A model generated the notes under the pieces. That model did no database searches. It saw nothing but the letters and a program-made list of their open reading frames with translations, and was not told the DNA's origin. Source: Candidatus Gottesmanbacteria bacterium GW2011_GWA2_43_14 (lineage in GTDB: Bacteria > Patescibacteriota > Microgenomatia > 2-02-FULL-39-11). Taken from it: a DNA stretch of 64,000 nucleotides. The position numbers and the translations under genes were made by a program. Positions 1 through 64,000 of this stretch are shown piece by piece (within the stretch, counting starts at the first letter, position 1; each line of letters starts with the position of its first letter). The DNA is taken from NCBI GenBank assembly GCA_000999095.1, contig LCFP01000001.1:74230-138229 (forward strand). The letters run 5' to 3'.

Positions 1-612
1 ATTGGGATTGAGAAAAGAAAGTATCCGCTGCTTCTGGTAATCCTTTAAAATCAGCCATAAACCGGGGAGAAAGACGGTAAATGTCAGAAGACTTAGACTG
101 ATATATCTTAAATTCAGACCGCCGGCAATCAGCATGGCGAAAAAAAAGATACCGTAGACGATAGTGTTGCCCAGATCAGGCTGAAGGAATATCAGCATGG
201 CAACGGGGATGAAAATTGCCGTCAGAAAAAAGAGATTCCCTGTCCGTCCGAGATCCCTACGGCTGATAACATGGGCAAAAACGAGCATTAACAGCGGTTT
301 AAGAATCTCTGACGGCTGCAAAATAAAAAGGCCGAAATCTACCCAGCGGTGGGCACCCCTGATTTCTGGCAGCATAAACAGAATGACCAGAAACATGAGA
401 GTCAGGCCGTAAATAATTATGGAAAATCTGGACCATAGCCTGTAATCTATCGATAAAAATAATAAGTATGCCGCCAGTCCCAAAGCAAAAAAAACTGCCT
501 GGTGCAAATATTCACTGGTTCCGGTTGAAGCCAGTACAAAAAAACTTATCCCGGATAGTCCCAAAGACGGTATTAAGAGAAAAGGATCAATTCGTCTGAA
601 CAAACGGATCAT
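1..612 (-). CDS. SEDS-family peptidoglycan glycosyltransferase (RodA/FtsW-like). Only part of the gene is in the window; the N-terminus is present and the ORF runs off the window start.
   Basis: Manual minus-strand translation from ATG at 612..610 reads MIRLFRRIDPFLLIPSLGLSGISFFVLAS...ILQPSEILKPLLMLVFA..., which carries the SEDS hallmark QPSE(F/I)xKP. The ORF stays open to position 1. It is absent from the ORF track because no stop lies inside the window. Confidence 0.55.
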   Translation of the reverse strand, partial: MIRLFRRIDPFLLIPSLGLSGISFFVLASTGTSEYLHQAVFFALGLAAYLLFLSIDYRLWSRFSIIIYGLTLMFLVILFMLPEIRGAHRWVDFGLFILQPSEILKPLLMLVFAHVISRRDLGRTGNLFFLTAIFIPVAMLIFLQPDLGNTIVYGIFFFAMLIAGGLNLRYISLSLLTFTVFLPGLWLILKDYQKQRILSFLNPN

Positions 613-3536
613 GCTTTGGAGAGACTGTCACTGCTGCCCTTAGTCAGAGAAACTGCTAATGTTTCGTTTTTAATGAAATCGGCATAATCATCCGGGTACT
701 CTTTTAATGTTAAATTTATCCTGTCAGTCAAACCCAGTCCGGCAGTTTTTCTCATCAGCTGGATATGACGGACTGCTTCCCTGGCCTGTCCTTCCTTATC
801 CAGTGTTTCCTGACTCACCTTTACCTCTTTTTCCGGGTATTGCAATTTTCCGTTCACGAAAATATTTTTAACATTCAATTCATCTAGCACGATCTGCCAA
901 ATCTTAGGCAGAAGGTCAGTCTTGTCGTCGAAATCCAGCTCAAGACGCGCCAGCGGTATCCTGACTTTGACTCCCATAGATTTTCGCAACGCATGCCCTT
1001 TTTCGACAAGCCTGCGTGCCAGACTCATTCCGGCTGCCAGTTTTCCGTCCAATTCATCCTTATTTGACATGGGCCAGGAAGCCAGATGGACCGATTCTTC
1101 ATCTGTCAGATTCAGATAGATCTCCTCGCTGAGAAAAGGTACAAAAGGAGCCAAAAGGCGTGATAGTTCCACCAGAACGCGGTATAAAGTACGGTGGGTC
1201 TGAAATTTGTCTTCCGTATTATCAGCTGAAGGGCCTACCCTTCCCCGTGACCTCCTGACGTACCATTGGGACAAGTCGGTGACAAAAGCGGCTATGGAAC
1301 TGGCTGAAGTGGCCGCATCATACCTCTCCAGTGATTTTCCGCAGACTTCAATTGTTCTGTTCAATTCCGAGAGAATCCATCTGTCCAGGACATGACTGCT
1401 GGACTTGAGTTCTTTTTCAGGTTTGAAACCGTCGATAACGGCATAAGTAATGAAAAAATTGTAAATATTCCATAACAGCAGGTGAAAGCTTCTTCTGCTT
1501 TCGTCTGCTTTCCGGTAACCGAAAAGCATATTAAGCTCCGTATTGTGGCCGGCGAACATCCATCTCATGACATCGACGCCGATAGTATCAGCCCCCTGGT
1601 TGAAATCGATGGCATTGCCCCATGATTTATGCATCGGTCTTCCGTCTTCCCCCAAAACAGAAGCATACCCGAGAACTGTCTTAAAGGGATTCTTCTTTTC
1701 CAGGGCACTCGACATGGCAATCATTGAATAGAACCAGTTTTTAAACTGTCCGGGGAAAGATTCGGTGATAAAGTCAGCCGGAAACCACTCCTGCCAGTAT
1801 TTTTTATCTGTCGTATAACTCAGTTTTCCGCTTTCAGAATCAACATATGTGGAATAGGGCACGATGCCGGCGTCCAGCCAGACATTGCCGACATCATTCA
1901 CTCTTGATACAAGTTCAGAACATTTGGGGCATTTGATCTTTACTTCGTCAATAAAAGGTTTATGCGGGCTGCGGCCTTCAAATTTGTCCCAACCTTCAAC
2001 CGCCCTTTTTTTCAGTTCTTCAAATCCTCCTATTACTTCATAATTGCCGCATTTCCCGCATTCATAGATCGGCAGCGCCAATCCCCAATAACGGTTCTTT
2101 TTGCTGATCAGCCAGTCATGCATATTCTCCAGCCAGTCTAGCTCCCGCTCCAGCCCGAACTTGGGATGCCAGTCGATCATGCCGGCCGTTTCTTTCATCA
2201 AAGCGCGGAAGGTTTTTCCTTTACTCTCGCCTTCGCTTCTCTCGGGTATATCCATGCCTATATACCACTCTTCGGTCACTTTCCAGACCAATTCCGTTTT
2301 ACAGCGCCAGCAGGCCGGATAGCGGTGGGTGTAATTTTCAATTTTCCAGGCGAAGCCTTCATTCTGCATGTAATCCAGGATGATTTCCGGATGTTTTTTG
2401 GCATTTTTTCCCGTCAGAAAATCCAATCCGTCCAGGTAATCGGCATTGTCGGCAATCACCGGGATCATCGGCAAACCCAATTTCCTGCCCAGGGTAAAAT
2501 CCTCCTGTCCGGCGCTGACCGCCGTATGCACAAGACCTGTCCCTTCGGCGGCTGATATGGGCATGATCTGGGGATCGGTGGGGATGACGCTGTGAAAAAG
2601 GGCATGACCGGCGACATTGCCAACTGCCGGCAGACTGTCAAATGCACCTTTGTATTTAAGACCGGTAAGCTTGGTACCTTTTACTTTTTTTACGGTTTTG
2701 GCATTTTTGCCGAAAAGCCTTTCTGCGGCTTGGCTGATAATCCAGTATTTTTCTCCCTTATCATCTTCAACCAATATATAATCAACGTTTTCATCAACAG
2801 CCACGGCTATATTGGCCGGAATAGTCCAGGGAGTTGTCGTCCAGACCAAAAGGTACTCATGCTGACGGCCTGCGACCGGAAAACGCATGTAGATCGATTT
2901 ATGGGTAAGTTCCTTGTAGTCTTCAGTCAGCATCTCATGCTGGGAAATGGCTGTTTCGCAGCGGGGACACCAGGGAACGCTGTCCGGGCCTTTGTAAATC
3001 CAGTCTTTTTCATGGCAGGTCTTCAGAAAATGCCAGATCATGTAATTGTTCTCGTCCGACATGGTGTAGTAGGAATTGTCCCAGTCCATAAAGTAACCCA
3101 GCCGCTTGCTTTGTTCCGTCTGGATAGCGCTGTACTTTTTGACCCGGTCTTTGCAGAGTTGGACGAATTTAGCCACAGATGCCTTGGAATCTCCCGGCAC
3201 CAGATTTTCTATATCCCTTTTGTTGCGGATCCCCAGCTCTTTTTCTACTTCCACCTCCACCCACAATCCCTGGCAGTCGAAGCCGTTCTGGAATCTTTGG
3301 CGGTAGCCTTTCATATTGAAAAACCGCTGCCAGAGGTCTTTATAGGTCCGGCCCCAGGCATGATGGACACCCATCGGGTTGTTGGCGGTGATCGGACCGT
3401 CCAGGAAGGAAAAACGCTTTTTGGAGGACTTGTTTTTCTCCAGGTATTTTTCGACGATACCCTTTTTTTGCCATTCTTCCAGGATTTTCTTTTCCATTTC
3501 CGGAAAATTCACATTAGCTGTGACTTTTTTAAACAT
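609..3536 (-). CDS. ileS: Isoleucyl-tRNA synthetase (class I aaRS)
   Basis: 975 aa. HIGH-type motif PMGVHHAWG and KMSKS-type motif PMHKSWGN are present. Length and overall architecture fit a long class-I editing aaRS. Confidence 0.9.
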   Translation of the reverse strand: MFKKVTANVNFPEMEKKILEEWQKKGIVEKYLEKNKSSKKRFSFLDGPITANNPMGVHHAWGRTYKDLWQRFFNMKGYRQRFQNGFDCQGLWVEVEVEKELGIRNKRDIENLVPGDSKASVAKFVQLCKDRVKKYSAIQTEQSKRLGYFMDWDNSYYTMSDENNYMIWHFLKTCHEKDWIYKGPDSVPWCPRCETAISQHEMLTEDYKELTHKSIYMRFPVAGRQHEYLLVWTTTPWTIPANIAVAVDENVDYILVEDDKGEKYWIISQAAERLFGKNAKTVKKVKGTKLTGLKYKGAFDSLPAVGNVAGHALFHSVIPTDPQIMPISAAEGTGLVHTAVSAGQEDFTLGRKLGLPMIPVIADNADYLDGLDFLTGKNAKKHPEIILDYMQNEGFAWKIENYTHRYPACWRCKTELVWKVTEEWYIGMDIPERSEGESKGKTFRALMKETAGMIDWHPKFGLERELDWLENMHDWLISKKNRYWGLALPIYECGKCGNYEVIGGFEELKKRAVEGWDKFEGRSPHKPFIDEVKIKCPKCSELVSRVNDVGNVWLDAGIVPYSTYVDSESGKLSYTTDKKYWQEWFPADFITESFPGQFKNWFYSMIAMSSALEKKNPFKTVLGYASVLGEDGRPMHKSWGNAIDFNQGADTIGVDVMRWMFAGHNTELNMLFGYRKADESRRSFHLLLWNIYNFFITYAVIDGFKPEKELKSSSHVLDRWILSELNRTIEVCGKSLERYDAATSASSIAAFVTDLSQWYVRRSRGRVGPSADNTEDKFQTHRTLYRVLVELSRLLAPFVPFLSEEIYLNLTDEESVHLASWPMSNKDELDGKLAAGMSLARRLVEKGHALRKSMGVKVRIPLARLELDFDDKTDLLPKIWQIVLDELNVKNIFVNGKLQYPEKEVKVSQETLDKEGQAREAVRHIQLMRKTAGLGLTDRINLTLKEYPDDYADFIKNETLAVSLTKGSSDSLSKA

Positions 3537-3599
3537 GAGTTATATTATAGTTAATAGCATGCCTGAATTAAAGCCGGGCAGATTGTTGCGTAAATTTTA
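3537..3599. promoter_or_regulatory. Divergent intergenic region between the ileS start (minus) and the acyltransferase start (plus). Bidirectional promoters are likely.
   Basis: 63-bp AT-rich spacer between two divergently oriented start codons, with TATA-rich hexamers such as tattatag. No experimental support. Confidence 0.3.
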
Positions 3600-4643
3600 A
3601 TGCGGATTGCTTATATTGATATTGCCCGGGGACTGGCGATTATTGCCGTAATTGCCTCTCATACCGGTTATTTACCCTTCTCAAAATTTTTAGCTCCCTT
3701 TATCAATGCATGGATGATACCTGTTTTTGTAATTTCCGGCGGTCTGCTATTCAAACCGGATTCCGGCATATTTGTTTTTATTCAAAAGAAGTTTAATAGG
3801 CTTATTGTTCCCTATATTATGCTATTTAGCTTGAGTCTGATCGGATGGTTTTGGATAAAAGACGGTTATTCAAAACCAATGCTGGTTTTAACTTTAAAAG
3901 ATGTATCAGAAGGCTTTTTAAATGGTCAGGGAATAATATTTAACGGACCTTTGTGGTTCTTTCCGCCATATTTTCTGGCGTTAATTTTAACGCGCCTTAT
4001 ATTCCCCTTCTGGAAAATTATCGGATTAACCGGTAAATTAATCGTTTTGTTATTTATAGCGGGGATATTTGTGATTATATTGCAGCCAGGCACAAAACTC
4101 TTTTTTTCTTATGACTTATCCGTTTTATTCCTGTTTTTAATTTTATTTGGCCGGTTACTGGCTGATTTAAAAATAAATCTCAAATTTTCAGTTACGTTTT
4201 TTTCGATATTGCTGTTGGTTTTAATCGCAGGTTTATACCTGACTGGAGATACAAATATCTACAGCAAAAAATTCAATTATCCGATTCTTTATGTAATCAA
4301 TTCAATTCTGGCATCACTTTTAATTTTATCTTCAGCCACATATTGGGAAAAATTCGGAAGTTTCGCAGTCATTCAAAAATTGGGAAAGTATTCATTAATT
4401 CTTATGTCTCTCCACTGGCCTATCATGCAATGGATGACATACTTAATCAGCTTGACCGGTGTAATAAATCAGTTTAATACGGTTCCGACTTCGACCAATT
4501 TCTTTATCCCCTCCGAAGGACCCAGTTTCGGTCTTACTTTAATTAGAATTAGCTTATTTTCACTCTATTTGCTGGTTCCCATTGCCGCCACGATGCTAAT
4601 CATCAATCTGTGGATAAGACTCAAAAATCTGATATTCAATTAA
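3600..4643 (+). CDS. Acyltransferase family 3 (OatA/OafA-like) integral membrane protein
   Basis: 347 aa. N-terminus IDIARGLAIIAVIASH matches the acyltransferase_3 signature (DxxRGxAxxxV). About 10 predicted TM helices. This is the only long plus-strand gene in the first 54 kb. Its GC content is lower than the flanking DNA. Confidence 0.65.
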   Translation: MRIAYIDIARGLAIIAVIASHTGYLPFSKFLAPFINAWMIPVFVISGGLLFKPDSGIFVFIQKKFNRLIVPYIMLFSLSLIGWFWIKDGYSKPMLVLTLKDVSEGFLNGQGIIFNGPLWFFPPYFLALILTRLIFPFWKIIGLTGKLIVLLFIAGIFVIILQPGTKLFFSYDLSVLFLFLILFGRLLADLKINLKFSVTFFSILLLVLIAGLYLTGDTNIYSKKFNYPILYVINSILASLLILSSATYWEKFGSFAVIQKLGKYSLILMSLHWPIMQWMTYLISLTGVINQFNTVPTSTNFFIPSEGPSFGLTLIRISLFSLYLLVPIAATMLIINLWIRLKNLIFN

Positions 4644-4644
4644 C

Positions 4645-5793
4645 TTATACTCTCAAAGCGAATGAAGACTTATCGGGGTTATCAAGAAATAAATATTTTA
4701 GTTCTCGCTCTTTTTCAAATACAAAAATAGGAAATATTCTTGAATCGTCTCCTGTACTCGAAGAGGTAAATCCTCTATACAATAATTGCATTTCAGGTCC
4801 ATGTCCTGAAAATATATAATATATCCAGTCTGCTAAATATAACTGCCTATATTCATGTTTAGTTGGATTATTAAACATATTTGATCTCATTTTCTGAACT
4901 TCTTCAAGCGTTATTTCATAACCAAAAGTATTTTGAAGCCAAATAATAAATTTCTTTTCTGATTCTTCAAAATTTTCTCCTTTTTTATGTAATGTCATTT
5001 TTTTATTAGGTACTTCCTCAGATTCTGCAAGATCTCTTAATAAAATTAATCCTTTATCATTTAATGCATACCATAATTCTGTCATATAATACATCTGTTC
5101 ATCCGTTAAATAATGTCCAATTACGTCTGCAAAAATAAGATCGTAATTGCTTTCATCTTCATTATCTGGGTTAAATACTTTTTCTACACCTAAGGAAATA
5201 TCAAATAGGTCCTTTTGACGTGTATTTACAGTTATTTCTTTCCAATAATCTGATTCATAATATTGCTTGATAATTTCTAATGGACCTGCCGACAAATCAT
5301 AAATGTCAATCTGGCTTTTGAAACCATACTTTTGCAATCGGTCTATTAAGCTTACAGCAGTATAAATACTAATACATCCAGCTAGCATAATACGATTTGC
5401 TGTGGCGATTTTAGTTTTAATTTTTTCTGAGACGCCTGAGCTGACAGCAGCTTCATTTGTTGAAATTAAATCAAGAATATCACTAGCTGCACCTTCTGTT
5501 TCAACGACTGCAACATTCGGAGTAAGTGAATCAGGAAAAGGCGTTTTAATGATCTCACCCGAGTATTTACTTTGTGATTTTTCTATATTACTTAATGTGA
5601 TTCCACCACCATATTTATATAAATACCATAATTGAGCTAAAGGACTATGGAAAGTATCACCGAATGGTCCTATTTGTAATTCATTTCTCCATTTTATAGG
5701 CTTACTTTCTTTTCCACCAGTAAATAAGCCTGTTAATTTGTTAACAATTCTGGTTTCAATAGGAATTTGAGTAGGTATTTCAAATTTAGACAT
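4645..5793 (-). CDS. Class I SAM-dependent methyltransferase with an N-terminal domain of unknown function. Substrate unknown.
   Basis: 382 aa. Rossmann-like MTase core (IMLAGCISIYTAVSLIDRL ... DIYDLSAGPLE ... YDLIFADVIG). No DNA-MTase DPPY/NPPY or PCQ/ENV motifs were seen. The gene is markedly AT-rich (about 33% GC by eye, against about 47% in flanking DNA) and is convergent with the upstream acyltransferase. Confidence 0.5.
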   Translation of the reverse strand: MSKFEIPTQIPIETRIVNKLTGLFTGGKESKPIKWRNELQIGPFGDTFHSPLAQLWYLYKYGGGITLSNIEKSQSKYSGEIIKTPFPDSLTPNVAVVETEGAASDILDLISTNEAAVSSGVSEKIKTKIATANRIMLAGCISIYTAVSLIDRLQKYGFKSQIDIYDLSAGPLEIIKQYYESDYWKEITVNTRQKDLFDISLGVEKVFNPDNEDESNYDLIFADVIGHYLTDEQMYYMTELWYALNDKGLILLRDLAESEEVPNKKMTLHKKGENFEESEKKFIIWLQNTFGYEITLEEVQKMRSNMFNNPTKHEYRQLYLADWIYYIFSGHGPEMQLLYRGFTSSSTGDDSRIFPIFVFEKERELKYLFLDNPDKSSFALRV

Positions 5794-5995
5794 CCTGTAA
5801 TTATATCCTATAATATTTTATAGAATCAAATCCTTGATGTAATTAATGATGATGAAGTTTTAGTTAATGAAGTGAAATTAACAATAAAAGTGAATTATAA
5901 TCATGCGAACAAAAAATGGAAGAAATGAATAGTTTTGTAAGTTCAAATTGTCAAAACCTTCCCAGAATTGGACTATAAACCCGTAGCAACTTAAT

Positions 5996-7099
5996 TTAGT
6001 GTTTTCCCTGCCTTAGGAAGGCGGGGATGTCCCATTCGTCGTCTTCACCATTATCCTGTCCTGCGGCAGGTGCCGGAGCGTTATCTCCTGATTCAGAAGT
6101 GTATGAAGATGGTTCTTTGACTGATAGCTGCTGAAGTCTTCTTTTGGTTTCGTCAAATCCGGTGGCGACTACGGTAATTTTGACTTGGTCAACCATCTGC
6201 TCATCAATGGTTGCGCCGAAGATTATATTGGCATCCTGGTCGACGGACGCGGCAATCAGTTTAGCCGCTTCATCTACCTCGGCCATGGTAAGATCCGCCC
6301 CTCCGGTGATATTGAACAAAACACCCTTAGCCCCGTCAACCGAGATTTCCAAAAGCGGTGAGGATATAGCCATCCTGGCGGCTGCTGAAGCCCGGTTCTC
6401 GCCTACTCCGGTGCCGATCCCCATCAAAGCCGACCCGGCGCTTTTCATGATGGTCCTGACATCGGCAAAATCAACGTTGATCAGACCCGGCATGGTAATC
6501 AGATCGGAAATGCCGGTCACGCCCTGACCAAGGACTGAATCGACTATTTTAAAGGCATCAACCAAAGTCATTTTTTTATCAACCACATCCAAAATCCTCT
6601 GGTTGGGTATAACTATCAAAGTGTCAACTTTTTCCTTAAGGTTTAGAATGCCTTCCTCACCAGTCAGCATGCGGCGCGTTCCTTCAAATGAAAAAGGTTT
6701 GGTGACGACAGAAATCGTCAGGGCATTGGTTTCCCTGGCAATTTCGGCAATAATAGGGGTGGCTCCGGTACCTGTCCCTCCCCCTTCGCCGCAGGTTAAA
6801 AAGACCATATCAGAATCGGCCAGGATTTCCTTGATTTTTTCGCGTGATTCCTCTGCCGCCTGGCGGCCGATTTCCGGATCTCCGCCTGCTCCCAAGCCTT
6901 TAGTCAAATCATCGCCAATCTGGATTTTAACGGGAGCGGTGCAAGTCATAAGAGCCTGGGCATCAGTGTTGATCCCGATAAAATCAACTCCCTGCACCTG
7001 GGTTGATGAAATCATGGAACTGACCGCATTGCAGCCGCCGCCGCCGATACCGATGACTTTAATTTTAGCGAATCTGGCTATATCAGGTTTAATCAGCAT
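5996..7099 (-). CDS. ftsZ: Cell division GTPase FtsZ
   Basis: 367 aa. Tubulin signature GGGTGTG (TCGEGGGTGTGATPIIAEIA), the N-terminal GIGGGGCNAV motif, and an acidic C-terminal tail. Confidence 0.95.
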   Translation of the reverse strand: MLIKPDIARFAKIKVIGIGGGGCNAVSSMISSTQVQGVDFIGINTDAQALMTCTAPVKIQIGDDLTKGLGAGGDPEIGRQAAEESREKIKEILADSDMVFLTCGEGGGTGTGATPIIAEIARETNALTISVVTKPFSFEGTRRMLTGEEGILNLKEKVDTLIVIPNQRILDVVDKKMTLVDAFKIVDSVLGQGVTGISDLITMPGLINVDFADVRTIMKSAGSALMGIGTGVGENRASAAARMAISSPLLEISVDGAKGVLFNITGGADLTMAEVDEAAKLIAASVDQDANIIFGATIDEQMVDQVKITVVATGFDETKRRLQQLSVKEPSSYTSESGDNAPAPAAGQDNGEDDEWDIPAFLRQGKH

Positions 7100-7137
7100 G
7101 ACTCGAACCTTTCCGGGCAGAAATTATATTTCATTAA

Positions 7138-7170
7138 GACTTTTTTTAAAAGTACTTTTTTAAAAAAGTC
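7138..7170. repeat. 33-bp AT-rich near-perfect palindrome centred on GTAC, lying in the ftsA-ftsZ intergenic spacer
   Basis: The sequence is gac ttttttt aaaa gtac tttttt aaaaaa gtc. The arms are reverse complements apart from a 1-nt length difference in the T/A runs. It sits between the ftsA stop (7171) and the ftsZ start (7099). Confidence 0.5.
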
Positions 7171-8496
7171 CTATGGAAGAAAAGATTTTACCAGATCAAC
7201 GACTTTTTTGACAACACCCTGAACCGGTACATTATCAACATATTTCGTCAGTCTTCCTAAAGAAAATTTTTCTTTGGCAGCCATCCCTGACTTGGCGCCG
7301 TATATCACCAGTCCTGCAGCTGCGGCATAAGAAGGATGAATGACTTCGTCGATTAGACCCGTGATATTATTGGGAGTACCGATCCTCACCTGCATGGCTA
7401 AATTCCGCCTGGCCGCCTCGATAATACCCAAAGTTTCTGCTCCGCCTCCGGCGATAACCAATCCGGCAGGAGTCAAACCGCCAAAACCGCTTTTTTTAAT
7501 TTCCAAACCCACCATGGTAAAAATTTCATTCAGGCGGGGCTTGATTATTCCGTCGATAAGCGTTTTTTTTGATACCTTGCTGACCCCCTCGCTCAGGTTT
7601 AATGAAGACAGGTCTATATCGTCGGCTGACTCATCTTTATGCCGGTCTTTTTTAGGTAGCGGCGTCTCTACAGGAGTTAATACCTGATGGTCCTGGCTTG
7701 CCTGGGTGGTTTTCTGGTTGAGTAAAAGTTTAATCTTTTCAGCACTCTCCAAAGAAATTCTCAGGCCGATAGCCAGATCGTTCGTAATATTTCTTGAACC
7801 TATCGGCAATACTGATGAATAAGCTAAAGCTCCGTCTATAAAAATACAGATGTCCATGGTGCCGGAACCAAGATCAACCATGACAACACCCAATTCCTTT
7901 TCCGTTTCCGTCAGAACAGAAGTTGCAGACGCCAATCCGTTAAAAACAAAACCGTCGACATCAACCCCAACCAGTGAAGCGCACTTCTCCAGGTTTCTGA
8001 GGCTGGTTGAACCTGCAGTGATTAAGTGTGTGTTTACTTCCAGCCTGACTCCGGTCATGCCTGCCGGATCTTTGATGCCTTCCTGGCTGTCTACGATAAA
8101 TTCACGGGGGATAACATGCAGAATTTCCCTTGTCGAAGGCATGGAAACAGCCCTCGCCGCATCGACTGCCCGCCTTACATCCTCCGGAGTAATTTCTTTA
8201 TTCGGTTCTGCCACTGCAACCACACCGTGGGAATTCTGTGAACTGATATGAGAGCCGCCTATGGAAAAAAAAGCTGAAGAAATGGAGTATCCCGCCATCC
8301 GTTCAGCCGCCTCAAGGCTTTGAACAACGCCAGTGGTTGCTTCTTCGATATCGACAATCTGGCCTTTGCGGATACCCCGGCTGGGATTGGTGGAGACGCC
8401 CATAATATTTACCAAACCGGTCTCAGGGACTGAGGCAATCAGGGTCGTGATTTTTGAGCTGCCGATATCAATTCCTGCGATAATCCTTTTAGTCAT
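7171..8496 (-). CDS. ftsA: Cell division protein FtsA (actin-like ATPase)
   Basis: 441 aa. N-terminus IIAGIDIGSSKITTLIA is a typical FtsA/actin phosphate-1 motif. It lies between ftsQ and ftsZ. Confidence 0.9.
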   Translation of the reverse strand: MTKRIIAGIDIGSSKITTLIASVPETGLVNIMGVSTNPSRGIRKGQIVDIEEATTGVVQSLEAAERMAGYSISSAFFSIGGSHISSQNSHGVVAVAEPNKEITPEDVRRAVDAARAVSMPSTREILHVIPREFIVDSQEGIKDPAGMTGVRLEVNTHLITAGSTSLRNLEKCASLVGVDVDGFVFNGLASATSVLTETEKELGVVMVDLGSGTMDICIFIDGALAYSSVLPIGSRNITNDLAIGLRISLESAEKIKLLLNQKTTQASQDHQVLTPVETPLPKKDRHKDESADDIDLSSLNLSEGVSKVSKKTLIDGIIKPRLNEIFTMVGLEIKKSGFGGLTPAGLVIAGGGAETLGIIEAARRNLAMQVRIGTPNNITGLIDEVIHPSYAAAAGLVIYGAKSGMAAKEKFSLGRLTKYVDNVPVQGVVKKVVDLVKSFLP

Positions 8497-8524
8497 TTTT
8501 ATCTTTTTATTCTGTTAAAATTTT

Positions 8525-9319
8525 TTATTCATTTTTTAAAATTACCAAAGGCTTATCGTAACGAAAATCTACAGCTGATATGAATTTCCCCTCTATTCTA
8601 AACCTTGAGATTATTACTTGTAAAGAGGCCGCCACAACCTGCAGCTCGCCCTGAAAAGGAATCTTCACATTTTCACCGTCTTCCAGCTGTAGAATGAAAA
8701 GTGAATCGTCATCCGAGATGGATATATTTTTTACCCTGATCTCGGATTTTGCCAGGGAAGTGATGTAATTTATGGCTTTGACTATCCGCCAATCCCCTTC
8801 ATCAGGCCTCAATAATAGACTCCGACCCGTGATTTCCGGCAAATCAACGCCGGTCTCGCTTTCGGCAGGTTTGCCTTCTGCATCCAGCATCAGCATTTTA
8901 TCCTTATAAAAAATCCGGGCAGCGGGCTTGCGCCATTCCGTAATAATTGTCAGGCTGTCGGGAAAGTTTTTATCGACGCTTATTTCCCTGATTAGGGGAT
9001 TAACCTTCAGTAATTTTTGTTTCAGTATTTCTTCATTTAAGGATATAAAATTTTCTTCTGACAAATCCGACAGGCCTCTGACTTCTTTTTTGGGGGTAAT
9101 AATAACCAGTTTTTTTATCCGGAAAAAATTATTAAGGAAAAGTAAGCTGCCGGCAGCTGCGGCTATAAAAAAAAACATAGCTGAAATATAAAGAATGGTT
9201 TTTGCATGCCTTAGCAAAACAATAATCGGCTTAAACTTGTCAGCTGATTTAATTTTATGCAAGGGATTCACCGTTAATTTAATATCTGCCCAAGGATATT
9301 GACCAGTTTTTTGGCACAA
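8525..9319 (-). CDS. ftsQ: Cell division protein FtsQ/DivIB (POTRA domain, single TM)
   Basis: 264 aa. One N-terminal TM helix followed by a POTRA-like region. Sits in the conserved murG-ftsQ-ftsA position. The start is uncertain: the ORF as given overlaps the murG stop by 46 nt, and a GTG at 9271 or ATG at 9178 is more plausible. Confidence 0.7.
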   Translation of the reverse strand: MCQKTGQYPWADIKLTVNPLHKIKSADKFKPIIVLLRHAKTILYISAMFFFIAAAAGSLLFLNNFFRIKKLVIITPKKEVRGLSDLSEENFISLNEEILKQKLLKVNPLIREISVDKNFPDSLTIITEWRKPAARIFYKDKMLMLDAEGKPAESETGVDLPEITGRSLLLRPDEGDWRIVKAINYITSLAKSEIRVKNISISDDDSLFILQLEDGENVKIPFQGELQVVAASLQVIISRFRIEGKFISAVDFRYDKPLVILKNE

Positions 9320-10383
9320 GGATCGAATTTAAGTTGCAGACTATTCTCGGAATATTCAGGCAAGTGGGATTTAGCCGCCCTATATATAGCTGCTTTCAAG
9401 GATTCCGGAGTTGCCTTGTTTTGATCCAAAACTATGGCCATTCCTGCCTTTTCCAAAAACCGGGCATTTTCCCTTTGTTCCATTTCCGCCGACCAGGGCA
9501 AGGGTATTAAAACCGCCTTTTTGCGGAAATAACAAAGCTCTGCTACCGTGTTGGCTCCTGACCGGCCCACTACAACAGCCGCATCACGGAAAATGCTGCC
9601 GGTTTCATCAATATCTATCGTCTTTACAATTCTAAATCGGGAACTAATTTTTGCAGGCAGACTGTTTTTCAATTTTACTAATAAACGGAAATCCTGTCCC
9701 TCATTACTTTCACCGCATTGGAGGATTATACGGAAATCATTTAACAAAAGCCTGATAATAGGGTAAATCAGCCGGTTGATGGAGTGGGAACCCTGGCTGC
9801 CTCCTGTTATAAAAAGCATTGGCAATGACTCTCTGTTAAATTTAGTGTTATTGGCCGCAACTATTGAGCTGCGCATCGGCATGCCCGTTACCTTGACTTT
9901 AGCAGAGGCAGGAACTTTCCCGGTCGCTTCATAAGACAAATAAGTCAGCCTGGCAAATCTGCCGATCAGTCTATTGGCCAAACCCATCACAGCCGTCTGC
10001 TCATGGGTCACCACGGGTATGCCCAAAATTTTCCCAGCGTATGACACAGGCAAAGCCAGAAATCCGCCAAACGAAATAATGATCCCGGGCCGGATTTTAT
10101 TCAACTGTATTAAAGCCGTCAGAAAACCTATTGGGATTTTTAACAATTCCGGTAAAATACGCCAGGTAAAATGCCTGGGCAACTTACCTGCTGAAAACGG
10201 GATGAACTGCGCCTGATATTTACTGACGGTGACCGATTCCAGTGAGGGTATTTTTTCACCTGACAATGAATATAGGCGTCCGAAATAATGGAGCTGCCAA
10301 CCGTCAGCCAAGAGGCATTCCATGACGGCTATGGCCGGAGTCAGATGACCGCCGCAAATAACAGCTTTTTTTACTACCTTCAT
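9274..10383 (-). CDS. murG: Undecaprenyl-PP-MurNAc-pentapeptide UDP-GlcNAc transferase MurG
   Basis: 369 aa. GT28 architecture: N-terminus ICGGHLTPAIAV and C-terminal GGSQGSHSIN motif. Confidence 0.9.
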   Translation of the reverse strand: MKVVKKAVICGGHLTPAIAVMECLLADGWQLHYFGRLYSLSGEKIPSLESVTVSKYQAQFIPFSAGKLPRHFTWRILPELLKIPIGFLTALIQLNKIRPGIIISFGGFLALPVSYAGKILGIPVVTHEQTAVMGLANRLIGRFARLTYLSYEATGKVPASAKVKVTGMPMRSSIVAANNTKFNRESLPMLFITGGSQGSHSINRLIYPIIRLLLNDFRIILQCGESNEGQDFRLLVKLKNSLPAKISSRFRIVKTIDIDETGSIFRDAAVVVGRSGANTVAELCYFRKKAVLIPLPWSAEMEQRENARFLEKAGMAIVLDQNKATPESLKAAIYRAAKSHLPEYSENSLQLKFDPCAKKLVNILGQILN

Positions 10384-11495
10384 GATTTCTTTTTGACAGC
10401 CTGACGGGAAATATTCAATATAATTCCGACACAGGTCAGCGAAACCAAAAGACTCGACCCGCCGTATGAAATAAAAGGCAGGGGCACTCCTGTCAGGGGC
10501 AGGACTGCCACCATCGAACCCAGATTAACAATGATCTGGAAACCGAAAAATGCCATTATGCCGCTGCCTAAAAGATACGACATTTTATCAGGTGCGTTTT
10601 TTACCGTCAGGAAAATCCTGTATAAGAACAACAGGTATAAAAAAATGAGGATACCTGAGCCCAAAAATCCCAGCTCTTCTCCGATAATGGCAAAAATGGA
10701 ATCGGTCGTGGCTTCAGGCAGGTAAAGATATTTTTGCCTTGAAGCTCCCAGGCCTAAACCGGACAACCCGCCGGAACCCAAAGATATGAGAATCTGCCTG
10801 ATATGATAAGACGAACCTAACGGATCCAGTTCGGGATTAAAAAATGTCATCAGCCGCTGATAGCGGTATGGCGAAATTACAGCCATGATTAAGACACCGA
10901 GAACAGACAGAGGAATCAGCAAAACAAACTGCCACCAGGGAGCTTGTGAGACAAAATAAACAGTCAGAAAAATTGCTGTCAGGATAATGGCCGTCCCCAG
11001 ATCCGGCTGGAGCAGGACGAGGCCGACAATTATTGACAGAAGAACCATAAAAGATGCCAGACGGCCTTTTTCTTTTGAATTAAGCCATGAGGCAAGATAA
11101 ATAATCAGTGTCAGTTTTGCCAGTTCAGAAGGCTGAAAATTGATAAAGCCCAAAGACAGCCAGCGGCGCGCCCCCAGCACTTTGATTCCCAATCCGGGAA
11201 TCAGGACTGCAATCAAACTGACGATTGTTACAAGGAGAAAGGGCACTGACAGCTGAAAATATTTTTTGTAGGGAAAAAAAGCCGCCAATCCCATGACGAC
11301 CACCCCTATCAGGCTCCAGACAAACTGGTCACGGACAAAATGGTATTTGTCCGCAAATGATTCGAAAGCGGCGAAATTGGAGGCTTCATAAATCATCAAT
11401 AATCCGAACAGTGTAAATAACAATGACAATCCCAAAAGCAGGAAATCGCTTTTTTTCTCCTGCCGGAAATATTTGACTCTGTCGTGAAAATACAT
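10380..11495 (-). CDS. ftsW: SEDS-family lipid II flippase / peptidoglycan polymerase FtsW
   Basis: Polytopic membrane protein carrying FQPSELAKL. Sits in the dcw position between mraY and murG. The start is trimmed to the internal ATG (MYFHDRV..., ATG at 11495..11493) to remove a 122-nt overlap with mraY. The longest ORF extends to 11636. Confidence 0.85.
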   Translation of the reverse strand: MYFHDRVKYFRQEKKSDFLLLGLSLLFTLFGLLMIYEASNFAAFESFADKYHFVRDQFVWSLIGVVVMGLAAFFPYKKYFQLSVPFLLVTIVSLIAVLIPGLGIKVLGARRWLSLGFINFQPSELAKLTLIIYLASWLNSKEKGRLASFMVLLSIIVGLVLLQPDLGTAIILTAIFLTVYFVSQAPWWQFVLLIPLSVLGVLIMAVISPYRYQRLMTFFNPELDPLGSSYHIRQILISLGSGGLSGLGLGASRQKYLYLPEATTDSIFAIIGEELGFLGSGILIFLYLLFLYRIFLTVKNAPDKMSYLLGSGIMAFFGFQIIVNLGSMVAVLPLTGVPLPFISYGGSSLLVSLTCVGIILNISRQAVKKKS

Positions 11496-11514
11496 TACTG
11501 AAAACTCTGTTTTT

Positions 11515-12552
11515 TTAAGTAATAAAGGCCAACCACAATCCAACAATGGCCAGCACAATTGTCGCCAGCCAGGCACGCAGAACGATGGTCGATTCGTGCC
11601 AACCGCGGTTTTGCAGCCATAAATGAAAGGGGGCAACAGCCATTACCTTTTTGCCGGCATATCTTTTACTTAAAAGCTGAATCAGCGAAGTCGTGATTTC
11701 CAAAACAAAGATACCGCCGATAATAATCAGTGAAAATGTTTTACCCAGCATCAGACCGACCACAGCAAAAGTGGCACCGAAGGATAAAGCTCCAACATCA
11801 CCCAGAAAAATTCTGGCAGGGTAAACATTAAAGTATAGAAATGCCAGGATGCTGCCGAGCCAGATGGCAATAAACAGGGTCATCGGCGTATCCAGGATGG
11901 AACCTGAGATGACCCAAAAGGCAATCAGGGCTATCAGGAGTATGCCGGTGGCCAAACCGTCAAGCCCGTCGGTAATGTTATAGGCATTGGCAAAAGCTAC
12001 GATTACAAACGCGGCAAATAGTATATAAAATATTCCCAAATCGATAACACCTATAAGGGGAACATTAATTATGGAAATCTTCAAATCAAAATAAAGCCAA
12101 AAAGCCAATAAGAGCGCCAAAATAATCTCCAGCAGAAGTTTATGCCTTAACCGCAAACCGAAAAATTTATCCCGCCTGCCGAAAAAGATTTTTTTTATGT
12201 CGTCATAGAGACCGATCAAACCGAATGATATGAAACCGAAAAGCATAATTTTTAATTCTGCAGTTATATTGGGGTAGACAGAATAAACCGGCAGCCAGAA
12301 ATAATACATATAGGGAAAACTGAGTAAAAATATCAGGGTAGTATTGAAAATCAATAGAAATCCACCTCCGATTGGTGTACCGGCTTTTTTCCGGTGGAAC
12401 ATGTCGAAAATGGGTGTCGGTTTATTCAGGGCATCACGCGTTTCCTGCCGTTGTCTTTTAAATTTAATCTTATACAACAAGTTGATAAACGGTATGATGG
12501 TAACCGCATTTAACAGAAACGACAATATTAGAATTCCGAGTATAAAACCCAA
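11515..12552 (-). CDS. mraY: Phospho-N-acetylmuramoyl-pentapeptide transferase MraY
   Basis: 345 aa, polytopic. Contains the DD..DG motif (YDDIKKIFFG) and NAYNITDGLDGLA, both typical of MraY/WecA-family PNPT enzymes. Confidence 0.9.
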   Translation of the reverse strand: MGFILGILILSFLLNAVTIIPFINLLYKIKFKRQRQETRDALNKPTPIFDMFHRKKAGTPIGGGFLLIFNTTLIFLLSFPYMYYFWLPVYSVYPNITAELKIMLFGFISFGLIGLYDDIKKIFFGRRDKFFGLRLRHKLLLEIILALLLAFWLYFDLKISIINVPLIGVIDLGIFYILFAAFVIVAFANAYNITDGLDGLATGILLIALIAFWVISGSILDTPMTLFIAIWLGSILAFLYFNVYPARIFLGDVGALSFGATFAVVGLMLGKTFSLIIIGGIFVLEITTSLIQLLSKRYAGKKVMAVAPFHLWLQNRGWHESTIVLRAWLATIVLAIVGLWLAFIT

Positions 12553-12564
12553 ATTAAATCTCCT

Positions 12565-12933
12565 TTAGCCGATAAATTTGATCAGGTGGGGGAGGAAAAT
12601 GAAAATCCCTACCATCAAAGCGCCTATGGCATATAAAAGCATCATGCCGGCAGCAACATCTTTGGCAATTTTGGCTTCCTGTTTCCATTCTTTGGTGATC
12701 AGGTCAGTCATCGCCTCAATTGAAGTATTGATCATTTCCGCTCCCAGTCCGAAAACTATTACCATGATGATAACCAGCATTTCCGTAAGTTCTATCCGGA
12801 ATAACCATGCCATTAAAAGGGCAATCGACGAGAGCGTCAGGTGTACTGAAAAATTCGGCTGGGTAGTAAATGCCCAACTAAGACCGTTGAGGGCGTTTTT
12901 CAATGATATATGATGTTGCCGCAATCTCCTCAT
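12565..12933 (-). CDS. dgkA: DgkA-family lipid kinase (diacylglycerol/undecaprenol kinase)
   Basis: 122 aa with 3 TM helices and the DgkA-like motif AKDVAAGMMLL. Immediately downstream of mraY, which fits a role in undecaprenyl-carrier recycling (inference). Confidence 0.7.
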   Translation of the reverse strand: MRRLRQHHISLKNALNGLSWAFTTQPNFSVHLTLSSIALLMAWLFRIELTEMLVIIMVIVFGLGAEMINTSIEAMTDLITKEWKQEAKIAKDVAAGMMLLYAIGALMVGIFIFLPHLIKFIG

Positions 12934-12963
12934 AAGGCTATTATAGCTTAATTCAACTTTGTC

Positions 12964-13980
12964 TTAATAACCTTTGTAAATTTTCCTGAAATATTCGACC
13001 AGGTAATTGAAACGATAACCTAGTTTGCTGACGGGATAATCATGTGCATGCAGGTAATTTACCTGCTCTCCTCCGAATCCCTTTTTAAAAAGAGTCAAAT
13101 TCTTCCAGGGATGACGGTCCAGTCCGTCAGGGGCGATGCCCCAAAAATTATAAACCGACTTACCTCTCCTTTTAGCTTCTTTAATTACTTCCCATTGCAG
13201 GAGATAATTAACCGGAGCCTTGGATGGAATGGACGCGCTGTGATGGTATATTGCCTGATGGTTATAAAAAAGAATCATCGCTGATGAAAGGAGTATATTC
13301 TGAAAGAATCCCTCAAAAATCATTATCTGGCCGTCTTTGGCAAATTGCTCAAACTCTTCCTCTATCCCCCGGTGCCTTATAAATCCCTGCCTTTGTGCAG
13401 TTAAATTGTAAAGCTTTTGGAAACTTTCCAGGTTTTTTTTATCGGCTGATTTTTGGATAACTACTCCGGCTTTAGCCGCATTTTTTATCAGGTAACGGGT
13501 CGTTTTGCGCATACCGGCAAGCAACCTGTCTTCATCAGCCGAAAGGTCAAGCACCCAGCAAACTTCACCGTCCATTCTGTGTACCGGACTGGCTGTAAAT
13601 CCGGCAGATTCGATAATGAGGCGGTTTTCGGGGCTATTTTCTATCAAAGGACTGATCCTGATGAATACCGCACCCAGTTCCCGGGCTCTTTCTATAAGAT
13701 AGGCCTGCAATAATTCGAAATATTCTTTCTTCCACGTTTTCAGGACAGGCCCGTGCCTGATATGCAGAAATGACCCCCGCCTGGCATGGATTTTCTGGAC
13801 CTGGAAAATTCCTTCCAGATCTCTGTCAATAAATGCCAGTCTTTTAAAATCAGCTTTTTCCCGGGAATATATTCTCGAGGAAACCTCTCCCCAACTCCAC
13901 GATGAAAATAGGCTGTGTGGGGAGTTCTCTGCCAGAAACTTCTCCCACTTATTTTTATCGTTTATCTCAGCGATTCTCAT
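12964..13980 (-). CDS. FemAB-family peptidoglycan aminoacyltransferase (FemX/MurM-like)
   Basis: 338 aa. Family-level resemblance to FemABX (GNAT-like duplicated fold, FKKGFGGE near the C-terminus). Embedded in the dcw cluster. Confidence 0.6.
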   Translation of the reverse strand: MRIAEINDKNKWEKFLAENSPHSLFSSWSWGEVSSRIYSREKADFKRLAFIDRDLEGIFQVQKIHARRGSFLHIRHGPVLKTWKKEYFELLQAYLIERARELGAVFIRISPLIENSPENRLIIESAGFTASPVHRMDGEVCWVLDLSADEDRLLAGMRKTTRYLIKNAAKAGVVIQKSADKKNLESFQKLYNLTAQRQGFIRHRGIEEEFEQFAKDGQIMIFEGFFQNILLSSAMILFYNHQAIYHHSASIPSKAPVNYLLQWEVIKEAKRRGKSVYNFWGIAPDGLDRHPWKNLTLFKKGFGGEQVNYLHAHDYPVSKLGYRFNYLVEYFRKIYKGY

Positions 13981-15220
13981 ATTGCCTTAATTTAACTGCT
14001 ATACCAACTGCATCTGCTTCCTTCATATTAGGATAAGTCGGTAGGTTTAAACTGGTCTCTGCAGCTATTTCTGCTTTTGGACAGCAGCTTTTACGGTAGC
14101 CGATTTTTTTTAAATCGACACCAATAGGGTCAATAATGGACTGATACCAGTTACCTAATATGATGCCTTCAAGTTTGAAAAAGCGCAGCAGTTTTTTCGC
14201 TTCTGGGTGTAAAATATTATACCTCAGAAAAACCGCACCCGGCAGTTCGGGGGGCAGCTTAGTTTTCTTCATTCCGGCCAGCTCCCTTTGATATATCTCG
14301 CTGATAAGCCTTCTATGCCCGTTATATTCATGCAATTTGTCCAGCTGGTTGAGAAGCAGTACTGCCAGCGCGTTGGGCATCCGGGAAGGATACCGGTCCG
14401 GGCGGCCTCCGTTTAATTCCTTCCGCTCAACGGGCCGCGAAATTAATCCAATTTTCAAAGCGGCAAAAAGAAGCAGTTTTCCTAAACCTAGTCTGTAGAG
14501 GGGAAGAACGAGCGAAAAAAGCAGGGGGTGCATCAGTTGCTGCCCTATCCATTTATTTCCCGGCATTTTTAATTGCCCATATTTCTGTTTAATGACAATT
14601 GCCTGTTTCCCGCTTAAATTATTAAAGACAGCCATACCCCCAAAGATTGAGGAAATGACCTTGTCCCTGCCGAAAGAAAAAGAAGCCGCGTCGCCCCACT
14701 TGCCTGCAGCTTTTCCACCAATTTCTAAACCCAAAGCATGAGAACAGTCTTCTATAAGTACAATCTTGTATTTTTGAGTAATTTTTTTAATCTCATTTAT
14801 TTTAGCCGGCAAACCGAAAGTATGTTGAACAATTATTGCCTTCGTTTTCCGAGTTATCAGTTGTTCCAGAAGCTTAGGATCAATATTCAATGATTCATCT
14901 ATATCTGCATAAACGGGAATTCCCTTCCGCCATAGTATGGAGTCGGGAACAGCCACACAGGTAAATGCCTGGATGATTACCTCATCACCATCCCCGATTC
15001 CCAGAGCTTCTAGAATGAAATACAGAGCGCTCCTGCCGGAATTGAAGGAATAAACCCCGTCAGTATTAAAATTTTTCCTGAAACGGTTTTCCGCTTCTTT
15101 TATCGCCGGGCCTATCTTCCAACGGGAATAATTAAATACTGTCCTCAGGCACAGACTGATATCATCAGGTTGCAGATTAGGCGAAAGAGAGATGGCAATC
15201 GGTTTTTTAAAGAGATTCAT
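13967..15220 (-). CDS. DegT/DnrJ/EryC1/StrS-family PLP-dependent sugar aminotransferase
   Basis: 417 aa. The PLP-lysine context SFSFGRDKVISS and the GxxAL...DEVI layout match the family. Confidence 0.75.
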   Translation of the reverse strand: MNLFKKPIAISLSPNLQPDDISLCLRTVFNYSRWKIGPAIKEAENRFRKNFNTDGVYSFNSGRSALYFILEALGIGDGDEVIIQAFTCVAVPDSILWRKGIPVYADIDESLNIDPKLLEQLITRKTKAIIVQHTFGLPAKINEIKKITQKYKIVLIEDCSHALGLEIGGKAAGKWGDAASFSFGRDKVISSIFGGMAVFNNLSGKQAIVIKQKYGQLKMPGNKWIGQQLMHPLLFSLVLPLYRLGLGKLLLFAALKIGLISRPVERKELNGGRPDRYPSRMPNALAVLLLNQLDKLHEYNGHRRLISEIYQRELAGMKKTKLPPELPGAVFLRYNILHPEAKKLLRFFKLEGIILGNWYQSIIDPIGVDLKKIGYRKSCCPKAEIAAETSLNLPTYPNMKEADAVGIAVKLRQYENR

Positions 15221-16787
15221 TTAAATCGAAAAGCATTTTTTTAAGCCATTTTTGCGCTTCTTTGCCTTCAAAGATGACTACCGTTTCTTTTTTAGCCGAA
15301 GTAAGAATGTCAGATATTATAGAAGCAGATACAGTTTTAACGGGAACTGTGCTCTTTTTTTTCAATTCGGTTGAATAGTTGTCGTTGGTCACTATTATCT
15401 TGGTAAATACTGCCGATAATTTCCGGCCGAGAGCTAAGTGCACTTCATTTGCCTTTTCCCCTAATTCAATCAAAGGAGTCAAAACCAAATATTTATCCCC
15501 CTGATATTTAACGGCATAATCGGCAGCAGCTACCAATCCTTCATAGGTCACATTAAAAGTATCGTCAACCAATGTTAATATATCTGACCGGAAAACTGAC
15601 TTCATGGTTTTGTCCGCCGGCTCAATTCCCTGTAAAGCTCGGACAATCTGGCTATCAGTCAGCTTAAAATATTCCCTGGAGATGACCACGGCCATGGCTA
15701 TATTCTGCAGATTGTGTTCACCCAAAAGATTAGTCCTGACCATAATTTTTGAACCATTCATCTTAAAATTCAAACCATTAGTATCGGCATTAAAGCTGCT
15801 GAATTCGTCCGAAGTCGTAACTGACTGTACAGTTAAACCCCGACTGCGGGCTTTCTCGGCTATCTGACGGCAATACTTGTTCTCACCATTTACGGCCAGG
15901 AAACCCTTATCCGGCAGTCTTGCCGCCAGTTCATATTTGGCTTGTACCGTGTTTTCGATTGATCCGAAAAGGTCTATATGCTGCATACCTATACCCGTGA
16001 TAACAGCCGCCCCCGGCTTAACCAGCCTGCTTATTCCCGCTATTTCTCCCCGGCGGTAAGCTCCTGCTTCGACAATCAGGACTTCTGTTTCTTCATTAAC
16101 TTGCCGGTTGATTAACTTAGCTATGCCGATTTCTGTATTGACACTGCCCGGGGTTGCAACCACCCGGTATTGTGAGGAAAGTATCTGCTTTAAAATTTCC
16201 TTGGTAGATGTCTTTCCGTAACTGCCGGTCAGAGCTACGGTTTTTAAATTCCTGAAGTGTTCCAATTTTGTCCGTGCCCTGCGGATGGCAATCCTCTGTA
16301 TGATTGTTGTAGGCAGAAGGCCGGCTATAACCAGAATAGCCACCAAAGGTCCGGGCAGACGGTCAATAAGGGGCGCCCAAAAAAGCGGTGCGAACCAAAT
16401 TACGGTCATGATGGGTAAAAAGAGGACTGCCCATGATACCAGCAAAATCAGGAAGGCTTTGCCTGTCAGCTTGGGAATTTTCCATCCCCGGATAATCAGT
16501 TCATGTAAATTTAATGCAGCTTCGACTATCCAGCTCAGCCAAAATAACCAGTAAACGGCAATTAAAATCCGCGACTCCCTGACAAAAAGGAAAATCAGGA
16601 AAAGCAACCATTTGAAAAGTGCCATAGGACCCGCGATAAGTTTCCTGCCTAAAGGAGTTTCGAGGTGTGAACGCATCCGGTCAATACGGTATTCCCGTTT
16701 TTGCCACAGGAAAACCAGATAAAGCACCAGTCTTCCCGTCCTTACCAAATATGCGCCTGTGACTATCAGGGCTATCAGATTATGCAT
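15207..16787 (-). CDS. murF: UDP-MurNAc-tripeptide--D-Ala-D-Ala ligase MurF, with an N-terminal polytopic membrane domain
   Basis: 526 aa. Residues 1 to about 175 are hydrophobic with 5-6 predicted TM helices. They are followed by the Mur-ligase P-loop TGSYGKTSTKEI and the central and C-terminal Mur-ligase domains. Position after murE/ftsI and before mraY matches murF. Confidence 0.8.
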   Translation of the reverse strand: MHNLIALIVTGAYLVRTGRLVLYLVFLWQKREYRIDRMRSHLETPLGRKLIAGPMALFKWLLFLIFLFVRESRILIAVYWLFWLSWIVEAALNLHELIIRGWKIPKLTGKAFLILLVSWAVLFLPIMTVIWFAPLFWAPLIDRLPGPLVAILVIAGLLPTTIIQRIAIRRARTKLEHFRNLKTVALTGSYGKTSTKEILKQILSSQYRVVATPGSVNTEIGIAKLINRQVNEETEVLIVEAGAYRRGEIAGISRLVKPGAAVITGIGMQHIDLFGSIENTVQAKYELAARLPDKGFLAVNGENKYCRQIAEKARSRGLTVQSVTTSDEFSSFNADTNGLNFKMNGSKIMVRTNLLGEHNLQNIAMAVVISREYFKLTDSQIVRALQGIEPADKTMKSVFRSDILTLVDDTFNVTYEGLVAAADYAVKYQGDKYLVLTPLIELGEKANEVHLALGRKLSAVFTKIIVTNDNYSTELKKKSTVPVKTVSASIISDILTSAKKETVVIFEGKEAQKWLKKMLFDLNESL

Positions 16788-17508
16788 TTTCTTTTATGAA
16801 CCGGTCCGCTTCACCGGCAAAGTCAGGAACATGGGACCAGGGAACTCCGTGCCTGGCTCCGTCAACTACGGCAAGCCTGCCTTTCGGCAGCCGGCGAAGC
16901 ATTTTTTCGGCAACGGACAGCGGTACAATTTTATCGTGCCTGCCCCAAATAAGCAGTGTGGGAATTTTAACTTCCGGCAATAAAACCGACAGTTCCTCAG
17001 CCACGATGTTTTTAAATGTTTCTTTAAGCTCCGGTTTTGTCCTGTAAAAATCATTGGCGCCGCTTACTCTGTATAATGATTTTTTCATGATTTCCCTCAA
17101 AGGCTTAAAGATGGGCAGACTGAAAATCAGACCGCCCGCTTTGGCTGCTGACAGATATAAAAGACGCTTTCCTGATCCTACCGGCCTGACTCCGGGTGTC
17201 CCGCTTAAAATAAGGGCAGACAAAAGACTCTTTTCAGATGTTGCCAGTTTGATGGCAATTCTGCCGCCGAAAGAATGGCCGATAACTACTGGTTTTATTA
17301 TTTTTCTTTTTTCCAGGTAAACCCGTAAGAAATGCACATAATCGTCTAAATAAAAAGATTTACCTGCCATTTGGCTTTGGCCGAAGCCGGGCAAATCAGG
17401 AGAATAGACCTGATAACCCAATTTTTTGAATTCGGAAGTCAGCGGTTTATATCTGTCTGACGATAAATTCCAACCGTGCAGAATAACCAGAGGATGTTTT
17501 CGCTTCAT
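16780..17508 (-). CDS. Alpha/beta-hydrolase fold protein (esterase/lipase-like)
   Basis: 242 aa. Nucleophile elbow GHSFGG, an N-terminal HG oxyanion-hole motif (ILHGW), and a C-terminal His. Confidence 0.65.
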   Translation of the reverse strand: MKRKHPLVILHGWNLSSDRYKPLTSEFKKLGYQVYSPDLPGFGQSQMAGKSFYLDDYVHFLRVYLEKRKIIKPVVIGHSFGGRIAIKLATSEKSLLSALILSGTPGVRPVGSGKRLLYLSAAKAGGLIFSLPIFKPLREIMKKSLYRVSGANDFYRTKPELKETFKNIVAEELSVLLPEVKIPTLLIWGRHDKIVPLSVAEKMLRRLPKGRLAVVDGARHGVPWSHVPDFAGEADRFIKENA

Positions 17509-17514
17509 AATGCC

Positions 17515-19317
17515 TTACTTGACTGTCACCGACTTGGCCAGATTGCGCGGTTTATCAGGGTCAATGCCTTTTTGGATAGCCAGATAATAACCCAACAACT
17601 GAGCGATAACCGTATTCGGGATAGCGGAAGCGATACCGCAATCAACGACAGGCAGAAAGATGTCGAAGCACTCATGCGGTTTATTACTTATACCGATTAT
17701 CAAGCCGCCGCGGGATTTCATTTCGATAAGCCCGGAAAGAGTATCATTATATGTCTCATCATTCGGCAAAAAACCTATACAGGGGGTATTTTTTTCTATC
17801 AGGGCTATCACTCCGTGTTTCAGTTCTCCTGCCGGGAAACCTTCGGCATGTACATATGAAGCTTCTTTGATTTTTAAAGCCGCCTCCAATGCTACAGGAT
17901 AGGAAACCCCCCTGCCGATTATATATATATCCTTAGCCGATGATAAATTTTCCGCCAGGGATTGAATTTTTTTTCTGTAGGCAGAACTTACTACGCGTGC
18001 AGCTTCTCGTCCGGCTGTTTCCAGAATTTTTCTCCCTGAAACACCGTCTTTTTTCAAAAGGTAGGCAATCATCATCAGATACGCCAATTTGGAGGTAAAG
18101 GCTTTTGTCGAAACCACGGCTTTTTCGGTTCCGGCATGCAATAACTGTTTATGGTCTGCCATACGGTAAAGACTTGAGCCTAAAACATTGACCAGGGCGC
18201 CTACCTGTACGCCTTTTCCTCTGGCTTTTTTCAAACTGTCCAAAAGGTCAATTGTTTCGCCTGATTGTGACAAACCAATGACCAAGCTTTTGGGGGTTAA
18301 AAAATCTATTAAATAACTGAATTCGCTGGCTACCGAAAAGTTGACATGCTTTTTGGCTATTTTGGAAAAAATATATGTCCCTGCTAAACAGGCATATGCG
18401 GCTGTACCGCAGCCAACGAGGTAGGTACCGTAAGAATTGTCAATTAGTTTAGCGAATTCGGGAAGGGTAACTTCGGTCGAAGCTGCTATACCCAAAAGGA
18501 TTTTTGGCTGATCAAAAATTTCTTTAAGCATGAAATGCGGTAGCTTGCCCTTGTCTTCTTTTTCAATTTTCCAGTCTATCTGCTGGAACCTGACCGGTTT
18601 TTCTTGCCCGTCGGCCAGATTTTGCACTGTAATGCCTGAACGGTCAAGGGTAATGATTTCCCCGTCTTCCATGAAATAAAGCCTCCTGGTATAAGGCAGG
18701 ATGGCATGGGCATCCGAGGCTAGAAAATTTTCCCCGTGGCTTTCTCCGTGTCCGGCAATTAACGGACTGCCGTTTTTAGCGGCGACAAAAACTTCACTTT
18801 CCGCATCCATGGCGATAACTGCATTAAGTCCGGAAAACTTCCCGAATGCCTGACGGACAGCCCTTCCGAAAAGTACTTTACGGCTTAATCCTTTCTTTTC
18901 TGATTTTGAAATGATCTCTTCAATCAAATGCACGGCTACTTCAGTATCGGTTTCCGACCGGAAACGGTGCCCTGTCTTGACCAGTTCTTTTTTAATTTCC
19001 AAATAATTTTCAATTATGCCGTTATGGATTAATGCTATCCTACCGCTGCAATCTAGGTGGGGATGGGCGTTTTCCATGGTTACTCCGCCATGGGTCGCCC
19101 AACGGGTATGGCCCAAAGCCATACCGTTATCGGGCAGGCTGTCAACCCGGGAATCGCCGATTTTCCCCGTATTTTTCAAAATCCTTAATTTACCGTTTTT
19201 ATCAGGGGCAGCCAAACCCCAAGAATCATATCCCCGGTATTCCAGGCTTTTAAGCCCCTCAAAAACCAAACCGGGTACATTTTTCCTGGTTCCGATATAA
19301 CCGAAAATTCCGCACAT
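17515..19317 (-). CDS. glmS: Glutamine--fructose-6-phosphate aminotransferase GlmS
   Basis: 600 aa. MCGIFGYIG N-terminal nucleophile (Ntn amidotransferase) plus two SIS domains. The C-terminal ...KSVTVK is GlmS-like. Confidence 0.9.
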   Translation of the reverse strand: MCGIFGYIGTRKNVPGLVFEGLKSLEYRGYDSWGLAAPDKNGKLRILKNTGKIGDSRVDSLPDNGMALGHTRWATHGGVTMENAHPHLDCSGRIALIHNGIIENYLEIKKELVKTGHRFRSETDTEVAVHLIEEIISKSEKKGLSRKVLFGRAVRQAFGKFSGLNAVIAMDAESEVFVAAKNGSPLIAGHGESHGENFLASDAHAILPYTRRLYFMEDGEIITLDRSGITVQNLADGQEKPVRFQQIDWKIEKEDKGKLPHFMLKEIFDQPKILLGIAASTEVTLPEFAKLIDNSYGTYLVGCGTAAYACLAGTYIFSKIAKKHVNFSVASEFSYLIDFLTPKSLVIGLSQSGETIDLLDSLKKARGKGVQVGALVNVLGSSLYRMADHKQLLHAGTEKAVVSTKAFTSKLAYLMMIAYLLKKDGVSGRKILETAGREAARVVSSAYRKKIQSLAENLSSAKDIYIIGRGVSYPVALEAALKIKEASYVHAEGFPAGELKHGVIALIEKNTPCIGFLPNDETYNDTLSGLIEMKSRGGLIIGISNKPHECFDIFLPVVDCGIASAIPNTVIAQLLGYYLAIQKGIDPDKPRNLAKSVTVK

Positions 19318-19320
19318 AGC

Positions 19321-20637
19321 TCAGTATTTCAACGCCTCCAAATTTTTTTGCATGGCCTTGCTTGTTAAAACAACTCTGTTTTTCCTCACTTCGTAATTGG
19401 CATTTTTCAGTAAAGCAAAGGACTGATCGGGCAAATCTTTATCCAGACAGACACCCGAACCGACAAAAGAATTGCTGCCTATTTTAACCCCGGGCATGAG
19501 TGAACAATTGACCCCAAGCCTGGAGTTTCTCCCGATAACCGCTCCGAGTTTTATCCGGCCGGTAGACAACAGATTGCCGTTGACTTCTGATTTGACCATA
19601 CCCCCATCAAGGCGGTAATTGGCAATGACCGCACCGGAACCTAACGAATTGTTATCCAGGACAACTGAGTCACCGATAAAATTATGGTGAAACCAGCAGT
19701 TATGGCCGATATAACTGCGGACGATCTCCGTCGAGTAGCCGATAACTGCGTTGTTCCCTATGTGGGACTGGCGGATTAAGGCATTTTGACCTACCAGGCT
19801 GTTTCTGCCGATGAAGGCCGGACCGGCAATTTTGGCATTTTCCAATATGGTTACACCGTCCTCAAGTATTACTTCTCCCTCAATCTTCGCTGACTTGTCA
19901 ATTTTGACTTTTCCCAGGCGTTTTTTTATGCCTGACAGGTAAAAATCACTGATTGCAAGAACATGCCAGGGATATTTAAGATAGCCCCAGTAGCCGTTAT
20001 AGGGCAGGAGTTTAATAACTGTGCCTTTTTTTATTAATACTTCCTTAGCTTTTTCATACCTGTCGTCGCGGCCGGTTCTGACTTCATTTATGGCTGACAG
20101 GAGGCTGTCGGCATCCTGCCAGTAATCAAAGACGATATTGACCAGGCTGCTGGGCAAATTGGCCGGGTCAGGTTTTTCCACAATCTCGGTGATGACGCCG
20201 TCCCTTTCAGCCAGGTAACCCCCGGGAAAATATTCTTCCATATGCTTGCCTACCAAAACCGCCTGAGGATCTTTAGCATAAAGAGCCGCAAATTCGTCTA
20301 AAAGATAATCTTCCACAATGTCGGACGGTCCGACTATCAGGATTTTTTTACCTTTCCAATAAGGAGCGGCTGAAGTGATGGCTCCGGCCATCCCGGGCTG
20401 CTTATCCTGGATAATTGTCTTAACTGTGCATCCTTTCGGGAATTCCAGCTGTTTAAAGGCATTTTCATTGTTTTTATTGATAATGACGATAATATCCCTG
20501 ATGCCTTTGCGGTAAAGCTGATTAACGGAATGCAGAATCAGGGGTTGGCCTAAAAACGAAACTAACAGTTTATTTTCAACCGGCCAAACCCTGGTCGAAC
20601 TGCCGCCAGCCAGGAGCAATGCCTGAATCTTTTTCAT
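19321..20637 (-). CDS. glmU: Bifunctional sugar-1-phosphate nucleotidyltransferase / left-handed beta-helix acetyltransferase (GlmU-like)
   Basis: 438 aa. N-terminus LLAGGSSTRVWP has the nucleotidyltransferase G-loop. The C-terminal hexapeptide repeats are (I/V)G.N. Sits between glmS and murA. Confidence 0.6.
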   Translation of the reverse strand: MKKIQALLLAGGSSTRVWPVENKLLVSFLGQPLILHSVNQLYRKGIRDIIVIINKNNENAFKQLEFPKGCTVKTIIQDKQPGMAGAITSAAPYWKGKKILIVGPSDIVEDYLLDEFAALYAKDPQAVLVGKHMEEYFPGGYLAERDGVITEIVEKPDPANLPSSLVNIVFDYWQDADSLLSAINEVRTGRDDRYEKAKEVLIKKGTVIKLLPYNGYWGYLKYPWHVLAISDFYLSGIKKRLGKVKIDKSAKIEGEVILEDGVTILENAKIAGPAFIGRNSLVGQNALIRQSHIGNNAVIGYSTEIVRSYIGHNCWFHHNFIGDSVVLDNNSLGSGAVIANYRLDGGMVKSEVNGNLLSTGRIKLGAVIGRNSRLGVNCSLMPGVKIGSNSFVGSGVCLDKDLPDQSFALLKNANYEVRKNRVVLTSKAMQKNLEALKY

Positions 20638-21968
20638 GTATTGTCCTCCATTCTTTCTATGTCAGCCCCGATTTTTTTTAATCTGAGGTCAATATTTTCA
20701 TAACCGCGGTCCACATGGTCAATACCGTAAATTATACTCTCACCCGTTGCCAGGAGTGCTGCCAATATCAGGGTAGCACCGGCCCGAAGATCCGTCATCT
20801 CCAGAAATGCTTCATGAAGATAAGAACCGCCTCTGATTCTGATTGCCTGGTAAGTGTTAACCTTGCGGTCTGACCAGTTGAAATTATAGAACTTCTTGGG
20901 ATTTCTCACCTTTGGGGAAAAGCCCTCTATATCTGCCCCCATTTTTAATAATTCGCTGACGTAGCTGAAACGGTCTTCAAAAACAGTTTCGTGGATTGTT
21001 GAAATTCCGTCAGCCTGGGTCATCAGTATAGCCCAGGGAGCCTGCCAGTCAGTCATGAAACCCGGATGCGGACTGGTCGTCACCCGTGAGGCCTTAATTT
21101 TTTTACGTGGACGGTAAAACCTGATGGTTTCATCATCTTTTATTTCAAAACCTGCACCTATTTCTGCCAGTTTCCCAAGAAAAGTTGATAATTCCTTTTT
21201 TCTGGCTCCGCGGATAACCAAATCGCCTCCGGTTGCCACGGCACCTACGGCAAAAGTCACTGCTTCGTTCCGGTCCGGCATAATATCAAATTTGGCTCCC
21301 GTCATTTTTTTAACTCCGTAAACGACAATCGTCTTTGACTCTGTCCTTTTTATTCTGGCGCCCATGCTGTTTAACAGCTTCATCAGGTCGTCTATCTCAG
21401 GCTCCATGGCCGCATTCTCGATGACGGTTTCGCCATCGGCCAAAACTGCAGCCAGCATCATTGTTTCTGTCCCGGTATGGGTATTCTTGTCAAACTTGAA
21501 CCGTGTACCTTTCAGTCTGTGTGCCGTAGCATAAAAAAAACCTTCGTCATATTTGATTGACGCGCCCATTTTCGACAGGCCTTTAATATGCCAGTCAACC
21601 GGCCGTTTTCCCAGACGGCAACCGCCCGGATTGGGCACTACCGCCTTGCCGAACCTGGCCAACAACGGCCCCATTACCATGGTAGCTGTCCTGAATAATC
21701 CTCCCATGGCTAAAGGCACAGTATGCGAGTTAAGACTGCCTCCTTCAATTTTTAAGGTATGGTCGGGCTTGCTGGTGACTTTTACTCCCAAACATCTGAC
21801 CAGTTCAGCCGTACCCTCGACCGAAGTAATCTGGGGTATATTGCCTATTTCTACAGATTTGTCGGTCAAAAGCCCGGCTAAAACCACCTTCATAGCCACA
21901 TTTTTAGCACCGCTGACCGTAATTTCCCCTTTAAGCTTGCTGCCTTCTTTTATTTTCAAAAATTGCAT
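20634..21968 (-). CDS. murA: UDP-N-acetylglucosamine 1-carboxyvinyltransferase MurA
   Basis: 444 aa. EPSP-synthase fold. Active-site Cys context NPGGCRLGKRPVD. N-terminus KLKGEITVSGAKN. Confidence 0.9.
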   Translation of the reverse strand: MQFLKIKEGSKLKGEITVSGAKNVAMKVVLAGLLTDKSVEIGNIPQITSVEGTAELVRCLGVKVTSKPDHTLKIEGGSLNSHTVPLAMGGLFRTATMVMGPLLARFGKAVVPNPGGCRLGKRPVDWHIKGLSKMGASIKYDEGFFYATAHRLKGTRFKFDKNTHTGTETMMLAAVLADGETVIENAAMEPEIDDLMKLLNSMGARIKRTESKTIVVYGVKKMTGAKFDIMPDRNEAVTFAVGAVATGGDLVIRGARKKELSTFLGKLAEIGAGFEIKDDETIRFYRPRKKIKASRVTTSPHPGFMTDWQAPWAILMTQADGISTIHETVFEDRFSYVSELLKMGADIEGFSPKVRNPKKFYNFNWSDRKVNTYQAIRIRGGSYLHEAFLEMTDLRAGATLILAALLATGESIIYGIDHVDRGYENIDLRLKKIGADIERMEDNT

Positions 21969-21973
21969 ATCAT

Positions 21974-22978
21974 TCAGTTTTTTTCTTCGGGAATAACTAA
22001 AATTTCCGTTTCGAGTTTCAGACGGAACTTGTCATTGACCATTTGTCTGACCAGATCTATTAATTTTAGCACATCGGCAGATGTCGCCCGGCCTGTATGC
22101 GTAATGAAATTAGCATGTCTGCCGGAAATGGTAGCCCCGCCAATTCTCTTGCCTTTGAGACCCAGAGAGTCTATCAGAAAACCGGCTGATACCGTATAGT
22201 CAGGAGTGGCCAGCCTGACAGCATCGCTTTTTTTTATGTTCCGGAAGATGCAGCCTGCCGAAAATTCGCCTTTTGGCTGGGTCGAAGTTCGGTAGAGCAT
22301 AGTTTCCCGTGCCGTAGCCCAGATACTTTCTTTATCGCTGACCCGTTTAAAGGCGAAAGTTGCAGTCAACACAATTTCCCCGGTTTTCTGCAGGACAGAC
22401 CTGTCATAACCGAAGCGGAAATATTCTCTTGTTTCTTTCCTGACGCCGTTTCCCGGTTTGAAAACGACGGCGCTGGTTAACTGTTCTCCGAAAAAGCGCT
22501 TTTTGACGATGTTATGGGCATTGATCCATATAGCGCCTCCGATGGTTCCTGGCTGGCCAAGGAAAAATTCCAGACCGGACAAACCCTGATCCAAAGAGTA
22601 TCTGACCAGCCTGTTGACGCCTGCACCTGAATCAGCTTCCAGAAAAACCGTGTTTATCAAGGATTCCCCTCCTCCTCCCTTGAGACTGTCACCTTTGAGT
22701 CCGGCCAGGCGGATACCGGCCATTTCATTTTTGACGACCAGACCGCGGAAGCCTTTGTCGGAAAACAGGACGTTCGTTCCTCCTCCCAGAATAAAATAAG
22801 GAACCCCGTTTTCAACAGCCAAACCGACTGCCACAAACAGGTCATCCTGTTGGCTTGCTTTCAGGAAAAAATCAGCCGGCCCTCCCAGACGCAGGCTGGT
22901 GTATTTACCGAGATTTTCATTTATAAGCACGCGGCCGTCTCCGAATTTATTTTTCAGCTTGTCATAAAAAGTCATCAT
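21974..22978 (-). CDS. murB: UDP-N-acetylenolpyruvoylglucosamine reductase MurB
   Basis: 334 aa. FAD-binding N-terminus LGGPADFF, GGGTNVL, and a MurB C-terminal domain. Confidence 0.85.
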   Translation of the reverse strand: MMTFYDKLKNKFGDGRVLINENLGKYTSLRLGGPADFFLKASQQDDLFVAVGLAVENGVPYFILGGGTNVLFSDKGFRGLVVKNEMAGIRLAGLKGDSLKGGGGESLINTVFLEADSGAGVNRLVRYSLDQGLSGLEFFLGQPGTIGGAIWINAHNIVKKRFFGEQLTSAVVFKPGNGVRKETREYFRFGYDRSVLQKTGEIVLTATFAFKRVSDKESIWATARETMLYRTSTQPKGEFSAGCIFRNIKKSDAVRLATPDYTVSAGFLIDSLGLKGKRIGGATISGRHANFITHTGRATSADVLKLIDLVRQMVNDKFRLKLETEILVIPEEKN

Positions 22979-24387
22979 AATTCAGCCAGTATTGTTATAA
23001 GATCCGCGTGCCATCTGTATAAATTGCCGGCTCCCACAGTCATCAGTATGTCCCCCTGACGGACCGTTTGTTTCACATAATTTAAAACCTCTGCTTTACT
23101 ACGGACCAAAACAGCCTTACCGTCCAAGCGCTTGACTGCCTCAACCAGGAGGGAGGAACTGACTGACGGATCAGCTTTTTCCCTGGCTGAGGGAAATATT
23201 TCCGCCACGGCTGACACGTCGGCTAATGTCAAAGCTTGGGCAAAAGGTTCCAGCAGTTTTTTTGTCCGGGAATAAGTATGGGGTTGAAAAATGACAATAA
23301 TCCGGCGGTTCCTGTACCAGTCTCTGACTGAATTTAAGGTGGCGGTAATTTCCGTGGGGTGATGGGCATAATCATCATACAGGCTGATTCGGTCTTTTTC
23401 ATATATTTTTTCCATACGGCGGTTGCCCCCTGTGTATTTTTTCAGGCCTTCCTTTATTTGTGCCCAGGACAAATTGGCAACCAGGTTACAGGCTGTCATG
23501 GCAGCCAGGGCGTTAAGAAGGTTATGCCTGCCCGGAACTTTTACCATAAATTCACCGATTTCCTCGCCTTTAACTTCCACCGTCATAAAAGATACCCCTT
23601 CGGAAATATGATATTTTTTTATACGGAAGTCCGCTCTCGGTGAGAAGCCGTAAGTGGCAATTTTAGTATGCTTTATTTTTTGCAGAAGCTCAGAAGATTC
23701 TGCGTCATCCTGGCAGGCTACCAAATGGTCGCCGTTTTCCAGCGTATTTAAGGCAAACTGGAAATATGCCGCTTTGACTTCCTCAAGGTTGCGGTAGGCA
23801 TCGGGATGGTCAAATTCTATATTGGTGATAACCGCCAGGGAGGGTTTCTGCCAGAAAAATCTGGGTGTCGGGTCAGTGACCGGGCAAGTCATGTATTCGT
23901 CTGCCTCAGCCACAAAAAATTTCCCCCTGCCGGCATGTCCGGCAGCTCCCAGACCGTTGATATAGGCTGTACCGATTGCATAAGAAGGATCCAGGTTGGC
24001 AGATGACAGGATCATCGCGATCATGGAAGAAGTGGTCGTTTTACCGTGGCAGCCAGCCACGGAAATCCCCTGATAACCGGACATTACCGAGCCGATATAC
24101 CGGCCGTGCATGGAAACGGGAAGGCCGATTTTTTTAGCTTGAACAGCTTCCGGATTCGACATGCCTCCGTGGGCGCCGGTAACTATGACCGCGTCATATT
24201 TTTCGGTTATGTTTTCCTTGCTGAATCCTAATTTATGGGATATGCCTGCTTCGGCCAGCATGCGGTCGGTAAAAAAAGTTTCCGCTACATCGGAACCTGT
24301 GACTTTAAAGCCTTTTTCCTTGAGATAAACGGCCATGGCTGTCATGGCAACGCCTTTAATTCCGATCAGATAAGCTTTTTTTTTCAT
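22975..24387 (-). CDS. murC: UDP-N-acetylmuramate--L-alanine ligase MurC
   Basis: 470 aa. N-terminus GIKGVAMTAMAVYLKEKGFKVTGSD plus P-loop AGCHGKTTTSSMIA. Confidence 0.9.
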   Translation of the reverse strand: MKKKAYLIGIKGVAMTAMAVYLKEKGFKVTGSDVAETFFTDRMLAEAGISHKLGFSKENITEKYDAVIVTGAHGGMSNPEAVQAKKIGLPVSMHGRYIGSVMSGYQGISVAGCHGKTTTSSMIAMILSSANLDPSYAIGTAYINGLGAAGHAGRGKFFVAEADEYMTCPVTDPTPRFFWQKPSLAVITNIEFDHPDAYRNLEEVKAAYFQFALNTLENGDHLVACQDDAESSELLQKIKHTKIATYGFSPRADFRIKKYHISEGVSFMTVEVKGEEIGEFMVKVPGRHNLLNALAAMTACNLVANLSWAQIKEGLKKYTGGNRRMEKIYEKDRISLYDDYAHHPTEITATLNSVRDWYRNRRIIVIFQPHTYSRTKKLLEPFAQALTLADVSAVAEIFPSAREKADPSVSSSLLVEAVKRLDGKAVLVRSKAEVLNYVKQTVRQGDILMTVGAGNLYRWHADLITILAEL

Positions 24388-25046
24388 CAGCCTTTGCTAC
24401 TTTCTAATTGTATTATAGAAAAATTCCGCAATAATGTTTTATCCCTGCGGAATGAAGCATATTCCGGATTGCACGATGTGCAAATAGCGGTATCCTCCAT
24501 ATTGCCTGCAGACAGACCCGCATCACTCAACTGCCTTTGCGCTACCACAGATAAATCTAAATAAAAAGACTGATGCCGTTCTTCAAAAAATTTTACTCCC
24601 GGTATTTTGCGGGTAAAATTTTCAATGAGTTCACTTCCGACCTGATAACAGCATCTTCTTATGTGTGGCCCTATGGCCACCTGTAATTCGGATACATCCG
24701 CTCCCAAATCCTTCAGTTTTCTTACCGCATTCTGAAGAATGCCGGCGCTTAAACCGCGCCATCCTGCATGGACGGCACCGATCAGTTTTTTACCGGTCGA
24801 AAAGAATAATAGAGGCAGGCAGTCGGCAGTTCTGATTATAAGACTCCTGCCTTCGGAGGCAATAATACCGTCACAACCTTCATAATACTTCTTCCTCGAG
24901 GCTACGGAAATATTTCCGCTATGGATCTGTGCGCAGGAAGAAGCTTCTTTAATGTTTTTGTCATACAAACCTGAAACTGACTCTGCCTGATTCAAAAAGT
25001 GATGGCTCAGCCCAACCGGGGCTTGGAGATTTTTTGCCTGTATCAT
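24387..25046 (-). CDS. pgeF: Peptidoglycan editing factor PgeF (YfiH/DUF152 laccase-domain protein)
   Basis: 219 aa with conserved ADCLP and HAGWRG motifs. Confidence 0.85.
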   Translation of the reverse strand: MIQAKNLQAPVGLSHHFLNQAESVSGLYDKNIKEASSCAQIHSGNISVASRKKYYEGCDGIIASEGRSLIIRTADCLPLLFFSTGKKLIGAVHAGWRGLSAGILQNAVRKLKDLGADVSELQVAIGPHIRRCCYQVGSELIENFTRKIPGVKFFEERHQSFYLDLSVVAQRQLSDAGLSAGNMEDTAICTSCNPEYASFRRDKTLLRNFSIIQLESSKG

Positions 25047-25049
25047 AAA

Positions 25050-26267
25050 TTAAGCGGAGAGTGCTTTATTAACTGCCTGTCTTTCATCCCAAGGATATTC
25101 TGTTTTGCCGTAGCACATCGATTGCTCGTGCCCTTTACCGCAGATGATCACCGTATCCCCCGCCCCGGCCAGTTTGCGGATGGCAAAATTGATGGCTTCC
25201 TGCCGGTCAGGAATGCGGAAAAAATATTTTCCCTTCTCGGAAGGCGGCTGTCCGTTCTTTTTCTCCAATTCCTTCATGCCCGATCTCAGACAGCCTTGAG
25301 CTATTTGGGTAATGATCTTGCGTACATCCTCGGTCCGGGGGTCTTCAGCTGTAAGGACTGCATAATCCGCAATTTTACCGGCCACCTCTCCCATGATCGG
25401 CCTTTTTAATCGGTCCCTCAACCCTGCTGAACCGAATACGACTATCAGCTTTTTTTTTGTCTGTGATCTGGCAAAAATCAGGGCTTGGCTCAAAGCGTTT
25501 ATTTTATGGGCAAAATCAATCATAATTTTCAGCCCCCGCCTGTTTTTAACCTCTTCCATTCTGCCGGGAATGCCGTTAAAACTTTTTAAACCATTTTCAG
25601 CCGCTTCCAAATCCACTCCGCTTTCCCGGGCTGCAGCTACAGCTGCCAACATATTGGCTTTCTGAAATTGGGCCAATCCATCCGGCAGTTTAACTTTGTC
25701 GGGTGTAAAATCGGCTGTTTTATCCAGGGAAAAAGTAACAATTCCCCCTCTGGCCTTTTTTTTCAGGTAACTATAATTTTCATCGTCTTTATTTAAGACA
25801 ACCGTTTTGGCCCCTTGCATGATCCTGGCTTTGGCATTACGGTAATTCTCCATATTGCCGTGGTAATCCAGATGTTCATGGGAAATATTGGTAATGACAG
25901 CCGCATCAATTGAAGTCCCCAGTGTACGGAACTGGTCCAAAGCATGTGAAGTTGTTTCCAGGACAAGATAACGGCTGCCTTCCTTCAGGGCTTTTTTTAT
26001 CAGCTTCTGCAGGAAAAAAGGCGACGGAGTGGTGACATGAAATCCGGTATCATAATTTTCATTCCCTATGACCGCTTTGACAGTCGAGATCATGGAGACG
26101 GGCAGTTTTGCTTTTTTTAAGATATGGAACAAAATAAAAGCAGTTGAAGTTTTGCCGTCTGTACCGGTGATGGCTAAAACCATCATTTTACGGGCCGGGT
26201 AGCCGTAAACAAAACAGGCGGAAAGCGCCATTAAAAAGTGGCCAAAATTTTTTATACGGCGCATCAT
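25050..26267 (-). CDS. murE: Mur ligase; MurE by position and DPR motif. It lacks the usual N-terminal domain.
   Basis: 405 aa. P-loop GTDGKTST lies only about 35 residues from the N-terminus. AEDPRTED resembles the MurE D(N/D)PR substrate-specificity motif. Position directly after ftsI is canonical for murE. Confidence 0.7.
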   Translation of the reverse strand: MMRRIKNFGHFLMALSACFVYGYPARKMMVLAITGTDGKTSTAFILFHILKKAKLPVSMISTVKAVIGNENYDTGFHVTTPSPFFLQKLIKKALKEGSRYLVLETTSHALDQFRTLGTSIDAAVITNISHEHLDYHGNMENYRNAKARIMQGAKTVVLNKDDENYSYLKKKARGGIVTFSLDKTADFTPDKVKLPDGLAQFQKANMLAAVAAARESGVDLEAAENGLKSFNGIPGRMEEVKNRRGLKIMIDFAHKINALSQALIFARSQTKKKLIVVFGSAGLRDRLKRPIMGEVAGKIADYAVLTAEDPRTEDVRKIITQIAQGCLRSGMKELEKKNGQPPSEKGKYFFRIPDRQEAINFAIRKLAGAGDTVIICGKGHEQSMCYGKTEYPWDERQAVNKALSA

Positions 26268-26326
26268 AAAGGCTTTTATTATAACAAAAAACCGGAGGAA
26301 AGTTTAATTCCGGCCGGAAGTATTAA

Positions 26327-27997
26327 TTACTGGATTTGGTAATAGGAGATGAGGTCTTGGGCTATGGTGAAAAAGAGAGGAGCGGCTGTTTCCGAACCCC
26401 AGGGTGAGGTAGTCGGTTCGCGCAGGGTTACCAGCATGACAAATTTGGGGTTGTCAGCAGGCAGGAAACCCACAAACGAAGCAATAGTTTTTTCCGTATC
26501 ATAATGGCCTGAGATAGGTATTTGGGCTGTGCCGGTTTTGCCGGCAACCCTGATACCGATCGGTTTAAGGAATTTAGTCTCCCCTTTCTCCACTGCCTGA
26601 ACCATCATTTCCTTAACCAGGGATGCGGCTCCGGCAGAAAAAATCCTCTTTTGAATTTTCGGTTTGACGGTTATGACCCTGCCGCTATTTTCCCTGATTT
26701 TGGAAACAACCGCCGGCTGAACTAATTGCCCGCCGTTGGCTATGGCGGCTACTGCCCTGATCATCTGCAAAGGGGTTGCAGCAATGCCCTGTCCGAAAGA
26801 GACTGTGGCAAAATCAATGGTATACCATTTATTTTCAGGACGGAGCTCCGGAGTCCCTTCATCCTGAAGATCAATATCGGTCAGATCGCCGAACCCCAAA
26901 TTTTTTATATATTTCAGCAAATTGTCATTGCCCAATTTTTCTGCAATGAAGACCATGCCGACATTTGATGAATACTGGAGAATTTCCGGGACTTTTATCA
27001 TGCCGTGGTATTCCTGATTCCAGGTTTTTATCTGATACTGGCCAATTGTAACCGGGCCTTTTTCATCATACTCCATATCCGCACTGACTTTGTCTTCATT
27101 AACAGCCGAAGCCATCACCAGGACTTTGAACGTTGATCCCGGTTCAAAAGATGAAGCGATAGCCGGATTTTTATAGAAGGACTCGTCAAATTCTTGGCGA
27201 TTGACGGGATCGTAGGAAGGAAAGGAAGCCATACTTAAAATAGCACCGGTTGCCGGCTCCATAACAATTACACTGCCCCCTGCTGCACCGTATTTTTCCA
27301 GGCCTTTTTTTAATTTATCCTCAACGATATACTGGACTGTCCGGTCAAGGGAAAGGATAAGGTCGCGCCCGTTTTCCGCTCTGACTACCGTCCGGTCGCC
27401 GGCGATGATGGGATTACCTGAAGGATCCCTTTCTTCCCGAAGGTAGCCGTTTCTTCCTTTAAGCTGGTCGTCATAAAAACCTTCCAAACCGAAATAACCC
27501 TGGTCATCCCCGTTTTGGTTTTTTCCCACGAAACCTAAAAGATGGGCTGCCATCGAAGCTTCCGGATAAAATCTTTTGGCATCTTCAATTAGGCCTATTC
27601 CCGGTAAATTAACCTTCTTCAGTTTATCTGCTGTTTCAGTTTCTACTTTTTCGGCTATAGGCACCCAACTCAGCTTGTCGTTGTTTAATTTGGCAGAAAC
27701 AGAGGCGCTGTCCAAAGATAATATTTCCGACAGTTGTTTAATAGTCGACTCCTTGTCGCGCATGCTTTTCGGCTCGGCAAAAACCAGGTAAGCAGGCTGG
27801 TTTATAACCAAAGGTGAATTGTCTGACGAATAAATACTTCCCCTTGCCGCTTTCTCGATTGAGGAGATATTGGTTTGTTGGCTGGCAATAAACTTTAAAG
27901 AATCAAAAGAAAATACCTGCCAGTAAAAAAGGCGCAGGCAGATAGCCAGAAAAAAGAACAGAAAAATTCCGAAAACCAGGTATAACCGTTTTTCCAT
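26327..27997 (-). CDS. ftsI: Class B penicillin-binding protein (PBP2/FtsI) transpeptidase
   Basis: 556 aa. N-terminal TM, then SxxK (GSTFKV), SxN (YSSNVG) and KTG(T) (AGKTGTAQ) motifs. Confidence 0.9.
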   Translation of the reverse strand: MEKRLYLVFGIFLFFFLAICLRLFYWQVFSFDSLKFIASQQTNISSIEKAARGSIYSSDNSPLVINQPAYLVFAEPKSMRDKESTIKQLSEILSLDSASVSAKLNNDKLSWVPIAEKVETETADKLKKVNLPGIGLIEDAKRFYPEASMAAHLLGFVGKNQNGDDQGYFGLEGFYDDQLKGRNGYLREERDPSGNPIIAGDRTVVRAENGRDLILSLDRTVQYIVEDKLKKGLEKYGAAGGSVIVMEPATGAILSMASFPSYDPVNRQEFDESFYKNPAIASSFEPGSTFKVLVMASAVNEDKVSADMEYDEKGPVTIGQYQIKTWNQEYHGMIKVPEILQYSSNVGMVFIAEKLGNDNLLKYIKNLGFGDLTDIDLQDEGTPELRPENKWYTIDFATVSFGQGIAATPLQMIRAVAAIANGGQLVQPAVVSKIRENSGRVITVKPKIQKRIFSAGAASLVKEMMVQAVEKGETKFLKPIGIRVAGKTGTAQIPISGHYDTEKTIASFVGFLPADNPKFVMLVTLREPTTSPWGSETAAPLFFTIAQDLISYYQIQ

Positions 27998-28002
27998 TTG
28001 CT

Positions 28003-28302
28003 TTAGAGAGTCTTGCCGATATCGGCAATCGGCTGGGGCTTGGCCAATGATACCACTTGCGGACTGGAATTGAAACCTAATGTCTCTGCTTTTTGGGCAA
28101 TTGAGGCGATCGAAGAGGATGAAGCAATTTTCTGGGACAGAATGAGGTTTTCCGTTTCCATGCGTTCTATTTCAGAATTAATCTCGCGGTATTTGCGGCC
28201 GTATGTTGAATCATAGTTAAATAGGACTACATGTACCGCAATAGACAGGACGGCTACAGTAAGTGAAGCGATTTTGATGAATTTTTCAGTTTTATTTGTC
28301 AT
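28003..28302 (-). CDS. ftsL: FtsL-like small bitopic division protein
   Basis: 99 aa. One TM helix followed by a heptad/coiled-coil region. Sits in the conserved position between rsmH and ftsI. Confidence 0.55.
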   Translation of the reverse strand: MTNKTEKFIKIASLTVAVLSIAVHVVLFNYDSTYGRKYREINSEIERMETENLILSQKIASSSSIASIAQKAETLGFNSSPQVVSLAKPQPIADIGKTL

Positions 28303-29198
28303 ATTTTTTCGGCTGCCCGTAATTTAGCTGACCGGGCTCTCGGATTTAATTTAATCTCCGGAAAATCCGCTCTGATCGGATTTTTAGTGACTATCTTCAG
28401 TTTTCTTTGTACTTTGTTTTCCCGAAAAATCTGCTTCACCAGTCTGTCTTCCAGTGAGTGATAACTTAAAGCTATTACTCTGCCTCCCGGCTGCAGCATT
28501 TCGATTGCCTGAGTCAGACCCCTGTTAATTGTGCTTAACTCCGAGTTAACTTCAATTCTCAATGACTGATAAATTCTGGCTAAAACCTGATCCTTATGCC
28601 TTTCTTCTCCTGTCAGTTGTTTTTTAATAATGCTGTTTAGTTCGCCGACCTTATTGATATGGCCTCTTAAGGTACGGGCGCGAACAATAGCGTCAGCAAT
28701 TGTCCGAGAACTGAGTTCTTCAGCATATTTTGCAAATATTTCATAAAGTTGCTCCTTGGAATACTGGTTAACAACTCCGGCCGCGGTTAATTCGTCCGTT
28801 CCGGCGAATCTCATATCCAAAGCTTCATCCGGTTTTCTGAATGAAAAACCCCTGCCTGACCGGTCCAACTGGTGCGATGAAACACCCAGATCAAATATAA
28901 TTCCCCGGACTTTTTCAAAACCATTATCAAGAGCTGTCTCCTTCAGCCCGGCGAAGCTTCCGCGGTGAATTACCAACTTATCATCCCCAATACGTTTATC
29001 CGCCGCTATTTTTTTTACTTGTTCGACTGCCTGCGGATCAAGATCAATACCCAGGACTTTGCCACCCATTCCGATTATGGCGAAAGCGTAACCCCCGCCG
29101 CCTAATGTCGCGTCTAGATACTGCCTGTCTTTTTCAATTTTTAAAAGTTCAATTACTTTGGGAAGGAGTACCGGTCGGTGATAGTCGGATAAAATCAT
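28299..29198 (-). CDS. rsmH: 16S rRNA (cytosine1402-N4)-methyltransferase RsmH (MraW)
   Basis: 299 aa. N-terminus HRPVLL...DATLGGGGYA matches the RsmH motif. Follows mraZ. Confidence 0.9.
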   Translation of the reverse strand: MILSDYHRPVLLPKVIELLKIEKDRQYLDATLGGGGYAFAIIGMGGKVLGIDLDPQAVEQVKKIAADKRIGDDKLVIHRGSFAGLKETALDNGFEKVRGIIFDLGVSSHQLDRSGRGFSFRKPDEALDMRFAGTDELTAAGVVNQYSKEQLYEIFAKYAEELSSRTIADAIVRARTLRGHINKVGELNSIIKKQLTGEERHKDQVLARIYQSLRIEVNSELSTINRGLTQAIEMLQPGGRVIALSYHSLEDRLVKQIFRENKVQRKLKIVTKNPIRADFPEIKLNPRARSAKLRAAEKI

Positions 29199-29211
29199 AG
29201 GCAGAATGATT

Positions 29212-29610
29212 CTAGCCGTTGTCTATCTGCCTCCGATACTCCTCCCAAATATTTTTATTCCATATTTCAAAGTGGTCTCCTGCTCCCTTGACTAATACCT
29301 GCTCTTCTATACCGGCATATTCCATCATTCTCTCCGGTATAATGAATCTGCCCTGGCTGTCCAGTTCGACGTTGATGGCATCGGCAAACATTTTTCTTCG
29401 TAAATCCCGGCCTTCCTTGTCACTGAACAGCGGTCTTGAAAGTTCAGGCTCTGTTGTCTTTTCCCAGGCTTTTTCAGTAAAGCCGAAAATGCATTTTTCG
29501 AAACCGATCGTCAGGACCAGCCTTTTACCTCCAAGCTCTTCCCTGATCTTTTTCGGCAGGGCAAGCCTGCCCTTCTCCATCAGATTCGGCTCAAATGTAC
29601 CAAGAAACAT
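29212..29610 (-). CDS. mraZ: Transcriptional regulator MraZ
   Basis: 132 aa. Duplicated MraZ fold (MFLGTFEPNLMEKGRLALPKKIREEL ... second DxxGRxxIP repeat). First gene of the dcw operon. Confidence 0.9.
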   Translation of the reverse strand: MFLGTFEPNLMEKGRLALPKKIREELGGKRLVLTIGFEKCIFGFTEKAWEKTTEPELSRPLFSDKEGRDLRRKMFADAINVELDSQGRFIIPERMMEYAGIEEQVLVKGAGDHFEIWNKNIWEEYRRQIDNG

Positions 29611-29612
29611 AA

Positions 29613-29652
29613 TTTTCTACACTTTTCACCATTTTTCTACACTTTTCACCAT
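29613..29652 (-). promoter_or_regulatory. Perfect tandem 20-bp direct repeat (2 copies) between the putative promoter and the mraZ start codon. Candidate MraZ operator.
   Basis: ttttctacacttttcaccat occurs twice back to back on the plus strand. On the coding strand this reads ATGGTGAAAAGTGTAGAAAA x2, with GTGnAAAA-like sub-repeats about every 10 bp. It lies in the 5' leader of mraZ. Confidence 0.55.
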
Positions 29653-29660
29653 TCAATTAC

Positions 29661-29689
29661 ATAATGATACAAAAAAATACACCTGTCAA
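29661..29689 (-). promoter_or_regulatory. Putative sigma70-type promoter of the mraZ/dcw operon
   Basis: On the minus strand: TTGACA (29689..29684), a 17-nt spacer, then CATTAT (29666..29661). Located about 50 nt upstream of the mraZ ATG, directly upstream of the tandem repeats. Confidence 0.45.
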
Positions 29690-29727
29690 GAGGGATCGGT
29701 AAGAAAAAAGTGAGAATTTCGAAGTGA

Positions 29728-31329
29728 TTACTTCAGACCGAGGATGACGACGGCGTCGGCCTCATCGTCTTCAGGCAGAGTTTCGACTTTTTCAGTTGAA
29801 AATTTATCCTTAAGATCGCCGATAAGTAGCGGCAGATAGTTCTTTTTGCTGTCTTTTATGCGGATAATCGTTTCGGCGGCATCTTCTTCGGCGTTGCCGA
29901 CCGTCCCTATCGTATAACCTGATTCCTCAAGGCTGTCGGCATTTTGCCTGGCAATACCTGAGGTATCAGTACCGTTCAATACGGAAACAGTCAGATCTTC
30001 TTTTTTCAGGTCAGGGTCAATTGTCGGGGTCGGGGTTAAAGTCGGCACAGGAGACGGTGAAGGAGTGGCTGTCGGTTGGCTGACGAAAGGCAGGTTGACA
30101 GAACCTCCCCTGGCCATTACCAGGTAGCCGCCGACGGTTAGTAAACCGATAGCCAAGGCGATCACAAACCAAATGTATTTGCTGAATGATCCCGATCTGC
30201 TCGATCCTTTAAATTCGGTGATACTGTCGGCAACCAACGGCGGTTCTTCAACGACAGGCACTGTTTCTTTTTCTTTTTCTTCTGTCTCGATTTTGAGAGG
30301 CACGGCGACCGGTTTTTCCTCTTTTTCAACTACCTCAATTGTTTCCATGACCGGTTTAGTCTCTGCGGTTTGTGTATCAACAGCCCCGGCCGTCGTCTTC
30401 TGGTATCTTTCTTCGATAATTTTCAAGTCGGAAGCAAAATTGGGAACATCAGCAAGCTTTGTCAGATTTGCCAGGCCGATGGTTTTATCGAAATAAAATA
30501 AAGGCACTCCGCCTGTGTCTATCTTCTCCTTGCTTTCCTTTTGGATTTCTTCTATCAAATGGCTCATTTTGACAACCGGTACAGCCAGGGATTCGCTTAA
30601 ATCCTCGGTTTTTGATTCCAGCGATTTTTCACCTGAAATGATGATTTTCGACGGGTGGTGCTTCTCCTCCTCAAGCTTTTTTAATACCGTTTTGATATCA
30701 GCAGACACTCCTTTACCCGCAGACTTACGGTTGAAAACTGTTACCGGCCCTTCATGGTCCAGGAGATAATACCTTTCATACTTGTCCAAATCAGCATAAA
30801 GATAAGTTTCACCTTCACTGATTTTGGTACGCAAAAGGGCATAGACCGAGAATGGGGCAACGGAAAGAAAATTTATTTTCATTTTTTCCTGGCTGAACAG
30901 GTGGTGGTATGACAATATCAGGGAAAGGGGAAGCGCTGTAAAGAGGATAGTTTTACCGGTACGGCCGTCTATTTCCTTGAAGTAACTTTCATAATGGGAG
31001 ATATCCTGTGGCAGATAGTTTTTCGCCTGGGATATGATCCATTCCGGTGTTACTTTTACCTCGCTGTTAACAGGCAGGCGTTTAATGATCACCTGATCTC
31101 CCGGCAGAACCAGCGACAGCTGGTTATCTTTTATCTCTTTAGGATATGCGGTGACCAAAGCTTCACGGAAGGCTGTAACTAATCCTTTTGCATCGGAGAT
31201 CAGTCCGTATTCAAGGACTTTTTCTTTAAAGAGTTTCCTTGAAACAGCAATGAATTTCTCGTCGGAGACAAGTCCTTTTTTTGTCTCCAGAAGTTCCAAT
31301 GATTGGTCAGTCAGACTTATGTAAAGCAT
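29728..31329 (-). CDS. Hypothetical bitopic membrane protein with an actin-like (PilM/FtsA-like) N-terminal region, a Pro/Thr-rich linker and a C-terminal LytR_C domain
   Basis: 533 aa with one TM helix (YIWFVIALAIGLLTVGGYLVMA). PT-rich linker (QPTATPSPSPVPTLTPTPT). The C-terminus LTVSVLNGTDTSGIARQNADSLEESGYTIGTVGNA matches LytR_C (LytR cell-envelope-related C-terminal domain). Assignment of the N-terminal fold is tentative. Confidence 0.5.
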   Translation of the reverse strand: MLYISLTDQSLELLETKKGLVSDEKFIAVSRKLFKEKVLEYGLISDAKGLVTAFREALVTAYPKEIKDNQLSLVLPGDQVIIKRLPVNSEVKVTPEWIISQAKNYLPQDISHYESYFKEIDGRTGKTILFTALPLSLILSYHHLFSQEKMKINFLSVAPFSVYALLRTKISEGETYLYADLDKYERYYLLDHEGPVTVFNRKSAGKGVSADIKTVLKKLEEEKHHPSKIIISGEKSLESKTEDLSESLAVPVVKMSHLIEEIQKESKEKIDTGGVPLFYFDKTIGLANLTKLADVPNFASDLKIIEERYQKTTAGAVDTQTAETKPVMETIEVVEKEEKPVAVPLKIETEEKEKETVPVVEEPPLVADSITEFKGSSRSGSFSKYIWFVIALAIGLLTVGGYLVMARGGSVNLPFVSQPTATPSPSPVPTLTPTPTIDPDLKKEDLTVSVLNGTDTSGIARQNADSLEESGYTIGTVGNAEEDAAETIIRIKDSKKNYLPLLIGDLKDKFSTEKVETLPEDDEADAVVILGLK

Positions 31330-31354
31330 TTTTTTACTTACTTTTAAAAGTTTA

Positions 31355-31807
31355 TCACAAATTATAACTTTTTTGAAAGACTGAGATTCCTCCGGTGCCT
31401 GTGAATTTCAAAGACAAATCTATTTTCTCAACTCCAGTATCATAAACACACTTGCCGCTGGAACAGGTTCCTAAAACTATATCATCCCTGGTAACCTCTT
31501 CCTCGCCTTCATCCAGCTTGATTTCCCCTAAAACGCCTCTGGGGAGGTCATTTCCGGTGACATAAGTCAGCTCGTACTCTATGACACTTGTCCCGGCCGG
31601 AATTCCCGATATTTTGAGGGTAATTGATCTGTTGCCGTTTAAGGGGATGACTTCTACTTTTACGTCGTCGGTCACTGTCGGCAGGATAGCTGTCGGAGTC
31701 GGTATCAGTTCGGTTTGTGCTTGGGGTTGGCTGTTTTTCCGCAAAAGCATAATTCCTCCCCCCAAAACCAGAATTAAAACAATGGCAACTATAAATGCCC
31801 TTTTCAT
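31355..31807 (-). CDS. Hypothetical small secreted or membrane-anchored protein
   Basis: 150 aa. N-terminal signal/TM helix followed by a Pro/Thr-rich stretch. No recognisable domain. Confidence 0.4.
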   Translation of the reverse strand: MKRAFIVAIVLILVLGGGIMLLRKNSQPQAQTELIPTPTAILPTVTDDVKVEVIPLNGNRSITLKISGIPAGTSVIEYELTYVTGNDLPRGVLGEIKLDEGEEEVTRDDIVLGTCSSGKCVYDTGVEKIDLSLKFTGTGGISVFQKSYNL

Positions 31808-33093
31808 GATTGCAGTTGCTTTTTCAGATAATCAGCTAATTTCCGGTATTTAACTCTTTCCTGAACGGCTGTATCACGATCCCTGACTGTGACTGTTTCA
31901 TCTTCAAGTGTATCATAGTCAATTGTGATGCACCAGGGAGTGCCGATTTCATCCTGGGAGTAATATCTTTTGCCGATATTTCCCCGGTCATCGAAAACCG
32001 CAGGCAGTTCTTTTTTTATTTCAAGGTAGATTTCCCTGGCTTTAGAAACGAGCTGTTCCTTATTGGAAACGAGCGGAAAAACAGCGGCTTTATAGGGAGA
32101 TAGACGGGGGGAAAGTCCCAGAACGGTCCTTTTGCCGTCCTCACGGTAGGCATCCGACATCAGGGAAAAAAGCAGCCTGTCCACTCCAACAGAAGGCTCG
32201 ATGACATAAGGAGTCAAGATGTTTCCCCCATCAGCATCCTTATAATTCAGCGCTTTTCCGGAATATCGGCTGTGCTGTTTAAGGTCGAAATCGCTCCTTC
32301 TGGCGATACCCCAGATTTCAGACCAACCAAAGGGAAATTGGTATTCTATATCGGTTGTGCCCTTGGAATAATGGGCTAACTTCTCTTTAGGATGGTCGTA
32401 ATAACGCAGGTTTTTCCTCTTCAATCCCAATTTAGACAGAAAATCAAGACAAAACTCCTTCCAGTAAATAAATTGTTCCTCATCTGATTCGGGGTAGATA
32501 AAATATTCCAGCTCCATCTGTTCGAATTCCCGGCTTCTGAAAATGAATTTCCCGGGGGTGATTTCATTGCGGAAAGCCTTGCCTATCTGCGCGATACCGA
32601 AAGGCAATTTCGGGTGGAAGGTATCCTGGATATTATCAAAATTAACAAAAATTGCCTGGGCAGTTTCACCCCTCAGGTAGGTTAAGGCCGTCTCATCTTC
32701 TACCGGACCTATAAAGGTTTTTACCAGAATATTGAATTTCTTCTCTTTATCCAGTTTCTCCCCGCAGACTGGACACTTGTTTTCATTTAAATCTTCCGAC
32801 CGGAAACGGCGGTGGCAGCCGGTGCATTCCCTCAAAGGATCGGCAAATCCGCTGCCTGTATGTCCTGACGCCTCCCAGATACGCGGATTCATGATGATTG
32901 AAGCGTCCAAACCGAAAACATCATCGCGTTTTTCGACAAACTCCTGCCACCACAGTTCTTTAATATTATTCTTAAGAGCTACCCCCAACGGCCCGAAATC
33001 CCAAAATCCGCCGAAACCGCCGTAGATTTCACTGGAGGGAAAAACAAACCCCCGTCTCTTGGCCAGACTGACGATTTTATCCATGTTATTCAT
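31804..33093 (-). CDS. glyQS: Glycyl-tRNA synthetase (class II, dimeric GlyQS type)
   Basis: 429 aa. N-terminus IVSLAKRRGFVFPSSEIYGGFGGFWDFGPLG is the hallmark of alpha2-type GlyRS. Confidence 0.85.
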   Translation of the reverse strand: MNNMDKIVSLAKRRGFVFPSSEIYGGFGGFWDFGPLGVALKNNIKELWWQEFVEKRDDVFGLDASIIMNPRIWEASGHTGSGFADPLRECTGCHRRFRSEDLNENKCPVCGEKLDKEKKFNILVKTFIGPVEDETALTYLRGETAQAIFVNFDNIQDTFHPKLPFGIAQIGKAFRNEITPGKFIFRSREFEQMELEYFIYPESDEEQFIYWKEFCLDFLSKLGLKRKNLRYYDHPKEKLAHYSKGTTDIEYQFPFGWSEIWGIARRSDFDLKQHSRYSGKALNYKDADGGNILTPYVIEPSVGVDRLLFSLMSDAYREDGKRTVLGLSPRLSPYKAAVFPLVSNKEQLVSKAREIYLEIKKELPAVFDDRGNIGKRYYSQDEIGTPWCITIDYDTLEDETVTVRDRDTAVQERVKYRKLADYLKKQLQS

Positions 33094-33602
33094 CTTAAAC
33101 TGCGCTTAATTTTTGTCAAGAGAGGCAAACTCCTGATTTCTTTTTCCATAACTTCTTCCAGGGCGCGGTTCAGTTTGTCTCCGGACAAGTCAGCGGTTTG
33201 CGGCTGATAACCTAACTTTTTCAGCAAATCCAGGCAGAAATTATCACCGACTGTCTCGGCTTCTGACTTTTCATCGTTTAATTTTCTGAAAGCCATCAAA
33301 AGCGCATCAAATACTTCAAAATGGGCCTCATTCTCAGGTAACAGCCGGTCACAGATTTCCGTCAGCTTGTAAGCCATGCCGATTCTGTTAAGGCGTGTTC
33401 TTAAGAATTCAAATCCGTGGTAAGATTCAACATCGGTGATTATATTAAATGTCCGGCCGGCGGTCAGAAACAGTTTGACATGTTGGAAAAGGTCAAGATA
33501 GGGCGCTCTGCGGCTGGTTATTTTCCTTAGACCCGGTGCTTTGACCGTTATTCGTCCGAATTCCCTGGTAACCACAGTCAGCCTGACATCAGCCTCACCC
33601 AT
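33090..33602 (-). CDS. recO: DNA repair protein RecO (short form; start uncertain)
   Basis: 170 aa from the ATG. RecO-like N-terminal OB strands (VRLTVVTREFGRITVKAPG). recO-glyQ synteny is common. The in-frame upstream extension (…AIVIRKIK-M…) also looks RecO-like, so the true start may be a non-ATG codon upstream. Confidence 0.55.
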   Translation of the reverse strand: MGEADVRLTVVTREFGRITVKAPGLRKITSRRAPYLDLFQHVKLFLTAGRTFNIITDVESYHGFEFLRTRLNRIGMAYKLTEICDRLLPENEAHFEVFDALLMAFRKLNDEKSEAETVGDNFCLDLLKKLGYQPQTADLSGDKLNRALEEVMEKEIRSLPLLTKIKRSLR

Positions 33603-33649
33603 CTTTATTTTACGGATGACTATAGCTTCTGCAGTGAAAAATTTAGGTT

Positions 33650-35563
33650 TCAGTTAAATGACAGCTCTGTATCGCTATTCAGGATAATCTTCTGTTCCTG
33701 TCCGTCAACGCTTACCGTATACTCATGGTCCTGGGTGCCGGGTTGCTTCTGGATAAATAGCTTATTCCCGCTCTTTGGGGTTTTATAACTGATTTTTACC
33801 TCGGTTGAACCCTGAGGTTTAACCGTTAAAAATCCTTCAAAAACGGTTTTACCCAATTCATCATAAGTCAGGGTCTTTTTTTCGCTGCCTGTAAATTCCA
33901 CCAGGGTTGAGCCTTTGGGTACATAGATACGCAGCCAGTTGCGCAGGATGCCGTTCAGACAGAGCTGTCCTGCCTCGAGATTGCAGTTGGAGGCTTCCGC
34001 CGGATTCTTATAATTCAGCGTTAATGTCTGGGTTGTCCCCTCTCCTTCGTTTTTAATTTCCCTTTTGACAAAATGGCGGACAAACAGATTGGACTTGGCG
34101 CCGGCAAAGTTGACGTTGTTGATGTGCAAATAATCACCGCCATAATCTTTGATGCGTCCGCCGAAATTCAGGGCCTCGATGCCTTTTTGCGGCTCGTCAT
34201 CCTTGAAATAAAATAATAAATGCTTTTGCCCGGCTTCCTCCAAAAACATTTGCGAGAGCTTTCCCCAATATTGCGAGGGGGATACACCCAAAGCCCTCTG
34301 CATAATCTGGTAAAGCAAAGTCCCGATGATGCCCTTTCTGTCTTCACGGATGAAAGCAACCGGCCGGGTGGCATAATCTTCCAATTCATATATTGCTCTG
34401 GGACAGTCGCACCTTTTATCAATCTCCGCTGAAAATTGCCGGCCGTCGATATTAAATTCCCCTAAAATTTTAATGGTGGAAACCAAAACATGGGTATCCA
34501 GGGCGATGATACCCTGATATTCTCCCAGTTCGACGGAACTGTCCGCCAGCAGTTTTTCAAAGGCATTCATCGAAACATTGAAATCTGGTGACAGATTGCT
34601 GTCCCTTAACTGGAAATTAGGAACGTCTTTATGGTAGAGGGCGATTTTATCCGGCGCCGGAAAACTCTTTTTCTTAGCTTCATCCAATTTATAGATGTCA
34701 TCAGACCGTTCAACCGTCAGCTTGCCTTTGTCTATTTTGAAGATGGCAAATGCCGTCATGAAACCGCCTGTTGCCCGAAGCTCGGCGTCATTTTGGAAAA
34801 TCACCAAATAGCGTTGGCTCTCCCGGTTACCCATGAGTTTCGGCAGATTTTTCAATAAAGGCCGGGCTTCAACAAAAAGAGAGGCGGTTTCTTTAAAAAG
34901 GCTTTTTCCGGACACCAGCCGCTCACGGATAACCGTGGCACCGATTTTTTCGGGATAACGGCCTGGATCCACCTTTTCAAACTCTTTTTCAGCCAAAGAA
35001 ATTTTATCGGCAATTTTGTCAATTGACGGGACAATCTTATCCATTGTTTCGACTGCTGTTTTTATCCTGTCGTCGGCTGAGCCGGATACAAAAGTAGATT
35101 TACCTTTCAATCCGAGCAGATCAGCATAAGGGACCAGGGTGTCCACGGTGATTTGGGCTGCTTCAACCGAAAGGATGCCTCCCTCAACCATGGCAGCAGC
35201 GTCTTTTTGGTAGTTGCCGACAAAGGGTATAAAAGACACTGGTTTCAAAACCCTGATTCCCTCCGAGACATCATCCAGACTGTCTTTAAGTTCGGAAAGT
35301 TTCGGCTGCAGATTTTCAATATCCTGTTTTTTACCCGCATCATAGACCTGACCGGCTATTGTGGCGGACTTCTTTACGGAAGCTTGAAGTTTGCTGAGGG
35401 GTGAATACAAAAGCAGTGCCGGTACAATTATAATGACGAAAAACAGCAGGCCGGCCACCAGTAAAATTTTTTTTGCGCGTAGACTTTTTCGGCCGTTTGT
35501 GACTTTGGCGGCAACCGGGGTATTTGCTGTAAAACCTATTTTTTTGAAACCGTAAGTTTCCAT
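33650..35563 (-). CDS. Large hypothetical membrane-anchored extracytoplasmic protein (possibly DUF4012-like)
   Basis: 637 aa. One N-terminal TM helix (ILLVAGLLFFVIIIVPALLLY) followed by about 580 aa of predicted extracytoplasmic sequence. No catalytic motif recognised. Confidence 0.4.
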   Translation of the reverse strand: METYGFKKIGFTANTPVAAKVTNGRKSLRAKKILLVAGLLFFVIIIVPALLLYSPLSKLQASVKKSATIAGQVYDAGKKQDIENLQPKLSELKDSLDDVSEGIRVLKPVSFIPFVGNYQKDAAAMVEGGILSVEAAQITVDTLVPYADLLGLKGKSTFVSGSADDRIKTAVETMDKIVPSIDKIADKISLAEKEFEKVDPGRYPEKIGATVIRERLVSGKSLFKETASLFVEARPLLKNLPKLMGNRESQRYLVIFQNDAELRATGGFMTAFAIFKIDKGKLTVERSDDIYKLDEAKKKSFPAPDKIALYHKDVPNFQLRDSNLSPDFNVSMNAFEKLLADSSVELGEYQGIIALDTHVLVSTIKILGEFNIDGRQFSAEIDKRCDCPRAIYELEDYATRPVAFIREDRKGIIGTLLYQIMQRALGVSPSQYWGKLSQMFLEEAGQKHLLFYFKDDEPQKGIEALNFGGRIKDYGGDYLHINNVNFAGAKSNLFVRHFVKREIKNEGEGTTQTLTLNYKNPAEASNCNLEAGQLCLNGILRNWLRIYVPKGSTLVEFTGSEKKTLTYDELGKTVFEGFLTVKPQGSTEVKISYKTPKSGNKLFIQKQPGTQDHEYTVSVDGQEQKIILNSDTELSFN

Positions 35564-36223
35564 CTATACAGCTCCCTTTCCGCTGATCATGGCCCAGGGA
35601 GTAACCATAAGAATTTTAATATCATACCATAAGGAGCGGTGGTCGACATAATCGGCATCCATAGCGATTCTTTTGTCAAAATTAACGGCACTTCTGCCTG
35701 AAACCTGCCAATAACCGGTTATGCCCGGTTTAATTGACAGAACTTTTGAGACTTTGGTCTTTGTAGCCGGATATTTGCGCTGCTGGTTAGCCAGTTCGTC
35801 CGGATAATAAGCGCGCGGTCCGACCAAAGTCATATCACCGACTATGACATTGATCAGTTGGGGAATTTCATCGAGGGAGTGTTTCCTGAGGAATTTCCCC
35901 AATCGGGTAACTCTGGGGTCCTCCTGCAGTTTATAGCTGTTTTTTTTATACTTTAGGTAAAGACTTCTTAAGTTGGGATCATTTCTTAACATCATATGGG
36001 CATTGACCACCATGGAGCGGAATTTATACATTTTAAACAGTTTGCCGTCCTGTCCGACCCTCTCCGGAGTATCGGCAAATATCGGCCCGGCAGAATCAAG
36101 CTTGATGATAACCGCCAGAACCAAACCAACCGGCAGGAAAATTATTCCCAAAATGACGGCCAGTACCATGTCAAGCCATCTTTTTAAATATAAATCGTAA
36201 GTCCTGCCTTTAAATAACGGCAT
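35564..36223 (-). CDS. Polyprenyl-phosphate phosphoglycosyl transferase (small bacterial sugar-transferase family, PglC/WbaP C-domain type). Initiating enzyme of the glycan pathway.
   Basis: 219 aa. One N-terminal re-entrant helix, then KRWLDMVLA...SAGPIF...KFRSM...DEIPQL...GDMTLVGPR, the canonical motifs of PF02397. Confidence 0.85.
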   Translation of the reverse strand: MPLFKGRTYDLYLKRWLDMVLAVILGIIFLPVGLVLAVIIKLDSAGPIFADTPERVGQDGKLFKMYKFRSMVVNAHMMLRNDPNLRSLYLKYKKNSYKLQEDPRVTRLGKFLRKHSLDEIPQLINVIVGDMTLVGPRAYYPDELANQQRKYPATKTKVSKVLSIKPGITGYWQVSGRSAVNFDKRIAMDADYVDHRSLWYDIKILMVTPWAMISGKGAV

Positions 36224-36241
36224 AAGTCAAATGATTGCCAA

Positions 36242-37345
36242 TTAAACCAAATGTTCGTTTTCTGAGTGCGAGAGGCTTTCCACCAGTTTTTTAATTTTGG
36301 GAACGGAATTTTTATGGCAGACCAAAACCACATCGCGGGTATTGATAACCAAGTGTCCTTCAAGGTCGATCGTGACCAGAAGTTGGTCGGTATAATTATA
36401 TATAAGGGAATCTGAACAATCGGTAACAACTACTTTGCCTTTAACCACATTTTTGTCAGCCCCAGTCTGCAGGGCTTCTTTGAGGGCTTCCCAGGCACCG
36501 ACATCGCTCCAACCCAAATCTTCACTGACCACTAGCCCTTCATCTGCTTCAATTTTTTCCAGAATGGCATTATCAAAAGAAAGCTTTGTCAGGCGGGGGT
36601 ATGATTTTTCCAATTGCGATGTGAATTGTCTGCTGCCGTAGCTTTCCTCGAGCAGGTCCATTTCCCTTGCCATCTCGGGTTGAAATTTCCGGAATTGAGT
36701 TTTCAGGTACGCCGGTGTGGTCACAAAATATCCGGTATTCCAGCCGTAGCTCCCGCTTTTAAAATAGACGGCAGCTTCAGTCAGGTCCGGACGGTATTTA
36801 AATCCCTGAAACTGCCGGAAAGATATTCCGTTGGCTGAGGTTTTCTCCTTGCCGTATTTTATCCAGCCTAAATTCTGGCTGGCAAACCTGGGCTTTTGAG
36901 TTATAAAAATAATTCTCTGCTTTTTATCTTCTATTTGTTTGCGGCTTTCATTGAGGATTTTTTTAAAAAGGTCCTGCTTTTTTATAATATGGTCGCTCCA
37001 AAGTATGACTATGGGAGTATGAGCATGACGGTGGTGCAATATGGCGGTAACCAGGGCGACTGCCGGACCGACATCCCTGGCTTCCGGCTCACCTAAAATA
37101 TTTTTATCGTTAAGCTGCGGCAACTGCTTTTTAACCTGTGGCACATATTTTTTATTGGTGGAGATATAAATATCATCCCAGGCGAAATCAGGAACCAAGC
37201 GCTCAATCGACAACTGCAGTGTCGATTTGTCGCCTATTACCTTTTCAAACTGTTTGGGAGAGCTTCTCCTTGATAGCGGCCAAAGCCTGGTACCGACCCC
37301 GCCGGCAAAAATTATTGCTTTCATACCGATTGTTCTTTCCTCCAT
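36242..37345 (-). CDS. manC: Mannose-1-phosphate guanylyltransferase (GDP-mannose pyrophosphorylase)
   Basis: 367 aa. MKAIIFAGGVGTRLWPLSRRSSPKQF matches the ManC/CpsB N-terminus. The start is probably at the internal M8. Confidence 0.75.
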   Translation of the reverse strand: MEERTIGMKAIIFAGGVGTRLWPLSRRSSPKQFEKVIGDKSTLQLSIERLVPDFAWDDIYISTNKKYVPQVKKQLPQLNDKNILGEPEARDVGPAVALVTAILHHRHAHTPIVILWSDHIIKKQDLFKKILNESRKQIEDKKQRIIFITQKPRFASQNLGWIKYGKEKTSANGISFRQFQGFKYRPDLTEAAVYFKSGSYGWNTGYFVTTPAYLKTQFRKFQPEMAREMDLLEESYGSRQFTSQLEKSYPRLTKLSFDNAILEKIEADEGLVVSEDLGWSDVGAWEALKEALQTGADKNVVKGKVVVTDCSDSLIYNYTDQLLVTIDLEGHLVINTRDVVLVCHKNSVPKIKKLVESLSHSENEHLV

Positions 37346-38478
37346 TTCCTTAAAATATATGCCTTCATCTTCCTCATAAATACTGCTTCGGAAAACCGTA
37401 TTGCATTTTCCCTTAGAAGCCGGGGATTAAATTCCATGGTTTCAAAAATCCTTAAGGCGTTTTCCAGTGATGCTTCTGTTTTTTCCCCGTAGAGTAAACC
37501 GGTTTGACCATGCCTGATGCTCTCGGCAGCTCCGCCCAAGGCAAGAGCGATGACCGGACTGCCGCAGGCTTGGGCTTCCACGGCTGTCAAACCGAAATCT
37601 TCTTCACCCGGAAAAATTAAACTTCGGCAATTTTGATAATACCAACACAATTTCCGGTCTGTCAAATTACCGGTTATAAATTTGACAGAATTGCCGGCCA
37701 GATTTTGCAACCTGCGGTTGTCCACTCCGCTGCCGATAACAACCAGTTTTTGTCCGGTCTTGCTGAACAGGCTAATGGCATAATCCAATCCTTTATAAGG
37801 GACGAGCCGGGAAACAATCAGGAAATAATCTCCCCTTGTTTTTTTGTCCGGAAGGCTGAATGAACCGGTATCAAGAGGCGGATAGACAACTTCCGCCTTC
37901 TCCCGGTAGAAACGGCTCAACCTCTTTTTAACCGTTTCGGATATGGCCAGATAGGTATCGGGTCTTTTGGCCGACAATAAGTCCCAACGCCGCAATGCCG
38001 GGGCAAAAAGCCTCATGCCTGCCCGGAATAAAGGGTTTAAAAGTCCGACACCGGGTTCGGCCAAATATTCATTATATCCGCTCCAAAGATACCTGGTTGG
38101 CGTCAAACAATAGCAAATATGCAACGTGCCGGGTTTGGTAATGATGCTTTTGGCATCGGAGGAAGTTACCGATAAGACAATATCAAAATCGCTGAAATCG
38201 AAATTTTCGAAAGCATATGGAGTCAGAAAAGGCAGCATTTCATGATAGCGGTCGGCCAGAGGAAGATGCTTTAAAAAAGAAGTCCTGACTTCAAAACTGT
38301 CCGCCCACGGTGCTTTGTTTCTGTCATAAATGGCAGTATATAGCGGAGCATCAGGATAAAGTTTATGCAGTGACAAAAGAACCCTTTCCGCACCGCCGAA
38401 TTTCACTACGCGGTCATAGACGAGGGCAATTTTCGGTTTTTCACCGTTTCTACTGTCTGTCATATCGGTAATAATCAT
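37321..38478 (-). CDS. GT4-family (GT-B) glycosyltransferase
   Basis: 385 aa. EX7E-type C-terminal motif (FPGEEDFGLTAVEAQACGSPVIA). Confidence 0.8.
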   Translation of the reverse strand: MIITDMTDSRNGEKPKIALVYDRVVKFGGAERVLLSLHKLYPDAPLYTAIYDRNKAPWADSFEVRTSFLKHLPLADRYHEMLPFLTPYAFENFDFSDFDIVLSVTSSDAKSIITKPGTLHICYCLTPTRYLWSGYNEYLAEPGVGLLNPLFRAGMRLFAPALRRWDLLSAKRPDTYLAISETVKKRLSRFYREKAEVVYPPLDTGSFSLPDKKTRGDYFLIVSRLVPYKGLDYAISLFSKTGQKLVVIGSGVDNRRLQNLAGNSVKFITGNLTDRKLCWYYQNCRSLIFPGEEDFGLTAVEAQACGSPVIALALGGAAESIRHGQTGLLYGEKTEASLENALRIFETMEFNPRLLRENAIRFSEAVFMRKMKAYILRKWRKEQSV

Positions 38479-39949
38479 AAGGCTTGCCCATATTGGTTAA
38501 CTGATATAGATCCGGCAAAAGTTCAGGCTCCTGACCGTAAAGGAAGGCTTTCACCAAACGGAAATTATTGACCGGGGAAAAATCTTCTTTTAGATTTTTG
38601 TAATCTTCACCGGGCAGATAGACGGCATTAAGAATTGACATTTTTAAAGCAATTTCCTTTTGTGAAGCCTCTGACCAGTCAAATTCCTGCTTATCGGCCT
38701 CATATGCTTCAGGATAGGGTCCTTCGTCAGCCTGAAAAATTATAATCGGAGGATTACTTTTATCCTCAAGGAACTTGTCGGTCAACTTGATGACTTCCCG
38801 GTTTAGATATTCAATCTGGTCAAGGTATTTGGTCTTGTAAGATCTGGCAGAGTCTTCTGCCAATGGCAGGAAACTGCCATCCTGCCGAAATACAAATGGT
38901 TCGTGCGGCACAAGCATATGGGCAAAGACAAATGTAGGCCGGGGTTCGACGGGGATTTCCTTCAGTTTATCAAATTTGTAGCGGATCCTCCTCCACTGGG
39001 TATAGCGGTAATCAAGAAGCGGCAGCCGGAATTTTTCAGCCAAAGGCTTTAGGGCGGAATTGTTGACCAGGATGGCTGAAAATTCGGAGAGCACATTCAA
39101 ATTGACATTCTCGTCGGCATGCCTGTTTTTACCGGTAGGCCACCACCAGTCTCCGAAATGATAGTATTTATAGCCTAATTTTTTCAGTTCAGCCTGGATT
39201 CTGTTGTTCTCCAGCATCCGGTATAAAGGCAACCAGTCCTGAGATTCCTTCATCCCGGCATCCAACGGATTATCCAAATAATCCATATTCAGGGTAGCTG
39301 TCAGGGAATGGGCTGAGGATGTATAATTTGCCCAACTTTTTGAGGCAATAAAGAAATTCTTCCCCTTTAAATAATCGGTAAAAGGGCTAAGGTCATAATC
39401 AAATTCCTTCTTGAGGCTATCGGCTGAAGCATAACGGTCAAAAATAATAAAATATATGTCCGGCAGTTTTTCGGCTGAAACTGCACGGGTGACAACCGTG
39501 GAAACGGATTCTCCGGAAAAATCCACTTTGATCCTCAGCTGATAATTAATGACCTGAACCAGCGGAATTGCTACCAGTACAAGGGAAAAAATATTTGTCC
39601 AGAAATGTAATTTATCGGTGTTTTTTACGTATTTCAATTTTCGGGCCGCAGTAAAAATCAGTCCTCCAAATAACAGATAAATCAAAAGCGGCTGTTTAAT
39701 AAACTTTTCCAGATGTCCGTAGGAGAAAAAAAGATAGAGGCTTATGGAAGTCAAAACAGCAGAAATCCTCAATTTGCGGGTGATCACCGTATAAATCAAA
39801 AAGAAGCACAGACACAGAATCACTGAAAATAAAAAAGGCAGGTAGGTTTCCTGGGGGAGGACCTGGTATAAATTTGCCTGATACAGACCAAGGACCGGAT
39901 AGACCGACATCAAAAAAGGGTGCAGCCAGGGGAAATTTAAGGGATTCAT
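38450..39949 (-). CDS. Membrane-anchored sulfatase / alkaline-phosphatase-superfamily enzyme (LtaS/phosphotransferase-like)
   Basis: 499 aa. Five N-terminal TM helices, then an extracytoplasmic domain with the metal-site-like DIYFIIFDRYASAD and the HxP motif LVPHEPFVF. Confidence 0.5.
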   Translation of the reverse strand: MNPLNFPWLHPFLMSVYPVLGLYQANLYQVLPQETYLPFLFSVILCLCFFLIYTVITRKLRISAVLTSISLYLFFSYGHLEKFIKQPLLIYLLFGGLIFTAARKLKYVKNTDKLHFWTNIFSLVLVAIPLVQVINYQLRIKVDFSGESVSTVVTRAVSAEKLPDIYFIIFDRYASADSLKKEFDYDLSPFTDYLKGKNFFIASKSWANYTSSAHSLTATLNMDYLDNPLDAGMKESQDWLPLYRMLENNRIQAELKKLGYKYYHFGDWWWPTGKNRHADENVNLNVLSEFSAILVNNSALKPLAEKFRLPLLDYRYTQWRRIRYKFDKLKEIPVEPRPTFVFAHMLVPHEPFVFRQDGSFLPLAEDSARSYKTKYLDQIEYLNREVIKLTDKFLEDKSNPPIIIFQADEGPYPEAYEADKQEFDWSEASQKEIALKMSILNAVYLPGEDYKNLKEDFSPVNNFRLVKAFLYGQEPELLPDLYQLTNMGKPYDYYRYDRQ

Positions 39950-41391
39950 CGGTGACCCTCCAGTAAATATAAAATGCGGTCTTTGGATTTTAACGGCTGC
40001 TTTTTTCGGAGACGGAAATAGCGGCCGAAATCCGCCTGAAAATTTGTCTCTGAATACGCAGAGACATCCGCATTTCTTATTTGGGAGAGCAGCCTGACCT
40101 GGGGATCAGACGGGCCTACGAATTCGACTATCAGCTGTTTTCCCAGGCTGCTCAAATATTCTGCAATTGCCGAAAAAGGCAGGTTATCGGAAAAAAACAG
40201 GTGGTGGATTAAGGCCAATGCCAACACGCTGTCGGATTTAAGCCGTACGTCAAAAGTTTCCCTCTCCAGGTTGCGCCAACCCAGACCCGGACTGGGATTG
40301 ATCAGATCAATTGACAATGGCAGCAGATTTCCGATTTTTTCAGTCTCTGCCTGCCGGTAATTAATCTCAACAGCCAGGCTGTCGAAGTCGCAGGAAACTA
40401 CATATCCTGCCTTCCCTGCCGCCAGCCTGGAGTAGAATCCCGTATTGGCTCCCAAGTCGACCAGCTTGACCGGTTTGATAAAATTCAGCCATCCAATCGT
40501 CAGGCGTTCTTTTTCACGGCTGTATTCAGACATATCAGGCAGCCGGTAGTAATCCGACCAAAGGCTTCTTGATTCGGGAAGCCGGAGCGAGTTGACGGCT
40601 TTTTCCAGACTGTCAAGAATCCCCTCCAAACCTCTGCCCGTGACTTTGGAAGCTTCTTTTTCAACTGCTCCCTCCTTTTGGTATTTAGTTGCACTCAGGG
40701 CATGAAGGTGTAAATTCAAAAACAGATGCAAATTTAACCTGGATTTTCCCGGCAGTAGTTTTACTCCCAAATCCATAGGAACACCGTCCAGATGGTTTTT
40801 CATCAGCTGCTGCAGCCTTAAATCCCGGTAGGCCATCAAAGACAGCGGCAGCAGGAAATGCTGGCAAAATTGCCGGTAGGCAACCCAGGGACGGTTAATT
40901 TCGTAGCGTTCAAAAGAGAGCGTGTCAATAAAAACAGGCATTAAGCCTTTAAACTGGACATTGTATGAACTGGCATCTTTTAAAGTCAGGCCGTGTTTAA
41001 GGGCGGCTTTTTCTATTTTCAAAGTCAGGAGCGCTGCTTTCTTATAGGCTGAGAAACTCCATTCATATGGATAGCTGATGACGGGAATTACCTCAGGTTC
41101 CAGAATTTTATAGAGTCCCTTATCCTGCCAGCCGGATTTTGCGGGTGATTCCTCTTTGTGTTCAATCAGCAGCTTGTCTGATACGAGCTCCTGATACAGG
41201 CCTGAGTTCATCAAAAGGTCATAATCAGCCCGGTAGCTGTCTTGAACCGTCCTGATGATTCTACCCTGATGATGGAAAACCTGTCCGCTTCTATCCCGGA
41301 AGGATGAGGGCAAAGCTCTGATTTTATTCATTTTTTCTTCTGTCTGAATGAAGCTACCAGGCGGTTGAGGCTGCTTTTGATATACTTCCAA
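39946..41391 (-). CDS. Two-domain protein: N-terminal domain of uncertain, possibly kinase-like, fold plus a C-terminal class I SAM-methyltransferase
   Basis: 481 aa. The C-terminus LVDLGANTGFYSRLAAGKAGYVVSCDFD is MTase motif I plus the post-I acidic residue. The N-terminal 300 aa contain LKDASSYNVQF...PVFIDTLSFE, reminiscent of a kinase catalytic loop plus DFG-like segment (weak). An alternative start at M21 (ATG at 41331) would give an ATGA overlap with the upstream small ORF. Confidence 0.5.
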   Translation of the reverse strand: MEVYQKQPQPPGSFIQTEEKMNKIRALPSSFRDRSGQVFHHQGRIIRTVQDSYRADYDLLMNSGLYQELVSDKLLIEHKEESPAKSGWQDKGLYKILEPEVIPVISYPYEWSFSAYKKAALLTLKIEKAALKHGLTLKDASSYNVQFKGLMPVFIDTLSFERYEINRPWVAYRQFCQHFLLPLSLMAYRDLRLQQLMKNHLDGVPMDLGVKLLPGKSRLNLHLFLNLHLHALSATKYQKEGAVEKEASKVTGRGLEGILDSLEKAVNSLRLPESRSLWSDYYRLPDMSEYSREKERLTIGWLNFIKPVKLVDLGANTGFYSRLAAGKAGYVVSCDFDSLAVEINYRQAETEKIGNLLPLSIDLINPSPGLGWRNLERETFDVRLKSDSVLALALIHHLFFSDNLPFSAIAEYLSSLGKQLIVEFVGPSDPQVRLLSQIRNADVSAYSETNFQADFGRYFRLRKKQPLKSKDRILYLLEGHR

Positions 41392-41531
41392 AAAAACCTG
41401 AAAGAGACGGCCAGTCCGAGAAAGACGGCGATTATTGTCTGAAAAATATAACTGCCCGTGCCCGGATCAATATATGCGTGAACTTTCGGCGGAAACAGAA
41501 AAATGATAATAAGGATAAAAAGAATTCTCAT
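41328..41531 (-). CDS. Hypothetical small membrane protein (2 TM), possibly translationally coupled to the downstream gene
   Basis: 67 aa and very hydrophobic (ILFILIIIFLFPP ... IIAVFLGLAVSF). Its stop overlaps the ATG at 41331 of the next gene by 2 nt. It could equally be spurious. Confidence 0.3.
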   Translation of the reverse strand: MRILFILIIIFLFPPKVHAYIDPGTGSYIFQTIIAVFLGLAVSFRFFWKYIKSSLNRLVASFRQKKK

Positions 41532-41544
41532 GGACTGTATTTTA

Positions 41545-42663
41545 TCATTTAAACCTCTGGTATTGCCAGTCTGTATCCCTGGCGGTTTTCTCCCAGGAAA
41601 ATCTCCGGCTCCTCTCTTTGGCGCCCGATAGCCGGGTATTTTTTTCTTTCCGGGAAAGTGTAAGAAAAAAAGCGATTGCCTTCCTTATGGATTTGCTTTC
41701 GTTCGGATCGAAATAAATTAAAGCATCTCCCCAGATTTCTCTAAAAGCCGGGATATCTGAAACAACCGGCAGGCAACCGGCAGCCACCGCTTCCAAAAGG
41801 GGCAGTCCGAAACCCTCCATTAGGGCCGGTGAAATAAACCCCTCCGCCTGACGGTACAGGGCAGCCAACTCTGCATCATCTGCCTTGCCAAAAAAAATGA
41901 CGCTTTTTCCGGCACCGGCATCCTTTGCCAACCGCTTTAAACGGGGATAGAAAAAATCATCATTTCCCACCAATATCAGCCGGACCTGGTGCTCTCTTTC
42001 TATTTGCGGAAACAAAAGTACGAGTTTCTCCAGATTTTTATGGGGGTAGGCATTTCCCACATATATAAGGTAAGGTTTGCCCCGGGGAAGGTATACGGAA
42101 GTATTTTCTGCATTATTAAGAGTTTTAAGGAAATTTTCGTCCAAAGCGTCATAAGTGACGCTAACTTTATCCCGGGCTTCAGCGTAATGCGCTTTGATTT
42201 CCCCGGCTGTTGCTTCAGAAATGGCAAAAACGTGCTCTGCTTTGGAAAGGGCTCTCCTCATCAGCATCCGGTAAGCGGATTTTTTCAGCATATATACAGG
42301 ATAAGGCCAGCGGCTGGCACGTCCGGTTGTTTCATGGTCAATAATAAGATCATGAACAGTCACCACAAACCTGCCCTGATAAAAAACAGGCAAACTGAAA
42401 TAGGGAAAATGAACCAGGTCCAGTTTGTATTTTCCCAGTATAAAAGGCAGCCAAAGCTGTTCTGTCAGGGAATGCCAGCGGACATCAAGTGCAATTTTTA
42501 TAAAGGATGAGGGTAGATTGGGCAGGTATTTTAACTCACGGCTCCCCGTAAAAACCAGAAATTCATCATGTTTATTTATCTTGGCCAGGTTTATCAGCAG
42601 GTTTTTGATATACCTGCCGACTCCGGTCTCATTAACCAGCCTGGCGTCAAAACCGATGCGCAT
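41545..42663 (-). CDS. GT4-family glycosyltransferase
   Basis: 372 aa. C-terminus EGFGLPLLEAVAAGCLPVVSD. Confidence 0.8.
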   Translation of the reverse strand: MRIGFDARLVNETGVGRYIKNLLINLAKINKHDEFLVFTGSRELKYLPNLPSSFIKIALDVRWHSLTEQLWLPFILGKYKLDLVHFPYFSLPVFYQGRFVVTVHDLIIDHETTGRASRWPYPVYMLKKSAYRMLMRRALSKAEHVFAISEATAGEIKAHYAEARDKVSVTYDALDENFLKTLNNAENTSVYLPRGKPYLIYVGNAYPHKNLEKLVLLFPQIEREHQVRLILVGNDDFFYPRLKRLAKDAGAGKSVIFFGKADDAELAALYRQAEGFISPALMEGFGLPLLEAVAAGCLPVVSDIPAFREIWGDALIYFDPNESKSIRKAIAFFLTLSRKEKNTRLSGAKERSRRFSWEKTARDTDWQYQRFK

Positions 42664-43552
42664 ATGATGACAACCGCTCCTTTATGCTGATACCGAAAAA
42701 AATTAACGGTGACAGCCATTTGTAAATGCCCCGGTTATAATGCTTGCGGTAAAAAATCCTCATGACCTCATAACGTGCCTGACTTGCCCTGATTTTGGTT
42801 TGACGGCTGGCCGTGGAAATATGGCTGGTATGTTTTTTCAGGCCTGAAGATACGCCCTTATAATGGATTATAGAAACCCTGGGCAAAAAAAAGATTTTCC
42901 AGCCGTTTTTTTTGAGACGATAGCAAAAATCGAGATCTTCCCCGTACCAGAAATATGACTCGTCGAACCAGCCGGCGCTTCCGCCTGCCTCCTTCCTTAC
43001 CATCATAAATGCCCCGACACAGCTGTCAATTTCATGGGTTTTATCCAGGTCGCGGTATCCCAAATGGTAACCGTTAAAGACCGTCGAGCGCGGAAAAAGA
43101 GCCGCCAAACCCGAAAAATGGCAAAAAGCATTCCAGGGCGTGGGAAAGCCGCGGTGACAGGCATCATCCAGTGATCCGTCAGGCAGATTGACCCTGGCAG
43201 TGACAACGGCTGCTTGCGGATTTTTTTCCAGGAAGAGGACTGTTTCCCGGAGTGTTTGCTTCCCCACAAGCGTGTCCGGGTTCAGAAACAGCACATATTG
43301 ACCTCGGCAGTATTTGACACCCCGATTATTGGCTTTGGCAAAACCGGTATTGGTTTTGTTCTGCAGTATTTTGACTTTAGGAAACTTTTTTTTGAGAACA
43401 TTTGCCGGGTTTTCCCGTGAAGCATTGTCTGTGACGATGACTTCAAATTCAGAATCAGGCAAACTGCTATTATAGAGCGAGACCAGACAGGCTGATAAAT
43501 ATTCCAGGGTGTTGTAATTTACGATAATGACGGATAAAGTCGGTTTGCTCAT
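42647..43552 (-). CDS. GT2-family (GT-A) glycosyltransferase
   Basis: 301 aa. LSVIIVNYNT...EVIVTDNAS and DxD region (FLNPDT). Confidence 0.8.
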   Translation of the reverse strand: MSKPTLSVIIVNYNTLEYLSACLVSLYNSSLPDSEFEVIVTDNASRENPANVLKKKFPKVKILQNKTNTGFAKANNRGVKYCRGQYVLFLNPDTLVGKQTLRETVLFLEKNPQAAVVTARVNLPDGSLDDACHRGFPTPWNAFCHFSGLAALFPRSTVFNGYHLGYRDLDKTHEIDSCVGAFMMVRKEAGGSAGWFDESYFWYGEDLDFCYRLKKNGWKIFFLPRVSIIHYKGVSSGLKKHTSHISTASRQTKIRASQARYEVMRIFYRKHYNRGIYKWLSPLIFFGISIKERLSSYAHRF

Positions 43553-43557
43553 CTTGT

Positions 43558-44742
43558 TCAGACTGACTGTTGGTAAATCCGGTCAAGCCGGTTTGAAATC
43601 TCTGTCCAGCTGAAATTCTTCTCGACCAGAAGCCTTCCGCTGGCGGCCAACTTCCGGTACAGTTTGTTGTCAGTCAACAGCTTAACCGTAGCATCAGCCA
43701 GAGCTTCGGGACCATCTTCAATCAAAGCATCCCGCTTGTTAACGGCAGCCAGGCCCTCTATGCCGGTAGGCGTGGTAACAACCGGCAGTCCGGCGGCCAT
43801 TGATTCCAGAATTTTGTAGCGGGTGCCGCCCGGTCCGTAAATCGGTGCCAGCAATACATCTGCCGCAGCATAGGATCTGCGGATATCGTCAACATTTTCT
43901 TCAATTGATATATCCCCCGCTTCCAATCCGGCAATCTGCGCAGGCGGATGCCTGCCGACAATCGACAGCCTGACCTTACTCGGCAGTTTGGCTTTAATTC
44001 TCGGCCAGACATCCCTAACCAGAAGGGTAACGGCTTCGCGGTTTTGCAGCCATTTAAAATTGCCGACAAAAAGCACAGTCTTCATTTTATTTTTCTGTTT
44101 TTCGGTTTTGACGGTAAAAAAATCCGTATCGACGCCGTTGGGTACCAGGTCAACCACCAGTTTCTGATGCCTTTTCTGCATCAGTATTTTATCGGCCTCT
44201 GACATGGCGATGACCCTTTTAGCCCTTTTCCAGAAGCTTTTTTCCCAATAGTGAATTTTGGCTACGTCGAGCTCCATCAGCAGTTTCTGGGGTAAAAAAC
44301 CCACCTGCTGGGTATGATGACGGTAAACCAGATATTCTATGGTCTGTTCAGCCAGAATAATGGGAATATTATTCTGTGGAATATTGGGCATGACATAGAA
44401 AGTTTCGGCATGGATCAGGTCGAACTTTTTACGGTTAATGGCTTCAGATATGGAATTTTTCACCTCCATCTTAAGATACATGCAGACAACCAATGGATAA
44501 TAGGAAATGCCTGCCAAAGCTAAACTTGTAAGCGACCAGGGCGGTCTTTTGACGAAAACTTTGACTTCCGAGCAAAAATTATTCAGGACCTTTATATAGT
44601 TTTTTTCCTTCTCTTCCCTGATAAAGGAAAACAGGGTGATGTCATGCTTTTTGCTTAAGTGCTTCAGGAGATTGAAAGTGCGGATCTGACCGCCTGACCA
44701 AAGCGGATACGGCAGGTAAGGAGTGAGCATCAGAATTTTCAT
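43558..44742 (-). CDS. GT4-family glycosyltransferase
   Basis: 394 aa. C-terminus GGTRYKILESMAAGLPVVTT. Confidence 0.75.
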   Translation of the reverse strand: MKILMLTPYLPYPLWSGGQIRTFNLLKHLSKKHDITLFSFIREEKEKNYIKVLNNFCSEVKVFVKRPPWSLTSLALAGISYYPLVVCMYLKMEVKNSISEAINRKKFDLIHAETFYVMPNIPQNNIPIILAEQTIEYLVYRHHTQQVGFLPQKLLMELDVAKIHYWEKSFWKRAKRVIAMSEADKILMQKRHQKLVVDLVPNGVDTDFFTVKTEKQKNKMKTVLFVGNFKWLQNREAVTLLVRDVWPRIKAKLPSKVRLSIVGRHPPAQIAGLEAGDISIEENVDDIRRSYAAADVLLAPIYGPGGTRYKILESMAAGLPVVTTPTGIEGLAAVNKRDALIEDGPEALADATVKLLTDNKLYRKLAASGRLLVEKNFSWTEISNRLDRIYQQSV

Positions 44743-44751
44743 ATTTGGAGA

Positions 44752-47700
44752 TTATTTGGGAAGCCTGTTATCCGGGACAAGTTGAATAATTGTATATCGG
44801 TCAGTTTTGGCAATAAGTTTATAGAGTCTTAGGCTTTCATCTTTGTTAGTTGCCGCGGCAACGAGCTCCTTTGTCAACTCATCATTACCGACACTTACAT
44901 AGAAATGTGCGCCCATCTTAATCATGCCCTCAATATCCTTTTGCATGATAGGCCAGCCTGCCCTATTTGTCTGGTATAGAAAAGCCGTGTCACCGTTATA
45001 TGGAGCGATAACCAGCGATTTTCTGGGCGTTAACAGGTCTACCTGTCTGCCGGCTTCAACAATTTCCGGGTGGTTGATGTTGTAAAAATCGCGTATGTGG
45101 TACCAGGCAAACATCAGCATGAAGAAAACTGAAACCGCCAAAACAACCCTGACTTTCAGGCGTCCCAAGCTTTGGCTTAAAGACAGCAGATAAACCGCTC
45201 CTTTACCCAGAAAGATTGCGATTATGGGAATGGTCAAAACCTGGTAATAGTCATGCCTGACATTGCCGGTGGCTACGACGGTGACGAAAAGTAATATAGC
45301 CAGTCCCCAAAGATAATATAAGTTGTTTTCTGCTTTTTTCGGAGACAAAAGCCCCAGGATCAAAAGAGGCAAACCGAAATAGCCCAGGATTAATTTCCCC
45401 AGACGCTCGGCAAACATCCATTGGAAAAAGGCACCCTTAAACCTGATGCCGTCACCGTTTAACAGCCAGGAATTGGCCGGGATGCCTTCCGGAAAATTGC
45501 CGGACCAGACTCTCCAGCCGAAATAAGGCAACATGACCAGAATTAAATAAATCAGCAGAAATAGAAGTGTTTTCAAACTTATTTTTTTGTCCTTCAGGAA
45601 GATATAAGAAAGAGGCAAAAAGAGAAAGACGGTAAAAGGCTTGACAAGGACAGCCGCCGATGCAAAGATTAAAGAAATCGTAAGCCTGAAGATTTTATTA
45701 AAAGATCGGTATTCCCCGGCCTTATCGGCAAAATAAAGCATACCGGTAGTGGTAAAGGCCAGGAACGGTTCAGGCAAAATTGTCCGGCTGAAAAAGACAT
45801 TATATGGTAAAACTGCAAAGAAGGCGGACGACCAGAAAGCGGTGGCTCTGCCGCTGTACTTGCGGACAAGCAAAAAGATAAAAATCAAAGTCCCTAAAGA
45901 GGCCAGTACCGAAGTCAACCTCTCTTTAAGCTCCAGATGGTAGCCAACCAGCAGTTTGTCGACAGCTACCGCGGCAATGTTGTAAAGCGGAAATTCGACG
46001 AAACGGTAACCTTTGGGGTTGTCTTTACCCGAAGCTACATTGGACAAATCATCATAAACGGGATAGAGCAGATTGATTCCGTTTTTGACATAGTTACGGG
46101 TGACCGCCGAAGTATCCGCCTGCCTCCAGGAATGCCAATCAGCCAAAGGCTCGGCAATTTTGTACAGGCGGAGTGAAAAAGCCGGAATCAGAATAATAAG
46201 AAGCAAAAACAAATCGCTTTTTACAAAAATCAGGCTTTTTTTCTTCAGGGAGGAAAAAAAGCTTCCCAGATCCGCAACCTGGGGCTTGGGCACTTTTTTA
46301 TTATTGCCCCGGGAAAGATGGACACCGGCCAAAACAATTCCCGAGATAGCCCAGAAAGATTGGGCTACTTTGGATGATTCAAAGACATCAATATAAACGG
46401 CATTGACCATCAGTCCGAAAATCAAGCCGGCAAAACCCGCACTGACGGCAAAAAATAGCGGGTCCTCCAACACTTCCAGATTTCTCCAGACATAATAGAG
46501 CATGTATAAAAGCATGCCGTAAAAAGCGGCAAAACCGAAAAGCCCTGTTTCCCCCAATGCTCTCAGATAATCATTGTCTGTCGACTCGGCTTCGGTAAAT
46601 TCCGTCAGCTGGGTCTTATTCAAAGTGGAATAACCGCTGCCGAACAGCGGATTTTTCTTAAAGCCGGCAACAGCCCGGGGCCACAGTGCATCGAAACGGA
46701 TGGCTGTGGACAGATCATAGATAAATGCGGTTTGGGAATAGGTCCTCGCTTTTTCGGTGATGTTGCCGTCGGCATCCACGATTTTCAGGGGTATATCATC
46801 CTCAACATCGCTCGGCCGGCCGATAGTCGGCGGCTGGTCGCTTTTGGAAGTAATTCGGCTTAATGCAGAACTGTTGTTTTCCAAAAAATAGGCTTTGTCT
46901 GTCGGAGGTTTACCGATAGGCAGCATGACCAGGGATTTTATACCCGACAACCTTTCATCAAGCCTGAGAAACCGGGTAAATCTTTCCGATAAATCCCCGA
47001 ATGAGAGCATTATGACAATGGAAAGAACTGTCACTGCCAGGTATCTCTTCAGAGACCAGACCAGACCCCGTCTAAAGGACCAGAAGGCAAACATCAGAAA
47101 CAGGCCGGCCAGATATGCCAGAAAAGAAGTGCGCGACGCGGTCAGGATAAGAGTCCAGAAGGCTGCTGAAAGAATAATAAATACAATTGCTTTGGCTAAC
47201 AGTTTTTTTAAGGAGAAAAATATGCTCCAGAGAAGTATCAAAGCCATCATCATATAAGCCGCCAGGTCATAATGCCCTCCGAAAGTAGACAGCACCCTGG
47301 CATGTTCCGTCAGGTAAAGCATCCAGCCTTTGGAAAATTCCCTGTTCATGGTGGAAAAAGCCGGCCAGTAAAGATATTTTTGTCCGAATCCGTAAAGTGC
47401 TACCGTCAGGATTACGGCCGAGAGAATGTAAAAATAGCTTAGAGCCTGCTTTAAAGATTTGACTGTGGTAAAAAAAATAAAAAACAGGGAGAAATACTCA
47501 ATTCTTCTGAGGAAGTGCAACAGGACTTTGGAGACGTGAAGCGTTTCCAAAGGCACCGATTTGGCTATAAATAAGGCAGAGACGATGGAAAGCAAACCTG
47601 CTGAAAGGTAAACCGCCATCCATTTGCTCAGGGGATTGCCTTTTAAATTGATTTTGCCGCGCAAAAGCTGCGAAAACCAGATAATACCTGCCGAAAGAAT

Positions 47701-47847
47701 CAGAAAATCTTCCAGCCGTACCCTGACAATATAACCCGGCAGCACGTCCAAAAGCGGCAGCTTCGGATAAAGCGGGATGAAAATCAACAGAAACTGGGCA
47801 AAGATTGGCAGGAGATGGTTATCCAACCAACCGGTAAGCTTGCGCAT
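44752..47847 (-). CDS. Fusion membrane protein: N-terminal O-antigen ligase/polymerase-like (Wzy_C/WaaL-like) domain plus C-terminal GT-C fold (ArnT/PMT-like) glycosyltransferase domain
   Basis: 1031 aa with about 22 predicted TM helices. The N-terminal half carries ASRTSFLAYLAGLFL, a large loop, and FGSGYS...DNDYLRALGETGLFGFAAF (O-antigen ligase family signature). The C-terminal half starts with the helix LLIILIPAFSLRLY and a first extracytoplasmic loop HSWRQADTSAVTRNY (acidic-residue loop typical of GT-C enzymes), followed by many further helices. Confidence 0.55.
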   Translation of the reverse strand: MRKLTGWLDNHLLPIFAQFLLIFIPLYPKLPLLDVLPGYIVRVRLEDFLILSAGIIWFSQLLRGKINLKGNPLSKWMAVYLSAGLLSIVSALFIAKSVPLETLHVSKVLLHFLRRIEYFSLFFIFFTTVKSLKQALSYFYILSAVILTVALYGFGQKYLYWPAFSTMNREFSKGWMLYLTEHARVLSTFGGHYDLAAYMMMALILLWSIFFSLKKLLAKAIVFIILSAAFWTLILTASRTSFLAYLAGLFLMFAFWSFRRGLVWSLKRYLAVTVLSIVIMLSFGDLSERFTRFLRLDERLSGIKSLVMLPIGKPPTDKAYFLENNSSALSRITSKSDQPPTIGRPSDVEDDIPLKIVDADGNITEKARTYSQTAFIYDLSTAIRFDALWPRAVAGFKKNPLFGSGYSTLNKTQLTEFTEAESTDNDYLRALGETGLFGFAAFYGMLLYMLYYVWRNLEVLEDPLFFAVSAGFAGLIFGLMVNAVYIDVFESSKVAQSFWAISGIVLAGVHLSRGNNKKVPKPQVADLGSFFSSLKKKSLIFVKSDLFLLLIILIPAFSLRLYKIAEPLADWHSWRQADTSAVTRNYVKNGINLLYPVYDDLSNVASGKDNPKGYRFVEFPLYNIAAVAVDKLLVGYHLELKERLTSVLASLGTLIFIFLLVRKYSGRATAFWSSAFFAVLPYNVFFSRTILPEPFLAFTTTGMLYFADKAGEYRSFNKIFRLTISLIFASAAVLVKPFTVFLFLPLSYIFLKDKKISLKTLLFLLIYLILVMLPYFGWRVWSGNFPEGIPANSWLLNGDGIRFKGAFFQWMFAERLGKLILGYFGLPLLILGLLSPKKAENNLYYLWGLAILLFVTVVATGNVRHDYYQVLTIPIIAIFLGKGAVYLLSLSQSLGRLKVRVVLAVSVFFMLMFAWYHIRDFYNINHPEIVEAGRQVDLLTPRKSLVIAPYNGDTAFLYQTNRAGWPIMQKDIEGMIKMGAHFYVSVGNDELTKELVAAATNKDESLRLYKLIAKTDRYTIIQLVPDNRLPK

Positions 47848-48727
47848 AAAGTTTATATTTGGCCTTTTGCCGCATGATTATACCAAAAACTATAAGCCGT
47901 AACAAAGCTCCGCTTCGCAAAATCACCCGAACTACCGGTAAAAATTTAGGGGCGCTGCGTTTGTAAAGATAAAGCAGCGATTTAAATTCCTCGACAATGC
48001 CGCTTAAACTGCCAGCCGCCGAAGCCCCCTTATAATGACAGACCTCGGATTCAGGCTGGTATACGATGCGGTATCCCTTTTTTATTATCCTTCTGCATAA
48101 ATCCACTTCCTCACCGTACATAAAAATGGATTCATCAAAGGTTCCGGCAGTCTTCAATGCTTCTTTTTTTACCAAAAGACAGGCTGCAGTCAGCCAGCCG
48201 GCTTCCTGCCTTTGGCGGTAAAAACCGGCATCCGTGACATGATACGGTTTTAAAAACTGCCAGATAAAAGGAAAATCATCTATAAAAAACATCCAATAAA
48301 AGATTTTTAAAGGACTCGGGTAAAAACCGGCCGAAGGCTGCAGGCTGCCGTCCCTGTTCAAAAGCCTGGGTCCGGCTGCACCTGTTTTTGCGGCAGCTTC
48401 CAGTTCTTTTAATAAATGTCCTAAAAATCCGGCTTTGACTACGGTATCGCTGTTTAACAGCAGTATATAGCGGCCACGGGCTTTTTTAATACCCAAATTG
48501 TTACCCTTGGCAAAGCCGAGGTTGTTTTTATTTTCCAGAAGAATTGCTTCCGGGAATTGACGTCTGATCATATCCCGGGATCCGTCAGTCGAAGCGTTAT
48601 CCACCACTATTATTTCAAAACCGGTCTCTGTCATCTCAGCCTCTAATGCTTTTTTCAGGCTGGCCAGTGATTCCCTTAAAAGATGAGAGGTATTGAAAGA
48701 GACAATGACGGCTGACAGTATAATCAT
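47819..48727 (-). CDS. GT2-family glycosyltransferase
   Basis: 302 aa. ILSAVIVSFNT...EIIVVDNASTDGS and LLNSDT (DxD). Confidence 0.8.
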   Translation of the reverse strand: MIILSAVIVSFNTSHLLRESLASLKKALEAEMTETGFEIIVVDNASTDGSRDMIRRQFPEAILLENKNNLGFAKGNNLGIKKARGRYILLLNSDTVVKAGFLGHLLKELEAAAKTGAAGPRLLNRDGSLQPSAGFYPSPLKIFYWMFFIDDFPFIWQFLKPYHVTDAGFYRQRQEAGWLTAACLLVKKEALKTAGTFDESIFMYGEEVDLCRRIIKKGYRIVYQPESEVCHYKGASAAGSLSGIVEEFKSLLYLYKRSAPKFLPVVRVILRSGALLRLIVFGIIMRQKAKYKLYAQAYRLVG

Positions 48728-48736
48728 GGATAGACT

Positions 48737-49330
48737 TCACTGGAACAAACGTGCCCGTCCCAGGCGGTATTTGGGATTTTTATTCTTCCTTTCCCCAATG
48801 GGTTTGGCCGGTACTCCGCCGGCAATTGTAAAGGGTGGCACGTCGCGGGTAACGACGGCTCCGGCAGCCACCACCGCTCCCCGGCCGACGGTAACTCCGG
48901 GCAGGATGATAGCCCTGGGACCGACAAAGACATAATCTTCTATTTTGACAGTACCTAAAGTTGCTGAAAAATCTTCACTGTTTACGTCATGCTCTGAGTT
49001 ATATATCAGGACCTGCGAGGCTATATCAACATGGTTTCCTATTAGAAGCTCGGAGCGCCCGTCAAGAAAAACATTGTCTCCGATAATTGTATCCTCCCCG
49101 ATTGTGATATTGACCGGATTATAAAAATTGCACCACATGTGGATTGTCGAACCCCGGCCCAAACTTATGCCGGCCAGGCGGTAGATAAACTGTCTTATCA
49201 GATGTGATGGAATGCAGCTGGCCAGGCGCAAAAACATCAATTCGATATCCAAAAAAATATTCAGGATTCTGTTCAGGCTTTTTTGCCATAATTCTCCGGT
49301 AGTCAGCTGCCTGCCCATTTTGTCTCTCAT
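48737..49330 (-). CDS. Hexapeptide-repeat (LbH) sugar O-acetyltransferase (WbbJ/MAT-like)
   Basis: 197 aa. The C-terminal half is built of [LIV]G.. hexapeptide repeats (IGDNVFLDGRSELLIGNHVDIASQVLI...). Confidence 0.75.
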   Translation of the reverse strand: MRDKMGRQLTTGELWQKSLNRILNIFLDIELMFLRLASCIPSHLIRQFIYRLAGISLGRGSTIHMWCNFYNPVNITIGEDTIIGDNVFLDGRSELLIGNHVDIASQVLIYNSEHDVNSEDFSATLGTVKIEDYVFVGPRAIILPGVTVGRGAVVAAGAVVTRDVPPFTIAGGVPAKPIGERKNKNPKYRLGRARLFQ

Positions 49331-50457
49331 AGACTTACGCTTTCTAAAATATTCAACAATTTGCGGCTGCTTTTTTCCCAGGAAAAAGCGGCAGCCCTTT
49401 CTTTGCCTTTTCTGATTAAGGAAAGCCTTACTTTTTCATTATAACAGGCTGTTTCCAAGGCCCTTGCCAAATCATCAGTGCTTGCGGGATCAAATAAAAG
49501 GCCTGCCCCCGCCGCAACCTCCGGCAGAGAGGAAGTATTAGAAACAGCCACCGGTATGCCACAGGCCATAGCTTCAACCACCGGAATGCCGAAGCCTTCG
49601 TATAAAGAAGGCTGAACCAGGGCTTTAGCCTGGCGGTAAAGGGCCGGCAAATCCGCATCCGCCACAAAACCTGTGAATACAAGCTTCTTTTTTATTCCTT
49701 CCGCATCCATCTTCCGCAGAAATTCTCCATAGAGCCAGCCTTTTTTCCCGGCGATGACCAGCTGCAGGTCCGGTCTTCGGCGGTAAAGCCGGGAAAAGGC
49801 ATTCAGAAGCCTGTCCAGATTTTTCCGCGGTTGAACAGTGCCGACATATAAGAGGTAATCCCCTCTCAATTGGTAGCGGCGGCGGATGAATTCAGCTTCA
49901 CCCTTTGCTTTTTTGTCATTGAACAGCCGTCTGTTGATGCCCGGATAAACTACCTCTACTTTATCTTCCGGAATATCATAGTGTTTCAGAATATCCGCTT
50001 TGCTGCTTTTGCTTATGGTAATGACTTTGGCGGCGGCGGCAACCGAATAGTCTGTCCAATTCTTTAACTGCCACAAATCTTTCCTCAAAAAGGTTTCGGG
50101 GAAATGAAGATAAGACAGGTCCATGACTGAAACAACTGTTTTTATCGGTGAAAATCTGGGTGCGTAATGAGTTGTAGAGAAAAAAATATCAGGCCTTGTT
50201 GCGGCGGTATAGAGCTGCCAGGGCAGGGCAAATTGCGTCCACAGAAACCGTGGTCCGAAAACGCGGTAACGCCAGAAATCTTTTTCCGGGGGCAGCTGTT
50301 TGCCCGGCTCATCCTTGAGATAAATTTCGACTGCAATTCCGGCATTATGCGAATTTAATAAAAGTAAATGCAGATTTTTGATAAGCTCCAGAGCATAACG
50401 GCCGATACCTACAAGACGGTTTTCGTTGGCTTCATTGGCATCAATCCCGATAATCAT
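49327..50457 (-). CDS. GT4-family glycosyltransferase
   Basis: 376 aa. C-terminus EGFGIPVVEAMACGIPVAVSN. Confidence 0.8.
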   Translation of the reverse strand: MIIGIDANEANENRLVGIGRYALELIKNLHLLLLNSHNAGIAVEIYLKDEPGKQLPPEKDFWRYRVFGPRFLWTQFALPWQLYTAATRPDIFFSTTHYAPRFSPIKTVVSVMDLSYLHFPETFLRKDLWQLKNWTDYSVAAAAKVITISKSSKADILKHYDIPEDKVEVVYPGINRRLFNDKKAKGEAEFIRRRYQLRGDYLLYVGTVQPRKNLDRLLNAFSRLYRRRPDLQLVIAGKKGWLYGEFLRKMDAEGIKKKLVFTGFVADADLPALYRQAKALVQPSLYEGFGIPVVEAMACGIPVAVSNTSSLPEVAAGAGLLFDPASTDDLARALETACYNEKVRLSLIRKGKERAAAFSWEKSSRKLLNILESVSL

Positions 50458-51599
50458 TCTTTTTTGGCCTTTTTGAATAACTGTTCATAATTTTCCAGGA
50501 CTTCAGCCGCTGTTTTTTGCCAGCTGAATTTCCCGGACTGGATAAATCCTTTTTCCACCAGCTTCCGTCTGAAATCCCCATCCGAATACAGGCGGTAAAT
50601 TTTCCCTGCCAGGTCCTGCCTGTTTTCAGGATCGGCATAGAGGACGGCTCCACCGCCGACTTCCGGCAGGCTGCCCCGTCTGCTGGTTATGACCGGACAG
50701 CCCGATTTCATGGCTTCCAAAACGGTAAAGCCGAATCCTTCATAGAGTGAGGGAAAAAGCAGCGCTTCCGCCCGGCGGTAGAGAGCGGCCAATTCCGTAT
50801 CCGGAACCATGCCGGCATTGATCATGTTCTGCACCTGAGGCAATATACCGGACCAGCCTTTTTTCCCGGTCAGGACGAGAAAAACCTCGGAGCTGCTATC
50901 AGTATCTGTAAGTTTCTGCCGGAACAGTTCAAAAGCTCCGCAGGCTGTCTCCAAATTTTTGCGAAGCTCCTGAGTGCCAACCGCCAAAAAGTATCTGCCC
51001 TTTATGCCGTATTTTCCCAGGACCATACGGTCTTCATTGTCCGTTTTTGCTTGGAAAAGGCTATTGACTCCGGGATAGATTGTCCTGATCCTGGTTGGTT
51101 TAATTTTGAGTATTTTCCCCAAATCAATTTTTGTGCTTTCCGAATCACTGAAAATAAGGTCAGCCTCTTTTTTAACGTGTTCCATTCGCCTTCTTTGCTG
51201 GCTGACAATTAACGGGGAAGAAGTTTCAGGAAAAAGGTAGGCCACCAGGTCATGAACGGTAGTCACTTTCAGGCTGCGGCTGGGGAACTGGATCCAGTCG
51301 GAAGAGTGGAAAATGTCGGACTCTCCCGTCAAATTCTCAATATTAAAGCGGTGAAGGCTGTTCCCCCAGGCTGACAGCAATGTCTGAGGCAGCCGTATAA
51401 GAACCGTCTTAAGTTTCGGGTGCGGCGGCAAATCCCTGACAATCTCCTTCAGATTCTCCAACAAGCCGAAGCTGTAACCGAATAGGCAATAGCTGTTAGT
51501 CCTATCCAGTTTCAAAAGTTGCTTTACCAGTTCCCCGGTATAGTTCGCCACACCGCTGCCGCGGTAAGCCACTTGTGATATATCGATGGTTATTCTCAT
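50454..51599 (-). CDS. GT4-family glycosyltransferase
   Basis: 381 aa. C-terminus EGFGFTVLEAMKSGCPVITS. Confidence 0.8.
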   Translation of the reverse strand: MRITIDISQVAYRGSGVANYTGELVKQLLKLDRTNSYCLFGYSFGLLENLKEIVRDLPPHPKLKTVLIRLPQTLLSAWGNSLHRFNIENLTGESDIFHSSDWIQFPSRSLKVTTVHDLVAYLFPETSSPLIVSQQRRRMEHVKKEADLIFSDSESTKIDLGKILKIKPTRIRTIYPGVNSLFQAKTDNEDRMVLGKYGIKGRYFLAVGTQELRKNLETACGAFELFRQKLTDTDSSSEVFLVLTGKKGWSGILPQVQNMINAGMVPDTELAALYRRAEALLFPSLYEGFGFTVLEAMKSGCPVITSRRGSLPEVGGGAVLYADPENRQDLAGKIYRLYSDGDFRRKLVEKGFIQSGKFSWQKTAAEVLENYEQLFKKAKKE

Positions 51600-52402
51600 T
51601 TTTGTATATAAACGTAAAATATTTTCCTGTAAGCCGGAGGCCTGTTCAGGCGAATCATCAAAGGCAATACCAGGAGCATGATCTTACGGAAAAAGACATT
51701 GATGAAAAGGTTTTTGGTCATCCAGCCTTTCATTAAAAAATCCCTTAATTTTAAATTTTCATTGTTTTCGATTTCCACTCTGATTTTTTTATTCTGCATA
51801 CGGGCGGCTTTCCTGATGTCGGCGGATAAATCGGAAGGTTCCGGCAATCCGAAACCGATTTGCTCGTCAAAAAAATGGTAGCTTTTGCCGAACTTCTCCC
51901 GGTAATACAGGCTTAATTGCTCATCCTGGGCCTGGGAAAGTTTGCCGGAAGGCACCGCCAGAAAAACGGCTTTTCCGGCTACCCTTATCATTTCGCTGAT
52001 GGCCTGAAACCGCTCTGTTTTACTTAAATGCTCCAGCATATCAACGGAGACAACAATGCGGAAACTGGCGTCGGCAAAGGGCAGTTTCAGGGCGGAAGCT
52101 TCTATTTTCAAAAGGCGTTCGTGATAAGGAGGACTGAAACCTACATCGAGTCCCGTCACCTTCATTTTAATATAAGGCGCAATGCCCAATCCGCCTGATC
52201 CGACATCCAGAACTGATGGTTTACGGTCCAGTTTTTTTATTCTGGCTACAATCGGCAGGTAGCGCAGTGCGACTTCCGGATGCCAGCCCCTGAAAAGGAA
52301 AAGTCCCTTGACGTACTGCTTAAAGCTGTTTTTCATAAGTACGGACAAATCCCACTCCCTCAAAATTATTGACAGAGCTTTCTCTGAAACCGGCAGCTTC
52401 AA
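51596..52402 (-). CDS. Class I SAM-dependent methyltransferase
   Basis: 268 aa. Motif I VLDVGSGGLGIAPY, then motif II. Confidence 0.7.
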   Translation of the reverse strand: MKLPVSEKALSIILREWDLSVLMKNSFKQYVKGLFLFRGWHPEVALRYLPIVARIKKLDRKPSVLDVGSGGLGIAPYIKMKVTGLDVGFSPPYHERLLKIEASALKLPFADASFRIVVSVDMLEHLSKTERFQAISEMIRVAGKAVFLAVPSGKLSQAQDEQLSLYYREKFGKSYHFFDEQIGFGLPEPSDLSADIRKAARMQNKKIRVEIENNENLKLRDFLMKGWMTKNLFINVFFRKIMLLVLPLMIRLNRPPAYRKIFYVYIQK

Positions 52403-53678
52403 TCTCCAGCTCCAGTTTCTTCTCAGGATCTGTCAATTCCCTCAGATAATCAAATAAATAGACTTTTTGTTTGCCTGATAGATTTGCCGACAACCTGGCA
52501 AGATCATCATCTTCTACCCGGAAATTTACAGCTGCTCCGATTGCGGGAGTATAGCGTGCATATAACTGGTAAGGAGCAAACGGCTCCGGAAAAGCAAAAA
52601 CCGCCAGGCTTTCAGTTTTTGTCTGATCAACATATGAGACTGCAGCCCGCCAATTTTCCCTCTGAAAAAGGGGATTATAGTAATAAACGGCCAAGCTTGC
52701 CAGGGATATAAAAATCAGAAGATACAGGACAACCTTGACACCTCCGAGGTGAGAAACGATCGACAGGTATAGAAACGGCAGTAAAAAGAGCAGCCTTTGC
52801 GGAGCAACCACCGGCAGAAAAAAGGAAATTAGGATTGCCAGTGTAAACGGCCCCCAAAAGAGGATCGCGTATTCCGTAAATTTTCGTTTGACAACGCTTT
52901 CGTATAGCGACCACAAGGCAAAAACCGCCAGAGGTGAAACCAGCAATAAATATAAAAAATTATTATCCGGGTTTAGCCTGCCCAGGGAAAAACGGGCAAA
53001 AGTCAAGCCTAAATTTCGGAAACTTCCGAAAGAAACTACTTCCTGCCAGCCGGTGAAGCTGCCGCCGAAACCGACGTCCAACTGTCTTTTAACTTCCGGC
53101 AGCCAGGGCAGGAAAAAAAGCAGTGAAACAAAAAATGCGGTGATGAATTTTTTTATATCTTTTTTTTCCTGAAAATAGACAACCAGTCCCTGTCCGAAAA
53201 GCAGGAACAGCGTAAAGTAAGAAGTATACCAACAGGCAATCAGGGAAACGGCAAACGCCGTATAATTTTTTTTCATCAGATAATAGGTTGAAACCAGAAC
53301 CAGTAAGGAAAACAGTATGTACGGCCGGGCTTCCTGGGAATAATAGACATGGTAGGCGGAAACAGCCAAAAGCAACGTAACCGCCAGCGATAAATATTGG
53401 TTTAAACGGATGCGTGCCAGGCGGTAGATGTAAACCAGACTACCCACACCCAGCATAACCGATAATAGCCTGACCCAAATCTCACTACTGCCCCCTTTCA
53501 ACCAGAAGTGAAGAAGCAGATGATACAATGGCGGGTGGAAATCAGCCGCCAAATTAAACTGCTGTAAAAACGGTCTGGAGGACTCAATCACCTGGGCAGC
53601 TTCATCCAGCCAAAAACTCTGATTTAAACCAATCAACCTCAAAATCAGGCCGGAAGTAAGGATTAACAATAATTTCAT
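52320..53678 (-). CDS. GT-C fold membrane glycosyltransferase (ArnT/PMT-like, GT39/GT83-type)
   Basis: 452 aa, polytopic. The first extracytoplasmic loop carries FWLDEAAQ (the DE motif characteristic of lipid-phosphate-sugar-dependent GT-C enzymes). Confidence 0.6.
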   Translation of the reverse strand: MKLLLILTSGLILRLIGLNQSFWLDEAAQVIESSRPFLQQFNLAADFHPPLYHLLLHFWLKGGSSEIWVRLLSVMLGVGSLVYIYRLARIRLNQYLSLAVTLLLAVSAYHVYYSQEARPYILFSLLVLVSTYYLMKKNYTAFAVSLIACWYTSYFTLFLLFGQGLVVYFQEKKDIKKFITAFFVSLLFFLPWLPEVKRQLDVGFGGSFTGWQEVVSFGSFRNLGLTFARFSLGRLNPDNNFLYLLLVSPLAVFALWSLYESVVKRKFTEYAILFWGPFTLAILISFFLPVVAPQRLLFLLPFLYLSIVSHLGGVKVVLYLLIFISLASLAVYYYNPLFQRENWRAAVSYVDQTKTESLAVFAFPEPFAPYQLYARYTPAIGAAVNFRVEDDDLARLSANLSGKQKVYLFDYLRELTDPEKKLELEIEAAGFRESSVNNFEGVGFVRTYEKQL

Positions 53679-54520
53679 TTGTATTTACTTTCCCTGAAAA
53701 ATGATTTAACTACCGATACGGTTACCCCCAAAGAATAAACAGCGGAAAAAGGAATCAGTAACAGTTGCCTGTATTTTACAGACAAAATCAGCGACCTGGG
53801 AATTTGGTATAAGGGGCTGTACCTGAAAAGATTAAAAAGCCGCCTGAGGAGTGTGCCCGAAATAAACTCGTTTTTACCGATCCATCTGGCCTGGCGGTAA
53901 ACTTCCGGAAATGTTTCCGGATTATAATGGTAGCTTTTTGCTCCGGCTGCCAAATCGGCTTTGTAACCGAGTTTGCGCGACAGTGTCCAGTCGTCAGTGT
54001 AACCGATGGGGGTAAAACCACCGGACTTTAAAAATTCGCTTTTTAAGATTGCCCGGAAAACCGGAGAGACCTGCCCGTATTCAGCTTTTATCCTGTTCCT
54101 TCCGGGCAAACCGCCAAAATAATTCCAGCATCTGGAAAGCGGCTTATCCCAGTTGGCGACCTCCTCATCCGTGTTAAAAGTCCCTTTACTTTTTCCCGTT
54201 TTGATGGGAAGAGTCAGTTTCTCCAGAAATTTATGTTCAAAAGTCATGTCGCTGTCGGCAAAAACCAGAATCGTACCGCGGGTTTTGGCGGCGGCAAAAT
54301 TCCTGGCCAAACCCGGCCCCCGGTGGGCTGTTTTACGCAGTTTGACGGAACAATCCCTGTTTGATCTGATGAATTCCCTGACAGCCTCAGCTGTCCCATC
54401 AGTCGAACCGTCATCAACCACGATAATTTCACGGGGCTTCACCGATTGCCGGCAAAGAGACAACAGGCAGGCTTTAATTGTCGATTGTTCGTTATAGACA
54501 GGAATTATGACCGAAATCAT
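53675..54520 (-). CDS. GT2-family glycosyltransferase
   Basis: 281 aa. ISVIIPVYNE...EIIVVDDGSTDGT and FADSDM (DxD). Confidence 0.8.
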   Translation of the reverse strand: MISVIIPVYNEQSTIKACLLSLCRQSVKPREIIVVDDGSTDGTAEAVREFIRSNRDCSVKLRKTAHRGPGLARNFAAAKTRGTILVFADSDMTFEHKFLEKLTLPIKTGKSKGTFNTDEEVANWDKPLSRCWNYFGGLPGRNRIKAEYGQVSPVFRAILKSEFLKSGGFTPIGYTDDWTLSRKLGYKADLAAGAKSYHYNPETFPEVYRQARWIGKNEFISGTLLRRLFNLFRYSPLYQIPRSLILSVKYRQLLLIPFSAVYSLGVTVSVVKSFFRESKYK

Positions 54521-54577
54521 CTCATTATTTTACTATAGGACTTAAAAAAGACGAAATTATATAATAGCATTAGATAT
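54521..54577. promoter_or_regulatory. Divergent promoter region between the GT2 gene (minus) and the GT-C gene (plus)
   Basis: 57-bp AT-rich spacer between divergent start codons. It contains TATAAT (attatataatagc) about 15 nt upstream of the plus-strand ATG at 54578. Confidence 0.35.
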
Positions 54578-56152
54578 ATGCGCTTCAAGCCGAAACTTCT
54601 TTTTATCATATCACTTATCATAGCCTTGGGACTGTTTTTAAGGTTATACCGCTATGAGGAACTCTTTTACTATGCCATTGATGAGGAAAAGGCGGCTTAT
54701 ATCACAACCGGAATTGCCAAACTGGAACACTTGCCGACTGCCGGTTACCCTTCGTCCATAGGCTTCCGGCAGGGACCGTTATTTTTTTATTTGACCTCCT
54801 TTGTCTACCGTTTTTTCGATCCCCTCCCTGTCACTGTCGGTTATTTAAGCATCTTGGCTTCTGTCGTATCCATGCTTTTAATTTATGCAGTAATGAAAAA
54901 AATAAACCCAAAAACCGGACTTATTGCCGTCTTTTTTTATGCCGTTTCCTATCTTAACGTCCTGTACGAAAGGAGAGGCTGGCAGTTATCGCTTGATTCC
55001 CTGCTTATCCTCACGGTACTTTATTCGCTGCTCAATTTGATTAAAGGCAAACAGAAATTCATCATTCCCCTTTTTCTGTCTCTGGCCATGATGACCAATT
55101 TTGAAATGGCTCTTCTGAATTTCCTGCCGTGGACACTTATGGCTTGGCTTTTTTTCAGGATTAACACGCATCGTAAATTCATAATTATAGGAATAAGCCT
55201 GATAATCGCCGCAAATGCCTCACTTCTGGTTTTCGACCTGAGACACCAGTTTTTAAACAGCCGCTATCTGTTAAATTACTTTATTAGCGATTCATCAATA
55301 CGCATTGCTCCCAATGTTCCCCTGACAGGACAAAGGGAGGTATACCTTGCCCATAATTTATTCCCCAACACTTTAGCCAGAACCCTCTATCCGGCTGCCG
55401 GACATGATCTGGCCATTCAGTATGCCAACTGTCCTCAATATTTGACTTTTAAATACTCCCGCATTCCGAAGATATTACGGCTCTTTGTGATACTGCTGAT
55501 TTTTTATTATGTATATTTTCTTTTTAAAAAAAGGCAAATTCGTGATCTGAATTGGCAGCTGGTATTTCTGGCTGTTTCTTTTATTCTGCTTCATTTTGCG
55601 GCCACTTCAGTTTATACCTATATCTTTCAGGGTGAGATGGCCGAATATTATCTCATCCCTGTTTTCGCATTTTTCTTTATGCTGGTAGCCCTGGCTTTTA
55701 GAGAAATGGTAAATAGAAAGTTGTCACTTCCCGTTTACATATTGATGTTTTTGTTTTCCTGTGCCAACATCATACCCCTGGTTCAGTCAGAAAACAGTTA
55801 CGGTTTGAACAAGAAATTGGCAGCTGTCGATGCCGGACTTCGGGCTCTTGGCAATTCTTCATTTGAACTCTCTTCCTTCCAGACCTGCTGGTATTCCGGA
55901 GGCTACCGTTACCTGTTTACTTATAAAGGAAAGGAGCCTGATAGAAGCTATATGGACCGGTATCTTTCAGAATATTACACACCCGAAGCGGGTAAAAATG
56001 TTGACAGCGAGCTCATTATCCTGACGCCGGAACTGATCGGAGAAAATCCGGCAGGTTACGAGGCATACCGGCATGAAATCATCACAACTTCCGAGCATAT
56101 TGGCACTTTCGGCGCCATCGAAGTCTATCTCATAGATAGTAATGACTTATGA
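54578..56152 (+). CDS. GT-C fold membrane glycosyltransferase (ArnT/PMT-like). Paralogue of the protein at 62374-63954.
   Basis: 524 aa, polytopic. First loop YYAIDEEKAAYI (DE motif). Shares FFYAVSYL and a C-terminal soluble domain with the 62374-63954 protein. Confidence 0.6.
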   Translation: MRFKPKLLFIISLIIALGLFLRLYRYEELFYYAIDEEKAAYITTGIAKLEHLPTAGYPSSIGFRQGPLFFYLTSFVYRFFDPLPVTVGYLSILASVVSMLLIYAVMKKINPKTGLIAVFFYAVSYLNVLYERRGWQLSLDSLLILTVLYSLLNLIKGKQKFIIPLFLSLAMMTNFEMALLNFLPWTLMAWLFFRINTHRKFIIIGISLIIAANASLLVFDLRHQFLNSRYLLNYFISDSSIRIAPNVPLTGQREVYLAHNLFPNTLARTLYPAAGHDLAIQYANCPQYLTFKYSRIPKILRLFVILLIFYYVYFLFKKRQIRDLNWQLVFLAVSFILLHFAATSVYTYIFQGEMAEYYLIPVFAFFFMLVALAFREMVNRKLSLPVYILMFLFSCANIIPLVQSENSYGLNKKLAAVDAGLRALGNSSFELSSFQTCWYSGGYRYLFTYKGKEPDRSYMDRYLSEYYTPEAGKNVDSELIILTPELIGENPAGYEAYRHEIITTSEHIGTFGAIEVYLIDSNDL

Positions 56153-56748
56153 CACAACTGCATGAAATAGATTCCATTCCCGAAAAATTTAGGGTTAATG
56201 CGGAAAAAATCTGTCATAACCGGGATTCCGCCGGACGTGTTGCTTCCGGAAACGATTCAACAGTCTATCGGCTGGATGGATATGTTTATAAGATATACTC
56301 AGGTGAACGGCTGAAAGAATTAACCCAGAAAGAAATACTCAGGCTAATCAGACACTACCGGGAAATTACTAACAGGGCTGCTGAATTATCAGATTCTGAA
56401 AATTGGCAAATAAAAGTACCTTATCAGGATAAATTTTATCCGCTCAGGGTAAATCCAACTCATGTGGTTATTGAATGCACTATATGCCAAACAACAATCG
56501 GTGTAGCTCCTGAGATTGAAGGAAAAACATTAGACCAGGAAACGTTACTTTTTGATCCTAATGAATTAAAAATAGCTTTGTCAAATACCAGCGATTGGAT
56601 AAGCAACAGATTGGGAATACAACGACTTGAATTAACCGGAAATAATATTAAAGTTTTAGAAGACGAAACCATGGGCAAATACTTCATGGTTACTGATTTG
56701 GCCTCAGAAGTAAGTTTTGTAGCTCTTTCCACCTGGCGGGAGAAATAA
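56149..56748 (+). CDS. Hypothetical soluble protein, translationally coupled to the upstream GT-C gene
   Basis: 199 aa with no recognised motif. Its start overlaps the upstream stop by 4 nt (ATGA). Confidence 0.4.
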   Translation: MTQLHEIDSIPEKFRVNAEKICHNRDSAGRVASGNDSTVYRLDGYVYKIYSGERLKELTQKEILRLIRHYREITNRAAELSDSENWQIKVPYQDKFYPLRVNPTHVVIECTICQTTIGVAPEIEGKTLDQETLLFDPNELKIALSNTSDWISNRLGIQRLELTGNNIKVLEDETMGKYFMVTDLASEVSFVALSTWREK

Positions 56749-56756
56749 AGCTGTAC

Positions 56757-57419
56757 CTATTTTTGAGCACAGAGGAAAAACTGTTTGCCGAAGATTTTCT
56801 GAAGCGGCTTAAGTTTCAGATAGATGGTCAAAAGCGGCGGCCAGAGGGGCAGATATTTGGCTTTGGTGGTGTAGGGCAAAAAAGGATAACGGTAATCATG
56901 AATCCTGAAACCCAATGAATGCAGAACCTCGGATAATGACAGAAAAGTCAGCGGTACTTTGTGGTCAAAAAAATCCCAATATTCACCGCCCACAAGATTG
57001 ATGTCCGGCTGCATGATCAATAGCCGTCCGCCTTTTTTCAAAATCTGGTGTGCCTCGAGCAGCAGGCGGAAAACATCCTCTTTGGAATCCATGTGCTCCA
57101 GAAAATTGCTCATGAAGATGATGTCAAGGGTATTTGGAAGAAAAAGTTTTTTTAAATTTTTGACCGGCGCAATTTTGACCGAAATACCACGGTCGGCAAT
57201 TTTAGCCAAATCCCTGTTGACATCCAGGGCAATCTTTTTTCCGCAGCTGATGTTATTGATGAATTCACAGTTGCCGGCACCGATGTCCAAAACAGTGTCT
57301 TTCTTTTTAACGTACTGCTGCAGAAAATCCTGACAGAGAATTTTCCACAGCCTGTTTTTCCTGATCCTTTCAAAACTCGTAAACCTGGTATCGTAAAGTC
57401 TTTTAACGTCAAGCATCAT
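56757..57419 (-). CDS. Class I SAM-dependent methyltransferase
   Basis: 220 aa. Motif I VLDIGAGNCEFINN, motif II IIFMSNFLEHM, motif III GGRLLIMQP. Confidence 0.7.
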   Translation of the reverse strand: MMLDVKRLYDTRFTSFERIRKNRLWKILCQDFLQQYVKKKDTVLDIGAGNCEFINNISCGKKIALDVNRDLAKIADRGISVKIAPVKNLKKLFLPNTLDIIFMSNFLEHMDSKEDVFRLLLEAHQILKKGGRLLIMQPDINLVGGEYWDFFDHKVPLTFLSLSEVLHSLGFRIHDYRYPFLPYTTKAKYLPLWPPLLTIYLKLKPLQKIFGKQFFLCAQK

Positions 57420-58129
57420 TAATCAAAAAAACGGTAATAAAATATGGCTTTGATGGCTTCAAAAGCGTCAATTACTGTCAGCTTTTTGCCGGCCAGACGG
57501 TCTCTTCCCCTGTAGCTGATCGGCACTTCAATTATTTTTACCTTTTTACGGATAATTTTTCCGGTTATTTCCGGCTCGAAATCAAAATGGGCAGCCTTCA
57601 GAGACAGATTTTTTACTATTTTGGCCGGCAATAGTTTATAACCTGTTTCCATATCGGTCAAATGCACTCCGTAAGTAATATTGGTAAAAAAAGTTAAAAT
57701 CTTATTGCCAAAAAGATAGGCTTTGGGAATTACCGCCCGTCCTGACATAAATCTTGATCCGTATACTGCAAAAACACCGTTATTCTTTTGTTTTACAAGA
57801 GGCGCCAGCAATTTGCCGATTTCCGATGGATTATACTCAAAGTCAGCATCCTGGACCAGAATATAATCCCCCGAAGCCTCTTTAATGCCTGTTTTAACTG
57901 CCTCTCCTTTACCCGAATTCTTCCGGTGAAAAACAATTTTTAATTTCTTTTTTTCTTTGTCCTTTCCCGGCCATTTTTTCAGGATACCGGCAGTGCCGTC
58001 CGTCGATCCGTCATCAACCACCACAATTTCCGTAGTCACCGGCAACTTAAGATGTAACAGTTTATGCAAAACGGGCGTGATTGTTTTCCTTTCGTTAAAA
58101 ACCGGGACTATGATTGACAGATTCATCAT
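57419..58129 (-). CDS. GT2 polyprenyl-phosphate glycosyltransferase (DPM1/GtrB/ArnC-like)
   Basis: 236 aa. LSIIVPVFNE...EIVVVDDGSTDGT, QDADFEY (DAD motif). The compact size is typical of Dpm1/GtrB-type synthases. Adjacent to GT-C genes. Confidence 0.65.
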   Translation of the reverse strand: MMNLSIIVPVFNERKTITPVLHKLLHLKLPVTTEIVVVDDGSTDGTAGILKKWPGKDKEKKKLKIVFHRKNSGKGEAVKTGIKEASGDYILVQDADFEYNPSEIGKLLAPLVKQKNNGVFAVYGSRFMSGRAVIPKAYLFGNKILTFFTNITYGVHLTDMETGYKLLPAKIVKNLSLKAAHFDFEPEITGKIIRKKVKIIEVPISYRGRDRLAGKKLTVIDAFEAIKAIFYYRFFD

Positions 58130-59172
58130 GCTTTATTTTCAAAAACTTGTTCATATTGGCTGCTGACGTTATCCCAGGAAAATTTTTCCGCCTGCTTTCT
58201 CTGCAGGCTGCCCGGGCCGGCCGATAATGCTTTTTTTATCGCTTTGGCATACGATACCGCATCCTCCACTTTGCAGTAAAAACCGGCCTTTCCTAAAATG
58301 AAGCGGCGGTTTTCATCATCAGGTGCGACAACCGGCAAATTGGCCGCCAGCGCCTCAAGATAGACCAGGCCGAAAGCCTCACTGGATTCAGAAGGCAGGG
58401 AAAAAACGTCGGCTGCCCGGTAATAACCTTGTATCAGCTCATGTCTGATATGCGGAAAATGGTAAAACCGGCCGGGCAGAAGCCTCTCTCCCGAATCAGT
58501 GATTTCCTTTTTCATCGGACCGTCACCGACAACCAGCAGATTAACCCCGGAAAGCCGGGATACAGCCCTGATAAGAAGACCAATCCTCTTATAGGGCAGA
58601 AGCGCTCCTATAGTAATGACCAAAGGGTGATTGAATTGAGTTCTCAGCTTGTGACTGGCGGTAGTTTTACGGAAATTGACACCGTTAGGAATCAATCGGA
58701 CAACCGGAGAAGAAGTCAAATTTTTTGCCCAGGAAAATGCGGCCGGTGTCAGCGCCACAAAAACATCAGGCCGGCCGAACTTCAAGTTGAAATGGTCTTC
58801 GCGCCCCACTCCTGCATGGCCGCTGACCAGCACTCTGCATTTTTTCAGCCCCCTTAACATGCGGCAAATTAAAACCTGGAAACGGCCGTTGACCGGTATC
58901 AGCCAGTCATAGTTTTCCGAAAGTAAAAAAGGCAGGGCTTTTAAAGTGAAATATAGGACAACAAGGTGATAGAAAAAGTCAGATGGCCCGCTGTTGGTGA
59001 TGAAAGGTACACCGTTTATGACTTTTTCCCGGTAGGAAGCTTTGTTTTCGGGACCGCTTTGGACTACCGTTACTTCATGCCTCCTTGACAAACGATGAGC
59101 CAGATTAACCACAAATATTTCCGATCCACGTTCGATGCGGCCGTTATAGATATTTAAAAAAAACAGTTTCAT
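58126..59172 (-). CDS. GT4-family glycosyltransferase
   Basis: 348 aa. C-terminus ESSEAFGLVYLEALAANLPVVAP. Confidence 0.75.
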   Translation of the reverse strand: MKLFFLNIYNGRIERGSEIFVVNLAHRLSRRHEVTVVQSGPENKASYREKVINGVPFITNSGPSDFFYHLVVLYFTLKALPFLLSENYDWLIPVNGRFQVLICRMLRGLKKCRVLVSGHAGVGREDHFNLKFGRPDVFVALTPAAFSWAKNLTSSPVVRLIPNGVNFRKTTASHKLRTQFNHPLVITIGALLPYKRIGLLIRAVSRLSGVNLLVVGDGPMKKEITDSGERLLPGRFYHFPHIRHELIQGYYRAADVFSLPSESSEAFGLVYLEALAANLPVVAPDDENRRFILGKAGFYCKVEDAVSYAKAIKKALSAGPGSLQRKQAEKFSWDNVSSQYEQVFENKA

Positions 59173-59987
59173 TATGCCAGTTTCCTTTTAATTTTCTTCA
59201 GGGGTGTTAAAAACGCTGCCATAAACTCATAAACCATGCCTCTTTCACCTAAAACTTCCGCAACCATTGCCGGTTTTTCTTTTTTATAAAAAATCTCAGG
59301 AATAAATTGACGTTTAAGTTCCAATCCTTTCTCGATTTTGTACTTATTTCGGTTGAAAACAGGATCGTCCTTCATGGATGACCTTTTTAAATACATGGCA
59401 TGGAAAAGATGGCCTTTGGTGAAAATGAATTTTTCCGGGGGATGACGGGTTATCTCAGTATCCGTTTTGTCATAATATCCTTCGAGAGGATATTTGCCGG
59501 CAATATGAAGACCGGACAAAATGTCCGTATTAATCAGTCTGAGAGCGAAATGCCCCTTTTTGCCGAACAAACTGTAAAAACCCGCTGAATCGTCCTGGTA
59601 ATGGTAAATATCACCCAACAAATCATAACGGCCGACGACAATACCCTCCGTTGTCCGGCCTTTCATTTTAACAATCTTGCGGATTTCCGAGGCGGTTTCC
59701 CCGGGATAAACTTCATCGCCGTCAACCAGCCAGATAAAACCGCCGCCGGTTTTTTCCAGCTGTGACTGCCGGAGCCTACTGACGTCTTGGGCTGTTTCAG
59801 CTTTTTCCCGCTTCAGGCTGATTTTCGGATCGCTGAATGATTTAAGAATCCGGTAAGTCTCGTCCGATGAGCCGCTGTCACAAATAAGCACCCGGTCGGC
59901 ATATGGCAGAACCGAAGCCAGACTGTACCAAACGAAGCGGTCTTCGTTTTTAACCAGCATATGAACCGTAATTTTCTTATCAGCCAT
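59172..59987 (-). CDS. GT-A fold glycosyltransferase-like protein (family-2-like)
   Basis: 271 aa. N-terminus HMLVKNEDRFVWYSLASVLPYADRVLICDSGSSDET resembles the GT2 nucleotide-binding region. Contains a DGDE (DxD-like) motif. Confidence 0.45.
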   Translation of the reverse strand: MADKKITVHMLVKNEDRFVWYSLASVLPYADRVLICDSGSSDETYRILKSFSDPKISLKREKAETAQDVSRLRQSQLEKTGGGFIWLVDGDEVYPGETASEIRKIVKMKGRTTEGIVVGRYDLLGDIYHYQDDSAGFYSLFGKKGHFALRLINTDILSGLHIAGKYPLEGYYDKTDTEITRHPPEKFIFTKGHLFHAMYLKRSSMKDDPVFNRNKYKIEKGLELKRQFIPEIFYKKEKPAMVAEVLGERGMVYEFMAAFLTPLKKIKRKLA

Positions 59988-61272
59988 TTTTTCGGCGGAG
60001 AGTAATATAAGCCATCATGGAAGTCAAAACCAATGTCAAGCCGTAGGAAAGTATTAAAGAATAAGCGGCACCGAAACTCCCGAATTTCGGAATGAAATAA
60101 AGATTGCCGAAAAAGACAACTATCAGCTGTAAAACGGCATTGACCGTCAGAATCTGCGGTTTTTTAAGATAATAGATTGATAATGATACAGCCGGCACGG
60201 AAGCGACAAAAAAGAGCATGGCCACTAAAAGCAGTCTGAAAACCGGTACCGCCGGAGCGGCTTTTTGCCCGAAAAGAACAGTCAGGAAAGGCTGGGCAAT
60301 CAGTATCATGCCTACCGTCGACAAAGTCAATAAAAAGGTTGCCAAAATAATTTTAAGCAAAAAAGAATTGAACTCCGGCTTTGTTTTTATCTTGGAGAGT
60401 TTGGGCGCCAATACTGCCGAGAAACTGCCCGACAGAAGCGGATAAATGGAGATGACTCTGGCAGCTATGGAATAAATGCCGGCTTCAGTGGCATTTTTAA
60501 TGGATATAATCATCAGGACATCAAGCCTTGACGACAAGGCAGTCAATCCTCTGGCAATACCTAAAAAAACCGTGAAAGAAAGCAGCTTCTTCAGGTCGCC
60601 GGGCGTGACTTTGACTTTAAGAAAATTGAATTTCACCATGGCAAAGGCAAAAGTGACCAAGAGCAATTGGGATATGAGCTGAATCTGAACAGTCTTTATG
60701 AGGGTCAACGAAAAAGCGGACAGCAATATTAAAAGTAATATCAGCCTGATAATTCCGCCTACGGCGGAAAGTACGGCATTTTGGACGAATCTTTGGCGGG
60801 CAACCAGGGTAAAAAGGGCGAAATTGGACATAATGGTAAAAGAAATGGCCAGCCCAATCAGTCTTACATGCATGGCAAAATCTAGGTTATGAAAGAGTAT
60901 TTGAGAAATGGCCGGCGCCAGGAACATCATAAAAACTAAAACTGCAAGGCTGATGGCAAATTGCAACAGGAAGGAAGTTTTTAAAAAGCTGAGGAGTCTG
61001 TTTGGTTTCTCTTCCATCGGCGGCAGAAATGACGAAAGCGATGAACCTATGCCTATATCGGACAGGTCCGACACCAGAATCATCAGGGATATGAATGCTG
61101 AAAAGTAGCCGAAATCAGCCACCGACAAATTGCGGACCAAAATGACGGTAAAGATGAAAGCGAAAAATGCCGACAGGAAATTGCCTGTAAAAACAGCGTA
61201 AGTATTGCGGGCAGTTGCCGAAAACATAAGCGTCAGAAAAGCTTTCCTATATCGATTTTTAAAGTTATCCAT
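59980..61272 (-). CDS. wzx: Wzx-like oligosaccharide/polysaccharide flippase (MOP superfamily)
   Basis: 430 aa with about 12 TM helices. Wzx/PST-family hydrophobicity pattern and conserved positively charged residues in the N-terminal helices. Confidence 0.65.
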   Translation of the reverse strand: MDNFKNRYRKAFLTLMFSATARNTYAVFTGNFLSAFFAFIFTVILVRNLSVADFGYFSAFISLMILVSDLSDIGIGSSLSSFLPPMEEKPNRLLSFLKTSFLLQFAISLAVLVFMMFLAPAISQILFHNLDFAMHVRLIGLAISFTIMSNFALFTLVARQRFVQNAVLSAVGGIIRLILLLILLSAFSLTLIKTVQIQLISQLLLVTFAFAMVKFNFLKVKVTPGDLKKLLSFTVFLGIARGLTALSSRLDVLMIISIKNATEAGIYSIAARVISIYPLLSGSFSAVLAPKLSKIKTKPEFNSFLLKIILATFLLTLSTVGMILIAQPFLTVLFGQKAAPAVPVFRLLLVAMLFFVASVPAVSLSIYYLKKPQILTVNAVLQLIVVFFGNLYFIPKFGSFGAAYSLILSYGLTLVLTSMMAYITLRRKNG

Positions 61273-62377
61273 ATTTTCTGATAATACGGCAAACAGTGTC
61301 TATTTGCCGGAAAGTCATAGTCGTAAAAGTCGGTAAATTAATTCCATGTCCGGACAGGTACTCGGAAATTTCAAAACTGCCTATCATAAAATAAGGAGGC
61401 TGCCGGTTTATGGGAATGAAAAAAGGACGGCTGTCTATTCCGTTTTTACTTAGCAGTTCAATTAAACGGTCCCGGCTGAGTTTATAAGGCCGGTCAACCG
61501 TCATCGAAAAAAGCCAGCAGACATTTTTTTTATCAGGATGGTTTTTGACAAAATTAATGCCTTCTATCCCCTCCAATTGCTGTTGGTAACGCCGGGAAAT
61601 TGCGTCCCTTATTTCCAAAAATTTATTAATTCTTTCGAGTTGTGCCAGACCGATTGCAGCCTGCATGTTGGTCATTCGGTAATTAAAACCGATTTTCGGA
61701 TGAAAATAGTGCCGGTCCGGTTTTTGTCCGTGATCACGCAGGATTTCCATTTTTTTGAAAAGCTTTGAATCATCGGTTGTAACCATTCCCCCTTCTCCGG
61801 TTGTTATGATTTTATTCCCGTAAAATGAGAAAATACCGGCTATCCCCATCGAACCGACTTTTTTAGGTCCATTAATCCTGTACTCTGCTCCGTGGGCTTC
61901 GGCTGCATCCTCCAATACCCATAAATTTCTTTCTCTGGCAATTTCCAAAATTTCCCCCATTCCGGCCGGATTGCCATATAAATGAACGGCGATTATACCG
62001 CAGGTTCTGTGGGTAATTTTCTTCCGGATTTCCTCCGGATTTATATTCCAACTGCTTCTGTCAACATCAGCCAATACCGCCTTAGCGCCGACAAAACTGA
62101 CGGCGTTGGCGGTGGCGATAAAAGTAAAATCGGGTACAATGACTTCATCCCCGGCTGAAACATCCAAAGCTGCTAAAACCAAATGCAGGGCGGTAGTTCC
62201 GTTTGAAGTTGCCAGGGCATAGCGGGTCCCGGTAAATGCGGCAAATTGCTTTTCAAACAATTCCAGATACTTCCCGGTACTGGAAATCCAGGTAGAATTA
62301 AGGCAATCATTTAAATATCTTTTTTCATTGCCTGAAAGATCGGGAATGACCAGCGGCAATTTAATTTTAGTTTTCAC
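61265..62377 (-). CDS. DegT/DnrJ/EryC1/StrS-family PLP-dependent sugar aminotransferase
   Basis: 370 aa. PLP-Lys context FSFYGNKIITTGEGG. N-terminus LPLVIPDLSGNEKRYLNDCLNS. Confidence 0.8.
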   Translation of the reverse strand: MKTKIKLPLVIPDLSGNEKRYLNDCLNSTWISSTGKYLELFEKQFAAFTGTRYALATSNGTTALHLVLAALDVSAGDEVIVPDFTFIATANAVSFVGAKAVLADVDRSSWNINPEEIRKKITHRTCGIIAVHLYGNPAGMGEILEIARERNLWVLEDAAEAHGAEYRINGPKKVGSMGIAGIFSFYGNKIITTGEGGMVTTDDSKLFKKMEILRDHGQKPDRHYFHPKIGFNYRMTNMQAAIGLAQLERINKFLEIRDAISRRYQQQLEGIEGINFVKNHPDKKNVCWLFSMTVDRPYKLSRDRLIELLSKNGIDSRPFFIPINRQPPYFMIGSFEISEYLSGHGINLPTFTTMTFRQIDTVCRIIRKYG

Positions 62378-63954
62378 TTTTTGGGGGACAGGATAAAGAC
62401 GTGGACATTTTCATAAATTTCATCTGACAGGATGTTAAATTCCGTCAAAAACTGCAGCTTGGATTCCTGCCATTTAACCAACAGCTCATTCGGCAGCCTG
62501 GGATCAATCATAGACAGCAGGACTATCTTTCCGGGATTACCCTGCTTCCGGTCATAATAGAGCCAGTCATAGTAGCTGTCCATGTATGAATGAACCGGTT
62601 TGCCTACATAATGCTCATAGAGATAACGCCAGCCGCCGAATCGCGGGCACTCTCCCAATGCTTCCAGTGAATATTCTTCCTGTTCTACGGCTTTTTGGGA
62701 ATAATCAAGTACAGCCATTTTTCCGGTATATGAGTAGCTGGAAAAAGCAGTGCCCAAAGTAATTACATTACCCAGAAGGAACATGAAACAGACGGTTGCC
62801 CCCAGATAAACCAGATCTTCATTTCGCCACAAACTTTCTACGGCTACACCTAAAATTATGGCCAGGTAAGGCAAAAGCCAAAGAAGATAATACTCGAAAA
62901 ATGCCCCGGGATAGAAAATGACGGCTGCCAGTCCCAAGAGCAATACTGAACCGATTATGCCCAATCCCAGATTATCCGGCAGAAGTCTTTTGTGGCTGAA
63001 AAATGATTTCATTTTGTGGAAGGCAACTTTGATAAATAAACCGATTCCCGCCAGAGCAAGCAGGATAATTTCGGGATAGGCGTCTTTGCGGAATGCTGTC
63101 AACTCCCGGCATTGCCCGTTTTCCAGGAATAAATCGGGACGCGGCGGAATCCAGAAAAACCTGCCCAAGGTATTAAATAAAAGCCTTATCCTGTCGCTAA
63201 AAGAGGCAAACAATCCTCCGCCTCTTATCTGTGACAGCAGTGAAAAAAAAGCCTTCAAATTGGGAAAATCATGGCGTAGTTCGAAAAGCAGTAGCGGCAG
63301 CTGCAGTAGCAAAAAAACAGCCACAGCCCAAATAATAATTTTCCGGCCGAAATGACGTTTATATTTTACCGTCAAAAAGAGTATTAAAGGAGCCAGCATC
63401 CAGACGGACAGATGGCTGTGCAAACCCAAACCGAAAAAGAAAGCCGCAGCCAGCAGGTATTTTTTATTGTCGGTCATTGACCGGTAGAGGAAATAACCGA
63501 TTAATAGAGAAAACAGGGGCATCAGCATCGGATTCCAGTACTGCCTGTCGTAATAAGATGTCAAAAAAGAAACGGCATAGAAAAAGGCAGCCAAAAGCGC
63601 TGCCCGCCTGTTAACCATTTTTTTAGCAACAAGAAAAACAACCAGGGTGGTCATCACTCCCAGGGATGAGGCAAAAATGGCAAAGCCTGCGGGATTTCCT
63701 CCGAAAAGAAGGTAAGGCAAAGCGGAAAAATAAATGAATAATGGCCCAAGGTACAGGCCGGTATCGGCAGCGTTTACCCCGATGAGCGGAAAATGGGCGC
63801 CTTCGACAATATTTTTGGCCAGGAAAGCTTCATATTCCTGGTCCATACCGAAGGCAAACCAGTCTGTCAGATGGTAAAACCTGAACAGGAAAGCCAGGAC
63901 CAAAACGCCCAGAAGCAATATCCTGATCCTACTTATTTTTTTGAGCTTGCTCAT
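62374..63954 (-). CDS. GT-C fold membrane glycosyltransferase (ArnT/PMT-like). Paralogue of the protein at 54578-56152.
   Basis: 526 aa, polytopic. First loop FGMDQEYEAFLAKN (DE motif). Shares FFYAVSFL and a C-terminal soluble domain with the 54578-56152 protein. Confidence 0.6.
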   Translation of the reverse strand: MSKLKKISRIRILLLGVLVLAFLFRFYHLTDWFAFGMDQEYEAFLAKNIVEGAHFPLIGVNAADTGLYLGPLFIYFSALPYLLFGGNPAGFAIFASSLGVMTTLVVFLVAKKMVNRRAALLAAFFYAVSFLTSYYDRQYWNPMLMPLFSLLIGYFLYRSMTDNKKYLLAAAFFFGLGLHSHLSVWMLAPLILFLTVKYKRHFGRKIIIWAVAVFLLLQLPLLLFELRHDFPNLKAFFSLLSQIRGGGLFASFSDRIRLLFNTLGRFFWIPPRPDLFLENGQCRELTAFRKDAYPEIILLALAGIGLFIKVAFHKMKSFFSHKRLLPDNLGLGIIGSVLLLGLAAVIFYPGAFFEYYLLWLLPYLAIILGVAVESLWRNEDLVYLGATVCFMFLLGNVITLGTAFSSYSYTGKMAVLDYSQKAVEQEEYSLEALGECPRFGGWRYLYEHYVGKPVHSYMDSYYDWLYYDRKQGNPGKIVLLSMIDPRLPNELLVKWQESKLQFLTEFNILSDEIYENVHVFILSPKK

Positions 63955-64000
63955 GAGTAACTAGGAAATATTGTAACAAAAATCCTGTTATAAAGATAAA

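Follow-up and report, generated by a model that had tools for sequence, protein, structure and literature searches.

MurF is a textbook soluble cytoplasmic enzyme and an antibiotic target. The soluble N-domain of canonical MurF binds the substrate at its UDP end (PMC10117817). This domain comprises ~80–100 residues in canonical MurF, whereas the MurF-like protein described here, which we call TM-MurF, carries a conserved 170-residue domain of five transmembrane (TM) helices in its place. The central ATPase and C-terminal domains resemble those of canonical MurF (E. coli 1GG4, A. baumannii 4QF5 and P. aeruginosa 4CVM) in both sequence and fold, and the P-loop, the positions of the Glu, the His and the carbamylatable Lys, and the DDxxN and ELG motifs are shared. 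As with canonical MurF, the gene is found in a dcw cluster near mraY, and in other phyla beside ddl, but TM-MurF differs in scoring under the family cutoff, in forming its own clade and in being coupled to a serine hydrolase.

In the MurT/GatD lipid II isoglutaminyl synthase, MurT is the Mur-ligase family component. Going by its NCBIfam family name, its target is lipid II, a precursor bound to the membrane; it is a more distant Foldseek match of TM-MurF with weak sequence similarity (20.8 bits, NF045635). MurT is soluble, is not known to have a UDP-binding N-domain, works with the partner glutaminase GatD and amidates D-Glu, adding no dipeptide; no GatD-like gene was found beside TM-MurF. The poly-gamma-glutamate synthetase PgsB/CapB, whose similarity to TM-MurF is marginal (17.4 bits), is a Mur-ligase-family amide ligase that associates with the membrane via an N-terminal hydrophobic segment; it has one anchor helix and separate membrane subunits (PgsC/PgsA), and its product is a homopolymer. 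Non-standard Mur ligase architectures also include the fusions PRK11929 (MurE-MurF), PRK11930 (MurF-alanine racemase) and PRK14573 (MurC-Ddl), which show that MurF tolerates rearrangement and fusion to pathway neighbors. The TM-MurF ligase part matches the MurF halves of these fusion models, but the fusions join soluble enzymes, and none gains a membrane domain or drops the N-domain as TM-MurF does.

The features of the locus, numbered within the window (the whole 64-kb stretch of DNA that was analyzed), are the following.

15207..16787, minus strand: TM-MurF gene, 526 aa plus stop (open reading frame, murF family match, AF2)
16278..16787, minus strand: N-terminal membrane domain, residues 1–170, five TM helices, N-out/C-in (hydropathy, AF2, charge pattern)
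16689..16703, minus strand: motif Q29-K-R-E-Y33 (family QxxEY), cytoplasmic end of TM1
16458..16475, minus strand: motif P105-K-L-T108-G-K110 (family KKPxxxTxR), cytoplasmic loop 3, before TM4
15663..16277, minus strand: linker helix and Mur ligase central (ATPase) domain, residues ~171–375 (Pfam Mur_ligase_M)
16203..16229, minus strand: ATP-binding P-loop, T187-GSYGKTST-195, aligning to the E. coli MurF P-loop
15210..15662, minus strand: MurF-type C-terminal domain, residues ~376–526, with DDTFN and IELG motifs (TIGR01143, Foldseek)
16780..17508, minus strand: alpha/beta serine hydrolase, 242 aa (Pfam Abhydrolase_1 and Hydrolase_4)
13967..15220, minus strand: DegT-like PLP enzyme, 417 aa (Pfam DegT, matched over the N-terminal half only)
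12964..13980, minus strand: FemAB-family peptidyltransferase-like gene, 338 aa (Pfam FemAB, E 2.4e-25)
11515..12552, minus strand: mraY, the next pathway step (Pfam Glycos_transf_4), 2.65 kb downstream of TM-MurF

TM-MurF is encoded by a single unbroken reading frame (16787 to 15207, minus strand, 526 aa), and the ATG at 16787 is backed by homologues that align from residue 1. The AF2 model of the whole protein has a pLDDT of 95.4 and a pTM of 0.91, with one continuous helix (residues 145–176) spanning the junction of the membrane part and the ligase. The initial annotation had described a MurF with a polytopic membrane domain instead of the soluble N-domain, and hydropathy, Pfam, TIGR01143 and the AF2 model, with its five long N-terminal helices continuous with the ligase, all agree with that description. 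The P-loop occupies residues 187–195, in agreement with the initial annotation, the hydrophobic part spans ~170 residues, and mraY is 2.65 kb away. The proposed 5–6 TM helices come down to five, the number of long helices in the AF2 model, and the upper end of that range is dropped. The breadth of the subfamily across phyla, the conserved cytoplasmic motifs of the membrane domain and the coupling to a serine hydrolase and to DegT-like/FemAB-like or Ddl genes go beyond the initial annotation.

Only Mur_ligase_M (PF08245) was detected in TM-MurF by Pfam (residues 187–368, E 1.5e-38), with no match to the soluble N-domain family PF01225. The murF profile TIGR01143 aligns to residues 171–508 over profile positions 65–405 of 418, so that the first ~64 positions, which correspond to the soluble N-domain, are missing. 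The protein scores 203.5 bits against this profile compared with 64, 63 and 59 bits against the NCBIfam profiles for murC, murD and murE, and is nearer MurF than MurC, MurD, MurE, Mpl or FolC; sequence matches in the PDB and the fold agree. A sequence comparison with the PDB has MurF proteins in all top places (E 3.8e-31), and the top Foldseek matches are the MurF structures 4QF5, 4CVM and 3ZL8 (down to E 8e-27), with ~370 aligned columns and a TM-score of 0.73 normalized to the target. The score is below the curated NCBIfam murF cutoff of 288.6 bits, a shortfall that goes together with the missing profile positions 1–64; a Poribacteria member of the family reaches 263.3 bits. Within the P-loop, G188, S189, G191 and K192 are invariant in the family alignment, and E240, H270 and K284 are invariant with E. 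coli MurF. In MurF the C-terminal domain binds the incoming D-Ala-D-Ala; its family PF02875 was not detected in the window's TM-MurF but was detected in most relatives, and the window's protein has DDTFNVTYEG where the family has DDxYNxNPxG. Judged from these alignments, the central domain is of MurF type, the C-terminal domain appears to be so as well, and the protein keeps the predicted catalytic set (P-loop, Glu240, His270, Lys284, DDxxN and ELG).

Kyte-Doolittle values over 19-residue windows exceed 1.6 at residues 4–22, 49–92, 104–141 and 139–168, and nowhere past residue 170, while the long helices of the AF2 model span residues 2–30, 54–68, 72–99, 109–128 and 145–176. By the positive-inside charge pattern across 112 homologues, loops 1 and 3 and the linker are intracellular, with cytoplasmic loop 3 carrying a net charge of +2.9. 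Both conserved motifs, QxxEY and KKPxxxTxR, are positioned together with the basic linker helix on the cytoplasmic face, where the ligase also lies. Q29 and Y33 each reach at least 90% conservation across the 112 sequences and do not vary in alignments of 22 and 29 sequences; in the larger set T108 is invariant and P105 nearly so. In the variant L077 most of the hydrophobic helices are lost and both motifs are kept. When the membrane domain alone was searched against 1.8 billion proteins, it matched only the N-termini of proteins that, where checked, continue into a TM-MurF-type ligase, most of them 446–564 aa in length. With E values up to 1 allowed, a Pfam scan of 29 TM domains returned only scattered single non-significant matches, NCBIfam holds no specific model for the domain, and Foldseek found no match for it in the PDB. 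The membrane domain is homologous across the TM-MurF family, and it is a true domain that is more than a simple anchor. A single helix would be enough for a plain tether, and the conserved polytopic domain and the conserved hydrolase partner suggest something more than the canonical reaction.

More than 595 collinear relatives of TM-MurF were found in species-representative genomes, which settles in the affirmative the question, raised at the outset, of whether homologues share the extension. They cover the whole Patescibacteria radiation, Poribacteria, Clostridia, Bacteroidales, Balneolales, Chloroflexota and others. Among the 120 best matches, a few short ones aside, 2–6 hydrophobic segments (mostly 3–6) precede the P-loop, which lies mostly at residues 170–220. 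A neighbor-joining tree built on the ligase parts recovers the TM family as a monophyletic group in 73 of 100 bootstraps, apart from the canonical MurFs (a "canonical" Shinella sequence in this tree is a MurE ORF and is to be disregarded), and with a MurE outgroup the family groups with MurF. No description of this architecture was found in full-text literature searches on MurF or Mur ligases and CPR/Patescibacteria/Saccharibacteria, and this conserved multi-phylum subfamily seems to have gone undescribed so far.

In the window, TM-MurF is the second gene of a four-gene unit made up of the hydrolase, TM-MurF, the DegT-like gene and, last, the FemAB-like gene. TM-MurF shares its first 8 nt with the end of the hydrolase gene, and its last 14 nt, stop codon included, also belong to the DegT-like ORF in its listed extent. 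The unit belongs to a dcw-type cluster that includes mraW, ftsI, murE, murC, murB, murA, glmS, mraY, ftsW, murG and ftsQAZ, and no second MurF-like gene is present within the 64 kb. The synteny is identical in one Gottesmanbacteria genome and similar in Paceibacterota, and the DegT-like and FemAB-like genes follow TM-MurF on its 3' side in conserved order across the Patescibacteria loci. The hydrolase gene immediately precedes TM-MurF in 71 of 85 loci, and Ser79, Asp192, His220 and the HGW motif of its product are invariant in 74 sequences. The hydrolase is predicted to be translationally coupled to TM-MurF and to be an active enzyme. One guess is that the hydrolase trims faulty stem-peptide ends to the tripeptide and that MurF then rebuilds them; in E. 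coli, trimming of stem-peptide ends back to tripeptide is the job of LdcA.

Outside Patescibacteria the gene neighborhood changes. A Ddl gene is the next gene after TM-MurF in 32 loci, with representatives in Clostridia, Bacteroidales and Poribacteria, and it encodes a genuine D-Ala-D-Ala ligase (339 bits against an NCBIfam cutoff of 262). Five Poribacteria genomes have the order ftsI-murE-hydrolase-TM-murF-ddl-mraY-murD-ftsW-murG-murC, in which TM-MurF thus occupies the murF slot between murE and mraY, alongside a full-length MurE. Among the loci examined, no case was found of TM-MurF together with a canonical MurF. The one candidate, a 440-aa ligase beside mraY in a Firmicute locus, was rejected as canonical MurF, both it and its 470-aa neighbor being MurE by NCBIfam.

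The dcw-type cluster, the absence of another MurF-like gene in the 64 kb, the murF slot in Poribacteria and the adjoining Ddl lead us to propose that TM-MurF is probably the housekeeping D-Ala-D-Ala-adding enzyme (MurF) of the organism, belonging to a distinct, conserved subfamily that has a membrane domain of five helices instead of the soluble N-domain. Points that speak against this reading are the score under the curated cutoff, the C-terminal domain missed by Pfam, the departure of DDTFNVTYEG from the family motif, and the conserved polytopic domain and hydrolase partner, more than a tether would need. As in canonical MurF, the ligase would use ATP to activate the MurNAc-tripeptide at its free carboxylate and couple D-Ala-D-Ala to it. 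The cytoplasmic loops of the membrane domain and the linker are predicted to take over the role of the N-domain by holding the sugar-diphosphate end of the substrate, which would place the reaction at the membrane surface, beside MraY, and the enzyme may, as the initial annotation suggested, be part of a membrane-associated complex there. UDP-MurNAc-tripeptide would be the default substrate, with a lipid-linked substrate as a live alternative. The replacement of the UDP-binding domain in a subfamily of this breadth would mean that, in many bacterial lineages, wall synthesis passes from its cytoplasmic to its membrane stage at a different point.

With a lipid-linked substrate, which we regard as possible though on balance unlikely, D-Ala-D-Ala would be added to the lipid-linked tripeptide (undecaprenyl-PP-MurNAc-tripeptide, lipid I/II), the membrane domain would bind the carrier and MraY would act before MurF. 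The UDP-binding N-domain is fully absent, and a conserved polytopic domain, not a single anchor helix, stands in its place. A lipid diphosphate head group would lie at the membrane interface on the cytoplasmic side, and that is where the conserved motifs of basic and polar residues are found; however, the retention of these motifs in L077 without most of the helices fits motif-based binding of a soluble ligand equally well. The MurE of the source genome also lacks its N-domain, which can be read in favor of a lipid substrate, but this MurE has gained no membrane part, showing that the domain can be lost without such a gain and that loss alone does not imply a lipid substrate. Poribacteria, for their part, pair TM-MurF with a full-length MurE in the ordinary murE-murF-ddl-mraY order. 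The presence of MurT, a Mur-ligase homologue acting on lipid II, among the more distant Foldseek matches is consistent with a lipid substrate, as is the FemAB-family gene in the same operon, some staphylococcal FemAB-family enzymes acting on lipid II. To set against these, routine use of the tripeptide nucleotide by MraY has no precedent known to us.

A broader and somewhat more doubtful extension of the lipid-carrier scheme is that in Patescibacteria and several phyla the last stem-peptide step takes place in the membrane on the lipid carrier, with MraY acting before MurF and the hydrolase trimming aberrant ends. Here, the 5-TM domain would bind undecaprenyl-PP-MurNAc-tripeptide, and the MurE without an N-domain is a hint that earlier steps of the pathway, too, may handle their substrates independently of UDP. 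If true, this would be a so far unrecognized branch of peptidoglycan precursor synthesis and repair that operates at the membrane stage.

It is improbable that TM-MurF is instead an accessory MurF paralogue within a self-contained module for stem-peptide rebuilding or remodeling (hydrolase and MurF with Ddl or a FemAB-like protein), with a canonical MurF encoded elsewhere; such a module could be used for repair, to recycle wall fragments taken up by scavenging or to tolerate antibiotics. In Iodidimonas (Alphaproteobacteria), a sensor kinase, Ddl, the hydrolase and TM-MurF are encoded in this order outside any dcw cluster, away from cell-division genes, and this copy is probably an extra one, which suggests that the family may have a role besides bulk MurF activity. 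One Bacteroidota genome likewise has the hydrolase-TM-MurF pair amid unrelated genes, and an additional chemical step is suggested by the catalytic triad of the hydrolase, which is strictly conserved. In the window, Gottesmanbacteria, Paceibacterota and Poribacteria, however, the gene is part of a dcw cluster and no other MurF was seen, and a redundant second MurF is less likely given the small genomes of Patescibacteria. Additional murF copies do occur on Streptomyces plasmids, but none is of the TM type, and a tblastn search of 72,556 plasmid records recovered canonical murF genes only, with no TM-type copy.

An artefactual origin of the N-terminal region, through a frameshift or an assembly error joining a small membrane-protein gene to a truncated murF as the initial annotation had cautioned, is ruled out for practical purposes: the sole hint of it is the JGI gene call P0001 for the identical protein, which starts later and is 13 residues shorter, whereas the reading frame is continuous, the AF2 helix is uninterrupted across the junction, the same collinear architecture recurs in hundreds of independent assemblies from many phyla, and no stand-alone TM-domain gene was found, the inspected short matches being contig-end fragments that run on into the ligase.

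For genome annotation, TM-MurFs score under the curated murF threshold, and their N-terminal domain is without a family model. A further hydrophobic element is seen next to TM-MurF, in the DegT-like protein, where an insertion at approximately residues 226–262 is above threshold in 11 of 24 homologues.

The MurF-type ligase gene at 15207–16787 is a single unbroken ORF on the minus strand, read from 16787 to 15207 and encoding 526 residues. Alignment of homologues from residue 1 onward supports the ATG at 16787 as the start. Only within the first ~168 residues do hydropathy windows exceed 1.6, and the P-loop (TGSYGKTST) occupies residues 187–195. The Pfam scan matched the Mur ligase middle domain alone (187–368, E 1.5e-38), with no N-terminal Mur ligase domain in the protein. 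The NCBIfam murF model aligned residues 171–508 with profile positions 65–405 of 418 and scored 203.5 bits, under its cutoff of 288.6; the murC, murD and murE models each reached at most 64 bits. The top PDB sequence matches were MurF without exception (4ZIY, E 3.8e-31). The initial annotation had described a MurF with a polytopic membrane N-terminus of ~175 residues, and the ORF, hydropathy, P-loop, Pfam, NCBIfam and PDB matches place such a ligase here (TM-MurF). That interpretation was essentially right and the finding is real, but the feature is bigger than described: TM-MurF belongs to a conserved, membrane-embedded subfamily of MurF that spans multiple phyla; its TM domain is uncurated, and a serine hydrolase is its near-obligate partner.

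An AlphaFold2 model of TM-MurF (112 homologues; pLDDT 95.4, pTM 0.91) was found by Foldseek to lie nearest to the MurF structures of A. baumannii (4QF5, E 8e-27), P. aeruginosa (4CVM) and T. maritima (3ZL8). In an alignment with E. coli MurF, the P-loop, E240, H270, K284, D408 and the ELG motif are invariant. In a rough neighbor-joining tree of the ligase parts, for which MurE served as the outgroup and in which one mis-picked sequence is to be disregarded, the TM family forms a single clade in 73 of 100 bootstraps and stands apart from the canonical MurFs of E. coli, S. aureus, Neochlamydia, Subdoligranulum and Acetoanaerobium.

In a search of 5.8 billion proteins, 281 relatives were recovered. 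The best 120 of these are mostly 470–575 aa in length with the P-loop mostly at residues 170–220, preceded, a few short sequences excepted, by two to six hydrophobic segments (mostly three to six). The first 175 residues alone, searched against 1.8 billion representatives, matched 121 proteins, the majority 446–564 aa with the domain N-terminal; the shorter matches inspected were contig-end fragments, reading on into GITGSYGKTSTK. In the AlphaFold2 model, helix 145–176 links the last TM segment to the ligase without a break. The collinear homologues, the fragmentary nature of the short matches inspected and this continuous helix rule out an artefactual origin of the N-terminus.

The modeled membrane domain is composed of long helices at 2–30, 54–68, 72–99, 109–128 and 145–176 and short helices at 35–42 and 45–52. 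Net charge over 112 sequences is +2.7 for segment 29–53, +2.9 for 97–109 and +4.1 for 166–182, the N-terminus and both remaining loops being neutral; by the positive-inside rule the domain therefore has five TM helices, its N-terminus lying outside the cell and the ligase inside. The conserved residues Q29 and Y33 (motif QxxEY), R37, P105 and T108 (motif KKPxxxTxR) and A171 all fall in cytoplasmic segments, and T108 is invariant in 112 of 112 sequences. The domain matched no Pfam family, and no solved structure by Foldseek (best E 1.2). A Patescibacteria variant (locus L077, 9668–11041), a 457-aa MurF of the TM clade with the hydrolase still upstream, retains LQQEEYD and KIVWTPK (QxxEY and KxxxT motifs) despite the loss of most hydrophobic helices. 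Its sequence suggests that selection on the domain maintains the motifs, beyond mere anchoring, and this natural "minimal" version may be experimentally useful.

TM-murF sits within a division and cell-wall cluster, ordered as follows.

Gene order of the cluster in the window
First stretch, minus strand: mraW, ftsI, murE, pgeF, murC, murB, murA
Next, minus strand: GlmU-like gene, glmS
Next, minus strand: alpha/beta serine hydrolase (16780–17508), TM-murF (15207–16787), DegT-like gene (13967–15220), FemAB-like gene (12964–13980)
End, minus strand: mraY, ftsW, murG, ftsQ, ftsA, ftsZ

The ORFs from the hydrolase to the FemAB-like gene, as called, overlap successively by 8, 14 and 14 nt. No second MurF-like gene was found within the 64 kb, and neither murD nor ddl was found there, all other steps from glmS to murG being clustered; a syntenic Gottesmanbacteria locus (L007) likewise has mraY–ftsW without murD in between. 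The PgeF homologue (24387–25046, minus strand) between murE and murC scores 143 bits with TIGR00726, barely over its cutoff. Adjacent to ftsZ, a low-GC stretch (4001–6000; 0.314 versus ~0.45 elsewhere) holds a 382-aa ORF (4645–5793, minus strand) without a Pfam match.

A scan of species-representative genomes gave more than 595 relatives, and 85 distinct loci were annotated using our own ORF calls and phmmer. The hydrolase lies immediately upstream of TM-murF in 71 of the 85. Its nucleophile elbow GHSxGG (Ser79), Asp192, His220 and HGW oxyanion motif are invariant in 74 sequences and no hydrophobic segment exceeds the TM threshold, so that it seems to be a soluble and active serine hydrolase; among characterised proteins, various esterases and lipases come nearest to it, without a specific assignment. 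DegT-like and/or FemAB-like genes follow downstream in 26 loci, from Patescibacteria (Paceibacterota, Saccharibacteria, Staskawicz-, Magasanik-, Nealson-, Wildermuth- and Gottesmanbacteria) and one Chloroflexota genome. Within Patescibacteria the pair follows TM-murF at L006, L007 and L010–L039, in the slot taken by ddl in other phyla. The window's DegT-like protein is a divergent PLP enzyme, matched by Pfam in its N-terminal half only, with a hydrophobic insertion at about residues 226–262, where 11 of 24 homologues have a stretch above threshold. A D-Ala-D-Ala ligase adjoins TM-murF in Clostridia, Tissierellia, Bacteroidales, Poribacteria and Iodidimonas (32 loci downstream, one upstream) and clears its NCBIfam subfamily cutoff (339 bits versus 262). 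The Poribacteria order (five genomes), ftsI-murE-hydrolase-TM-murF-ddl-mraY-murD-ftsW-murG-murC, places the hydrolase/TM-murF module in the classical murF position. In Balneolales TM-murF stands on its own amid housekeeping genes, and it is found outside any cell-wall cluster in Iodidimonas and in a single Bacteroidota genome.

The window's MurE (25050–26267, minus strand) is only 405 aa and is missing its N-terminal domain: the NCBIfam equivalog alignment begins at profile position 89, and the ftsI stop is just 60 nt away from murE. Patescibacteria relatives (L007 546–1802, L010 4338–5636, L027 2270–3487) are 405–432 aa with the P-loop at residues 39–50; MurE of Poribacteria, at 521 aa, is full length. 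With MurE and TM-MurF both lacking it, both MurE/F-type N-domains are missing in this lineage.

Canonical Mur ligases use the N-domain to hold their substrate by its UDP end (PMC10117817). For TM-MurF the analysis establishes the architecture and its conservation, the topology, the affinity to MurF and the gene neighbourhood. As to reaction and role, we infer that TM-MurF is probably a membrane-built housekeeping D-Ala-D-Ala-adding enzyme with UDP-MurNAc-tripeptide as its default substrate, in which the cytoplasmic loops conserved in the TM domain, together with its linker helix, would stand in for the missing N-domain. A lipid-linked tripeptide substrate, with the TM domain binding polyprenyl diphosphate, would fit a UDP-binding domain that has been replaced in full and the interfacial position of the basic motifs, and MurT and Fem enzymes, which work on lipid II, are precedents. 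We nonetheless consider it unlikely, as the lineage's MurE also lacks the N-domain yet has gained no membrane part, MurE and gene order are ordinary in Poribacteria, and the TM domain is reduced in L077. An accessory remodelling or repair function is consistent with the Iodidimonas locus but is a poor fit to the dcw-embedded copies in small genomes, and we regard it as quite improbable.

In a spore-forming Firmicute (locus L008, 10214–13359), a second, 470-aa MurE paralogue forms a pair with an amidase of 578 aa encoded on the other strand; the two are located between TM-murF and the murE-mraY genes. Elsewhere in the window, a ~28-kb glycan-synthesis cluster (about 36–64 kb) contains numerous GT2/GT4 genes along with several PMT_2 membrane proteins, a 1031-aa protein (44752–47847, minus strand) with O-antigen ligase-like Wzy_C and PMT_2 glycosyltransferase domains, and a second, canonical DegT (61265–62377, 392 bits).

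Follow-up and report, generated by a model that had tools for sequence, protein, structure and literature searches.

A gap-free array of 25 genes in Candidatus Gottesmanbacteria, covering 28.4 kb (35564-63954 of the window, the whole 64,000-nucleotide stretch of DNA analysed), is a genuine gene cluster for a cell-surface sugar polymer, conserved within a single group of ultra-small bacteria from groundwater. With a probability of roughly 60 %, we consider its product to be a complex cell-surface heteroglycan, methylated, acetylated and containing amino sugars, made by combined polyprenyl-diphosphate- and polyprenyl-phosphate-linked routes. Both routes are present in the one array, as the initial annotation had proposed: a phosphoglycosyl transferase (PGT), GT4 and GT2 transferases, Wzx and a WaaL/Wzy_C-type module represent one, a DPMS-like GT2 and four GT-C_A enzymes the other. 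The most distinctive feature of the locus, missed by that annotation, is the fusion of a WaaL-like to a GT-C_A module; the predicted enzyme, joining an O-antigen-ligase-like domain to a lipid-sugar-dependent glycosyltransferase, is undescribed.

Extent and setting of the locus

The ORF map shows overlaps of 1-29 bp between most neighbouring genes of the array; coordinates refer to the minus strand unless the plus strand is stated. All categories of component listed in the initial annotation were recovered at their positions using the ORF map, Pfam and NCBIfam, with some changes in number and architecture given below. The array reaches beyond the ends first assigned to it. Its last gene, encoding a DUF4012 protein (33650-35563), abuts with its start the stop of the PGT gene, and past the end of the window the source contig carries at least 10 kb more with GT2, GT10 and GT11 genes, methyltransferases and a DUF2142 membrane protein. 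Identical gene order in independent assemblies (291-kb ENA scaffold, 217-kb Logan contig), an even GC content across the locus (0.41-0.47) and synteny kept in other Microgenomates genomes rule out a chimeric assembly.

The DUF4012 protein (637 aa, one N-terminal transmembrane segment and a large extracytoplasmic part; Pfam DUF4012 77.7 bits) has a counterpart beside the PGT in 27 of the 40 related loci. DUF4012 has been reported from CPS/EPS clusters and shows enrichment in CPR (PMC6744442), and the protein found here probably has an auxiliary envelope or polysaccharide function. The window also contains a complete dcw/peptidoglycan cluster including FemAB, which fits a Gram-positive-like wall (PMC6744442); the host Gottesmanbacterium is Gram-positive-like (monoderm).

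Conservation across Microgenomates

A relative of the fusion protein is encoded on 189 matched stretches of the species-genome collection, and the core of the locus, together with its neighbouring genes, is a conserved Microgenomates feature, not one unusual for a small-genome bacterium as had been suggested. Neighbouring genes were counted over 40 related loci, or over 80 for relatives of a 199-aa ORF described below. The conserved core (35.5-54.5 kb) lies beside the dcw cluster, and the distal part, including the GT-C gene at 54578, varies between loci in the manner of serotype-type glycan loci. In GCA_016186795.1, too, the core runs on directly into the distal genes (PMT_2, DegT, Wzx, GT2, GT4 and a 240-aa GT2).

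A two-module membrane protein

The ORF at 44752-47847 had been taken for one of four plain GT-C proteins; its GT-C_A module holds, its plain architecture does not. It encodes a 1031-aa protein of two domains, Wzy_C and PMT_2 (PMT_2 34.4 bits, cut-off 26.1). The N-half (aa 1-525; 46273-47847) is a WaaL/Wzy_C-like GT-C_B module and the C-half (aa 526-1031; 44752-46272) an ArnT/ALG/PMT-like GT-C_A module with an invariant first outer loop, WHSWRQADT. The two halves form one fused protein in 37 loci and are adjacent co-directional genes in 37 loci, with 15 of the split pairs overlapping by 4 bp, and the N-half family is independently fused to another GT-C_A subfamily in 22 representatives. Because the modules are fused in Gottesmanbacteria and encoded by overlapping neighbour genes in sister lineages, they very probably share one substrate and carry out successive or coupled steps on it. 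The essential His of the WaaL type is Asp in the N-half family, so the N-half may not share the chemistry of WaaL.

Free-standing GT-C_A enzymes and a candidate lipid-linked sugar supply

Each of the four polytopic proteins scores above the Pfam PMT_2 cut-off (26.1 bits), and structure-model fold search or profile comparison agrees with their assignment as GT-C enzymes, not transporters. The protein encoded at 62374-63954 (526 aa, PMT_2 53.2 bits) carries an invariant D38 in loop 1 and ends in an alpha/beta domain. Its AF2 model (pLDDT 94.7, pTM 0.94) matched ArnT (5f15, E 3e-8, TMq 0.58) in Foldseek, other matches being AglB, STT3, ALG9/12, Pmt4, EmbC, AftD and PimE; at E <= 1e-3 solely GT-C_A structures were retrieved, and transporters appeared only at probability <= 0.3. 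A full-length paralogue (hhalign E 5e-52 over 503 columns) is encoded on the plus strand at 54578-56152 (524 aa, PMT_2 31.0 bits). It occupies a variable slot, with a relative in just 3 of 40 loci and DUF2079 and DUF6798 in its place in related locus L003. The co-directional ORF following it (56149-56748, plus strand; 199 aa, soluble) has no Pfam or NCBIfam match and no relative in 80 loci. The third enzyme (52320-53678, 452 aa, PMT_2 27.0 bits) is a conserved core member found in 36 of 40 loci, and the profile of its family (48 sequences) matches the 62374 family at 99.2 % (E 2e-19, 428 columns). The DE-type first loop ascribed to all four GT-C proteins is strictly present only in 52320 (invariant W-L-D-E) and 54578 (IDEE), with D-Q-E in 62374 and WRQADT in the C-half of 44752. 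GT-C_A families GT39/53/57/83 use lipid-phosphate-monosaccharide donors, and GT-C_B families, including O-antigen ligases, use lipid-diphosphate-oligosaccharide donors (PMC10920833 Table 1); since some GT-C_A enzymes (GT66) take diphosphate-linked donors, the fold by itself does not reveal the donor type.

We identified one GT2 lacking transmembrane segments (57419-58129) that resembles DPMS and AglJ. Its best PDB match is the archaeal DPMS of P. furiosus (5mlz, E 7e-17) across aa 2-224, the whole catalytic domain, followed by ArnC and GtrB; it scores 112 bits against NCBIfam AglJ, under every curated NCBIfam cut-off, and its database entry bears the name 'dolichyl-phosphate mannose synthase-like protein'. 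In L006, a syntenic locus, a PMT_2 domain is fused to a GT2 that shares 30 % identity with 57419 over aa 3-220. These matches make 57419 a candidate polyprenyl-phosphate hexose synthase, with the caveat that generic GT2 enzymes can look like DPMS. Another GT2 (53675-54520; Glycos_transf_2 105 bits), which has a hydrophobic C-terminal segment and a 4-bp overlap with GT-C 52320, resembles DPMS or 57419 in its N-terminal half only and might possibly be a second lipid-phosphate-sugar synthase. Together with GT-C 52320 and a SAM methyltransferase (51596-52402; Methyltransf_11 32.4 bits) it forms a conserved triad, also present in L003, L005 and L006.

The sole flippase candidate of the locus is a Wzx/MOP-family protein (59980-61272; Polysacc_synt 76 bits, about 12 transmembrane segments) matched by MOP flippase and TuaB models. 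Neither a GtrA-type flippase nor a GacJ-like activator occurs in the window or 10 kb beyond; the single Wzx would account for only one of the two flipping steps. Neither a Wzz/PCP chain-length regulator nor an LCP ligase domain was found; in the Pfam searches, the LytR_C protein at 29728 had no LCP match.

Cytoplasmic glycosyltransferases and modification genes

The putative initiating enzyme is a small monotopic PGT of PglC size (35564-36223; Bac_transf 203 bits, 219 aa, one transmembrane segment) that matches the C-terminal catalytic domain of the NCBIfam WbaP/WcaJ models, has a relative in 34 of 40 loci and would act on polyprenyl phosphate to give a polyprenyl-diphosphate-sugar. Next to it, a ManC-like mannose-1-phosphate guanylyltransferase for GDP-mannose supply (36242-37345; NTP_transferase and ManC beta-helix; relatives in 29 of 40 loci) reaches 229 bits against TIGR01479, under the cut-off because the PMI domain is missing. 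The initial annotation had counted at least seven GT4 and four GT2 transferases; we find six and five, the latter including the Dpm1-like 57419. The GT4 enzymes lie at 37321-38478 (Glycos_transf_1 86 bits), 41545-42663 (103 bits), 43558-44742 (Glyco_trans_1_4 91.6 bits; TIGR03087-like, 201 bits), 49327-50457 (Glycos_transf_1 132 bits), 50454-51599 (77 bits) and 58126-59172 (82.5 bits), and the remaining GT2 enzymes at 42647-43552 (Glycos_transf_2 90.8 bits), 47819-48727 (86.4 bits) and, as a weak match, 59172-59987 (36 bits). Ten cytoplasmic glycosyltransferases are many for one repeat unit, so that more than one glycan may be made.

Among the modification genes, a WcaF-like hexapeptide-repeat acetyltransferase (48737-49330; Hexapep 54.8 bits, WcaF family 99.9 bits) is conserved more strongly than any other neighbour of the two-module protein, with relatives in 39 of 40 loci at a median identity of 61 %. 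A DegT/LegC/PseC-like sugar aminotransferase (61265-62377; DegT_DnrJ_EryC1 392 bits) scores 350 bits against the LegC family, below its cut-off of 420. Two of the three methyltransferases originally listed are matched by Methyltransf_11, that of the triad and one at 56757-57419 (36.2 bits); the third, a 481-aa soluble protein (39946-41391) with no Pfam match, is so called only from a SAM-methyltransferase-like motif read by eye (VDLGANTG) and a 15.8-bit NCBIfam match. It shares a variable cassette with a membrane-anchored sulfatase/LtaS-like protein (38450-39949; 3-4 N-terminal transmembrane segments), each being found in merely 4 of 40 loci. The LtaS-like assignment stands, at a borderline Pfam Sulfatase score (25.4 bits, cut-off 25), and by analogy with GacH the protein is a candidate extracytoplasmic phospho-substituent transferase.

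Proposed pathway and alternative explanations

Gene content, folds, conservation, the fusion and its neighbourhood are direct observations, on which we place a pathway with every step drawn from family membership. The small PGT would load a sugar-1-phosphate onto polyprenyl phosphate, six GT4 and three or four GT2 enzymes would extend it in the cytoplasm with GDP-mannose (ManC) and an amino sugar (DegT) as supplies, and Wzx would flip the polyprenyl-diphosphate-oligosaccharide to the outer face, where the WaaL/Wzy_C-like N-terminal module would receive the diphosphate-linked glycan and polymerise it or transfer it to an acceptor. In parallel, 57419 would form a polyprenyl-phosphate-hexose, plausibly mannose, which once flipped would serve as donor for the fused GT-C_A module and the three free-standing ones, adding branch or primer sugars on the outer side. 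In this strain, a phospho-substituent would perhaps be added by the sulfatase/LtaS-like protein. The combined design, thought at first not to be described as such, is not new, being known from the Gram-positives Bacillus, Streptococcus and Lactococcus: wall polysaccharides built via Wzx/Wzy or ABC systems are decorated outside the membrane in multi-component transmembrane glycosylation by a GT-A lipid-phosphate-sugar synthase, a GtrA- or Wzx-type flippase and at least one GT-C (PMC8035078, PMC9574508). Precedents are GtsABC of B. anthracis, GacI/J/K/L with LtaS-like GacH of S. pyogenes, and WpsA-J with CsdAB/CD/EF of L. lactis (PMC8035078, PMC9574508).

The same genes could serve general O-glycosylation of S-layer, pilin or other surface proteins, which we regard as unlikely. 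The N-half would then be a PglL/PilO/WsaB-type O-oligosaccharyltransferase moving the flipped polyprenyl-diphosphate-glycan to Ser/Thr/Tyr, and the PMT_2-type GT-Cs protein O-mannosyltransferases or enzymes extending the protein-bound glycan from polyprenyl-phosphate-mannose. CPR cells imaged by cryo-EM (Luef et al. 2015) reportedly carry S-layers and pili, neither an LPS nor an LCP ligase offers another acceptor route, and ManC and a DPMS-like GT2 are at hand; yet no S-layer or pilin substrate gene lies in or beside the locus (window and L003-L007). Wzy_C domains are common to WaaL ligases and PglL O-OTases and hard to separate by sequence (PMC3643930), but the PglL-type His is also replaced by Asp. 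Likewise, all four GT-Cs match PMT_2, Pmt4 and Pmt1-2 structures are among the matches and 52320 and 54578 have the loop-1 D-E pair, whereas Pfam finds no MIR domain and ArnT and ALG12 outscore the PMTs. The dcw-adjacent position and the DUF4012 link point instead to a wall or capsule polymer.

Less probable still is a mosaic island in which the core and the distal part (54.5-64 kb and beyond) are separate side-by-side pathways, the free-standing GT-Cs modifying unrelated targets (lipids, peptidoglycan or other polymers) in place of the PGT/Wzx product. Although GT-C 54578, the 199-aa ORF and methyltransferase 56757 occur in only 0-3 of 40 loci while lying inside the fetched flank, and the rarity of the sulfatase cassette, the L003 replacement, the opposite strand of 54578 and 56149 and the excess of ten cytoplasmic transferases over a usual repeat unit point the same way, neither part is complete alone: Wzx and the DPMS-like GT2 are distal, the PGT and WaaL-like module in the core. 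The contiguity in GCA_016186795.1 also speaks for one unit, and variable centres are normal within single O-antigen and CPS pathways. We consider a membrane-anchored lipoglycan (lipomannan/LAM-like, or an LTA substitute) very improbable. GT4 mannosyltransferases would start it on a glycolipid, GT-Cs would extend it outside from polyprenyl-phosphate-mannose and the WaaL-like module would ligate the Wzx-delivered glycan to a lipid anchor, as O-antigen is joined to lipid A-core. WaaL's own acceptor is indeed a glycolipid, and the low-scoring matches of the GT4s include models of LTA-anchor and diacylglycerol glycosyltransferases; the locus however lacks an acyltransferase, and the window yielded no PimA/PimB-type or phosphatidylinositol genes. 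ManC, a DPMS-like GT2 and several GT-C_A enzymes make up the actinobacterial LM/LAM toolkit, and PimE, AftA/B/D and EmbC are among the structural matches, but the PimE and Emb matches are far weaker than those to ArnT/ALG12, and the PGT, Wzx, aminotransferase and methyltransferases are foreign to LM/LAM synthesis.

Layout and integrity of the glycan locus

In the ORF map and Pfam annotation the glycan locus begins at 33.6 kb and continues unbroken up to the window edge, beyond a dcw/peptidoglycan cluster at approximately 6-29.6 kb (FtsZ, FtsA, MurG, FtsW, MraY, Mur ligases, PBP, RsmH and MraZ) which is followed in order by genes for a LytR_C protein, GlyRS and RecO. Neighbouring genes mostly overlap by 1-29 bp, with a single overlap of 83 bp, and the only gaps of more than 20 bp in the array are a 57-bp divergent junction at 54.5 kb and one of 153 bp at 41.4 kb. 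A scan of the divergent junction for promoters and terminators showed no excess over shuffled controls. We considered whether the contig might be chimeric, as the initial annotation had cautioned. An exact copy of the 1,031-aa protein encoded at 44752-47847 is carried by a 291-kb ENA scaffold (ANAN16-1 scaffold_52) and, in a separate run, by a 217-kb Logan contig, with the same surrounding gene order in each, and ORF 62374-63954 was likewise recovered with matching gene order. These independent assemblies, together with a uniform GC content across the locus (0.41-0.47) and synteny in other loci, rule out an assembly chimera. The deposited records KKS98595.1 and KKS98606.1 are named Candidatus Gottesmanbacteria.

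All part categories listed in the initial annotation were recovered where it had placed them using Pfam and NCBIfam, including the PGT (Bac_transf, 203 bits), Wzx (Polysacc_synt, 76 bits), DegT (392 bits), ManC and a WcaF-like hexapeptide acetyltransferase (100 bits), although some of its counts and assignments required revision. Six GT4 genes were counted in place of at least seven, the array contains five GT2 genes, and two of the three methyltransferases are clear while the third is doubtful. The LtaS-like sulfatase (38450-39949) is indeed a membrane protein, with 3-4 TM segments, but its Pfam Sulfatase score is borderline (25.4 bits against a cut-off of 25) and it has no NCBIfam match. The source contig continues for at least 10 kb past the window (L007:1-10026) and still carries glycan genes, so the end of the locus as first annotated is the window edge and not a true boundary. 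Glycosyltransferase genes of GT2, GT10-like and GT11-like (fucosyltransferase-type) kinds lie in this extension together with three methyltransferase genes, and it also encodes two membrane proteins, one with a DUF2142 domain and PDEQAH as its first loop and the other an unannotated polytopic protein of 494 aa.

A two-module protein predicted to join the two donor routes

ORF 44752-47847 had been annotated as a plain GT-C enzyme. The GT-C_A half is present (aa 526-1031), but the protein comprises two modules, of which the N-terminal one (aa 1-525) had been missed. Foldseek supports the division, placing the N-half in GT-C_B (WaaL/SEDS-type) and the C-half in GT-C_A, and the N-half matches Pfam Wzy_C above cut-off (61 bits) and superposes on WaaL. 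A Lys-rich linker (aa 514-545) is followed by a helix and then by the invariant loop W571-H572-S573-x-R575-Q576-x-D578-T579, from which we infer that both catalytic loops should face outward. Since GT-C_B families use lipid-PP-oligosaccharide donors and the GT-C_A families GT39/53/57/83 use lipid-P-monosaccharide donors (PMC10920833, a CAZy-based survey), a single polypeptide would join the two routes which the initial annotation had deduced from the genes present.

Residues R215, R288 and H338 of E. coli WaaL are essential and are also conserved in PglL (PMC3643930). The WaaL motif H338-N-x9-G-xx-G corresponds in the window protein to D424-N-x9-G435-xx-G438, in which D424, N425, G435 and G438 are invariant among 77 sequences. 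Of 78 locus proteins, 72 have Asp at the position of the WaaL His and four others do so within somewhat altered motifs, and Asp is likewise found there in 131 of the best 150 representatives of the family. This assignment is based on the common x-N-x9-G-xx-G motif and not on a full WaaL alignment. R239, which is invariant, pairs with R215 of E. coli WaaL in a weak local hhalign match of only 15 columns, and the invariant R384 is, on our reading of the motif, a plausible equivalent of R288. The module thus resembles the WaaL/PglL O-OTase/Wzy_C group (CAZy GT121; GT-C_B) in its Wzy_C match, the Arg at the R215 position and the loop motif, but it carries Asp in place of the essential His (H338 in E. 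coli WaaL, H349 in PglL) and therefore does not have the complete set of essential WaaL residues. For this reason we refer to it as WaaL-like in fold and not as a demonstrated O-antigen ligase. It further differs from WaaL in its pairing with a GT-C_A enzyme, either as a partner or by fusion, and in its setting, as the window contains no LPS genes, including those of a lipid A-core pathway, and its envelope genes are Gram-positive-like.

Full-length orthologues with 50-76 % identity make up all of the best 120 clusters, and so number at least 120, under the names Gottesmanbacteria, Microgenomates and 'Patescibacteria group', and in a collection of species genomes a relative is encoded in 189 matched stretches, the best 80 of which include loci named for Gottesman-, Curtiss-, Woese-, Beckwith-, Chisholm- and Roizmanbacteria. 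Searching the ORFs of these best 80 loci with separate N-half and C-half profiles, we identified the one-ORF state in 37 loci (36 fetched and the window itself) and two adjacent co-directional ORFs in a further 37. In 15 of the split pairs the ORFs overlap by 4 bp and hence lie in different frames. Loci named Gottesmanbacteria were fused in 14 of 14 cases, whereas those named for the five other groups were split in 17 of 17. Full-length relatives (41-62 % identity) were also found in L015, L017, L020, L023 and many more related loci titled 'uncultured Gammaproteobacteria/Pseudomonadales bacterium', titles which are probably placeholders or wrong taxonomy.

The N-half family is small, with 253 representatives at E ≤ 1e-30 in an exhaustive search of 1.84 billion proteins. 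Among its best 150 representatives 61 exceed 950 aa, comprising two of the Gottesmanbacteria type, 22 in which the C-terminal half is GT-C_A-like but of another kind (hhalign 96.6 %, E 6e-10) and 37, of 1100-1270 aa, whose unrelated tail combines 4-5 TM segments with a large soluble region, one of the 37 having a Metallophos match. Because fusion has recurred and the unfused genes lie close together, the WaaL-like module and a GT-C_A partner are predicted to work together. There is precedent for such coupled action in WadA of Brucella and Mesorhizobium, a two-module O-antigen ligase (GT121 and GT25) whose O-ligase-type module is joined to a glycosyltransferase working on the same glycoconjugate (PMC10920833). 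The partner in WadA is however a soluble GT-A-type GT25 enzyme using a nucleotide sugar, while here it is a polytopic GT-C_A enzyme expected to use a lipid-P-sugar at the outer face.

Four GT-C_A enzymes and a candidate lipid-phosphate-sugar synthase

The presence of four GT-C enzymes was confirmed by Pfam scores, by structure modelling with fold searches and by profile comparison. Against the PMT_2 (PF13231) cut-off of 26.1 bits, ORF 62374-63954 scored 53.2, the two-module protein 34.4, the ORF starting at 54578 31.0 and that starting at 52320 a borderline 27.0. Neither the proteins nor their family profiles yielded a usable match in sequence searches of PDB chains, and structure modelling with fold comparison was therefore used, two of the four polytopic proteins being modelled from homologue alignments. 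The model of 62374 (pLDDT 94.7, pTM 0.94) matched ArnT in Foldseek (E 3e-8, TMq 0.58) and also resembled AglB, STT3, ALG9/ALG12, Pmt4, DPY19, EmbC, AftD and PimE. The remaining two were classed by profile homology only, 54578 as a paralogue of 62374 over its full length (hhalign E 5e-52, 503 columns) and 52320 through a profile of 48 sequences from related loci (99.2 %, E 2e-19, 428 columns against the 62374 family). We rejected the possibility that these proteins are transporters, as transporter matches appeared only at Foldseek probabilities ≤ 0.3.

A first extracytoplasmic loop of DE type had been ascribed to all four enzymes. This is true of 52320, whose family keeps W23-L24-D25-E26 in at least 90 % of 48 sequences, and of 54578 (D34-E35-E36), but not of the others, in which the first-loop acidic residue is D38, invariant in the 62374 family, and D578, invariant in the fusion family. 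All four proteins lack WWDxG, or even WW, which excludes STT3/PglB-type oligosaccharyltransferases (GT66); the fold likeness to AglB and STT3 is limited to the common GT-C_A core. Like ArnT (GT83), PMT (GT39) and ALG9-ALG12 (GT22), the enzymes keep an acidic residue in their first outer loop and belong to Pfam PMT_2, but they differ from these in an identity of just 10-15 %, without a sequence-level match to solved structures, and in their first-loop motifs (WRQADT, GMDQEYE). From the family rule (PMC10920833, Table 1) we infer that they would use a polyprenyl-phosphate-linked sugar donor at the outer face of the membrane.

The four GT-C_A enzymes are encoded in the same array as a GT-A enzyme, the DPMS-like GT2 of 236 aa at 57419-58129, which has no TM segments. 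Its best solved relative is the Pyrococcus dolichol-phosphate-mannose synthase (5mlz, E 7e-17, over the whole catalytic domain), followed by ArnC and GtrB, while its NCBIfam matches are all under cut-off, the best being AglJ (112 against 325). In a syntenic locus (L006:4202-6205, GCA_900206355.1) a 667-aa protein combines a PMT_2-type GT-C with a DPMS-like GT2 that shares 30 % identity with 57419 (aa 3-220), and is a second fusion tying a 57419-type GT2 to GT-C enzymes. We regard 57419 as a candidate lipid-P-sugar synthase, an assignment well supported by similarity. In the remaining GT2 genes DPMS likeness is confined to the generic N-terminal half, and GT2 53675 was rejected as a clear second DPMS on this ground. 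The locus contains one flippase candidate, Wzx; neither an ORF of GtrA size with membrane character nor room for one is present in the window, and none is present in the next 10 kb.

Conserved core and variable distal part

By tblastn of all window proteins against related loci we found, over 40 loci of at least 20 kb, that a core is kept while other elements vary. The core includes the PGT (34/40), GT4a (36/40), the genes GT4b, GT2a, GT4c, GT2b, GT4d and GT4e (40/40 each, with paralogue cross-matches possible), the two-module protein or gene pair, the acetyltransferase (39/40, median identity 61 %) and GT-C 52320 (36/40). ManC (29/40), GT2c (28/40), DUF4012 (27/40) and a methyltransferase (24/40) also belong to it. 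Variable elements are the cassette of the sulfatase and a 481-aa ORF (39946-41391; 4/40), GT-C 54578 (3/40), the methyltransferase at 56757 (2/40) and a 199-aa ORF (56149-56748; 0/40). As flanks of ±10 kb were used, the counts are uninformative beyond approximately 9.6 kb from the fusion, that is for Wzx, DegT, 62374 and in part 57419. GCA_016186795.1 encodes DUF6798 and DUF2079 polytopic proteins (L003:1-3185) where the window has GT-C 54578, so that this position seems to act as a 'membrane glycosyltransferase slot' of variable content. In the same genome the genes for PMT_2, DegT, Wzx, GT2, GT4 and a GT2 of 240 aa form a distal block which once more adjoins the core.

The soluble 199-aa ORF lies on the forward strand in the same direction as GT-C 54578 with a 4-bp overlap, and has no Pfam or NCBIfam match and no relative among the 80 related loci.

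Proposed pathway and relation to known systems

In our preferred reading, to which we assign a probability of roughly 0.6, the locus encodes a surface glycan pathway of Gram-positive type whose product is elaborated outside the cytoplasm. A polyprenyl-PP-oligosaccharide would be assembled by the PGT together with the cytoplasmic GTs and flipped by Wzx, and the Wzy_C-like N-half, that is the WaaL-like module and the only polymerase candidate in the window, would polymerise or transfer the flipped glycan. The DPMS-like GT2 would provide polyprenyl-P-hexose to the fused GT-C_A module and to the three free-standing GT-C_A enzymes, which would attach branch or primer sugars outside the membrane. 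The pathway has gaps, since no GtrA-type or second flippase, no GacJ-like activator and neither Wzz/PCP nor LCP domains were found in the examined sequence.

The cytoplasmic GTs outnumber the usual need of one repeat unit, which is a further gap in this pathway. A mosaic of independent pathways, in which the parts of the array would serve separate products, is improbable. Protein O-glycosylation is a somewhat better but still unlikely candidate. The loop-1 D-E motif of protein O-mannosyltransferases (GT39) occurs in 52320 and 54578 only, the 62374 model resembles Pmt4 among others, PMT structures rank under ArnT and ALG12 in the fold searches, and none of the GT-C proteins has a Pfam match to the MIR domain, which eukaryotic PMTs carry in loop 5. 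A lipoglycan product, already suggested for the locus, seems the least likely of the three. We consider it possible, though doubtful, that the WaaL-like module with its Asp and the GT-C_A enzyme paired with it, a pairing that has arisen independently with another GT-C_A subfamily elsewhere, form an unrecognised two-donor 'junction' machine. Of its two active sites, one would accept a polyprenyl-PP-linked glycan and the other a polyprenyl-P-linked sugar, and the two would be primed, branched or joined on the final acceptor outside the membrane. In Microgenomates such a machine would correspond to the teichoic-acid/LCP-type attachment of wall polymers, with a chemistry (Asp for His) unlike that of known O-antigen ligases.

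The combination of routes had been put forward as an undescribed pathway, but it is established in Gram-positive bacteria, and its logic is ordinary there. For their wall polymers these bacteria employ a lipid-P-sugar synthase of GT-A type, in some cases TM-less like GacI, with a GtrA- or Wzx-type flippase and GT-C transferases decorating Wzx/Wzy-built or ABC-built polymers; WpsI, WpsJ and CsdB/D/F of L. lactis are GT-C enzymes acting in succession, and the LtaS-like GacH attaches glycerol phosphate (PMC8035078; PMC9574508). In three- or four-component transmembrane glycosylation systems such as B. anthracis GtsABC, whose SCWP substrate is Wzx/Wzy-built, or GacI/GacJ/GacK(Wzx)/GacL of S. pyogenes, which operates with GacH, a polyprenyl-P-sugar made by a cytoplasmic GT-A is flipped and a polytopic GT-C then transfers the sugar to a polymer assembled on a carrier lipid (PMC8035078; PMC9574508). 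The window locus is similar in that 57419, like GacI, has no TM segments, its sole flippase is Wzx-type as is GacK, and it includes a putative LtaS-family membrane protein as a counterpart to GacH. It differs in having no GacJ-like activator, GtrA, rhamnan or ABC-transporter genes, in encoding four to six GT-C enzymes per locus, one covalently fused to a WaaL-like module, and in belonging to an uncultured CPR bacterium.

The 'dual-chain' cwps locus of L. lactis (WpsA/B, WpsC-F, the Wzx WpsG, the polymerase WpsI, the transferase WpsJ and CsdAB/CD/EF; PMC9574508) is comparable in having several GT-C enzymes that carry out polymerisation, transfer to a second chain and glucosylation of side chains one after another outside the membrane, and in combining Wzx and many cytoplasmic GTs with a conserved and a variable part in one locus. 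The L. lactis oligosaccharide is however built on C55-P (monophosphate) with a GacI/J-type initiator, whereas in the window a module of WaaL/Wzy_C type and a classical PGT, which serves the diphosphate route, are present in addition, and membrane modules of the window type are fused or translationally coupled neighbours. DUF4012, a core-associated domain here, is CPR-enriched and associated with CPS clusters (PMC6744442).

Our searches of the literature on Gottesmanbacteria glycosyltransferases, CPR O-antigen ligases and Wzy_C with PMT_2 found no account of this locus or of the fusion, an absence that is no proof. So far as this literature shows, what is new is the GT-C_B::GT-C_A fusion or gene pair, its consistent Asp-for-His variant, and its conservation through a CPR class beside the dcw cluster. 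To our knowledge Microgenomates and other CPR bacteria are uncultured and their envelopes are known from images and gene lists only. Given its place beside the genes for division and cell-wall synthesis and a core kept throughout the group, the locus probably makes the main secondary surface glycan of Microgenomates cells, which would bear on host attachment, phage recognition and survival. Although the finding opens no long-standing question, the two-module protein is a clear marker gene for Microgenomates envelope biology and the fusion a tractable single polypeptide for the structure and mechanism of diphosphate- and monophosphate-linked donor use outside the membrane.

Additional features of the window

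The LytR_C protein (29728-31329, 533 aa) has its LytR_C domain at the C-terminus and no match to the LCP catalytic domain, and an LCP-type wall-polymer ligase was not seen anywhere in the window. Extra genes lie within the dcw cluster (12565-20637), namely GlmS, GlmU, a DAGK-like kinase (12565-12933), a FemAB-family protein (12964-13980), a second DegT-like aminotransferase (13967-15220) and an alpha/beta hydrolase (16780-17508), and they hint that the peptidoglycan precursor or the stem peptide is modified. Between IleRS and FtsZ, an Acyl_transf_3 membrane acyltransferase (3600-4643, forward strand) adjoins a 382-aa ORF (4645-5793, reverse strand) without a Pfam match. GC content over 4001-6000, which takes in this ORF, dips sharply to 0.314 against approximately 0.45 elsewhere, and the region may be a recently acquired insert.

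Follow-up and report, generated by a model that had tools for sequence, protein, structure and literature searches.

In Candidatus Gottesmanbacteria, a CPR bacterium, one membrane protein joins an enzyme of the Wzy/O-antigen-ligase type to one of the ArnT/PMT type. The fusion is genuine and derives from a pair of genes that are always neighbors in related bacteria; the two modules are fused in one clade of Microgenomates, and elsewhere are separate but adjacent. The enzyme does not represent a novel type, as both modules have known folds and the fusion of neighboring genes is common.

44752..47847, minus strand: complete fused gene (1031 aa and a stop codon, ATG start)

These coordinates refer to the window, that is, the whole 64-kb stretch of DNA that was analyzed. 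The initial annotation of the window had the coordinates and length of the ORF exactly right, but did not state its strand; read on the plus strand, the same interval contains no ORF. All of the motifs that it quoted are present in the translation (ASRTSFLAYLAGLFL at aa 237-251, FGSGYS at aa 402-407, DNDYLRALGETGLFGF at aa 424-439, and HSWRQADTSAVTRNY at aa 572-586). The protein, a single chain of ~115 kDa, is identical to GenBank KKS98595.1 (UniProt A0A0G1DL87), a known database entry with a generic name, and the exact sequence is on record from three contigs.

Recurrence and ancestry of the fusion

46216..46308, minus strand: inter-module linker (aa 514-544), Lys/Arg-rich and of variable sequence

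The junction DNA (approximately positions 46200 to 46310) contains homopolymer runs of A6-A7 and T8, so it is reasonable to worry that two genes were merged by a frameshift, by misassembly, or by loss of a stop codon, the more so because the two modules are encoded by separate genes in most related genomes. Nonetheless, the probability that the single ORF is such an artifact is vanishingly small. The initial annotation had suggested looking for proteins of the same length with both domains, and homologues covering the full length form >120 protein clusters (1003 to 1081 aa, 50 to 76% identity, ~100% coverage). The same ORF recurs in 18 independent genomes at the species level and in these clusters, which come from different projects and assemblers and range down to 50% identity; an assembly artifact is therefore excluded. 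The record of the exact sequence on three contigs, the conserved length of the linker among the fused forms, and the monophyly of these forms on a tree of the C-half (20 of 20 in a single clade; neighbor joining, without support values) also speak against it. On the neighbor-joining tree of the N-half, an unfused locus, L029, is nested within the fused clade.

We examined 80 Microgenomates loci, of which 79, all species-level loci, were classifiable. A Wzy_C gene lies directly upstream of a GT-C gene in every one of the 79, and both halves occupy one uninterrupted ORF in 18. In sister lineages the N and C genes are separate, with stop and start codons that abut or overlap, and the linker of the fused forms is equivalent to the end of the standalone N protein joined to the beginning of its standalone C neighbor. 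The linker is predicted to be cytoplasmic because of its Lys/Arg-rich composition (7 K+R versus 1 D+E in aa 513-538), a placement compatible with outward orientation of both active sites. The constant adjacency, together with the fusion, argues at the level of sequence for joint working of two outer-face sugar-transfer steps.

No characterized example of this architecture was known to the initial annotation, and the literature that we searched, on the architecture itself and on CPR and O-antigen-ligase topics, likewise yielded no relevant description. The architecture is also not confined to this genome; it marks one clade, in which two genes that sit side by side across the Microgenomates have become fused.

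The N-terminal Wzy_C module

46309..47847, minus strand: N-terminal module (aa 1-513), a 12-helix polytopic enzyme of Wzy_C / GT-C_B type
46522..47172, minus strand: Pfam Wzy_C match (aa 226-442), containing R239, R384, and D424
46573..46998, minus strand: large extracytoplasmic TM9-TM10 loop (aa 284-425), of low model confidence, with invariant R289, R384, E421, and D424

Assignment of the N-half to the Wzy/O-antigen-ligase type, including its large extracytoplasmic loop, agrees with sequence profiles and structure models alike. Wzy_C (PF04932) matches with 61.3 bits against a Pfam cut-off of 31.7, and the AlphaFold model has 12 helices ahead of the linker, with a large outer loop preceding TM10. 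A Foldseek search with the full-length model returns WaaL (7TPG; TMt 0.62, E 4e-3) and FtsW (8P1U; TMt 0.49), both of which vanish when the C-half alone is searched, and also ArnT/STT3/ALG/PMT structures. The loop between TM9 and TM10 is ~70 aa longer than the Pfam Wzy_C model allows, and the outer loops of the N-half that carry conserved residues have pLDDT values <50 in the AlphaFold model. Standalone orthologues of this module are 437 to 555 aa long. Run with the two halves and with the 30-sequence alignment, phmmer and profile searches of PDB sequences gave nothing at E <= 10, and the relationship of either half to solved structures is therefore one of fold comparison only.

WaaL of E. coli K-12 (GT121; 7TPG) resembles the N-half in its Pfam Wzy_C domain, its 12 TM segments, and its large loop before TM10, as well as in an 'SR' arginine (R215 in WaaL, R239 here), a loop arginine (R288 and R384, respectively), and a [H/D]-N-x9-G-x2-G motif. 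When the N-half family was compared by hhalign with one E. coli WaaL sequence, R239 paired with R215 in a weak local alignment (probability <1%). Because this alignment is only weak, the other two equivalences are motif-based: R384 corresponds to R288 through S-x3-R-x2-[LM]-[WY]...F-x-K-x-P, and D424 takes the position of WaaL H338 through D-N-x9-G-x2-G versus H-N-x9-G-x2-G. Both Und-PP-binding arginines of WaaL thus have putative counterparts in the N-half, and these are invariant across 30 fused proteins. Unlike WaaL, the N-half has Asp424 in place of His, a loop longer by ~70 aa, and a fused GT-C_A module. This Asp occurs without exception in the 30 fused and 16 standalone sequences, none of which has a His at the WaaL catalytic position.

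In clan GT-C1, the conserved residues are all situated on the outer face and a long outer loop is located near the C terminus (Meitil et al. 2024, PMC10920833), an arrangement that the N-half is predicted to share. The polymerases of this clan and the SEDS proteins (GT119, GT125-129) have one or two arginines and, in SEDS and most inverting BP-Pol families, an Asp or Glu at the His position, as the N-half does; the catalytic His is retained in WaaL (H338 in E. coli, His313 in C. metallidurans) (PMC10920833). The host being a CPR bacterium, and the WaaL His position being an invariant Asp, we doubt the ligase label: the Wzy_C fold stands from the initial assignment, and 'O-antigen ligase' is probably wrong for the N-half. 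To our knowledge, CPR bacteria and Microgenomates have neither LPS nor lipid A-core, and we found no LPS genes in the 64-kb window. The Asp at the His position would, by itself, be insufficient to establish polymerase over ligase activity.

We also asked whether the N-half could polymerize peptidoglycan, a reading that we dropped because the window encodes a separate, bona fide FtsW/SEDS protein elsewhere. Apart from the N-half, the window has no polytopic protein of Wzy type left without an assignment; an ORF at 4645-5793 (31% GC) was considered as an alternative Wzy and dismissed because it has no TM segments.

The C-terminal GT-C_A module

45079..46215, minus strand: membrane part of the GT-C_A module (aa 545-923), from Pfam, the C-half model, and Foldseek
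45937..46164, minus strand: first extracytoplasmic loop (aa 562-637), candidate catalytic loop
44755..45078, minus strand: soluble alpha/beta domain at the C terminus (aa 924-1031), with a predicted extracytoplasmic location, compare the ArnT periplasmic domain

The C-terminal half, a GT-C_A module spanning aa 545-1031, had been described as ArnT/PMT-like, and this description fared well. PMT_2 (PF13231) matches aa 640-778 with 34.4 to 35.7 bits against a cut-off of 26.1, and PMT (PF02366) matches with 28.7 bits against 22.7 when the C-half is searched alone, so that the Pfam assignments of both halves pass the curated cut-offs. The model of the C-half alone (pLDDT 87.6, pTM 0.89) finds ArnT as its best Foldseek match (5F15/5EZM, E 5e-10 to 2e-9, TMq 0.64 to 0.66) and after this solely STT3/PglB/ALG/PMT/Emb/Aft structures, such that all significant matches are GT-C_A. 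The alternative that this half is simply an extended part of the Wzy protein does not agree with these exclusively GT-C_A matches, nor with the presence of standalone C-module orthologues of 464 to 541 aa; as modeled, the C-half has a true GT-C_A enzyme fold and is not an extension of the Wzy module.

In common with ArnT (GT83) and the PMT_2/GT39-like enzymes, the C-half as modeled has TM1, an extended first outer loop that contains helices, ~13 TM helices in all past the linker, and then a soluble outer domain. In the C-half, this domain carries the conserved motifs NINHPE and APYxGDTAFLYQ, and the first outer loop has invariant Asp residues. It differs from ArnT in its identity of 13-14% and in that no lipid A acceptor is expected, and its EL1 motif is ADWHSWRQADT, not the PMT 'DE' motif. 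The ArnT family model gave no match in NCBIfam, where the hits were sub-threshold (IctB, STT3, Agl23), and no arn genes were found among the scanned ORFs of the 64-kb window. On account of the low identity and the absence of an NCBIfam match and of arn genes, the deposited name 'L-Ara4N transferase' is unsupported, as are the database names 'O-antigen ligase' and 'GT39'.

Invariant residues of the first outer loop include D570, H572, R575, Q576, D578, R615, and E618; among these, D570 and D578, both unchanged in all of 30 fused and 18 standalone sequences, are candidate first-loop catalytic acids. Over the two halves, R239, R384, D424, N425, and D487 (N-half) and D570, R575, D578, E618, H865, and D866 (C-half) are invariant in 30 fused proteins, with nearly all of them likewise invariant in the standalone orthologues, and the active sites of both halves look intact. 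It could be argued that one module has lost catalysis and serves only as a scaffold or to bind substrate, leaving the protein with a single activity, given that pseudo-enzyme partners exist in membrane glycosyltransferase complexes and that the canonical His is absent from the N-half. We consider this very improbable, because dense invariant charged residues are found on the predicted outer face of both halves, in fused and standalone proteins alike, and because SEDS and BP-Pols are active with Asp at the His position.

Locus context and proposed function

47819..48727, minus strand: upstream GT2, overlapping the start of the fusion by 29 nt, cassette member
43558..44742, minus strand: downstream GT4, 9 nt past the fusion stop codon, cassette member
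42647..43552, minus strand: second GT2 of the conserved cassette
57419..58129, minus strand: DPM1/GtrB/ArnC-like GT2 (236 aa), candidate polyprenyl-phosphate-sugar synthase and putative donor supply for the GT-C module
59980..61272, minus strand: Wzx-type flippase (Polysacc_synt)
35564..36223, minus strand: initiating phosphoglycosyl transferase (Bac_transf)

The N/C pair in the Microgenomates loci is surrounded by a conserved cassette in the order GT2-WzyC-GTC-GT4-GT2. The same locus here encodes Bac_transf, Wzx, six GT4, six GT2, and a DPM-synthase-like GT2, and it shares its Wzx and initiating PGT context with Wzy-type polymerases; none of the genes in the window was identified as a Wzz-like co-polymerase. 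The top PDB match of the DPM-synthase-like protein is the P. furiosus dolichol-P-mannose synthase 5MLZ (E 7e-17), over the entire catalytic domain, and ArnC and GtrB match it as well.

On balance we lean toward a bifunctional outer-face enzyme that polymerizes or transfers Und-PP-linked units and also modifies or attaches the same glycan by means of a polyprenyl-P-sugar. Repeat units linked to Und-PP would be begun by Bac_transf, assembled by the GT2 and GT4 proteins of the locus, and flipped by Wzx. The N-half would then take these units and polymerize or transfer them with inversion, acting like a Wzy-type polymerase and not like an LPS ligase, and the C-half, with a polyprenyl-monophosphate sugar as donor (probably supplied by the DPM1/GtrB-like GT2), would either decorate the same glycan or attach it to a cell-envelope acceptor. 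Covalent fusion would set a 1:1 stoichiometry and proximity for two consecutive outer-face steps.

The PSP pathway for the L. lactis pellicle offers an analogy for polymerization followed by the step of the C-half: Wzx flips a lipid-linked unit, the polymerase WpsI and then the outer-face GT-C enzyme WpsJ act on it, and a GT2 makes the polyprenyl-P-sugar, with analogous parts all present in the window (PMC9574508). WpsI and WpsJ are separate proteins, however, likened to the two halves by role and not by sequence, and the L. lactis units are carried on C55-P, not C55-PP. With this system we group the three-component GtrB/flippase/GT-C systems. For the fusion itself, we know of no Wzy-type polymerase or SEDS protein joined to a second GT-C. 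The nearest precedent is WadA of Brucella and Mesorhizobium, in which a GT121 ligase and another glycosyltransferase form one protein and work on a common glycoconjugate (PMC10920833). The partner in WadA is a soluble, cytoplasmic GT25 of GT-A type that uses nucleotide sugars, whereas here it is a polytopic GT-C module, predicted to act outside with a lipid-linked donor, and Pfam reports no GT25 match in the fused protein.

Protein glycosylation provides a different reading, in which the N-half is an O-oligosaccharyltransferase of PglL/PilO/WsfB type and the C-half a PMT-like O-mannosyltransferase, both serving the same surface protein (pilin or S-layer). The Wzy_C family spans O-oligosaccharyltransferases, ligases, and polymerases, CPR cells have many surface appendages and no LPS, and the C-half scores above the PMT PF02366 cut-off and matches Pmt4 and Pmt1/2 structures. 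We nevertheless regard this reading as unlikely. PglL-type enzymes keep the catalytic His, as WaaL does, whereas the position here is an invariant Asp; ArnT and STT3 outscore the PMTs for the C-half; a pilin or S-layer gene is absent from the conserved five-gene cassette; and the locus has the full Wzx, PGT, and many-glycosyltransferase set expected of a polymer.

Wzy-type polymerases and GT-C enzymes both act on lipid-linked glycans outside the membrane, and how their steps are coordinated is poorly understood. Wzy enzymes are difficult to study, and a single chain of this size could be expressed for structural and biochemical work. The analysis also draws attention to a conserved and uncharacterized envelope-glycan cassette in Microgenomates, the cell surfaces of which are almost unknown.

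More tentatively, and with less confidence than we place in the bifunctional enzyme, the cassette may represent a core pathway, shared across the Microgenomates, that makes an undescribed envelope glycopolymer and in which a Wzy-type polymerase and a lipid-P-sugar GT-C enzyme form an obligate complex. Comparative-genomic evidence for joint action comes from the pair being adjacent across an entire superphylum of CPR bacteria and fused in differing ways; were the complex real, Wzy_C::GT-C, Wzy_C::GT-C', and GT2::GT-C would be three independent 'Rosetta stones' for it. In that case the fused protein would also be the first single polypeptide with both GT-C_B and GT-C_A active sites, in which polymerization is directly coupled to modifying or anchoring what is made, and as one chain it would offer cryo-EM a tractable way to the long-elusive Wzy reaction. 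The second of these fusion types occurs in other lineages and combines the same Wzy_C module with a different GT-C-like module, GT-C'; this extension of the long-N relatives has no Pfam match and is tied to GT-C by profile-profile comparison only. GT2::GT-C fusion proteins also occur, and the GT2 encoded upstream of the fusion shares 39% identity with the GT2 portion of one of them, P0125.

Domain composition and predicted structure of the fused protein

The initial annotation had placed a Wzy-like domain and a GT-C glycosyltransferase domain in a single 1031-aa ORF at positions 44752 to 47847. Coordinates and length are exact, the ORF has an ATG start, the gene lies on the minus strand, and every quoted motif is found in the ORF; a plus-strand reading of the same interval is ruled out, its frame being full of stops. 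The two halves each exceed Pfam cut-offs for the families that the annotation had proposed. Wzy_C (PF04932) covers aa 226 to 442 (61.3 bits versus a cut-off of 31.7) in the N-half (aa 1 to 513), and PMT_2 (PF13231) covers aa 640 to 778 (34.4 bits versus 26.1) in the C-half (aa 545 to 1031). With the C-half as sole query, PMT (PF02366) also passes (28.7 bits, cut-off 22.7) and Alg9-like GT22 is narrowly subthreshold. An NCBIfam scan of the fused protein returned nothing useful and no ArnT match. The identical sequence is already public (KKS98595.1/UniProt A0A0G1DL87), deposited as 'PMT family glycosyltransferase, 4-amino-4-deoxy-L-arabinose transferase'; nothing supports the L-Ara4N transferase name.

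The full-length AlphaFold model, built from 30 sequences (pLDDT 75.9, pTM 0.60), has 12 long helices in the stretch ending at residue 513, then a linker of 31 residues, about 13 further helices, and a C-terminal alpha/beta domain. Foldseek searches of the PDB match it to ArnT (5F15, E 1.6e-6), STT3/PglB/AglB, ALG9/ALG12, DPY19, and Pmt4, and also to WaaL (7TPG, E 4e-3, TMt 0.62) and FtsW (8P1U, TMt 0.49). The C-half was also modeled separately, using 18 orthologues of which most are standalone. This second model is confident (pLDDT 87.6, pTM 0.89) and matches GT-C_A enzymes only, with ArnT at the top (E 5.5e-10 and 2.1e-9; TMq 0.64 to 0.66), followed by OST catalytic subunits, ALG12/ALG9, DPY19, PglB, AftA, and Pmt4. 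Because the C-half alone matches only GT-C_A structures, the WaaL and FtsW matches belong to the N-half. The C-half, a member of the PMT_2 group with ArnT as its closest match in fold, is a genuine GT-C_A module rather than an extension of the Wzy domain, so the condition that the initial annotation had named as refuting its reading does not hold.

Lys and Arg residues are concentrated in the linker (seven K+R versus one D+E at aa 513 to 538) and in the short loops following TM2, TM4, TM6, and TM8. With 12 helices ahead of it, the linker is therefore placed in the cytoplasm by the positive-inside rule in this predicted topology. In solved structures, WaaL-like enzymes finish in the cytoplasm and ArnT-like enzymes begin there, so joining the two requires no additional helix. 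The invariant polar residues of the N-half (aa 27 to 47, 156 to 194, 239, 284 to 425, and 483 to 492) and of the C-half (aa 562 to 637, 783 to 806, and 860 to 869) would in that case be at the outer face, a placement of conserved residues described for all GT-C1/GT-C2 families (PMC10920833).

Recurrence and origin of the fusion

The junction DNA (approximately 46200 to 46310) contains A6-A7 and T8 homopolymers, which made it worthwhile to rule out an indel artefact. Among 5.8 billion proteins, a word-indexed search recovered more than 120 clusters with 50 to 76% identity and approximately 100% coverage, ranging from 1003 to 1081 aa (the majority 1023 to 1067 aa) and drawn from NCBI, JGI, ENA, and Logan assemblies. 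The clusters that carry a name are assigned to Candidatus Gottesmanbacteria, Microgenomates, or Patescibacteria, under the annotations 'glycosyltransferase family 39 protein' or 'O-antigen ligase family protein'. When genomes were scanned with each GTDB species represented once, 18 loci had both halves in a single uninterrupted ORF. The two results together lead us to reject a frameshift or indel artefact, and the fusion, with both domains in proteins of similar length, is borne out. Mean column identity across 30 full-length proteins is 61%, with both halves strongly conserved and the linker (aa 514 to 544) variable.

HMMER, run exhaustively against 1.84 billion cluster representatives, produced 2845 hits, and the full architecture is present in only three; the majority of strong hits match a single half. 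Standalone N proteins are approximately 520 to 560 aa (45 to 50% identity across aa 1 to 518) and standalone C proteins approximately 475 to 500 aa (44 to 51% identity across aa 545 to 1025), and both appear complete; a further class of approximately 1000- to 1270-aa proteins matches the N-half only. We retrieved 80 genomic loci with the C-half profile, from Gottesman-, Woese-, Collier-, Shapiro-, Levy-, Roizman-, Chisholm-, and Amesbacteria, and mapped onto them N, C, and the two genes flanking the fused gene in the window. The cassette order GT2, N, C, GT4, GT2 is found on one strand in essentially all 80, with locus L059 the only one with the Wzy_C gene downstream of the GT-C gene. By ORF analysis, N and C are fused in 18 of 79 loci; about 33 have a short N gene (437 to 555 aa) with a separate C gene at -12 to +150 nt, and about 28 have a long N gene (990 to 1117 aa) followed by a separate C gene. 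Many records with the same CPR-type cassette at 43 to 60% identity (L004, L006-L008, L013, and many more TPA metagenome bins) are titled 'uncultured Gammaproteobacteria', 'Pseudomonadales', 'Spirochaetia', or 'Alphaproteobacteria', labels that are probably wrong.

In a neighbor-joining tree of the C-half, all 20 fused forms fall in a single clade; in that of the N-half the corresponding clade has 17 members, one of them the unfused locus L029 (positions 433 to 3533), whose two ORFs overlap by about 85 nt, possibly through a frameshift or secondary fission. The sister group in these trees comprises separate-gene Chisholmbacteria and other Microgenomates, and in sister lineages the stop codon of N adjoins or overlaps the start codon of C: the C ATG overlaps the N stop in locus L016, and the C start lies 2 nt past it in L075. 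The trees and these junctions indicate that the fusion arose once, by loss of the stop between translationally coupled neighbors.

Other fusions involve the same modules. The extra 500 to 600 aa of the long N proteins form another polytopic module, which we denote GT-C', with a 'GDDFTWLRWA' loop past the first helix and a soluble domain of its own at the C-terminus, containing 'AWVFPVGL.DALWF'. A Pfam scan does not recognize this module, and profile-profile alignment (hhalign) relates it to the C-half family (91.6% probability, E 8e-7, covering the GT-C core helices). Many Microgenomates thus encode a Wzy_C::GT-C' fusion followed by a standalone GT-C (for example, L019:4960-7989, L041:4751-7990, and L056:4803-7985, and about 25 other loci). 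One representative from the profile scan, P0125 (799 aa), is a GT2::GT-C fusion; its GT2 part shares 39% identity, along the full length, with the GT2 encoded upstream in the window (47819-48727), and its GT-C part is an orthologue of the C-half. Such independent fusions link GT2, Wzy_C, and GT-C in function.

Both folds are already known, and joining of neighboring genes is commonplace; the chemistry of the fused protein is putative. The only bimodular relative described in the literature searched is WadA, a GT121 module joined to a soluble GT25 domain (PMC10920833). That literature, coverage of which is incomplete, yielded no case of two polytopic GT-C modules joined in one protein (GT-C_B::GT-C_A), in keeping with the initial annotation, which was not aware of a characterized example, and the sequences are public under generic names. 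As a natural fusion the protein is clean and informative, and it points to an uncharacterized, conserved envelope-glycan cassette in Microgenomates.

The surrounding glycan locus

The window carries a dcw cluster (IleRS, FtsZ, FtsA, MurG, FtsW at 10380-11636, Mur ligases, PBP, and MraW) and a large glycan locus from approximately 35.5 kb to the window end. The latter encodes a Bac_transf phosphoglycosyl transferase, a GDP-mannose pyrophosphorylase-like NTP transferase, six GT4 and six GT2 proteins, one acetyltransferase, two methyltransferases, a DegT aminotransferase, and a Wzx flippase, together with:

38450-39949, sulfatase/LtaS-like membrane protein
39946-41391, 481-aa protein without a Pfam hit
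52320-53678, PMT_2 (GT-C) protein
54578-56152, PMT_2 (GT-C) protein
57419-58129, 236-aa GT2
62374-63954, PMT_2 (GT-C) protein

The sulfatase/LtaS-like and 481-aa proteins hint at a phospho-substituent on the glycan. With the fused C-half, the three PMT_2 proteins bring the locus to four GT-C_A modules; their first loops have 'DE' or 'DEE' motifs, versus ADWHSWRQADT in the fused protein. Apart from the fused N-half, the window has no unassigned Wzy-type polytopic protein. The 236-aa GT2 best matches the Pyrococcus furiosus dolichol-phosphate-mannose synthase (5MLZ, E 7e-17) over the whole catalytic domain, with the polyprenyl-phosphate-sugar synthases ArnC and GtrB next, and is the obvious candidate for making a polyprenyl-P-sugar donor.

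The interval separating the dcw cluster from the glycan locus encodes a LytR_C-domain protein (29728-31329) and a 637-aa DUF4012 protein with one TM helix (33650-35563); none of the window ORFs scanned showed a LytR-CpsA-Psr catalytic domain. Crude hydropathy scanning predicts about five hydrophobic segments in a 526-aa Mur_ligase_M-containing protein (15207-16787), an unusual feature among Mur ligases. A low-GC island at 3600-5793, between IleRS and FtsZ (GC 0.31 to 0.35 versus approximately 0.45 elsewhere), may be horizontally acquired and contains:

3600-4643, plus strand, Acyl_transf_3 membrane acyltransferase
4645-5793, minus strand, 382-aa soluble ORF without a Pfam hit

Candidate active sites and a possible mechanism

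Using E. coli K-12 WaaL as the reference for the N-half, a weak profile alignment pairs LTASR239TSF with LTQTR215ATL, and motif matching relates S-x3-R384-x2-L-W...F-K-K-N-P-L to S-x3-R288-x2-M-Y...F-I-K-S-P-F and D424-N-x9-G-x2-G to H338-N-x8-G-x2-G. R215, R288, and H338 are the residues critical to WaaL function. The equivalent residues of 7TPG are Arg191, Arg265, and His313 (PMC10920833). R239, R384, D424, N425, R429, E433, D487, H192, and D194 are invariant in all 30 fused proteins, and R384 and D424 likewise in 16 standalone N orthologues. At the position matched by D424, O-ligases (GT121) carry His, whereas SEDS, like most of the inverting polymerase families in clan GT-C1, have Asp or Glu (Meitil et al. 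2024; PMC10920833). The N-half is a member of the Wzy_C/GT-C_B superfamily and would work in the manner of its enzymes. Having Asp424 rather than His sets it apart from the GT121 ligases in one defining feature, and by sequence it fits the state of polymerases and SEDS. Within the C-half, D570, R575, Q576, D578, R615, E618, N797, R802, N862, H865, D866, Y867, Y868, and Q869 are invariant in fused and standalone forms, and the two invariant Asp residues of the first outer loop, a candidate active site, are of the kind needed by GT-C_A enzymes, either one being a candidate catalytic base.

The main alternative role, protein O-glycosylation by a PglL-like N-half and a PMT-like C-half, seems unlikely to us, since the N-half lacks His at the ligase position and the conserved cassette contains no target-protein gene. 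We lean modestly toward a bifunctional mechanism at the outer face, drawing on features seen directly: the domain identities, conserved residues resembling an active site in each half, the unvarying adjacency of the genes, and the single-clade fusion. Repeat units would be built on Und-PP and flipped by Wzx, and the N-half would polymerize or transfer them with inversion; the C-half, using a polyprenyl-P-monosaccharide donor, would add a sugar to the same glycan, or would attach the glycan to an envelope acceptor. Fusion would impose proximity and stoichiometry on the two steps. The proposed C-half step parallels that of WpsJ, which acts after the polymerase WpsI in the Lactococcus lactis pellicle pathway, and the three-component GtrB/flippase/GT-C systems that decorate glycans (PMC9574508).
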